Below the pieces are notes generated by a model. It was not told the origin of the DNA. It saw nothing but the letters and a program-made list of their open reading frames with translations, and did not search any database. 30,723 nt of DNA from a virus (taxonomy: Duplodnaviria > Caudoviricetes): the IMG/VR virus record IMGVR_UViG_3300012346_000100, positions 1 to 30,723 of that record; one strand, 5' to 3'. A program made the position numbers and the translations under genes. Every line of letters begins with the position of its first letter. The first letter of the stretch is position 1. Positions 1-30,723 of this stretch are shown here, piece by piece.

Positions 1-212
1 CAATAGATGATTCAATCATTAAAATATATAATCCTGAACAAGAAATAAATGTTTTAAACTCACTTGTTAAAATGAGGAAATTTAGATTTAAAGGATGTAG
101 TCAAAGTTATTCAGAAACAAAGATACCATCAACTGATTTAGGAGGTTTTCCTTATTGGTTAATAATTAATATTGAGGGAACTCTTCAAATAGAAACTAAA
201 AATCCAAACTAA
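1..212 (+). CDS. 3' part of a hypothetical protein; allele of 29875..30237
   Basis: Open frame ending TAA at 210-212; ~93% identical to 30026-30237. Confidence 0.8.
   Translation, partial: IDDSIIKIYNPEQEINVLNSLVKMRKFRFKGCSQSYSETKIPSTDLGGFPYWLIINIEGTLQIETKNPN
1..212 (+). repeat. Diverged terminal repeat, copy 1 (copy 2 at 30026-30237)
   Basis: First 55 nt identical, then 14 substitutions counted by eye over the remaining 157 nt. Confidence 0.95.
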
Positions 213-216
213 GAAA

Positions 217-723
217 ATGAAAAATTTATTTAAAAGTTTAGCAGAATTTCAACAAGAAGTTCCAGTAATTCACAAAGCAACTCAAGGTTATGGCTATACC
301 TTTGCAGATTTGCCTAAAATCTTTAGCGTAATTAACCCACTATTAAAAAAGCACGGATTGGGATTCACTCAATTAATAGAAAACGAGAATTTAACTACTA
401 TTTTGTTTCACGTAGAATCTGGAGAAACAATAGAATCTAAAATGGCATTGCTTAAAGATGTCGCACTCAAAGGAATGAATGAGTTTCAGGTGTACGGAAG
501 TCAACTTACATACTTTAGACGTTACGCTTTGAGTTCTATTTTAGGTATTGTAACAGACAAAGACACAGACGCTGGTGGCGAACAAGTAAAGAAAGTTAAA
601 ACAATTACAGATGAGCGATTTAACAAAGCAATTGAAGCAATAGGCAAAGGACTTGCTAAAAAAGAAGATTTATTGCAATTTGAATTAACAGAATCACAAA
701 AATTAACATTCGCAACGCTATGA
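217..723 (+). CDS. ERF-family single-strand annealing protein (recombinase)
   Basis: GYGYTFADL, LKKHGL, GSQLTYFRRYALSSILGI..D.D motifs typical of ERF. Confidence 0.85.
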   Translation: MKNLFKSLAEFQQEVPVIHKATQGYGYTFADLPKIFSVINPLLKKHGLGFTQLIENENLTTILFHVESGETIESKMALLKDVALKGMNEFQVYGSQLTYFRRYALSSILGIVTDKDTDAGGEQVKKVKTITDERFNKAIEAIGKGLAKKEDLLQFELTESQKLTFATL

Positions 724-1103
724 AATCAGATTTAAGTAAAGTAAAAAAAGGCGATAGAATTTGGACTATTGAAAAAGGTTGGGAAGAGGTTACTGATATT
801 GATTTAGGTGATAAATATCCAATTGAAACAGAAAATTTGTGTTATACATATGATGGTAAATTTAACGTAGGCGACAAACACCCATCAGCATTTTTAGAAT
901 ATCCATTTAAAGAACAAGAAATCGAAAAAGATACGCTTGTTTGGTATAGGGATGATAAATATTCATCTTGGAGAACTGGTTACTATTCGCATTTTGAAGA
1001 TGGAAAGCATCGGTGTTTTAATGCTTCAATGAAATCGTCTGAAACAGTCGCGACTGACATATCAAAATGGAATATAGTAACAACAGAAAATCCTTTATTA
1101 TGA
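720..1103 (+). CDS. Hypothetical protein
   Basis: 127-aa ORF coupled by ATGA overlaps on both sides. Confidence 0.75.
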   Translation: MKSDLSKVKKGDRIWTIEKGWEEVTDIDLGDKYPIETENLCYTYDGKFNVGDKHPSAFLEYPFKEQEIEKDTLVWYRDDKYSSWRTGYYSHFEDGKHRCFNASMKSSETVATDISKWNIVTTENPLL

Positions 1104-1783
1104 GTTTACTATTCAGATGTTCTCAGTTAGGAAATTTAATGACAGAATCTCGTACAAAAAGCGAGGTTTTGTCTGCTACTGCAAAAACGCTTATCGAAGA
1201 TATGTTTCGTGAGAAAGAATTAGGTATCTACAAAGAATTTAGTTCACGATATACAGACAAAGGAAACCAAAACGAAGATATAGCTATTGAGTTGGCAAGT
1301 GAAGTATTGGATTGGAATTGGATTCTAAAGAACGAAGAAAAGTTTAAAAATGATTATGTTGTAGGAACACCTGATTTAGTAAATGATACTTTATTAGCTG
1401 ACATTAAATGTAGTTGGTCTGCGAGTACTTTTCCGATGTTTGACGATGTGCTTAAAAATAAAAATTACTACTGGCAACTTGTCGGATATATGTGGCTTAC
1501 AGGACATAAACAAGCAGAGTTAGTATATTGTTTAACAGATACACCGTTTCAAATTGTAGAAAGCGAAGTAAGAAAAGAACACTGGAAGTTATGCTTAATT
1601 GATGAAGACCCACTTGTGCGTGAAGCAGTAGAAAGCCTACATAGTTTTGAGCATATACCTAAAAATTTACGTGTCAAACGATTTATAGTTAAATACAATG
1701 AAGCGGACATTGAAAAATTAAAACAAAGAATCGAAGCAGCACGTGAATACTATCAAGAATTATTATTAATTTTAAACAAATAA
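1100..1783 (+). CDS. YqaJ/lambda-Exo-like PD-(D/E)xK exonuclease
   Basis: FRCSQLG, GTPD..LADIKCSW, YYWQLVGYMWLTG; start reassigned to ATG 1100 (overlaps upstream stop). Confidence 0.85.
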   Translation: MSLLFRCSQLGNLMTESRTKSEVLSATAKTLIEDMFREKELGIYKEFSSRYTDKGNQNEDIAIELASEVLDWNWILKNEEKFKNDYVVGTPDLVNDTLLADIKCSWSASTFPMFDDVLKNKNYYWQLVGYMWLTGHKQAELVYCLTDTPFQIVESEVRKEHWKLCLIDEDPLVREAVESLHSFEHIPKNLRVKRFIVKYNEADIEKLKQRIEAAREYYQELLLILNK

Positions 1784-1785
1784 TT

Positions 1786-2091
1786 ATGAAAAATAACAAT
1801 AAAGATATAGCGATAAATTTTTTATCTAATCAAGAATGGAATACAATAATTGAAATACTTGAATATTATAATAAAAATGAAATATCAAATATTTTAATTT
1901 CTAATTTAATTGATAAAATAAATGATAATAAAATTGTAATAAATAGAAAATATGGTTATGAAGGAGAAGTTAAATTTGTAATGATAAGAATGAATAAAGA
2001 TAAAAACGAACTTCTTGTTAATTTTGCAAAAAAAAATAAAGTAACCGTTACTAAATTAATAAATCAATTAGTTGAACAAATAATAAATTAA
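1786..2091 (+). CDS. Hypothetical protein with possible C-terminal ribbon-helix-helix
   Basis: KFVMIRMNKDKNELLVNFAKKNKVTVTKLINQLVE resembles RHH pattern; very AT-rich. Confidence 0.5.
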   Translation: MKNNNKDIAINFLSNQEWNTIIEILEYYNKNEISNILISNLIDKINDNKIVINRKYGYEGEVKFVMIRMNKDKNELLVNFAKKNKVTVTKLINQLVEQIIN

Positions 2092-2094
2092 ATT

Positions 2095-2346
2095 ATGGAA
2101 TTTATAAAAGATTTAAAAAAAATTAACTTAATAGAAGAAAGTGAAGAATTTTCTAAAGATTTATTTATAGCTGGTACATTAGAAGATTTAATTAATGATA
2201 AAAAAAATAAATGTGTTTTTGTAGCAACGATGGAAAATAAAACAATTAAAATAAGTTCTGATACTGAATATGATTATAAACAAATGACAAAATTTTTTGA
2301 ATCGTATTGGCCAAATGGATGTAAATCAATTAAATTTTATAAATAA
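2095..2346 (+). CDS. Hypothetical protein
   Basis: 83-aa AT-rich ORF in operon. Confidence 0.65.
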   Translation: MEFIKDLKKINLIEESEEFSKDLFIAGTLEDLINDKKNKCVFVATMENKTIKISSDTEYDYKQMTKFFESYWPNGCKSIKFYK

Positions 2347-2358
2347 AAACAAAGTAAA

Positions 2359-2664
2359 ATGAGTACACTAATCAACGCATCAATTGATGTAACAAAAATC
2401 GACAAAAGCAAGTTATACAACGGAAAGTATCTTAACTTGACAATTTCAATCAATGATTCAACCGACCAATACGGAAACAACGTAGGGTTAACAGAATCGC
2501 AAACAAAAGAAGAACGTGATTTAAAGACTTCTAAGCGTTATTTAGGCAATGGTAAAGTAGTTTATACCAATGGAGAGGTAAAAGTAGCTGAAAAGCAAGA
2601 AAAACCACTTCAAACGGCATCGCAGAAGTTCGCACAACAAGAGCAAGACGATTTACCATTTTAG
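2359..2664 (+). CDS. Single-stranded DNA-binding protein-like
   Basis: Beta-rich core, acidic DDLPF C-terminal tip, next to SSAP and exonuclease. Confidence 0.7.
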   Translation: MSTLINASIDVTKIDKSKLYNGKYLNLTISINDSTDQYGNNVGLTESQTKEERDLKTSKRYLGNGKVVYTNGEVKVAEKQEKPLQTASQKFAQQEQDDLPF

Positions 2665-2722
2665 TATTATCCTTTTCGGTGGGTGGTTAAACCGATATTT
2701 TTAAACTAAAAATTAAAAGATT

Positions 2723-2890
2723 ATGAGATACGTTTTATTATTTATTATTTATTTGATAGTACTTTCAATAATTTATAAAAAATTAACTCCTAAAGAAGAT
2801 ATTTATATTATTTTAATGGAGATAGTGTCTATTCATTTATTTATTGCATTTATAGTATTAATAATATTTTTATTTTATTATTTTTGGTAA
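2723..2890 (+). CDS. Small two-TM membrane protein (55 aa, not in ORF track)
   Basis: MRYVLLFIIYLIVLSII...FIAFIVLIIFLFYYFW*; TAATG overlap with next gene. Confidence 0.6.
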   Translation: MRYVLLFIIYLIVLSIIYKKLTPKEDIYIILMEIVSIHLFIAFIVLIIFLFYYFW

Positions 2891-3072
2891 TGGAGCAGTA
2901 CGTAATTTTATATTGGCTATCAAACGGCAAACCTGATAGAATGATAGTAAGTGCAGAAAGCAAAGCAGAAGCATTGAAAGAAGCGGATAAGCATCCGAGC
3001 ATTATTTACTATTGTGATACGATGGACAACTGGATTCAGTTCTGCGAAGATAGACGAGGAAATTATAAATAA
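2890..3072 (+). CDS. Hypothetical protein
   Basis: MEQYVILYWL...; ATG overlaps upstream TAA. Confidence 0.7.
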   Translation: MEQYVILYWLSNGKPDRMIVSAESKAEALKEADKHPSIIYYCDTMDNWIQFCEDRRGNYK

Positions 3073-3088
3073 TTAAACAACAATAACA

Positions 3089-3322
3089 ATGGAAAACGGA
3101 AAACAACCAATTACACCAATTAACTATGACGCAGCTTATAGTTCTAAAAGGTTAACCAAGCGTGAATACTTTGCAGGATTAGCTATGCAAGGGATTTTAG
3201 CATCTAATACAGAAGGTTTAGCACACGGCAGAATAGATATACCTGGCTTAATACAATGTGCTGTTATAGCAACAGACGCACTACTTGCTGAATTAGGAAA
3301 ATCTAAACAACAAGAACAATGA
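3089..3322 (+). CDS. Conserved phage hypothetical protein (LTKREYFAGLAMQG type)
   Basis: Motif recalled from many phage small proteins; ends KQQEQ. Confidence 0.75.
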   Translation: MENGKQPITPINYDAAYSSKRLTKREYFAGLAMQGILASNTEGLAHGRIDIPGLIQCAVIATDALLAELGKSKQQEQ

Positions 3323-3403
3323 AAAAACTATGGAAGCAAACTACATAATTGGGGATTGGCTTCTAAAATATCAGAAAATGAATTAACCTTTAAACAACAA
3401 TAA
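3319..3403 (+). pseudogene. Frameshifted mini-cassette remnant
   Basis: ATG frame stops after 9 codons, while the +1 frame runs to ...ELTFKQQ* at the next junction repeat. Confidence 0.45.
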
Positions 3404-3404
3404 A

Positions 3405-3545
3405 ATGAAAGAAGATTTAGTAGCATTAACAATAGTAGCAGTAATGTTTTTTGGGCTATACATTGGAGCAGTAATTAATCAATTATTAGGCGGAGCTATT
3501 TTTTTAGTGTCAATAGTATTAGCCCTTAAACAACAAGAACAATGA
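3405..3545 (+). CDS. Small membrane protein (46 aa, not in track)
   Basis: MKEDLVALTIVAVMFFGLYIGAVINQLLGGAIFLVSIVLALKQQEQ*. Confidence 0.7.
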   Translation: MKEDLVALTIVAVMFFGLYIGAVINQLLGGAIFLVSIVLALKQQEQ

Positions 3546-3721
3546 ACACTAAAAAAACAATTTTAATAGTATTTTTGGCTACTATTTTATCACTTATTAT
3601 ACCTATTATAGGTAAATGGTACGAACAAAAAACAGGTATTTCAGCACTTCCATTTTATATAATTTGTGTATCTATTACTACTTTTATGCTTTTTAAAATT
3701 TTTTTTGAAGATGAATACTAA
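3542..3721 (+). CDS. Small two-TM membrane protein (59 aa, not in track)
   Basis: MNTKKTILIVFLATILSLIIPIIG...FYIICVSITTFMLFKIFFEDEY*. Confidence 0.7.
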   Translation: MNTKKTILIVFLATILSLIIPIIGKWYEQKTGISALPFYIICVSITTFMLFKIFFEDEY

Positions 3722-3983
3722 ACAACGAAAAGACTTAGATTTAACTTTAGCGTTAACTTTACAGATGCAGTCAATACTTCACACCTTAGACGAACTATCT
3801 CACGAAGTAATCTACAAACGTGAGTTTAAACAACGATGTGAGAACTTTTACACGTGGGTTGAAAAGATAGTTGAAAATGTAAGCGAACAACTACCAGAAG
3901 ATACCGCTCAAAGATGGGTTGACATTGTTAATGAAATTGATAAAATTGTTCAAAAGATTCAATTGTTTGAAGATGAAAAGTAG
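3711..3983 (+). CDS. Hypothetical helical protein
   Basis: Start reassigned to ATG 3711 (MNTKQRKD). Confidence 0.7.
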   Translation: MNTKQRKDLDLTLALTLQMQSILHTLDELSHEVIYKREFKQRCENFYTWVEKIVENVSEQLPEDTAQRWVDIVNEIDKIVQKIQLFEDEK

Positions 3984-3994
3984 ATAGTATATTG

Positions 3995-4002
3995 TATATT
4001 TG
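3995..4002 (+). promoter_or_regulatory. Bacteroidota housekeeping-sigma -7 box
   Basis: TATATTTG matches TAnnTTTG; intergenic, upstream of replication operon. Confidence 0.75.
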
Positions 4003-4085
4003 CATTGTTCGTGCCGGAACGTGAAAAAATTTAGTTTAGCTCTTATCCGATAGGTCGGCACAACCTTGACGATAGGGGCTTTTTT
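4003..4085 (+). ncRNA. Structured cis-leader: two hairpins with complementary loops; second is terminator-like
   Basis: Loops GTGCCG (4011-4016) and CGGCAC (4056-4061); stem 4038-4047/4071-4080 followed by T-run. Confidence 0.6.
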
Positions 4086-4104
4086 AATGCTTAAAAATAA
4101 AAAT

Positions 4105-4293
4105 ATGAAAGCAAAATTTTACTATGTACCAGATTTATTGCTGGTAATCAATTTAGAACAATTAAGTTCTTTTCAAAGAGCAAGACCAATTAACAACGAT
4201 TCAGTTCCTTACAAGTGTTGTTTAGTAGTTGGTAAAAGCATTTTTTGGTGCGATGAAACAAATTATTATAATCTTATTTGTTTAGTGTTATGA
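4105..4293 (+). CDS. Hypothetical protein
   Basis: Start reassigned to ATG 4105 after A-rich leader; ATGA overlap with initiator. Confidence 0.6.
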   Translation: MKAKFYYVPDLLLVINLEQLSSFQRARPINNDSVPYKCCLVVGKSIFWCDETNYYNLICLVL

Positions 4294-5018
4294 GCGGTTG
4301 GATAAAATTACACAGACAAATTAGAAGCCATTGGGTATATAAAAATGCAAATTATTTTAAGGCTTGGGTTGCTATCATATCAGAGGTAAATCATAAATCT
4401 ACAAAGGTTATTATTGAAGGAGAATTAATAGAGTGTAAACGAGGTCAAAGTATAAATAGTTTAGCTACTTGGGTTAGGATTTTAGGAGATGAATGGACTA
4501 TTCAAAAACTTAGAACATTTTTAAAATTACTTGAAAAAGATAAAATGATTAACACGGAAGGGCTACGAAAAACAACACGACTAACTGTCTGTAATTACGA
4601 GAGTTATCAAAGTGAGCAACAAGGAGACAACAAGCAAACAACAAAGAGACAACAAGGAGATAACAAGGAGATAACAACAAACAAGAATGATAATAAAGAA
4701 AAGAATGAAAAAGAAGTGTTATTAGATGAATGGATTTCATATAGAAAACAGATTAAAAAACCTTTGACTTCTGCATCTATTGAAAAATTAAAAAACGAAA
4801 TGTCTTTGTATTCTGATGAAAAGTGTAAGTTTGTAATAAATACTTCTATAAGCAACGGATGGCAAGGTTTGTTTTGGGATAAATACACAGAACAACCTAA
4901 ACAACAAAAAAAAGAATTTGTGTTTAGAAATGGCGAAGGAATGACTCAAGAAGAATTGAATCAGTACGCAAAAGATTTAGTAGCATATAGACTCACTCAA
5001 ATAGCAGAAAATGAATAA
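4290..5018 (+). CDS. Phage replication initiator (lambda O / DnaD-like)
   Basis: MSGWIKLHRQI N-terminus, RGQ and wHTH-like region, low-complexity linker, C-terminal W..YRK..K.PLT...SI.NGWQGLF; upstream of helicase. Confidence 0.75.
   Translation: MSGWIKLHRQIRSHWVYKNANYFKAWVAIISEVNHKSTKVIIEGELIECKRGQSINSLATWVRILGDEWTIQKLRTFLKLLEKDKMINTEGLRKTTRLTVCNYESYQSEQQGDNKQTTKRQQGDNKEITTNKNDNKEKNEKEVLLDEWISYRKQIKKPLTSASIEKLKNEMSLYSDEKCKFVINTSISNGWQGLFWDKYTEQPKQQKKEFVFRNGEGMTQEELNQYAKDLVAYRLTQIAENE
4619..4673 (+). repeat. Five tandem 11-bp iteron-like repeats (putative origin)
   Basis: ACAAGGAGACA/ACAAGCAAACA/ACAAAGAGACA/ACAAGGAGATA/ACAAGGAGATA. Confidence 0.7.
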
Positions 5019-5961
5019 CGTATTCGAATACCAAGAGATAGAAAACTCTATATTTGAGCATTACAAAAGCGGTGGCGGAAAGACTTTTTATTTAGGATTT
5101 CCAAACTTGGCAAAGCATTACTCAATAATGGAAGGGAGTAGAACAGATTGGACTGGTTATCCTGGAAGTGGTAAGACAGAACTACTACTTGAATGTTTAG
5201 TTAACACTTCTGAATGGTACGGACATAAACACTTAATACATATGCCAGATGCTGGAAGCACATCCGAAGTAATCGCTAAGATAATGCACAAAATGAGTGG
5301 TAAGCAGTTTAAAGAGTTCTATTACAATGCACAAGGCGAAAAGGTTAAGATTGAAAATAGACTTACTGAGTTAGAAATAACACGCTTACTACCTAAAGTT
5401 TTAGATAAGTTTATAATTTACAAGCCACAAGGCAAAGCAAGTAAAGCAATAACACCAAAAGAACTTTGGCAATTCGGAGCAGATAACAAAAAAGAGTTAA
5501 ATTTGTTCTCAGTAGTTATTGATAGTTGGAACTATATGCGACACGAAGTAACAAGCGGAATGAGGTACGACCAATATTTAGAAGATGTGTTGAGTTTTGG
5601 TAATGATTTATGCGAAGCAAGTAAATTGCATTTTCATACTATTATACATCCTAAAAGCCCAGTTAAGATTAATGGAAAAGCACAAATTCCAGATATGCAC
5701 GAATTAAAAGGCGGTTCGGAATGGGGGAATAATGGTAAAAGCATTATAATTGTACACCGAGATTTTGATTCAGTAGTAACAGAGATAAAAGTTAACAAAG
5801 CAAAGCCAGAAGTTATTGGAGTTCGTGGAGTAACGAGTTTGATGTATAACGTAAAGACTGGAAAATTCAACGAAGATGGCAACATAGCAAAACCATTGAA
5901 AGAAACGCACACGCAGATAGCAATAGCACCGAATAATTCATTTGATAGTTTACCATTTTAA
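5011..5961 (+). CDS. SF4 (DnaB/T7 gp4-like) replicative helicase
   Basis: Walker A GYPGSGKT, Walker B VVIDSW, IIHP, ELKGGSEW. Confidence 0.8.
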   Translation: MNNVFEYQEIENSIFEHYKSGGGKTFYLGFPNLAKHYSIMEGSRTDWTGYPGSGKTELLLECLVNTSEWYGHKHLIHMPDAGSTSEVIAKIMHKMSGKQFKEFYYNAQGEKVKIENRLTELEITRLLPKVLDKFIIYKPQGKASKAITPKELWQFGADNKKELNLFSVVIDSWNYMRHEVTSGMRYDQYLEDVLSFGNDLCEASKLHFHTIIHPKSPVKINGKAQIPDMHELKGGSEWGNNGKSIIIVHRDFDSVVTEIKVNKAKPEVIGVRGVTSLMYNVKTGKFNEDGNIAKPLKETHTQIAIAPNNSFDSLPF

Positions 5962-5971
5962 ATAATAAGAT

Positions 5972-6586
5972 ATGAAAGTAACAGATAAAATAACAATAAC
6001 TCAAGAGGACAATATGCTATTAATGGCTCGTTATCCTGATAACTATTTTGACTTGGCTATTGTAGACCCGCCTTATGGGATAGGTATAAGTTCAAATCCA
6101 GTTAGGCAACAACATAAAAAAAAGAATTGGGATGATGAAATACCTTTAGAGAAATATTTTAATGAATTAAAAAGAGTTTCTAAAAACCAAATTATATGGG
6201 GTGGAAATTATTTTATTGATTATTTAAATAATTCTCAAGGATTTATAATTTGGGACAAAAAACAACCTGAAAACTTTAGTTTAGCAATGGCAGAATTTGC
6301 TTATAGTTCAATTCAAAGTCCTGCAAAAATATTTAGATATTCAGTTTTAACAGAAAAAAATAAAATACACCCAACTCAAAAACCTGTAGCACTTTATAAA
6401 TGGATTTTAGACAAATACGCAAAAGAAAATGACAAAATACTTGACACACATTTAGGAAGTGGAAGTATTGCAATAGCTTGTTATGATTATGGATTTGAAC
6501 TTACTGCTTGTGAGTTAGATAAAGAGTATTACGATAAAGCAATACAAAGAATTAAAAACCATACTAACCAACAAAAATTATTTTGA
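5972..6586 (+). CDS. DNA N6-adenine/N4-cytosine methyltransferase (beta class)
   Basis: DPPY, HPTQKP, ILDTHLGSGS. Confidence 0.92.
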   Translation: MKVTDKITITQEDNMLLMARYPDNYFDLAIVDPPYGIGISSNPVRQQHKKKNWDDEIPLEKYFNELKRVSKNQIIWGGNYFIDYLNNSQGFIIWDKKQPENFSLAMAEFAYSSIQSPAKIFRYSVLTEKNKIHPTQKPVALYKWILDKYAKENDKILDTHLGSGSIAIACYDYGFELTACELDKEYYDKAIQRIKNHTNQQKLF

Positions 6587-6876
6587 AACAGATAGCAATA
6601 ATAGAAGCATCCATAACATTTGAATCGTTAACGCAGTCTTTACATATTTCAATAGACGACATCAAAAAAAAGAATGCACATCGTACAGATTTAATTGAGT
6701 CAATGCAAAAGCACTTTGATTTTCTGCAAGACGCACGAACTACTTTTAACATTTTAGTCGATGAAAATAAACAATACCAAACATTACTATATTCAGAACA
6801 TAAAAAAGTAATGGAGTTGACAAGAGAATTAGAGCAGTTGAAAAAGATAAATAATAATTTAACAAATGGAATATGA
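6583..6876 (+). CDS. Hypothetical coiled-coil protein
   Basis: TTG start overlapping upstream stop. Confidence 0.65.
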   Translation: MKQIAIIEASITFESLTQSLHISIDDIKKKNAHRTDLIESMQKHFDFLQDARTTFNILVDENKQYQTLLYSEHKKVMELTRELEQLKKINNNLTNGI

Positions 6877-7100
6877 AAAATAAAGTAATAGATTTAACAT
6901 CTAAATTGAATATAGAATATGATATAACATTAAAAGCTACATTTTATTTAGATACAAGATGGTTATATGATGGTTGTATGGTTTTTTATAAAGATGATTT
7001 TTATAAAGTTGTTGATTGGTCATATTCTTTAATAGGGAATGAAGTAATGGCAAATGTTGAATTGACATTAGATAAAATATCAGTAATTGAAATACAATGA
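6873..7100 (+). CDS. Hypothetical protein
   Basis: 75-aa AT-rich ORF with ATGA overlaps. Confidence 0.65.
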   Translation: MKNKVIDLTSKLNIEYDITLKATFYLDTRWLYDGCMVFYKDDFYKVVDWSYSLIGNEVMANVELTLDKISVIEIQ

Positions 7101-7633
7101 AAACTAACTACGATAAAAAATGCAAGGAATGTGAAACGATATTCACACCTTACCGAACATTTGACAAGCTATGTTATGTTTGCACCAAGACAAAACAAGC
7201 GTTAAAAAATCTTGAAGCAATAAAAAAGACTACAAAGAAAAAACAACGTGAGGACTTGATGACATTACAAGACTGGTTTAAGATTGCTCAACAACACTTC
7301 AACAGATATATTAATCTAAGAGATAAAGGCAATGTATGTATATCGTGTCAAAAAAGAATAAACGGAGTAACACACGCATCGCATTACTATTCTGCTGGTA
7401 CGCATACAAACGTTAGATTTGACGAAAACAACGTTCATTCAAGTTGCTACAAGTGTAATGTACAATTATCTGGAAATCTAATCGAATACGGAATACACTT
7501 AGAAAACAAGATAGGAGCGGATGAATTTACTATGCTACGAGAACGTGCTTACATTACAAGAAAGTACACAAAAGATGAGTTAAAAGAACTTGCAGAGTAT
7601 TATAAAAGAAAATGTAAAGAATTTATACCATAA
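7097..7633 (+). CDS. NinG/Rap-like recombination endonuclease (HNH-type)
   Basis: AQQHFNRYINLRD..CISC, HASHY, RFDENNVHSSCYKCN..LSGN. Confidence 0.85.
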   Translation: MKTNYDKKCKECETIFTPYRTFDKLCYVCTKTKQALKNLEAIKKTTKKKQREDLMTLQDWFKIAQQHFNRYINLRDKGNVCISCQKRINGVTHASHYYSAGTHTNVRFDENNVHSSCYKCNVQLSGNLIEYGIHLENKIGADEFTMLRERAYITRKYTKDELKELAEYYKRKCKEFIP

Positions 7634-7720
7634 TTGATATAACTTATTAACAAATTAGCGTGATTGCATTGAATTGGGTATAACTTTTGAACAATTTATC
7701 ACGTCTTTAATACAATATTT

Positions 7721-7728
7721 TATATTTG
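7721..7728 (+). promoter_or_regulatory. Bacteroidota -7 box
   Basis: TATATTTG just upstream of ATG 7734; would drive the operon containing the sigma-like gene. Confidence 0.65.
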
Positions 7729-7733
7729 CAAAT

Positions 7734-7982
7734 ATGGAAGTACTATTTTTAATTTCTTTTGCGTGGTGGTTTGCTAATTTTGAGCCATTACAACGTCAAT
7801 TTGATAGGTTATTTTTACAGATTGAGGTCAATAAATACACCGATGCGATTTATTCCGCAGTTAGTTGTATGAAGTGCTTATCTTTTTGGTTCGCACTTTT
7901 TTATTTTCAAGACTTTTTTATGGCTTGCTTTGTTTCATTAATCGGATACACTATACAACTATGTTTGCAGAAACTGAAATAG
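7734..7982 (+). CDS. Small membrane protein with CxxC (CMKCLSFW)
   Basis: Hydrophobic segments; start reassigned to ATG 7734. Confidence 0.65.
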   Translation: MEVLFLISFAWWFANFEPLQRQFDRLFLQIEVNKYTDAIYSAVSCMKCLSFWFALFYFQDFFMACFVSLIGYTIQLCLQKLK

Positions 7983-8167
7983 AACTAATAGAAAAGCTAA
8001 GAGATGCTGACCCAATTATAAAGTCAGCAAAAACAAGTTGCATAAAACTATCCGCTATTCGTATTCGAGTAACTGGAGAGAAAGAGAAAGAATGCTTTTG
8101 CAGTCAAGTAAGACGCAGAATTTGGATAAAAGACTTTTACAATTGGTATGATAGCATTACTAAATAA
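7961..8167 (+). CDS. Hypothetical protein with CFC motif
   Basis: Start reassigned to ATG 7961 (MFAETEIEL). Confidence 0.6.
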   Translation: MFAETEIELIEKLRDADPIIKSAKTSCIKLSAIRIRVTGEKEKECFCSQVRRRIWIKDFYNWYDSITK

Positions 8168-8663
8168 CTACATATCGAAAAACTACGATGAAATAAACCG
8201 ATATACTCGGTATTTTGTCAGTAGATTAAATTCACAACTTGACATTGATACGATTATAAACAACGCTTACATTAAAGCAAGTGAATCTAAGTACGAGTAC
8301 AAAGAAGAACACGAAGCAAAAGCAATGTTTCTGCATTTAATCAAATGTGAATTACTATGGCAGTCAGACTCAAAGAAAGAGATTATAAATTCAGTTGAAA
8401 ACGAATACATACCAGATTCAATTGATGATTCACTTGAAGACGAAATAAAGTTCAGTGAAAGGTTGGAGATATTAGAAAATTATAGAGGTCAAATAACGGA
8501 CAGAATTAAGTTAATATTCTTTGAAACGTATTTTGATAAGAGAATTTCTACCAGTCGCACGATTGCTAAACATTTTAATATAAGTAACACATCCGCACAT
8601 TTTATGATAGTTGAGATGTTAGAGTCAATAAAACATTTTGAAAAGTACGGACAATATAAATAA
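8148..8663 (+). CDS. ECF-like sigma factor / late transcription regulator
   Basis: 171 aa; region-2-like D.IINNAYIK and C-terminal HTH SRTIAKHFNISNTSAHFMI; located before terminase. Confidence 0.6.
   Translation: MIALLNNYISKNYDEINRYTRYFVSRLNSQLDIDTIINNAYIKASESKYEYKEEHEAKAMFLHLIKCELLWQSDSKKEIINSVENEYIPDSIDDSLEDEIKFSERLEILENYRGQITDRIKLIFFETYFDKRISTSRTIAKHFNISNTSAHFMIVEMLESIKHFEKYGQYK
8631..8658 (+). promoter_or_regulatory. Putative phage late promoter 1
   Basis: AAACAT-N14-ACAATATA. Confidence 0.6.
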
Positions 8664-8669
8664 AACGAT

Positions 8670-8999
8670 ATGAAGATTAAAGAAGAATACAAAGGACAAA
8701 CGATAACTATTAACGATGGAATTTTAGGTATGATAAAAATAGACTTAAACACTATTAAACCAATGCAACAAAGAAGACTTATTGCATTAGGTTACACGCA
8801 TTTATTTGAAGATGAGAAAGAGGTTGTTTCGCACGATGACTTAATCGAATTGCACGAGGACAAAACAGAAGAAATTCTTGAATCTTTACACGAAGCTGGT
8901 GTAAATGCATTTATTGATATTTATGCAGATGGAATGAAAAAGGCTATTGAATCTCAAAAAGCACTAGTAAAGAAAACAAGACGTAAAAAGTCAGTATGA
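8670..8999 (+). CDS. Hypothetical protein
   Basis: 109-aa ORF, basic C-terminus. Confidence 0.7.
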   Translation: MKIKEEYKGQTITINDGILGMIKIDLNTIKPMQQRRLIALGYTHLFEDEKEVVSHDDLIELHEDKTEEILESLHEAGVNAFIDIYADGMKKAIESQKALVKKTRRKKSV

Positions 9000-9172
9000 A
9001 ATACTATATAATACAATACTCTCGTTCAATGTTTGAAAGAATGCAAAGAATGTTACCATCATTAATGGATGAAGATACGCACGTTTGCTTTTACGAGTAC
9101 ACATCGGACGAACCGCACGAACTAAATATAACCGCAGTAAGTGAAGACGAATTTCTAAAACATTACAAATGA
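8996..9172 (+). CDS. Hypothetical protein (58 aa, not in track)
   Basis: MKYYIIQYSRSMFERMQ...FLKHYK*; ATGA overlaps at both ends. Confidence 0.7.
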   Translation: MKYYIIQYSRSMFERMQRMLPSLMDEDTHVCFYEYTSDEPHELNITAVSEDEFLKHYK

Positions 9173-9588
9173 AACCAAAGTATATAAAGACACCAGAAGC
9201 AATGTACGAACTATTCGAGGAGTACAAAGTAAGTCTTAAACCAAGAGAGATACAAAAAGCAACTCCAAAAGGTGTAGTATCTGAGTTTCATTTACCACCT
9301 TTGACAATGTCTGGATTTAGAACGTTCTGCCATAAAAAAGGAGTTACAATAGTACATTATTTTTCTAATACGGATAATGCTTATAATGAGTATCGAACAA
9401 TCTGTACGCATATAGAGGACGAAATCAGAACAGACCAAATCGAAGGAGGTATGGTTGGACAATTCAATCCGTCAATCACACAACGACTAAACAACTTAAC
9501 TGAACGCACCGACATAACTACACAAGGTCAGCAAGTAAGTGATATTAAAATTACGATAGTTGGAGATACGAGCGACGAAAGTATTTGA
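9169..9588 (+). CDS. terS: Terminase small subunit (P22 gp3-like)
   Basis: TPEAMYELFEEY, PLTMSGF, EGGMVGQFNPSITQR; directly upstream of TerL. Confidence 0.8.
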   Translation: MKPKYIKTPEAMYELFEEYKVSLKPREIQKATPKGVVSEFHLPPLTMSGFRTFCHKKGVTIVHYFSNTDNAYNEYRTICTHIEDEIRTDQIEGGMVGQFNPSITQRLNNLTERTDITTQGQQVSDIKITIVGDTSDESI

Positions 9589-10711
9589 GAAAAATTGGGA
9601 AGCAATGCAGAATCCTAATATTAGATTTTGCATTAACCAAGGTGGTTCACGTTCAAGCAAGACGTATTCACTTTGTCAATTACTTATTGTGTGGTGCTTG
9701 GCTAACCCAAACAAGGTAGTGTCAATAGTTCGTAAAACATTCCCAGCGTTACGAGCAACCGTGATGCGTGACTTCTTCGAGGTGCTTAAAGACTTAGACT
9801 TGTACGAAAAGACTAACCATAATATGTCTGAAAATATCTACCGATTCGCAAATGGTTCGATAGTAGAGTTCTTTAGTGTTGACGATGAGCAAAAGATACG
9901 AGGTCGTAAACGTGATATTGGTTGGTGCAATGAGGCGAATGAGTTATGGTTCGAGGACTTTCAGCAATTGAATATGAGAACTGAGTCAAAACTTATATTC
10001 GACTACAATCCATCCGAGTCTGCGTCTTGGTTGTATGAGTTGCCAGAACAAGAAAGCGTCTTAATTAAATCAACATACAAAGACAATCCGTTTCTACCGG
10101 AATCAATTAAACGACAGATTGAAGACTTGCAAAGAACAGATGAAGCGTTGTATCAGATTTACGCACTTGGAGAGAAAGCAATAAGCAAACTAAACATCTA
10201 TTCAAATTGGACATTTGTAAAACATAGAGAACCACGCTTTACTAATTTTGTTTATGGTCTTGACTTTGGTTATAACCACCCAACGGCATTGGTGCGTGTT
10301 TACTACTGCGACAAAGACATATACATTGAACCAGTTATATACGAATCATATTTAACAACTACACAACTAATTGAACGCTTTGAGCAATTGAACATAGATA
10401 AGCATACGGATATCTTAGCAGATTATTCAAGACCAGAAATTATAGCAGAATTACAAACGGCTGGGTACAATGTGGGAAACGCAAACAAGGTAGTTAAAAA
10501 AGGAATTGACAATGTTAAGACATTCGGAGTATATGCTGAAGACTATCCACCATTAAAAAAAGAATACGATAACTATAAGTGGAAGAAGATAGGCGACATA
10601 ATAACAGATGAGCCAGTTAAGTTGTTTGACGATGCTATGGATGCGATACGATACGCTACAACTTACATACGAGAGATGTACTATTCAGATGATGCTTACA
10701 TTGCTTTTTAA
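9560..10711 (+). CDS. terL: Terminase large subunit (PBSX-like)
   Basis: GGSRSSKT Walker A, WCNEANE Walker B, DYNP, STYKDNPFL, GLDFG, DAMDAIRY; TTG start. Confidence 0.95.
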   Translation: MEIRATKVFEKNWEAMQNPNIRFCINQGGSRSSKTYSLCQLLIVWCLANPNKVVSIVRKTFPALRATVMRDFFEVLKDLDLYEKTNHNMSENIYRFANGSIVEFFSVDDEQKIRGRKRDIGWCNEANELWFEDFQQLNMRTESKLIFDYNPSESASWLYELPEQESVLIKSTYKDNPFLPESIKRQIEDLQRTDEALYQIYALGEKAISKLNIYSNWTFVKHREPRFTNFVYGLDFGYNHPTALVRVYYCDKDIYIEPVIYESYLTTTQLIERFEQLNIDKHTDILADYSRPEIIAELQTAGYNVGNANKVVKKGIDNVKTFGVYAEDYPPLKKEYDNYKWKKIGDIITDEPVKLFDDAMDAIRYATTYIREMYYSDDAYIAF

Positions 10712-10739
10712 AAACGAAATTTAAAATCAAAACAATATA
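10712..10739 (+). promoter_or_regulatory. Putative phage late promoter 2
   Basis: AAACGA-N14-ACAATATA. Confidence 0.7.
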
Positions 10740-10755
10740 AATAAAAACAAAAGAA

Positions 10756-11028
10756 ATGGGAACAAATTTGATGGGCGAATTAGTCGCTAACTTAGGAACG
10801 TACATAGTAAACAATACAACGGAAGCAACTAAGACTATTGATGCTATTGTTGTGCTTGAAGATACTATCTTTAGTTCGATTAAGGTTGCTGGTACAGATG
10901 CAAAGAGTACGTACTTAGCAGACGCAACAAAAGCAATTAAAGCTGGTGCAATCATCACACCGATTAACGATGTGCAATTTAGCGGAGTGACTTTAACAAG
11001 TGGTTCAATCGCTTTAGTATTAGGTTAA
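10756..11028 (+). CDS. Small beta-rich virion protein (putative)
   Basis: 90 aa, first gene after late promoter 2. Confidence 0.55.
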   Translation: MGTNLMGELVANLGTYIVNNTTEATKTIDAIVVLEDTIFSSIKVAGTDAKSTYLADATKAIKAGAIITPINDVQFSGVTLTSGSIALVLG

Positions 11029-11029
11029 G

Positions 11030-11809
11030 ATGTACGGCTACGGATATTCGGCTTACAATAGACTTTCGTTTTTGTCTGTACCAGATGCAAATGCTACGGC
11101 TTTTTTAACTGCTACTGGAATAACAGACCCAACAATTACGAGTGCTATTGATACGCTATGTAAAGACTTAAAGTCTGCTGGAATATGGGACAAGTTAAAA
11201 GCAATATATCCATTTGTTGGAGGTACTGCTACAACGCATAAATTTAACTTGAAAGACCCAAGAGATTTAGACGCTGCTTTTAGATTAGCGTTTAGCGGTG
11301 GATGGACACACGCAAATACTGGAGCAAAAGGTAACGGAGTAAATAATTATGCAACTACTTACTTTAATCCAAGCGTTAATCAACCATCTGGAATGAGTGT
11401 AGGCTTTTATACACGAACATCTAAAACAAGTGCATCTACATATCCTATTGCTTACATTGGTAACGCAACACCAAACTTTAACTATGTAGGTGGTTTAAAT
11501 TGGCAAGATAGTTATATGGGAATATTAGCAACAAACATTCAAAATCAAAGTGGATATTTAGGATTCTTTCAAAGAGGTGGTGCGAGTGGTACTCAAACAC
11601 GTAGATTGAATTTATTATCTAAAGGTTCTAATGCTCAAAATTATACTGCTCCAAATGCAGTTATCCAAATTGCTATTTCAGATTCTGCATTCACTCACGA
11701 TTGCGAATATGCATTCTTTGCTATTGGAGACTTCTTAACAACTACCGAACAAGATAACTTTTACACACGAGTACAAGCCTTTCAAACAACTTTAAATAGA
11801 CAAGTATAA
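11030..11809 (+). CDS. Putative tail fibre / receptor-binding-associated protein (ConA/LamG-like)
   Basis: G/T/S/N-rich beta core flanked by helical N- and C-terminal segments; position in tail module. Confidence 0.5.
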   Translation: MYGYGYSAYNRLSFLSVPDANATAFLTATGITDPTITSAIDTLCKDLKSAGIWDKLKAIYPFVGGTATTHKFNLKDPRDLDAAFRLAFSGGWTHANTGAKGNGVNNYATTYFNPSVNQPSGMSVGFYTRTSKTSASTYPIAYIGNATPNFNYVGGLNWQDSYMGILATNIQNQSGYLGFFQRGGASGTQTRRLNLLSKGSNAQNYTAPNAVIQIAISDSAFTHDCEYAFFAIGDFLTTTEQDNFYTRVQAFQTTLNRQV

Positions 11810-12057
11810 TGAAACTAAACCAAATTACAACCGAAGACTTAAACACCTTAGTAGGTCTATTAAACCAAGAACAAAAAGATTCTTTAGTGGGACAATTGTA
11901 CACAGATGATTCTTACTTTAACCCAATTCAAGACGCTGATGATAATTGGATAATCTCAACGGAAGAAATCATAAATTGCACAAACGAGAAGTTTATGTGG
12001 GTTAAAGAATTAGAATTGATTACATACGTACCAAAAGAAGTAACACCGATAGTATAA
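11809..12057 (+). CDS. Small acidic protein, possible fibre partner or chaperone
   Basis: Translationally coupled to 11030..11809. Confidence 0.5.
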   Translation: MKLNQITTEDLNTLVGLLNQEQKDSLVGQLYTDDSYFNPIQDADDNWIISTEEIINCTNEKFMWVKELELITYVPKEVTPIV

Positions 12058-13466
12058 TGGCGATGACTAAGATTGCAGAAGTTTACGACTTCGCACCAGC
12101 GTATAACCCTTTGATGTTTATATACAACTCAACAAACAAAAACAAGTTGGGTTTCAAATATATCTTTCAAGTGTATGCAAGTGGCACGGCTACAAAAATA
12201 GGAGAGTATAAAGTTCTACCAAGATTCAGCGATGGATACGGGCAAATAGACTTATCTAAACTTCTGCAATCAAAAGTTACATTCAATATTAACGTAACAA
12301 ATCCAAGCGACTGCTATTATAACTACGATGTCAAAATCGGAGAGGAATACATTCAAGGGGTTGCTTATACAAGTTCATTAACTAACAATGCTGGCTTTGT
12401 AAAGATTACAAGTGCGACACATACTTTTGTTGTAGGAGACCAAGTAAGCATAAAACAAGCAGACAATGGTTTAGCAAATCCACTTATTGAGGGTTTATTT
12501 GTAGTTAAGTCGGTGCAGTCTTCAACTCAATTTACTATTAGTGCTTTATGGTCAAATGTAAACGATGCTACAATAGATGGGAATGTTTACTATGCAGATA
12601 ATAGAAAGACACAAACTTTAGCCATAATTACAGAATCGGATAAGTATGTGTTTAATGGGGTGCGTTCTTGGGCTGACTACACTGCATACAATCAAAATCA
12701 ATACTTGATTGATACTATCAACAATACGCAGTTGTTTGTAACTGATTTACCTACTACTGGATTCTCAATTACACCAACACAAAACTTGTGGCTTAACGTA
12801 GCGAATAACTTTATGGATACAGATTTATATTGTATTATTTACACCAATACTGGGCAATTCAGATATAGCATAACAAACGCAAATATAATGACTCAGCTAT
12901 GTATTGGAGTAGATGGTAACCCAGACATAATAGATTCTGGTTCTTTGCCTATGATTGACGAGAATACAACGACAATTTCATTTCAAATAGTAAATGATGG
13001 CTTAGATGAGTTTTCTCAACCTTATTTAATAGATATAGACCAACGATGTAGAATAAACGAGTACGATGTTTATTTTATGGACAGAATGGGAAGTATCGCT
13101 TCGTTTGGTTTCAGTTTAAAATCATATGAAAACGGAACTATTGCACGTCAAACATACAACAAAGTAAACGAGGGTTTTGTAAGTGACTCAATGTGGAACT
13201 ATGCAACTACTGAATTTGGACAAACTGCATACTCAATTCAATTAGATAAAACGTTTGAGTTGAATACTGATTGGATGACTGAAGAAATGAACGTGTACTT
13301 CGAACAATTAATGACTTCGCCTATTACGTTTGTAAGATTTGGAGACGACTACATATCTTGTCAAGTAACGGACTCATCATTTGAGGTTAATAAAAGACGC
13401 AACAAAAATTTGATTCGTAAAACAATCACAATAAAATTAGCAAATCAAAACACAATAAATGTTTAA
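12057..13466 (+). CDS. Tail/baseplate structural protein
   Basis: 469 aa beta-rich; FCCH-like insert (HTFVVGDQVSI...FTI); C-terminal LNTDWMTEE. Confidence 0.6.
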   Translation: MAMTKIAEVYDFAPAYNPLMFIYNSTNKNKLGFKYIFQVYASGTATKIGEYKVLPRFSDGYGQIDLSKLLQSKVTFNINVTNPSDCYYNYDVKIGEEYIQGVAYTSSLTNNAGFVKITSATHTFVVGDQVSIKQADNGLANPLIEGLFVVKSVQSSTQFTISALWSNVNDATIDGNVYYADNRKTQTLAIITESDKYVFNGVRSWADYTAYNQNQYLIDTINNTQLFVTDLPTTGFSITPTQNLWLNVANNFMDTDLYCIIYTNTGQFRYSITNANIMTQLCIGVDGNPDIIDSGSLPMIDENTTTISFQIVNDGLDEFSQPYLIDIDQRCRINEYDVYFMDRMGSIASFGFSLKSYENGTIARQTYNKVNEGFVSDSMWNYATTEFGQTAYSIQLDKTFELNTDWMTEEMNVYFEQLMTSPITFVRFGDDYISCQVTDSSFEVNKRRNKNLIRKTITIKLANQNTINV

Positions 13467-16005
13467 CGTACAGATTCAATTAGAAAGTGGTTATTTAGAT
13501 GTTAAAGAGGGAACTGCTTTTCCTTTGAATTTCGGAGTAGCTGATATTCGAGACGTATCAAAACGAAGCGGTGCGTTTTCAAAGACTATTGTATTAAGTG
13601 GTACAAAGAACAATCACAATCTTTTAAACCATTACTACGATGTAAATATTCAAACTGGAGATTTCAACATAGACACGTTAACAAAATGTAGCATTATTCA
13701 AAATGGCATTCCTATTCTTGAAAATGCAGTATTGCAATTGTTATCGGTAAACAAGAAACAAGATGGAGCAAACTATGAGGAGTTTGTAGAATATGAAGTA
13801 CTTGTAAAAGACGATGCGTCTGATTTCTTCGTTAAGTTAGATAATAGCGAGTTAACAGACTTAGACTTTAGCGACTTAGACCACGTAATTAGTTCTGCTA
13901 ACATTGTATCGAGTTGGTCGCACGATGTGAACGATGGTTATAAGTATTTATTAGGCTACCAGAATACAAGTACTTATACTTTAAAGGAAGCAAAACCAGC
14001 AATATATGCAAAGACTTACTTCGACAAGATATTTGCTTCTCAAGGATTTTCTTACACTTGGAATACTTTGTCAGTTGATAGATTCGATAAGTTATTAATT
14101 CCATTTGTGGGAGATGTAAAGCGAGATATTTACAATAATTATTTAGTAGAGGCAACAAATACAAAAACATTCAGCACGTTATTTAACGTACCAGCAAATG
14201 CACCTTTAACAAACTACACCGAGTTAGTAGATGAGTTAAATATATTCAATCCAACGACTGGAATATATGATACACCATTTACATTAAGTACTGGAGATTC
14301 TTACAATTTTCAAGTGGATATTGACTATTCAATTAACTTGTTAAATTCAAGTGGTGCAACTGCATACTTAATTGATCAATGGGCTTTTGTTGGTGGTACT
14401 GCTAACTATTCAGCAATGTATATTAGACCATTTATAAGCATATCAAAAAATGGTACTGAAATTTCGGTAACTTATTCAGATACTATTAGTGTACCTTTGA
14501 CGTTGACTTCTGCATCAAGTACAAATATAGAAAACAGACTTAAAACTTTTAACATACCAGTTTCTGGAATTGTTGCTGGTGATGACTTGCAAGTTCGAAT
14601 AGGAATGCATATATCAGTTTTACCAAATGCCAATTTCAATCCTAATGCTATGGTATGGAGAAGTTCTAATACTTCGCCTTGGGGTGTTCCAGTTACTATT
14701 AATTCTCAAATGGTAGCCAATTCAATTAAGATTAAAGTACTACCATCTTCAACAACTGCAATAAGCGGTACTAATATTAATTTACTTGGATTCGTTCCGT
14801 CAAAGATTAAGCAAAAGGACTTCTTAAAGTCTATTTTTCAAATGTACAATTTGTATATAGAATCAGACAAAGACAATCCAAACATATTGAACTTAACTAC
14901 ACGTGACAATTTTGTTGATAGTGGGGTTGAAAAAGATTGGACTTACAAACTTGCAAAAGATAGCGACCAAGTGTTGCAATTTTTACCAGAGTTGACCGGT
15001 AAGAAAATACAACTTACATACAAACAAGATTCAGACGAAGCAAATAAAAAATATTTTGATACTACACAAGAAGTATTCGGACAAATTGAGTACACATTTG
15101 ACAATGAATACATCAAAGGAGTAGATAAAAAAGAACTTATTTTTAGTCCTACACCATTATTGCAAACTCCATTTAATGCTTTTGTGCCATCGTTTAGCTT
15201 TGCAGAGCCAAAAGTAAATTTAAGAATATTGTATGATGGTGGATTAAAAGCGTGTAACTCATTTAACTTGTACGACTACGGAACTACTGGACAAAGTGGA
15301 TTGACTTCTTATCCATACGCTGGACATTGGGACGACCCATTGAAACCAAGTTTTGATATTAACTTTGGATTGTGTGATTTCTACTATTATTCTGGATTCC
15401 AAACTACAAACAATAACTTATATAATCAGTATTGGAGAAGAACGATTGCACAGATTAATACTGGTAAAATGTTAATCGCTTACTTTGACTTAGACGAGTT
15501 AGATATACAGACGTTGAAACTTAACGACAAAATTCGTATTGATAATTCGTGGTGGACTATAAACAAAATAATTGACTACTCAGTTAACCAAAAATTGTTA
15601 ACGAAAGTTGAGTTGATGAGTATTGATACTGACATTGACTTAGCACCATTCAAAACGAGTGTTCCCAAAATGGTAACGCAGTCAGAGAACACGTCAATCT
15701 TTCAAGCAATAAGCGAAGCAGTAAATAACAATATAAACTCTATTGATAGTTCAGCACAAGCAATTGTAATGGGTAGCGGAAATGTAATAGGAAGCGGATT
15801 GAAAGGAATGTGGATAGGCAACAATTTAACACCGACTGACGATGGTATAATTGTTCCAAGTATGAAAGCATCAAACGCTGAATTCGGAGTTGTTAGATTT
15901 GCTAATTTACCAACATTTGACTCAGACCGAGATGCTGGAAGTTCTGGGCTTACAACTGGAGATGTATATGTAAGCACGACTGGAGCGATTAGTATTAAGT
16001 TATAA
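13459..16005 (+). CDS. Large tail tip/hub protein
   Basis: 848 aa; ADIRDVSKRSGAFSKTIVL N-terminus, KQKDFLKSIFQMYNL; adjacent to tape measure. Confidence 0.65.
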   Translation: MFNVQIQLESGYLDVKEGTAFPLNFGVADIRDVSKRSGAFSKTIVLSGTKNNHNLLNHYYDVNIQTGDFNIDTLTKCSIIQNGIPILENAVLQLLSVNKKQDGANYEEFVEYEVLVKDDASDFFVKLDNSELTDLDFSDLDHVISSANIVSSWSHDVNDGYKYLLGYQNTSTYTLKEAKPAIYAKTYFDKIFASQGFSYTWNTLSVDRFDKLLIPFVGDVKRDIYNNYLVEATNTKTFSTLFNVPANAPLTNYTELVDELNIFNPTTGIYDTPFTLSTGDSYNFQVDIDYSINLLNSSGATAYLIDQWAFVGGTANYSAMYIRPFISISKNGTEISVTYSDTISVPLTLTSASSTNIENRLKTFNIPVSGIVAGDDLQVRIGMHISVLPNANFNPNAMVWRSSNTSPWGVPVTINSQMVANSIKIKVLPSSTTAISGTNINLLGFVPSKIKQKDFLKSIFQMYNLYIESDKDNPNILNLTTRDNFVDSGVEKDWTYKLAKDSDQVLQFLPELTGKKIQLTYKQDSDEANKKYFDTTQEVFGQIEYTFDNEYIKGVDKKELIFSPTPLLQTPFNAFVPSFSFAEPKVNLRILYDGGLKACNSFNLYDYGTTGQSGLTSYPYAGHWDDPLKPSFDINFGLCDFYYYSGFQTTNNNLYNQYWRRTIAQINTGKMLIAYFDLDELDIQTLKLNDKIRIDNSWWTINKIIDYSVNQKLLTKVELMSIDTDIDLAPFKTSVPKMVTQSENTSIFQAISEAVNNNINSIDSSAQAIVMGSGNVIGSGLKGMWIGNNLTPTDDGIIVPSMKASNAEFGVVRFANLPTFDSDRDAGSSGLTTGDVYVSTTGAISIKL

Positions 16006-16032
16006 AACGAAAATAAACCAACTGACAATATA
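16005..16032 (+). promoter_or_regulatory. Putative phage late promoter 3
   Basis: AAACGA-N14-ACAATATA then GTTATG. Confidence 0.7.
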
Positions 16033-16035
16033 GTT

Positions 16036-18054
16036 ATGGCTGGACAAAGTATAGAGATTCCTATTAAGTTAGGTGGATTAGCACAAATAAAAAGTGAATT
16101 AAGAGATTTAAAGGGTCAACTTGCAAATGCGACAGACCCAGAACAAATGCAACAACTTGCAGAACGTGCTGGGCAGTTATCGGATAAAATAAAAGACGCA
16201 AACGAGAATGTTAAAAATTTCGCTACTGGTTCAAAATTCGAATCAATAGGTAATCAATTCAGTTCAATGAAAGATTCTTTATTGTCTTTGGACTTTGAAG
16301 AAGCTTCTGAGAAAGCTAAAGTATTTGGTAAATCTTTAACTGGCTTAAAACCATCAGATGTTGGTGCGTCAATCAAGGGTTTAATTACTACGGTTGGTTC
16401 TTTAGGGAAAGCGTTTGTCACGTTTGGACTTCAACTTTTAGCAAATCCTATTTTCTTATTAGTTACGGCTATTGTTGCCATTGTTGCGGTAATTATTTTA
16501 TTTATGAATAAATTAGGTTTAATAAAGCCTATAATGGAAGCAATAGGTAAGGCTATTGACTTTGTTATTCAGAAATTGAAAGATTTTGCTGATTGGTTAG
16601 GGCTTACAAACTTTGCAGAAGAAGACAAAGCTAAAAAATCTATTGAAACAAATAGAAAAATTGCAGATTCTTACAAAGATAAAGGCGATAGAATAGTAAA
16701 AGCATACGATAGACAAATTGAAATTGCGAGAATTGAGGGTAAAGATACAACTCAATTAGAGATTGCTAAACAAAAGGCTATTATCCAAACGGCTCAAATC
16801 AGACAAAAAGCACTTCAACAGCAATTAAAAGATAATGCTATTAGTAACTCGTTGGACAAAGACCAAATTAAAGCCATAAAAGATGGTTTGACGGAAACTA
16901 AAAACTTAATATCTGATAGTACTTTTAACATAAAAAAAATAAAAGCTCAAGAAGTTGCAGATGATAAAAAGGCAAATGAAGAAAAGGCTAAAAATAACAA
17001 AGAAGCAAACGAAAAGCAAAAGCAAAAACAAGCTGAATACGCTAAACAACGTTTAGAAACTGCAAGACAAATTGAGGACACAAACATCGCTTTGATGGAT
17101 GAGGGAGTCAATAAAGAGTTAAAAGCAAACGAAACAAAGTACGCACGTCTTAGGGCTGACAATGCTAAAAATTCTAAGTTAACTGCTGAAGAAAGAAAGA
17201 CTATTGACTTACAACTTCAAGAACAAGAATTTAATGATAAGAAAACAATCAATGCAAAATACGATGAGGAAACAAAGCAATCATTAATATTATCTGAAAA
17301 GGCAAAAGCAGATGAAAAGGTAAGACTTGAAGGAGAAGAGAAAACACGACTTGAAGCAGTTGCTAAATTAAAAGAAGAAACTGGTAAAACAGAACAAGAG
17401 AAAGCACTTCAAAAAATACGTGACGAATATAAAGCTAAACAAGATTTAGCAGTTGGCGATTCCGTTTTAATGGCTCAACTTGAAGCAGAAAAGAATGCAA
17501 AACTAACAGAAACAAACGACAAATATCGTGACGCTGAAAAAGCAAAAGAAAAGAAACTACAAGATGAAAAAATACAAGCCGTACAAGGTGGTTTAAATGC
17601 TATCAGTTCACTTGCTGAAGCATTTGCTGGTAGTTCTAAAGAATCGCAAAAGAAAGCGTTTAAGGTACAAAAAGCGGTTAACATTGCTAATGCTACAATT
17701 GACACATATAAAAGTGCTACTTCTGCGTTTGCGTCTGCTGGTAACCCTATACTCGGTGCGGTATTTGCTTCTATTGCAGTAGCGGCTGGTCTTGCTAATG
17801 TTAAAAAGATTGCTTCTACTACCTTTGAGGGTGGTGGCGGTGGTGCTTCGTCTGGTGGCGGTGGTGCTTCATCTGTTCCTACAATGAATCCTCAAACATC
17901 TATGTATTCAAGTGGTAACGATCAAGCTAATAATCTAAGCTCCAATAACAATGGAATGCAAAACCAACCAACTATTAAAGCGGTTGTAGTTGAGTCGGAA
18001 ATAACGGCATCACAAAATAAAATTAATAAAATAAAAGAAAGTGCAACGCTATGA
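16036..18054 (+). CDS. Tape measure protein
   Basis: 672 aa, long A/K/E/Q-rich coiled coil, hydrophobic segment, G/S-rich C-terminal linker. Confidence 0.75.
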   Translation: MAGQSIEIPIKLGGLAQIKSELRDLKGQLANATDPEQMQQLAERAGQLSDKIKDANENVKNFATGSKFESIGNQFSSMKDSLLSLDFEEASEKAKVFGKSLTGLKPSDVGASIKGLITTVGSLGKAFVTFGLQLLANPIFLLVTAIVAIVAVIILFMNKLGLIKPIMEAIGKAIDFVIQKLKDFADWLGLTNFAEEDKAKKSIETNRKIADSYKDKGDRIVKAYDRQIEIARIEGKDTTQLEIAKQKAIIQTAQIRQKALQQQLKDNAISNSLDKDQIKAIKDGLTETKNLISDSTFNIKKIKAQEVADDKKANEEKAKNNKEANEKQKQKQAEYAKQRLETARQIEDTNIALMDEGVNKELKANETKYARLRADNAKNSKLTAEERKTIDLQLQEQEFNDKKTINAKYDEETKQSLILSEKAKADEKVRLEGEEKTRLEAVAKLKEETGKTEQEKALQKIRDEYKAKQDLAVGDSVLMAQLEAEKNAKLTETNDKYRDAEKAKEKKLQDEKIQAVQGGLNAISSLAEAFAGSSKESQKKAFKVQKAVNIANATIDTYKSATSAFASAGNPILGAVFASIAVAAGLANVKKIASTTFEGGGGGASSGGGGASSVPTMNPQTSMYSSGNDQANNLSSNNNGMQNQPTIKAVVVESEITASQNKINKIKESATL

Positions 18055-18494
18055 GTTATCAAACAATAATAAATAAAATGACTGCGTTTTGTGACGCACA
18101 TTTGCAAGTTAAAAAATTCGGTTCAGACTTCAAAGAACAGATGCCAAACTTCGCTACTAAAGACGAGAAGTATCCAATCGTTTATGCCGTTCCAACTTCA
18201 ACAAGTGCTGGACTAAACACACGTCAATTTAACTTTGATATTTATTGCTTGGATATAATTCAAAAAGACCGACAAAATATTAATACTATTTTATCAGATA
18301 CTGAATTGATATTAAACGATTTTTATTTGTACTTTTACGATGGGCAAGATTTAAGCATTGACGTAATAAGCCCAATGAACACATCGCCATTAAATAATTT
18401 TGATTTGGACTATTGTGCTGGTTGGGTTATGAGTATTACATTTGAAGTTGCTAATCTACCTGAATGCGTTATACCAATTGAAACACCAAACTAA
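18051..18494 (+). CDS. Putative tail terminator/completion protein
   Basis: 147 aa acidic; YPIVY, FDIYCLD, AGWVMSITFEV pattern. Confidence 0.5.
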   Translation: MSYQTIINKMTAFCDAHLQVKKFGSDFKEQMPNFATKDEKYPIVYAVPTSTSAGLNTRQFNFDIYCLDIIQKDRQNINTILSDTELILNDFYLYFYDGQDLSIDVISPMNTSPLNNFDLDYCAGWVMSITFEVANLPECVIPIETPN

Positions 18495-18922
18495 TGGCAA
18501 CATTTAAAGTAAAATATGCTACACGTAATAAGTTAGCAAGGTCTTTGCAAAAAGAGATTAGAGACTTAGGTCTTATAGATTTTGGAACTTTATACGATTC
18601 GATACGAATATCTGCAATGACTGGAGATGAGTTGAATAAAATCAACATTACTATTAACGCAATGTTTTACTATTTGTTTTTAGATGAGGGAACAAGTAGA
18701 GGTATTCAACCATATTCAATTACTGACAAATGGCTACAACGTGGAGACGTAAAAGATATACTTGCAGAAGTTACACAAGAATACATCGCTTGGCAGTTTG
18801 AAAAATATCCAATACTTGAAATGGCTAAGATTCTAAACAACCCAGTTGTATCAATTAAGTTTAATTGGATTGATTCGCCTTATCCAAACCTACCAACTGC
18901 ACCGACAACGGCATTCTTTTAA
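18494..18922 (+). CDS. Putative neck/tail completion protein (HK97 gp10-like)
   Basis: DFGTLYDSI...YYLFLDEGT..IQP pattern. Confidence 0.55.
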   Translation: MATFKVKYATRNKLARSLQKEIRDLGLIDFGTLYDSIRISAMTGDELNKINITINAMFYYLFLDEGTSRGIQPYSITDKWLQRGDVKDILAEVTQEYIAWQFEKYPILEMAKILNNPVVSIKFNWIDSPYPNLPTAPTTAFF

Positions 18923-19650
18923 AGTTGTAGTTCAGTCTTCATTGATAGCATATTAAAAGCAAAGATAAGATTCATTTTAAGGACATCGTCAATCTTGGTA
19001 ATGTCCTCATTTGCTAAGATGTAAAGCGTTTTCTCCCACGACCATTTGTTTAGATTGTCTTCTTTCTTGATTTCTTCTTTTTCCTCATCGGTCAAATCTT
19101 CTTCTATGTCGTCTGTTGCTGGTTCTTGAAATAGATTGATATATACTTCCATAAAGTTTTCACGGAATTTTATATACTCTTGCACTATTCCGAATACATC
19201 GGTGCATTTTACATCTTTAAATAGTTGTTTTCTTTGCTCAATATCGTACTCGTAAGGCTCAATTACTTCATTATCCCACTCATCAAAACGTTTCTTTCTG
19301 TAAACAACACTACAAATGTCCGACAAATGAGCATAATAGTTATTAGTAAAGTAGTGTTCTAAGTCTATAAACTCTCCAACTTTTAAATGTTGTAAACCTA
19401 TGTAGTGCAAATCGGAAATTATCCGATTTATTGGTTTATTTGGGTCACGATTTATGAAGTTAATCTCTTTTATTAGTTCCGTTAACTCGTCAAAATCCAA
19501 ATCGTATACATCATTTATGTCAGTATCGGATAAGATGCTTATTGCTTCTACGTGAAAATCAAATATAGAATCGAAAGAGTCAACTTGCAACCCTTTCAAT
19601 TCCATAAATTGTTCTACACTTACGTTATTCCACGACTTCGGTAGGTGCAT
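18919..19650 (-). CDS. Putative tail assembly chaperone, long form
   Basis: LPKSWNNVSVEQF start; paralog of 19625..20173 with extra C-terminal domain. Confidence 0.5.
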   Translation of the reverse strand: MHLPKSWNNVSVEQFMELKGLQVDSFDSIFDFHVEAISILSDTDINDVYDLDFDELTELIKEINFINRDPNKPINRIISDLHYIGLQHLKVGEFIDLEHYFTNNYYAHLSDICSVVYRKKRFDEWDNEVIEPYEYDIEQRKQLFKDVKCTDVFGIVQEYIKFRENFMEVYINLFQEPATDDIEEDLTDEEKEEIKKEDNLNKWSWEKTLYILANEDITKIDDVLKMNLIFAFNMLSMKTELQL

Positions 19651-20173
19651 TTTGTAGTCTGTTAGATAATTTTAAACCAATAAATGTAGCGTAAGGTATC
19701 GCAAGTTCAGCAGAAAGTGAACTAAACAATTTAGCCTTTTGTTTGATGTGTGCATCTGCGTAGTGTTCAGCTTTAGTTAAGTCGTTACGCTTAAACAATA
19801 TCGACATCAAGTAGCTAATATAATTGTGTGGATGGTTAGATACTTGCTTCTCAATCATTTTCATTTCACGCACTGATATTTTCAATTCGTCTTCGTGCGA
19901 TGTGTAAGTATACCCATCTAACTCGATCACTTTACAAAACTCGTTTGATGGTTTTACTTTAGTGTCTGAGAATATCTTAATATATTCCACAAACTCGCTA
20001 AACTCCAAATCGTATACATCGGATTCTGGTACACCTAAATAAATTAAAAGGTTAGCCCAACGTTCAAACTTTTCTACTTCCTCATCATTTAAAATGCGAG
20101 AAACATTCTCGAACTGCTCAATTGTAAATTCATTGATTTCGTTCTTAACATCAAATTCTTTAATTTTTACCAT
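19625..20173 (-). CDS. Putative tail assembly chaperone, short form
   Basis: Shares EQF and DVYDL(D/E)F motifs with 18919..19650. Confidence 0.45.
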   Translation of the reverse strand: MVKIKEFDVKNEINEFTIEQFENVSRILNDEEVEKFERWANLLIYLGVPESDVYDLEFSEFVEYIKIFSDTKVKPSNEFCKVIELDGYTYTSHEDELKISVREMKMIEKQVSNHPHNYISYLMSILFKRNDLTKAEHYADAHIKQKAKLFSSLSAELAIPYATFIGLKLSNRLQNAPTEVVE

Positions 20174-20186
20174 AACGTTTTTTTGT

Positions 20187-20194
20187 CAAATATA
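20187..20194 (-). promoter_or_regulatory. Bacteroidota -7 box for the two minus-strand genes
   Basis: CAAATATA on + strand = TATATTTG on - strand, 13 nt upstream of ATG. Confidence 0.7.
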
Positions 20195-20203
20195 CAAATT
20201 TTT

Positions 20204-20231
20204 AAACACTTAACAATTATACAACAATATT
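20204..20231 (+). promoter_or_regulatory. Putative phage late promoter 4
   Basis: AAACAC-N14-ACAATATT then GTTATG. Confidence 0.65.
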
Positions 20232-20234
20232 GTT

Positions 20235-21212
20235 ATGAATACAGATTTACCAATTTATATTATAACTACTGACCCAGAGTATTCTGAGGGCAACGAGTTA
20301 GGAATTGAGCAAGTCGCTTTCACTTCAAAACCAGCCGTTAAAATCAAAGGAATGGCATTCAACTCTCAACAAATTTTTCAATTTCAAGATGAACCGAAAA
20401 TGCGTATTGTTGCACCAGCAATGATTCCAATGGAGATTTATAGAAATGACGATGGCGAGGAGTACTTTGTTGAATTTACTGAACAAGAAATAGAGAAAAT
20501 CTTTTCTAAGTTTATGTTCAACTTAAACAACCAAAATCTTTTTAATTTAGAACACGACAAAAGTAAAGAAGTACCAGCGTACATTCTTGAAGCGTGGATA
20601 GTTGAAAACCCAATGGAAGACAAATCACTTTCTTCTTATGGTATTAGCGTACCAAAAGGAACATTGATGTTGACTGCACAAATAACAGACAAAGAGTATT
20701 ACACTAAGTTAGTTGAAAGCGGTCAAGTTGGTTTCTCGATCGAAGGGTTTTTAGGTATGAAGTTGGAAGACGCAAAAAAGCAATCACAAAACAAATATAA
20801 TATGATGCTACCAGACGGAGAACATCAAATCGAAGACAAAATCTATATCGTAAAAGATGGAGAAGTTGTTGAGATTAAAGATGTAGAAATGGCTGAAGAA
20901 GTTGAGATGGCTGAAGAGCCAGCAACGGAAGAGCCAGTTGAAGAAGAAGTAGCAATGGAGGAAGTAGTTGAAGAAGAAAAAGTTGAGGAAGAAGTAGCAA
21001 TGGCTATTGACCCAGCGATAGACTCTGAGGCTATCACATCTATTGTTATGCCTTTAATTGACGAAAAAATTAACGAAGTATTGCAAGTAATTGCAGACTT
21101 AAAAAACTCTTTAGAAGTTGAAGTTGAGCCAACGGAAGAAGAAGTTGTTGAAACTAAATTAACTGCTCACGCTAAATTCACTGCGTTTAGAAACGCATTT
21201 TTAAACAAATAA
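20235..21212 (+). CDS. Prohead protease (XkdF-like) fused to acidic scaffold
   Basis: PAMIP..IYR, FNLEH, GFSIEG; Glu-rich C-terminal half; precedes capsid. Confidence 0.8.
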   Translation: MNTDLPIYIITTDPEYSEGNELGIEQVAFTSKPAVKIKGMAFNSQQIFQFQDEPKMRIVAPAMIPMEIYRNDDGEEYFVEFTEQEIEKIFSKFMFNLNNQNLFNLEHDKSKEVPAYILEAWIVENPMEDKSLSSYGISVPKGTLMLTAQITDKEYYTKLVESGQVGFSIEGFLGMKLEDAKKQSQNKYNMMLPDGEHQIEDKIYIVKDGEVVEIKDVEMAEEVEMAEEPATEEPVEEEVAMEEVVEEEKVEEEVAMAIDPAIDSEAITSIVMPLIDEKINEVLQVIADLKNSLEVEVEPTEEEVVETKLTAHAKFTAFRNAFLNK

Positions 21213-21215
21213 AAA

Positions 21216-22133
21216 ATGGAAAGAAATCTTAAATTTGATTTGGACATCGAAACAAACGCTTTGTTATGTCCTAACCCTAATGAGTTCTATGGTCGTTCTT
21301 ACATATCTGAAGACATCGTAGACAACTATCGTTCATTACCCGGAATTAAGTCTGCTACTAAATTGGCAAACGTTACTTTCGGAAACATCTTACAACCAGC
21401 AACTTGTAACTTCTCTGCACCAACTGACGCTTTAGATGCAGTTGATATTGATGTTTGTTCATTATCTGCAATGGCTCAATTATGTCAGTTTGACTTAGAG
21501 CAATCTTTCTTAGCTTTACAAATGGCTCAAGGTTCTAACGGAGATTTTTCTGTTGCTTCTTTTATGTCTTACTACTGGGATGAGATGGCTAAACAAATTC
21601 AAGAGTCTGTTGAGTACATTCGTTGGCAAGGTGACACATCAAGCACAAACGAAACTTTGGCTTTATGTGATGGTTACATCAAAAAATTATTAGCTAACGC
21701 TTCTGTTGTTGACGTAGCAAACACTACTATCACTTCTGCAAATGTTATTACAGAAATCGTTAAAGTAATCAACGCCGCACCATCTACAATCAGCCGTAAA
21801 AAAGCAGACTTAAGATTATACGTTGCACCAAACGTAGCAAACGCTTTAGAATTAGCTACTGCATCTGGTAACACTCAAACATACATCACAACTCCTTTAG
21901 CTTTAACATTCTTAGGAATTAAAGTTGTAGTTGCTGAAGGTATGCCTAACGATCATATGGTATTGACTTTGAAAAACAACTTAATCTACGCATTTGATGG
22001 AGAAGGAGATGGTAAAGCATTGAAAGCAGTTAACTTGTCTGACACGGTTGCTGAACCTTACTTACGTACACGTGCGAATTTGAAAGTTGGTTTCTCTTTT
22101 GTTAACCCTACTGAAATCGTTCTTTACTCATAA
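21216..22133 (+). CDS. Major capsid protein
   Basis: 305 aa after protease; high-expression codon usage; followed by terminator. Confidence 0.8.
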   Translation: MERNLKFDLDIETNALLCPNPNEFYGRSYISEDIVDNYRSLPGIKSATKLANVTFGNILQPATCNFSAPTDALDAVDIDVCSLSAMAQLCQFDLEQSFLALQMAQGSNGDFSVASFMSYYWDEMAKQIQESVEYIRWQGDTSSTNETLALCDGYIKKLLANASVVDVANTTITSANVITEIVKVINAAPSTISRKKADLRLYVAPNVANALELATASGNTQTYITTPLALTFLGIKVVVAEGMPNDHMVLTLKNNLIYAFDGEGDGKALKAVNLSDTVAEPYLRTRANLKVGFSFVNPTEIVLYS

Positions 22134-22154
22134 GAATAATTAATAACTTAAAAG

Positions 22155-22186
22155 AAAGGTGGTGCAATAAACGCCACCTTTTTTTT
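22155..22186 (+). terminator. Intrinsic terminator
   Basis: AAAGGTGGTG-loop-CGCCACCTTT plus T-run. Confidence 0.85.
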
Positions 22187-22202
22187 GTAAAATATATACA
22201 AA

Positions 22203-22712
22203 ATGGCTTGTACAACACTTACAACAATAACAAAAGGATGTGAAGGTAACATCGGAGGAATTACTGCGGTTTACATCAACGACCAAGCAAATGTAACTGC
22301 AATTACAGAAACAGATGCTACTTGGTCAATTGACGCTATCACGGTATCTTCGGACTTTATTCCTTTTGAAATCAGAAGAAATTCTGGTAACTATACAGAA
22401 GAAGAAGCAAACGACTTAGTAAAAGGTTCTCAATTCGTTACTGCTACTATTACTTTAATGTTCAGCAGACGTGAAGCTTCAAAATCTCGTTCATTGAAAA
22501 TCTTAGGAGAAGGACAACGTGACCTTGCTATCATCGTTAAAGATGCAAATGAGAAATATTGGTATTTTCCAAATGCTCAATTGAGTGCAGTAACTGAAGG
22601 TTCTGGAACTGCTAAGGCAGATGGATCTTCTTACTCTGTTGTTTTCTTAGCTGAAAATTTATACTTAGCAAAAGAAGTAGACGCAGATATAATCGCTGGT
22701 ATCGTTGCATAA
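22203..22712 (+). CDS. Major tail tube protein (putative)
   Basis: 169 aa; C...C.GNIGGI, IVKDANEKYW, GSGTAKADGSSYSV; own terminator. Confidence 0.65.
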   Translation: MACTTLTTITKGCEGNIGGITAVYINDQANVTAITETDATWSIDAITVSSDFIPFEIRRNSGNYTEEEANDLVKGSQFVTATITLMFSRREASKSRSLKILGEGQRDLAIIVKDANEKYWYFPNAQLSAVTEGSGTAKADGSSYSVVFLAENLYLAKEVDADIIAGIVA

Positions 22713-22735
22713 TTTCTTTTAGCACTTTTAAAATT

Positions 22736-22765
22736 CCCTCATCTTTATTGGTGGGGGTTTTTTTT
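22736..22765 (+). terminator. Intrinsic terminator
   Basis: CCCTCATC-loop-GGTGGGGG plus T8. Confidence 0.75.
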
Positions 22766-22770
22766 GTTTT

Positions 22771-22798
22771 AAACGAATTTGTTATTTATAACAATATA
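22771..22798 (+). promoter_or_regulatory. Putative phage late promoter 5
   Basis: AAACGA-N14-ACAATATA then GTTATG. Confidence 0.7.
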
Positions 22799-22801
22799 GT
22801 T

Positions 22802-23137
22802 ATGATTTACATAGAAAAAAATCAAGAGAATAAAATATGTTTGACTTTATCGGAGTCGACTACAATAAGCAATCCTTATTATTTATTCGTGTTTCAAAAT
22901 GAGTACAACAAAGCAAGTGACCCTATTTTATGGGTTGGTACTGACATTTCAGAACATACAAACAGATATAACTTATTCCTAATGGATGAAACGACAACGG
23001 AGTCGTTCAGCATTGGGCAATATACATATACAATCTATGAAAGTGAGACTTTACCTGACGATGAAACTGGCTTGATAGCGGTTGAAGAAGGGCGAATGGT
23101 TGTTACTGGAGTAGTAATAAACTCAATTTACGAATGA
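22802..23137 (+). CDS. Structural protein (possible head closure)
   Basis: Start reassigned to ATG 22802 (MIYIEKN). Confidence 0.55.
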   Translation: MIYIEKNQENKICLTLSESTTISNPYYLFVFQNEYNKASDPILWVGTDISEHTNRYNLFLMDETTTESFSIGQYTYTIYESETLPDDETGLIAVEEGRMVVTGVVINSIYE

Positions 23138-24432
23138 AATTATTTGGATTCAACATTGGAAAGAGTACAAGCGTGGAGATGACTGAAACATCAAGCTATC
23201 AATCTTTCTCAACACCATTTTTAAAAGTTAAAGGTGGAAATTTAAGTCTTCCGTATGTAAACGCAAGACAACAAACTAATGGTTATATCAGATTTGGAGA
23301 CGACAACTTGTACCCTCAAATGATTAACCAACTTTATTACACAAGTCCCTTGCATTCGTCAATCATTGACTTTAAAACTAACGCTATTATCGGTGGTGGT
23401 TATGAGTTAAAAGTAGATGAAAACGCTACGGCAGTAGACAAAGTAGAAGTTTATTCTATCGAAAGACGTTTAAACTTAAAAAAGTCTTTACACACAATCA
23501 CAAAAGACGTATTATTGCACAATAGAAAGTATTTTATTTTACGTTTCAATAGTTTAGGCGACTTAGTAGGAGTCAAATCAATAGGTTCTGAGAAAGTAAG
23601 ACGTGACAAAGACGGAGAAAACTACTTTATTTGTGATGATTGGTGGAGTCAAATTGAAATTAGAACTATAAAACGCTATTCAAAACATTGCAAAGATACA
23701 GAACAATTGTTTGTTTACGAGAATTTACAAGTAGGTCAAGACATTTATCCACTACCAAGCTATACAAGTGCTTTTAATTGGGCTTTTTTAGATGGCGAAA
23801 TGAGTTATTTACAAAAGTCAAACATCTTAAATTCAATCTTCCCATCTTTTGCTATGATGTTTCCAAAGAAACCACAAGGAGAGGAAGAAAAGAAAGCTAT
23901 TAAAGATACTATTGAACGTGCTAAAGGTGCTCAAAATGCTGGGAAAGCGGTTGCATTCTTTGCTAACAATAAAGACCAACTTCCGACTATTGAGTCTATA
24001 CCTACAAATAACTTAGACAACGTCTTTCAAGTAACGACTGAATCAATTGATAGTAAGATATGCCAAGCACATACAATCGACCCAATTTTAATGGGTATTC
24101 GTGTAAGTGGTAAACTTGGTTCTGGTTCTGACATTAAACAAGCGTATGTAATTTTCGAGAAAAATACTATTATTCCAATGCGTCAAGTAGTAGAAGATAT
24201 AGTAAACGAAATTTTATCAATCGCAAAAGTAAAAGCTGAACTTGTAATAAACAACTACCAAATCGTTAATGAAGCTATCGTTGAAATTGACGATAAAATC
24301 TCAAACATATCAAACATTATTAATTCAGTTAATCCAGCTTTAGCGACTAAGATAATTGAAGCAATGACAACAGACGAATTAAGAGATTTAATAGGCTTAA
24401 AACCATCAACTGACACAACTACTGAACTATGA
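23134..24432 (+). CDS. Portal protein
   Basis: 432 aa; FGDDNLYP, SPLHSSII, YPLPSY, GAQNAGK, ICQAH..P.LMGI. Confidence 0.8.
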   Translation: MKLFGFNIGKSTSVEMTETSSYQSFSTPFLKVKGGNLSLPYVNARQQTNGYIRFGDDNLYPQMINQLYYTSPLHSSIIDFKTNAIIGGGYELKVDENATAVDKVEVYSIERRLNLKKSLHTITKDVLLHNRKYFILRFNSLGDLVGVKSIGSEKVRRDKDGENYFICDDWWSQIEIRTIKRYSKHCKDTEQLFVYENLQVGQDIYPLPSYTSAFNWAFLDGEMSYLQKSNILNSIFPSFAMMFPKKPQGEEEKKAIKDTIERAKGAQNAGKAVAFFANNKDQLPTIESIPTNNLDNVFQVTTESIDSKICQAHTIDPILMGIRVSGKLGSGSDIKQAYVIFEKNTIIPMRQVVEDIVNEILSIAKVKAELVINNYQIVNEAIVEIDDKISNISNIINSVNPALATKIIEAMTTDELRDLIGLKPSTDTTTEL

Positions 24433-24938
24433 TATATTTTATTACTGAAAACTATTTAAAAACACAAACACCGATAACGGCAAATTGTGATGTTAACGAT
24501 ATTGTGCCATACATCAAGACTCAATCAGATTTAAGAATACAACCAATATTAGGAACGTATTTTTACAATGATATTTTAGCAAAGTACAACGCACAAACAT
24601 TGTCAGCAAACGAGGAGATTCTTGTAACTTATATTCAACCAATTGTTGCGTGGAGAAGTGCTGAAGATGCAGTCTTTGGTTTATCTTATCAGCTTAAAAA
24701 TAAAGGTCTACAATTACAGAATGGCGACTATTCTAATTCAGTTAGTCAACAAGAGGTTGCTTTTGCACAAGACCACTACGGACAAAAGGCATCTTTTTAC
24801 GAGGCTCGTTTGGTAAACTATTTACATACAAATAAAGATTTGTTTGCAAACTTTACAAGCGTATTGAATAAGGATAGTGACATTCGACCAACACACAACC
24901 CAGATAATGGTTACACCGATTCAATTATGGTAATATGA
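24429..24938 (+). CDS. Putative head-tail adaptor
   Basis: Follows portal; YIKTQSD..IQPILGT helical pattern. Confidence 0.55.
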   Translation: MIYFITENYLKTQTPITANCDVNDIVPYIKTQSDLRIQPILGTYFYNDILAKYNAQTLSANEEILVTYIQPIVAWRSAEDAVFGLSYQLKNKGLQLQNGDYSNSVSQQEVAFAQDHYGQKASFYEARLVNYLHTNKDLFANFTSVLNKDSDIRPTHNPDNGYTDSIMVI

Positions 24939-25372
24939 TTAAAGTAATAGCATCAAATTTAACCATTCTTTTAAAGGTATTAGTTGTATTCTTTGCACCA
25001 ATTAAAGGCATTATAATACTTGTTGCATTATCTACTATTTTAGATACTGCATTTGGAGTATGGAAAGCGAGTAAGTTAAAAGAGAAAGTAAACTCTAAGA
25101 CATTCCGTCACGGATTCGTTCCAAAATTGATGAGTTACATTGGTGCTATTATGTTAGTATACGCTTCTGATTTCTTCATCATTAATTACTTGACAAAAGA
25201 AGTTATAAGCGTTGATTATTTAGCTACAAAATTAATTGCTTTAATGCTTATTAGTATTGAGGTAAAAAGTATGGATGAATCTTTTGAAAAAGTAAAAGGA
25301 TATTCTTTTATTAGTAAGATTGTAAAGCTAATTATCCAAGCTAAAGACGTAAAGAAAAAACTTGCAGAATGA
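24935..25372 (+). CDS. Holin
   Basis: About 3 TM segments, LDTAFGVWKA, EVKSMDE, basic C-terminus. Confidence 0.75.
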   Translation: MIKVIASNLTILLKVLVVFFAPIKGIIILVALSTILDTAFGVWKASKLKEKVNSKTFRHGFVPKLMSYIGAIMLVYASDFFIINYLTKEVISVDYLATKLIALMLISIEVKSMDESFEKVKGYSFISKIVKLIIQAKDVKKKLAE

Positions 25373-25815
25373 AAATAGACGTTAAGCATTTAATTACAAT
25401 GATATTCGTTTGGGCGTTATCAATTTATTTAGTATTTTATTTTACTTCTTGTTCTGCTAAATGGCATATCAATAGAGCCTACAAAAAAGGTGTAAAGTTG
25501 GAGCAAACAAGCGACACCATCCGCATCACATCAATTGACTCGTTTAAAGTAGTTTTAAAAGATACTTTTTACTTCGAGAAGTTTCTTACCACAAAAGACA
25601 CAATCATTCGTTACAAACGTTTATATGTACCTAAAACACGATTTGAAACAAGAATAGAATATAAACTTAAACGAGATACGTTAAGACTTGAAAAGGTTAA
25701 GATACGCAAAGAATATAGAACTAAAACAAAGCCATTTCCGTACACGCTTTTATTAATTGTTATTGGTTTAGTATGTATTACGATAATTAGTTTTATATTT
25801 AAGCCAAAATTTTAA
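25369..25815 (+). CDS. Putative unimolecular spanin
   Basis: Signal peptide with lipobox FTSC, C-terminal TM; lies between holin and endolysin. Confidence 0.6.
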   Translation: MKIDVKHLITMIFVWALSIYLVFYFTSCSAKWHINRAYKKGVKLEQTSDTIRITSIDSFKVVLKDTFYFEKFLTTKDTIIRYKRLYVPKTRFETRIEYKLKRDTLRLEKVKIRKEYRTKTKPFPYTLLLIVIGLVCITIISFIFKPKF

Positions 25816-25816
25816 T

Positions 25817-26275
25817 ATGAATCTAAGTAAAAACTTTTCACTTGCAGAATTATGCAACTCGCATACTGCTAAAAAATTAGGAATTGATAACACGCCAAAC
25901 GAAATTGAAATTGAAAATTTGCGTTATTTGTGTTTAAAAGTATTGCAACCTTTACGAGATAATAAAGGACAAGCAATAAATGTAAACGTAGGGTTTAGAA
26001 ATAGAAAATTGAACAATGCAGTAGGCGGTTCATCTACTTCATTCCATTTAAAAGGTTGTGCGGTTGATATTGATAATGATAATACCGAAATTTCAAACAA
26101 AGAAATATTTGAGTATATTAGATTAAACTTACCTTATACAGAGTTAATTTGGGAAAGAGGTACTGCATTAAATCCAGCTTGGGTACACGTAGCAATTGTA
26201 CGAGGTAGAGAAAACGAGAAAGAAACGTTAATTACAAAAGACGGGAAATCTTATAAACCTTACAAACCACTTTAA
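25817..26275 (+). CDS. Endolysin, peptidase M15A family
   Basis: LSKNFSLAE, R...LN.AVGG..S.H..G.AVD, WVHV. Confidence 0.9.
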   Translation: MNLSKNFSLAELCNSHTAKKLGIDNTPNEIEIENLRYLCLKVLQPLRDNKGQAINVNVGFRNRKLNNAVGGSSTSFHLKGCAVDIDNDNTEISNKEIFEYIRLNLPYTELIWERGTALNPAWVHVAIVRGRENEKETLITKDGKSYKPYKPL

Positions 26276-26289
26276 TTAGTGGTTTTTTT
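26264..26289 (+). terminator. Intrinsic terminator
   Basis: AAACCACT-TTAATT-AGTGGTTT plus T-run. Confidence 0.7.
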
Positions 26290-26308
26290 ATTTACTTAAA
26301 TTTTATTT

Positions 26309-27025
26309 ATGGAGCAATACAGGCCAAGATTATCTGCTGAAGAATACAATCTAATTTTAAAGCATAGAAACGATAAAGAAAATAGGGTATTAGTTATTGG
26401 TGATTTACACGAACCATTTTGCCTTGATGGATATTTAGAGTTTTGCCAAGAACAATACAAAAAGTACAATTGCAACAAAGTAGTATTTATAGGTGATGTA
26501 ATAGATAATCACTATTCAAGCTACCACGAAACAGATGCTGATGGTTTATCAGGTGGGCAGGAATTAGATTTAGCGATTGAGAAATTAGCTAAATGGTATA
26601 AAGCGTTCCCTGTAGCAGATGTAACTATAGGTAACCACGATAGGTTAATTATGCGTAAAGCACAAACTTCTGCAGTACCGAGAAAGTGGATTAAATCATA
26701 TAAAGAAGTCTTAGAAGTGCCACAATGGAACTTTACAGAACGTGTTGTTATTGATAATGTACAATATATACACGGAGAAGCAGGTACTGCAAAGGCTAAA
26801 TGTAGAGCAGATATGATGTTAACCGTACAAGGACATTTGCACACGCAATGTTATACAGAATGGTTTGTAGGCGCTAATTTTAGAATATTTGGCACTCAAG
26901 TAGGTTGTGGTATAGACCACGAATCATACGCTATGGCATACGCTAAAGCAGGAAAAAAACCTGCAATAGGATGTGCAGTAATAATAAATGGTGAAACTTC
27001 TATTAATTGTTTAATGAATTTATAG
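26309..27025 (+). CDS. Calcineurin-like metallophosphoesterase
   Basis: GDLH, GDVID, GNHD, HG, GHLH. Confidence 0.9.
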   Translation: MEQYRPRLSAEEYNLILKHRNDKENRVLVIGDLHEPFCLDGYLEFCQEQYKKYNCNKVVFIGDVIDNHYSSYHETDADGLSGGQELDLAIEKLAKWYKAFPVADVTIGNHDRLIMRKAQTSAVPRKWIKSYKEVLEVPQWNFTERVVIDNVQYIHGEAGTAKAKCRADMMLTVQGHLHTQCYTEWFVGANFRIFGTQVGCGIDHESYAMAYAKAGKKPAIGCAVIINGETSINCLMNL

Positions 27026-27026
27026 T

Positions 27027-27034
27027 TATATTTG
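27027..27034 (+). promoter_or_regulatory. Bacteroidota -7 box
   Basis: TATATTTG with no + strand ORF before the next terminator. Confidence 0.6.
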
Positions 27035-27117
27035 CACGAAATCTGCTTTTCTGTTTGCTGATTTTCATAGTTTTTTAGTTTAATTGTTAGAAGTGGGGAG
27101 AAATCTCCACTTTTTTT
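27035..27117 (+). ncRNA. Putative small RNA
   Basis: Bounded by -7 box and terminator; contains antisense start-region segment TTTTCATAGTTTTTTAGTTTAATTGTT. Confidence 0.5.
27091..27117 (+). terminator. Intrinsic terminator
   Basis: AAGTGGGGA-GAAA-TCTCCACTT plus T-run. Confidence 0.85.
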
Positions 27118-27204
27118 ATGCTCTGAAACCCGCATAAACATTTGAAAACTAAAAATAATTTAAAAATAATTGTTAAAAAGTATTGCAGTTATAAACAAAA
27201 TGCT

Positions 27205-27212
27205 TATATTTG
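27205..27212 (+). promoter_or_regulatory. Bacteroidota early promoter
   Basis: TATATTTG with TTG at 27183-27185 (19-nt spacer). Confidence 0.75.
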
Positions 27213-27235
27213 CTGAAACATTTAAACTTTATAAT

Positions 27236-27418
27236 ATGAAAACATTACACAACACTTTTAATCCTAACTATGTACCAACTACAATTGAGAATGAGTACGT
27301 ACCAAAAGGAAACCACATTAACGATGCTATCAGAAAGCAATTTTTTACTACGTTTGATGTGCAAAGATTGAACAGAATTAGAGAAATTAAGTTAAACAAT
27401 TTAAACGAAAAACGATGA
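27236..27418 (+). CDS. Hypothetical protein
   Basis: Start reassigned to ATG 27236, downstream of promoter. Confidence 0.65.
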   Translation: MKTLHNTFNPNYVPTTIENEYVPKGNHINDAIRKQFFTTFDVQRLNRIREIKLNNLNEKR

Positions 27419-27630
27419 ACTATAAACTACACAACAAAGCAACTGACTTATTAGTATTGCACGCAGAAATGAAAGCAAGAATTGATTGGCTTGTATTAAG
27501 TTTTACTGGAGCTTCATTATTTCCTGATTTACAAGCAAAGTATTTTAACAGAATAGACACTTGCAAACGTGGACTTGAAAGAATTGAACAAGCTTATATC
27601 AAAGTATTAACCGAAATATTAGCAGTATGA
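27415..27630 (+). CDS. Hypothetical protein
   Basis: 71 aa, ATGA-coupled. Confidence 0.7.
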   Translation: MNYKLHNKATDLLVLHAEMKARIDWLVLSFTGASLFPDLQAKYFNRIDTCKRGLERIEQAYIKVLTEILAV

Positions 27631-27788
27631 TAGAAGTAGAATGTGAAAGATGCGAAGGCTATGGAATTATAGAAGCCGAAAAAGATTGTACACTACCAGC
27701 TTCAATGTGTTGTGGTGGATGTACAGAATTTATTGAGTGTCCTACTTGCGATGGATATGGAGAAATAGAAATAGAAGAAGAAATTTAA
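27627..27788 (+). CDS. Cys-rich DnaJ-type zinc-finger mini-protein (53 aa, not in track)
   Basis: CERCEGYG...C......CCGGC...CPTCDGYG. Confidence 0.75.
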   Translation: MIEVECERCEGYGIIEAEKDCTLPASMCCGGCTEFIECPTCDGYGEIEIEEEI

Positions 27789-27799
27789 ATCAGAATAAG

Positions 27800-27892
27800 A
27801 TGGGAGTGGTTTTTTTAATAATGTTTGGAGTTTTAATATTTGCAACTAGAAATAATAAGTCAGATTACATGAAGCGTAAGGAAAATAAATAA
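27800..27892 (+). CDS. 30-aa single-TM peptide (not in track)
   Basis: MGVVFLIMFGVLIFATRNNKSDYMKRKENK*; preceded by AATAAGATGG junction. Confidence 0.5.
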   Translation: MGVVFLIMFGVLIFATRNNKSDYMKRKENK

Positions 27893-27907
27893 CTAAATAA
27901 AAATAAG

Positions 27908-28333
27908 ATGGAAATACAAGATTTTATAGACAAGGTTAATCAAAAAATTGATAGCGAATTACTATGGTGTGGTGGAGACAGAAATAAATCTTCTGAAATG
28001 AAAAATTGGAGAAAAGCATATTCAGACGTCAAAAAATGGATGAAAGAATTGAGCAAAGAAATTAACCAATTAGATGATGAAAATTTAAATGATAATAAGA
28101 TGGAACAAACAGCAGTAGAATGGTTTGCAGATGAAATAACCAAAAGAGGACCAACAGAAAATAATCCACCACAATGGCTAATAAAATTATATGAACAAGC
28201 CAATGAAATGTTTGAGCAACAGATTATTAATGCTTGGACTGATGCAAAATATTGCAATACAATAGGTAATGAAATAAATTACAAAGATGGCGAACAATAC
28301 TATAACGAAACCTTTAAACAACAAGAACAATGA
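27908..28333 (+). CDS. Hypothetical; apparent fusion with internal start at 28100 (MEQTAVEW family)
   Basis: Internal AATAAGATGG junction; ends TFKQQEQ. Confidence 0.7.
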   Translation: MEIQDFIDKVNQKIDSELLWCGGDRNKSSEMKNWRKAYSDVKKWMKELSKEINQLDDENLNDNKMEQTAVEWFADEITKRGPTENNPPQWLIKLYEQANEMFEQQIINAWTDAKYCNTIGNEINYKDGEQYYNETFKQQEQ

Positions 28334-28455
28334 AATCAATAAATACATTAATAATAATTATTGCCTCAATAATTATTATAGTATCAAGTATTAATTTAAT
28401 TAGGGCAATAAAAGGATATAAACAATTTAAAAAAGAAAACAATGAAAATAGTTAA
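28330..28455 (+). CDS. 41-aa single-TM peptide (not in track)
   Basis: MKSINTLIIIIASIIIIVSSINLIRAIKGYKQFKKENNENS*. Confidence 0.6.
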   Translation: MKSINTLIIIIASIIIIVSSINLIRAIKGYKQFKKENNENS

Positions 28456-28477
28456 TCAATGGTAAACAACAAGAACA

Positions 28478-28684
28478 ATGAAAGAAAATTTTGAAGTAAA
28501 AGAACAAGGAAATAACAATAATACACTGTTATCTGCAATTAAATTAGCTTATCACCAATACAAACGTGATTTATATTTTGTAAAGAACAAAAGCAATATA
28601 TGGGAAGGTAAACCTTATAGATGGGGATTAACTCATTGGGCAATTGCTAAAAACAGATTTTATTGGTTTGTTATTAAACGTTAA
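28478..28684 (+). CDS. Hypothetical protein
   Basis: Flanked by junction repeats. Confidence 0.65.
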   Translation: MKENFEVKEQGNNNNTLLSAIKLAYHQYKRDLYFVKNKSNIWEGKPYRWGLTHWAIAKNRFYWFVIKR

Positions 28685-28696
28685 ACAACAAGAACT

Positions 28697-28786
28697 ATGA
28701 AACTGACAGCAGTAAAAATTTTAGATTGGGTTTTAAGAAGATTTGATGATTATAATTCAGACTTTAAAATAAACGGAGGTATTTAA
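28697..28786 (+). CDS. 29-aa peptide (not in track)
   Basis: MKLTAVKILDWVLRRFDDYNSDFKINGGI*, between two junction repeats. Confidence 0.5.
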   Translation: MKLTAVKILDWVLRRFDDYNSDFKINGGI

Positions 28787-28802
28787 CTAAACAACAAGAA
28801 AA

Positions 28803-29042
28803 ATGAAACAAACAGCAGTAGAATGGTTTGCAGAAAGAATACAAAGTGATAAAATATTTAACTTTGAAAATGTATTAAAACAAGCCAAAGAAATGGATAA
28901 GGAGCAGAAGATTAGTTTTTACGTAAAAGCTTTTACAAGTTTTTTATCAGAGGAAAGTTCAGAACCTTACCATGAAGTTATAGCGGAACATGGTAAAGAA
29001 CAAGCAGAACAATACTACAACAAAACCTTTAAAAACAAATAA
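28803..29042 (+). CDS. Hypothetical protein (MKQTAVEW...EQYYNKTF family)
   Basis: Paralog of 28100..28333. Confidence 0.75.
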   Translation: MKQTAVEWFAERIQSDKIFNFENVLKQAKEMDKEQKISFYVKAFTSFLSEESSEPYHEVIAEHGKEQAEQYYNKTFKNK

Positions 29043-29043
29043 G

Positions 29044-29247
29044 ATGGTAATAGATAGAATAGTACTAAACGTAATTAAAAAGTTCGAAAGACGAGCAGAC
29101 GAGGGTTTAAAAAAGTACGGAGTTACTTTAGAAAGAACCGATTTAAACACCCTTGATTGGATTAATGAGGCACAGCAAGAAGCAATGGACTTTTGCTTGT
29201 ATTTGGAAAGATTGAGTGTAGACATTAAAAAACAACAAGAGCAATGA
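29044..29247 (+). CDS. Conserved phage protein, possibly all-alpha NTP-pyrophosphatase-like
   Basis: R...GLKKYGVTL.R.DL...DW...AQQEAMD...YLE; start reassigned to 29044; ends KQQEQ. Confidence 0.55.
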   Translation: MVIDRIVLNVIKKFERRADEGLKKYGVTLERTDLNTLDWINEAQQEAMDFCLYLERLSVDIKKQQEQ

Positions 29248-29633
29248 ATTTAATTAAGATTACAGAACTGATTGAAAGATATGAACTAAATACAAGTTCA
29301 AGAAAACGTGAAAAAGTGTACATAAGAAGCGTATTATATCACTTTCTACGCAGTAACAAAATGACACTGGATAGAATCGGTAAAATGTTTGGCAAAGGAC
29401 ACGCAACAATTTTGCACGGCTTAGAATGTTACGATAGAAATAAAAACTACCCAGACTTTAAAGAGTTAATTTCTTTAGTAGAAAACGAGTTAGAAGTTTC
29501 TTGCATTGATATACCAGACGAAGATAAGCTACAATTAACAGAAGCAGAGTTGGATATATTAGAAGCTAATTCATTGCAGGACTTTTGGCAAGTAAAAAAT
29601 AATTTGATAAAAAAGTTATCAATTAAAGAATAA
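29244..29633 (+). CDS. DnaA domain IV-like HTH DNA-binding protein
   Basis: SRKREKVYIR....YHFLR...TLDRIGKMFGKGHATILHG matches DnaA C-terminal signature. Confidence 0.7.
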   Translation: MNLIKITELIERYELNTSSRKREKVYIRSVLYHFLRSNKMTLDRIGKMFGKGHATILHGLECYDRNKNYPDFKELISLVENELEVSCIDIPDEDKLQLTEAELDILEANSLQDFWQVKNNLIKKLSIKE

Positions 29634-29637
29634 TGTT

Positions 29638-29645
29638 TATATTTG
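29638..29645 (+). promoter_or_regulatory. Bacteroidota -7 box
   Basis: TATATTTG intergenic; would drive the recombination operon across the circular junction. Confidence 0.7.
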
Positions 29646-29676
29646 TATATGTTATTAACAATTTAAAACTAAGAAA

Positions 29677-29862
29677 ATGAAAAAAGAAGAACAACCAGAT
29701 TTTAAGCGTAGTTTGTTTGATTTCGCTGAAAACTACGTCAAGACAAATGATGAATTTCATAAGGAACGTAAAGAGATGCTAAAAATGATTGATAAAGGTT
29801 ATGAATTACAATTAGTTCATTTGCGAAAAGGTAGTCAATTAATGTGGTGTAAAAAAAAATAA
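29677..29862 (+). CDS. Hypothetical protein
   Basis: 61 aa after promoter. Confidence 0.65.
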   Translation: MKKEEQPDFKRSLFDFAENYVKTNDEFHKERKEMLKMIDKGYELQLVHLRKGSQLMWCKKK

Positions 29863-29874
29863 ATAAAAATAAAA

Positions 29875-30237
29875 ATGAAAACAAATGAAGAAATTATAAA
29901 AGAATTGTATTGCAACGTATTGTTAAAATCAATGTCTGGTGCAAGTGTTGAAATTGCTATTAAAGACGCTGAATTAGCAGTAACAGCGTTTAGTAATCAA
30001 TTTGAACCAGTTGATATTTTAAAACCAATAGATGATTCAATCATTAAAATATATAATCCTGAACAAGAAATAAATGTTTTGAACTCGCTAGTTAAAATGA
30101 GAAAATTTAGATTTAAAGGATGCAGTTATAGTTATTCAGAAACAAAAGTACCATCAACCGATTTAGGAGGTTTTCCTTATTGGTTAATAATTAATACTGA
30201 AGGAACTCTTCAAATAGAAACTAAAAACCCTAACTAA
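29875..30237 (+). CDS. Hypothetical protein
   Basis: 120 aa; 3' part duplicated at 1-212 with mostly synonymous changes. Confidence 0.8.
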   Translation: MKTNEEIIKELYCNVLLKSMSGASVEIAIKDAELAVTAFSNQFEPVDILKPIDDSIIKIYNPEQEINVLNSLVKMRKFRFKGCSYSYSETKVPSTDLGGFPYWLIINTEGTLQIETKNPN

Positions 30238-30249
30238 ACAAAAATAACA

Positions 30250-30387
30250 ATGAAAAATATACATGTATTGCCAAACATTCCACAAGAAAAACTTAAACAA
30301 GAGCTTCATATCTGTAAGTATTGCGGTGTTGAAACTACTCAATCTGATGATGAATGTTATGCTAAGACTAAACAACAAGAACAATGA
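30250..30387 (+). CDS. 45-aa CxxC mini-protein (not in track)
   Basis: MKNIHVLPNIPQEKLKQELHICKYCGVETTQSDDECYAKTKQQEQ*. Confidence 0.65.
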   Translation: MKNIHVLPNIPQEKLKQELHICKYCGVETTQSDDECYAKTKQQEQ

Positions 30388-30569
30388 AAATAAGATTTAT
30401 TAACGGGTCATGGATTAATGATGATTTAGATTTAATTCCAACAATTAAACTTAGAACAAGTAGCAGATTAAACCCAGAAACAAAAGTTAAAATTAATGGA
30501 ACAAGTATAGCTTTGTGTTGGTTGAAATGGGGTGTTATGTTATTTATTGGTAAAACTAAACAACAATAA
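30384..30569 (+). CDS. Hypothetical protein
   Basis: Between junction repeats; ends KQQ. Confidence 0.65.
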   Translation: MKIRFINGSWINDDLDLIPTIKLRTSSRLNPETKVKINGTSIALCWLKWGVMLFIGKTKQQ

Positions 30570-30570
30570 A

Positions 30571-30723
30571 ATGAAACAACCAAACAAAGATGAAATCGAA
30601 AAGCTATTAACACTTGTCGGAGTGCTTCCTGTTTTAGCTGATTTCATGGAGGATTTAAATAGTTCAGTTTTTACGCAGTCACTTAAAAACAAATGTAACT
30701 TGTTAATCAAAGAAATACGACAA
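30571..30723 (+). CDS. Hypothetical protein, truncated by window end
   Basis: MKQPNKDEIEKLLTLVGVLPVLADFMEDL...; open to end. Confidence 0.65.
   Translation, partial: MKQPNKDEIEKLLTLVGVLPVLADFMEDLNSSVFTQSLKNKCNLLIKEIRQ

Follow-up and report, generated by a model that had tools for sequence, protein, structure and literature searches.

It has long been asked whether linker sequences steer the mosaicism of phage genomes or whether joins occur at random and are then sorted by selection, and this question is raised in concrete form by the DNA analysed here (the window, 30,723 nt in full), in which an 18-base repeat, the 18-mer, recurs at the starts of small genes. The original prediction regarded this repeat as a single standard connector by which small genes are gained, lost or reordered while receiving a start site, with an ERF-family protein and an exonuclease as the engine. 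The evidence points to a gene joint with crossovers inside the 18-mer, which likely arise by general homology recombination with no dedicated enzyme.

A motif scan of the window located five exact copies, at 3304, 3527, 28315, 28463 and 30369, and the seven close variants claimed for it, of which those at 3074, 28682, 28788, 29229 and 30235 carry one or two mismatches while those at 3391 and 30557 represent a variant one base shorter, TAAACAACAATAAA followed by ATG. With up to three mismatches allowed, ten copies including the five exact ones are present, as opposed to 0.36 expected by chance, a count matched by none of 100 shuffles. All copies lie on the + strand, and ATG terminates 12 of 12 (ten full-length copies and the two short variants), in agreement with the predicted position at gene boundaries; the copy at 3304, however, opens only a remnant of nine codons.

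The left array (3074..3721, + strand) is flanked by conserved genes at 2890-3072 and 3711-3983, and its place is taken by other genes in the ten close relatives compared. It begins with a connector bearing one mismatch (3074..3091), which opens a 77-aa cassette gene (3089-3322) whose C-terminal KQQEQ and stop codon lie over the next connector, the exact copy at 3304..3321; the 9-codon remnant opened by the latter is either a decayed or a mini cassette. The short variant at 3391..3407 and the exact copy at 3527..3544 open hydrophobic genes of 46 aa (3405-3545) and 59 aa (3542-3721), respectively. In the right array (27800..29246, + strand), the exact copy at 28315..28332 closes a 141-aa gene (27908-28333) with a tail of the MxQTAVE family and opens a 41-aa gene (28330-28455), and a second exact copy at 28463..28480 opens a 68-aa gene (28478-28684). 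Connectors with one mismatch at 28682..28699 and 28788..28805 open a 29-aa gene (28697-28786), found in L046 and L277/L278 after an exact connector with different neighbours at 80-82% DNA identity, and a 79-aa MxQTAVE-family gene (28803-29042), a paralog of the C-terminal part of the 27908 gene. The array genes range from 9 to 141 aa rather than from 29 to 80 aa, and not all of them are unrelated. The MxQTAVE family gave zero matches in a PDB sequence search; three helices are predicted for the gene at 28803-29042, the model matches only uncharacterised phage proteins, none at E≤0.001, and all Atlas neighbours are hypothetical, so that no characterised relative was found. At the array border, the copy at 29229..29246 (two mismatches) does open a gene, but this is a conserved 129-aa gene (29244-29633) with a DnaA-C-type HTH (Pfam Bac_DnaA_C) that is retained in relatives, where it has other joints. 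In the close relatives L132, L139, L144 and L145, position ~27790-27803 joins 29028 directly and the right array genes are missing; other close relatives carry different genes there, so gene content is not fixed.

The third cluster (30235-30573) probably stems from a second, co-occurring phage whose DNA was fused to this contig during assembly, to judge from the sequence of the contig tail (30026..30723, + strand), which is a second allele of bases 1-217 (93% identity between 1-217 and 30026-30242) followed by a G014-type order of genes. Neither of the two co-occurring alleles is identical to that of the tail. The connectors at 30235..30252 (two mismatches), 30369..30386 (exact) and 30557..30573 (short variant) open a 45-aa gene (30250-30387; 98% identical counterpart in G014), a 61-aa gene (30384-30569) and a gene running from 30571 to the end (94% identical counterpart in G014), respectively.

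The anatomy of the repeat explains how cassettes could receive their predicted start from it, as proposed. A cassette extends from its own ATG to the next repeat, and 117 of 148 inter-repeat segments contain one ORF. Two of the three frames end within the repeat, one at a TAA in the frame of the ATG and the other with KQQEQ and a TGA that overlaps the ATG. Relaxed sites number 320 on one strand and 0 on the opposite one. Across 683 junctions picked at two mismatches or fewer, A is kept at -3, -6, -12 and -13 in at least 99%, whereas C/G positions are more variable; A at these positions is named among the start determinants of Bacteroidota (PMC6847099), and the 18-mer combines them with little structure, as Bacteroidota initiation regions do. 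It likely serves as a translation start of the Bacteroidota kind that brings its own stop codons. RNA data sets were absent from those listed as containing the stretch. A single G precedes the ATG, and a Shine-Dalgarno core is absent. An RNA structure or known RNA family was rejected, since folding of seven repeat contexts gave 0 to -2.3 kcal/mol (z 0 to 1.2) with no hairpin and an Rfam scan of the window returned no match. Promoter-like TATATTTG sites occur at 27205 and 29638, both outside the repeats. Very little probability attaches to the idea that the 18-mer is mainly a regulator binding site, a signal for translation or early genes comparable to the Start-Associated Sequences (SAS) of other phages, or a KQQEQ tag, with shuffling as a side effect: position, strand bias and accessory-gene bias are SAS-like (PMC3203893) and 67 of 148 segments end in KQQEQ and the ATGA overlap, but another 32 stop at the TAA before the tag, and G020, a close relative whose proteins are at the median 97% identical to those of the window, contains no copy within two mismatches. 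The repeat may still have a regulatory function alongside recombination. Silent third-codon A positions are near-invariant while first-codon positions vary, and KQQEQ as a selected peptide tag was ruled out for this reason.

In IMG/VR, the 18-mer occurs letter for letter in about 610 stretches, its reversed control in 4. Its carriers are uncultured phages, hundreds in number and belonging to three or more unrelated types (30 kb, 57-67 kb and 174 kb), which have few genes in common and nevertheless share cassettes at 88-95% DNA identity. The genes headed by it form 472 DNA clusters in the sample (Chao1 about 1,190). The family most widespread among carriers is the 67-aa gene at 29044-29247, present in 12 of 13 genomes and unassigned in function. 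The 185,579 prokaryote genomes searched yielded 58 single hits and no arrays; grouped by record title, 20 of 32 hits in Bacteroidota open an ORF of at least 60 aa as compared with 3 of 26 in other genomes, and one hit, in a Flavobacteriia MAG on a contig of 1.2 kb, is an MxQTAVE cassette. The hosts of the carriers are presumably Bacteroidota. As for cultured relatives, 50,697 phage records contained no meaningful match to 27200-30723 or to the repeat, and the best matches of the likely capsid gene reach only about 24%. A text search of openly available papers returned analogues only and not the 18-mer.

That breakpoints fall inside the repeat, as anticipated, is borne out by comparison with relatives; the genomes are metagenome assemblies, and identical contexts were collapsed before counting. 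When junctions sharing a downstream gene (at least 80% DNA identity) were paired, upstream DNA was unrelated in 261 of 291 pairs, the 5′ edge of the repeat marking a fall in identity from about 0.95 to 0.3, and the mirror test gave 216 discordant pairs out of 258. Repeat-less small genes within 900 bases served as an array-local control. Upstream neighbours were mostly discordant in 106 of 119 repeat-led gene clusters vs 25 of 132 repeat-less ones, discordant pairs amounted to 462/520 vs 314/803 (39%), and the stretch in common before the ATG had a median of 16 vs 3 bases. Filled and empty sites form 26 pairs spanning one to four cassettes, one pair at degenerate copies, and empty sites retain exactly one repeat. 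Gain, loss and reordering are accordingly seen (true reversals being 2 among 894 ordered pairs), and cassettes are also duplicated, in G001 and G007. The notion of a single standard connector is not supported as stated, as other A-rich start motifs also join array genes in close relatives.

It is unlikely that the 18-mer is no more than a strong signal for translation initiation, kept or re-evolved by selection, at which gene-boundary joins made by illegitimate recombination survive. Such an explanation would account for the A positions, for single copies at real starts in Bacteroidota genomes, for the use of other start motifs by relatives and for the change of neighbours among repeat-less genes. 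It is at odds with the core, where, in line with the original prediction, none of the 34 gene starts between 4105 and 26309 (genes for replication, packaging, structure and lysis), including that of the likely capsid gene, carries the repeat, and the closest differs by at least six mismatches over the 15 bases before the ATG. The exact form also outnumbers the three -11 variants combined (88 stretches), although A at -11 would start equally well by composition, and neither the one repeat kept at empty sites nor the longer shared stretch fits a mere start signal.

It is extremely unlikely that much of the shuffling arose from assembly errors at a repeat of 18-21 bases in mixed metagenomes, even though every sequence comes from metagenome contigs, the tail of the window itself looks like a chimera and the duplicated cassette of G001 sits at the end of a contig. 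The single cassette at 30383..30569 (187 bases, + strand) is precisely missing from contigs of three of four runs, belonging to three studies, in which 30382 joins 30570 with 154 bases on the shorter side (run contigs compared each contain at most 0.13 of the stretch's words), and several empty sites recur in separate contigs. Gene content differs even among relatives with terminal repeats. Fewer than 23 perfect bases are shared by 68% of unrelated junction pairs, less than the final word lengths of common assemblers, which argues against misassembly.

Perfect homology between unrelated junctions has a median of 21 bases, with 32% reaching 23 and 4% reaching 31. Efficient recombination is reported to take at least 23-27 bases with Red-beta and 31-34 with RecA (PMC3945230), so that events should be rare. 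Of the engine originally proposed, both parts are present, an ERF-family single-strand annealing protein (217..723, + strand) that may act as a general recombinase and is not specific to the repeat, and an exonuclease (phrog_5715; 1100..1783, + strand), but a 127-aa ORF, absent or replaced in most close relatives, sits between them. The role assigned to the pair is not supported: ERF is found in 19 of 33 records and in 0 of 12 above 40 kb, and 64 loci with a more distant ERF contain no exact 18-mer in 567 kb; ERF is therefore neither necessary nor sufficient for the repeat. Other carriers encode Sak-like or UvsX-like recombinases instead. No member of an SSAP family was recognised in G002, G003 or G007; the SSAP position of G002 is occupied by an unnamed gene.

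An unrecognised site-specific recombinase from host or phage, encoded elsewhere and cutting the 18-mer, is quite improbable. Short homology, a letter-perfect sequence in unrelated phages and the apparent departure of variant copies from exchange would all suit an enzyme that reads an exact sequence. However, tyrosine (PF00589) and serine recombinases were each found in 0 of 33 records, no recombinase family common to the three phage types was recognised in 13 genomes, which offered no candidate for a dedicated gene common to all carriers, and the site is asymmetric and unstructured. Only variants at -15 to -13 clearly accompany the upstream gene; variants inside the repeat seldom segregate with the gene on either side, which gives no sign of a fixed cut point, and mapping of a crossover base was dropped because positions beyond -15 to -13 were uninformative. 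The use of several other motifs as joints and the lack of arrays in prokaryote genomes weigh in the same direction. The A-rich tract would act as a Bacteroidota ribosome entry site. If general homology recombination is responsible, about 21 bases of perfect homology would be paired by an available recombinase (ERF, Sak-like, UvsX-like or that of the host) within one genome or between co-infecting phages, leading to deletion, insertion or unequal crossing-over. Since each gene keeps its start and stop, products would usually be viable and the joint would spread; mutated copies would leave exchange, which would keep the joint letter-perfect, and deletions are predicted to release one-repeat circles.

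Hundreds of natural junctions, set against a matched control, thus place the crossover inside one 18-base start/stop signal, and near-identical genes cross with this joint between phage types sharing almost nothing else. With the motif as a tag, several hundred accessory genes not yet characterised can be searched for. One tagged gene exceeds the Pfam cut-off for Tad8, an inhibitor of Thoeris, and the motif may therefore lead to counter-defence genes in phages of aquatic Bacteroidota. A bolder reading, which seems doubtful, is that the common 18-mer standard gives unrelated Bacteroidota phages an open library of over a thousand mini-genes, circles being moved by a pathway that would recognise the exact sequence, integron-like but without a known integrase; such a library, if real, would likely be rich in counter-defence proteins.

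Integron arrays comprise IntI, attI and attC, the last an imperfect palindrome forming a hairpin. The prediction of an integron-like array without IntI or attC is right in that neither recombinase class was detected in the 33 records, and there is a likeness in promoterless one-gene cassettes that move as units with one site each, are drawn from a common pool, are reordered and leave one site at an empty position. However, measured against integrons and CALINs, IntI was not detected in or near the array, nor an attC hairpin by folding and Rfam scan, and the 18-mer is a plain direct repeat. With neither hairpin nor integrase, the integron comparison is not supported as stated, and closer precedents exist. 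SAS, known from cluster K mycobacteriophages and Microbacterium cluster EF phages (PMC3203893, PMC7302621), share with the 18-mer asymmetry, a single orientation and a position before non-structural gene starts, and are over-conserved for a ribosome site. They are described as having a Shine-Dalgarno core and a proposed role in translation, not recombination, whereas the 18-mer has no such core 3-7 bases before the start, contains ATG and stops, and is where breakpoints map. Arthrobacter phages of cluster AU have a 32-bp repeat (bioRxiv 10.1101/2020.01.10.891226) that is likewise a short direct repeat flanking each small-cassette gene, with insertions, deletions and translocations; it is reported as intergenic and as flanking five genes in one cluster, whereas the 18-mer overlaps stop and start codons and heads its 472 downstream genes across phage types. 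The principle is already known from PeSL (promoter-early stem-loop) cassettes and boundary sequences, which limits surprise. PeSL of the T4-type phages RB49/phi1, for which the authors draw the integron comparison and excised circles were demonstrated (Arbiol et al. 2010, PMC2839356), are conserved regulatory repeats between small non-essential genes and a proposed homologous recombination site for ORFan gain and loss without integrase. They consist of a promoter and a terminator hairpin, both lacking in the 18-mer, a partly coding start/stop overlap common to three unrelated phage types. ORFan insertions, deletions and replacements are bounded by the repeat in the 18-mer arrays as well, and, as reported for the boundary/linker sequences of lambdoid phages (Botstein 1980, Clark 2001), a conserved repeat stands at both gene ends with the breakpoints within it.

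The window is unusually rich in copies of the 18-mer, a junction repeat whose last three bases are the ATG of the following gene. As originally observed, exact and near copies are present, five of each (chance expectation 0.36), along with shorter variants, one at 3391 and one at 30557; the copy at 3304 opens a 9-codon remnant and that at 29229 a conserved gene. The core likewise proved free of the repeat, with none of 34 core gene starts within five mismatches. In the first 129 loci and the window, a single ORF fills 117 of 148 unique inter-repeat segments; 67 segments end in KQQEQ with a TGA overlapping the ATG and 32 at the repeat's TAA, in frame with the ATG, so that the repeat closes two of three frames. 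It is unstructured (no hairpin), and in 98% of 207 contexts the next base after it is A. Within it, A stands at -3, -6, -12 and -13, positive determinants measured in Flavobacterium johnsoniae in the cited portion of PMC6847099. These four bases are retained in at least 99% of 683 junctions, and C and G positions vary (3-6%). Selection on translation alone, which such retention would suit, is considered unlikely, and comparison between loci places the breakpoints in the repeat. In each of 291 junction pairs the two members have their downstream gene in common; the upstream DNA is unrelated in 261 of these pairs, per-base identity dropping from ~0.95 to ~0.3 at the repeat's 5′ edge; the mirror test found 216 of 258 junction pairs discordant (both counts after collapsing identical contexts). 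Mean discordance is 0.87 for repeat-led small-gene clusters (n=44) versus 0.19 for others (n=293). In an array-local control limited to small genes at most 900 bases from a repeat, 106 of 119 repeat-led clusters are mostly discordant versus 25 of 132 repeat-less ones; the median number of bases shared before the ATG is 16 and 3, respectively. A regulator or tag role as the main reason for the repeat is very improbable.

Gene gain, loss and reordering, also foreseen, are evident from close relatives holding differing gene sets between the same anchor genes, with the order of two genes reversed between L134 and L137. In 26 filled/empty pairs, one to four cassettes are gone and a single repeat is left, and the window cassette at 30383-30569 is cleanly missing from contigs in three of four runs. 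Seven of 894 ordered cassette pairs occur in both orders, five via duplicated blocks (genomes G001 and G007) and two as true reversals. G007 carries the same cassette twice in one array (10945 and 11681), with different neighbours. A 651-base three-cassette block in G001 (172656-173789), duplicated at the contig end, could stem from assembly; misassembly as the explanation of the apparent shuffling at large is very unlikely. The 18-mer is the most frequent joint but not the single standard connector proposed: relatives also join genes at other motifs, among them TAAATAAAAAACTATG, used in 7 of 16 loci, and TTAAAACAAGATTTAAAATG, used in 6 of 16, and it is therefore the commonest of several. A second, AACAATTTAAAACTAAGAAAATG-like joint is found at 29655-29679 and 206-219 in the window; in 16 of 16 relatives (L130-L145) it lies just 3′ of a promoter-like TATATTTG. 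There, extra genes are inserted ahead of ERF, two in the window and a pentapeptide-repeat-like one in L135. Genes without the 18-mer are also inserted into the window's recombination module (720-1103 and 1786-2346) and are lacking or replaced in most close relatives.

The exact 18-mer occurs in ~610 stored IMG/VR stretches, as estimated from 13 of 64 parts, versus 4 for the reversed pattern, and with a trailing A in an estimated ~660 metagenome stretches; 185,579 prokaryote genomes yielded 58 single matches and no arrays. The site is present at up to two mismatches in 8 of 16 close relatives (ERF 94-99%; 13 sites, 7 exact), and the exact 18-mer in none of 64 more distant ERF loci. Carriers comprise at least three phage types: ~30 kb; 57-67 kb, with different terminase and portal families and GroEL; and a 174-kb phage, with tail sheath, clamp loader, its own polymerase and 21 repeat copies at no more than one mismatch. 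These types have 0-7 ORFs of at least 100 aa in common. The 174-kb phage nevertheless has a cassette in common with a 66-kb phage, at 88-95% identity, and 30-kb and 60-kb phages share cassette parts at 93-95% and one whole cassette at 78-79% identity.

Across 782 sequences, 791 unique junctions link 499 DNA clusters on the upstream side with 472 on the downstream side, in 755 combinations. Cassette proteins have a median length of 71 aa; among 426 clusters, 65 appear membrane-spanning and 109 belong to the MxTAVE family, mini-proteins of the pattern MxTAVE...AKEMEKEQ...YYNETFKQQEQ with three predicted helices. Pfam matches were obtained for 12 of the longest 150 of 174 eligible representatives, including Tad8, thioredoxin, YopX and MT-A70. 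Tad8 is a type II Thoeris inhibitor; the cassette gene matching it at locus L096 (545-775, reverse strand; 61 bits, cut-off 27) lies between two exact repeats. MxTAVE members are found at 27908-28333 and 28803-29042 in the window and at G003 33848, G021 2750, G022 26871 and G002 9737, and 111 of 624 junctions lead into the family. Members from unrelated phages have their back halves alone in common, at 93-95% DNA identity, which suggests half-gene swaps. The repeat may possibly have arisen where MxTAVE paralogs adjoined in tandem; the ends that such paralogs have in common would give longer homology. Very small cassettes, 59 or 81-82 bases long (MKHKSIT..., MQVWS...), recur in different phages (L134, G019 13123; L081 256; L019 49; L047 3234; L107 545) and may be either remnants or functional micro-peptides.

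The proposal that ERF and the 5′-3′ exonuclease drive the exchange found no support in that form: ERF is present in 19 of 33 records and in none of the 12 above 40 kb, and other carriers have a Sak-like protein with exonuclease VIII (G005), a UvsX-like protein (G001) or, in G002, an unnamed gene alongside exonuclease and SSB. This G002 gene (160 aa, phrog_21613; L416 7195-7677), in the SSAP position ahead of exonuclease and SSB, encodes a weakly ERF-like C-terminal tail and is a candidate unrecognised annealing protein. In G003 and G007, the Pfam models tried identified no general recombinase. Searching the 33 records turned up no tyrosine or serine recombinase, and a hidden site-specific enzyme acting at the repeat is quite improbable. 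Among repeat variants, those at -15 to -13 move together with the upstream gene, and internal ones seldom with either side, a pattern that shows no fixed cut point and is compatible with exchange between perfect copies. The perfect homology that unrelated junctions share is 21 bases long at the median, below the 23-27 for Red-beta and 31-34 for RecA in the cited part of PMC3945230; exchange should therefore be slow per cell, though plausibly still workable in large populations. Given that no integrase or resolvase was found in those records, the varied recombinases, the variant pattern and the plausibility of short-homology exchange, the likely reading is that homology-based recombination of a general kind acts at a start/stop joint that maintains itself.

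The window, an entire IMG/VR virus record (30,723 bases; GC ~0.32), encodes ERF, exonuclease, a DnaD-like protein, primase/helicase, terminase, portal, tape measure and endolysin. A Bacteroidota host is suggested by its A-rich starts and by promoter-like TATATTTG sites, the consensus in the cited text of PMC6847099 being TAHHTTTG. Positions 1-217 and 30026-30242 are 93% identical; close relatives continue from the 29244 gene and its promoter into ERF, with one extra gene interposed in L135; the gene order of 29666-30723 matches another phage (G014/L023); and the shared gene has two alleles in each of two runs, differing in depth and continuation. For these reasons the genome probably closes at ~30,025 bases. 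Although copies do occur in all three accessory clusters first noticed, the third (30235-30573) is thus probably the array of a second phage, and the duplicated ends bear on any count that treats the record as complete. Two reverse-strand genes within the structural region (18919-20173), preceded on their own strand by a TATATTTG site, share a 36-base repeat (19477 and 19985; 83%) and gave no PHROG or Pfam match. The DnaD-like gene contains 11-base tandem repeats (4617-4677), a feature typical of a replication origin.

The 18-mer did not occur in the literature searched. The arrays show neither IntI nor the hairpin site that integrons own, as the integron analogy had it, and integron membership fails. 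In the cited portions of the sources, PeSL cassettes (PMC2839356) and boundary sequences (bioRxiv 10.1101/2020.01.10.891226) resemble the repeat in mode of operation, and SAS (PMC3203893, PMC7302621) in placement; PeSL cassettes, however, own a promoter and terminator, and SAS, as described there, a Shine-Dalgarno, whereas the 18-mer has none of these and belongs to neither. Comparative data lend good support to a real repeat-based cassette joint, served by a putative enzyme and a variant of an already known principle.
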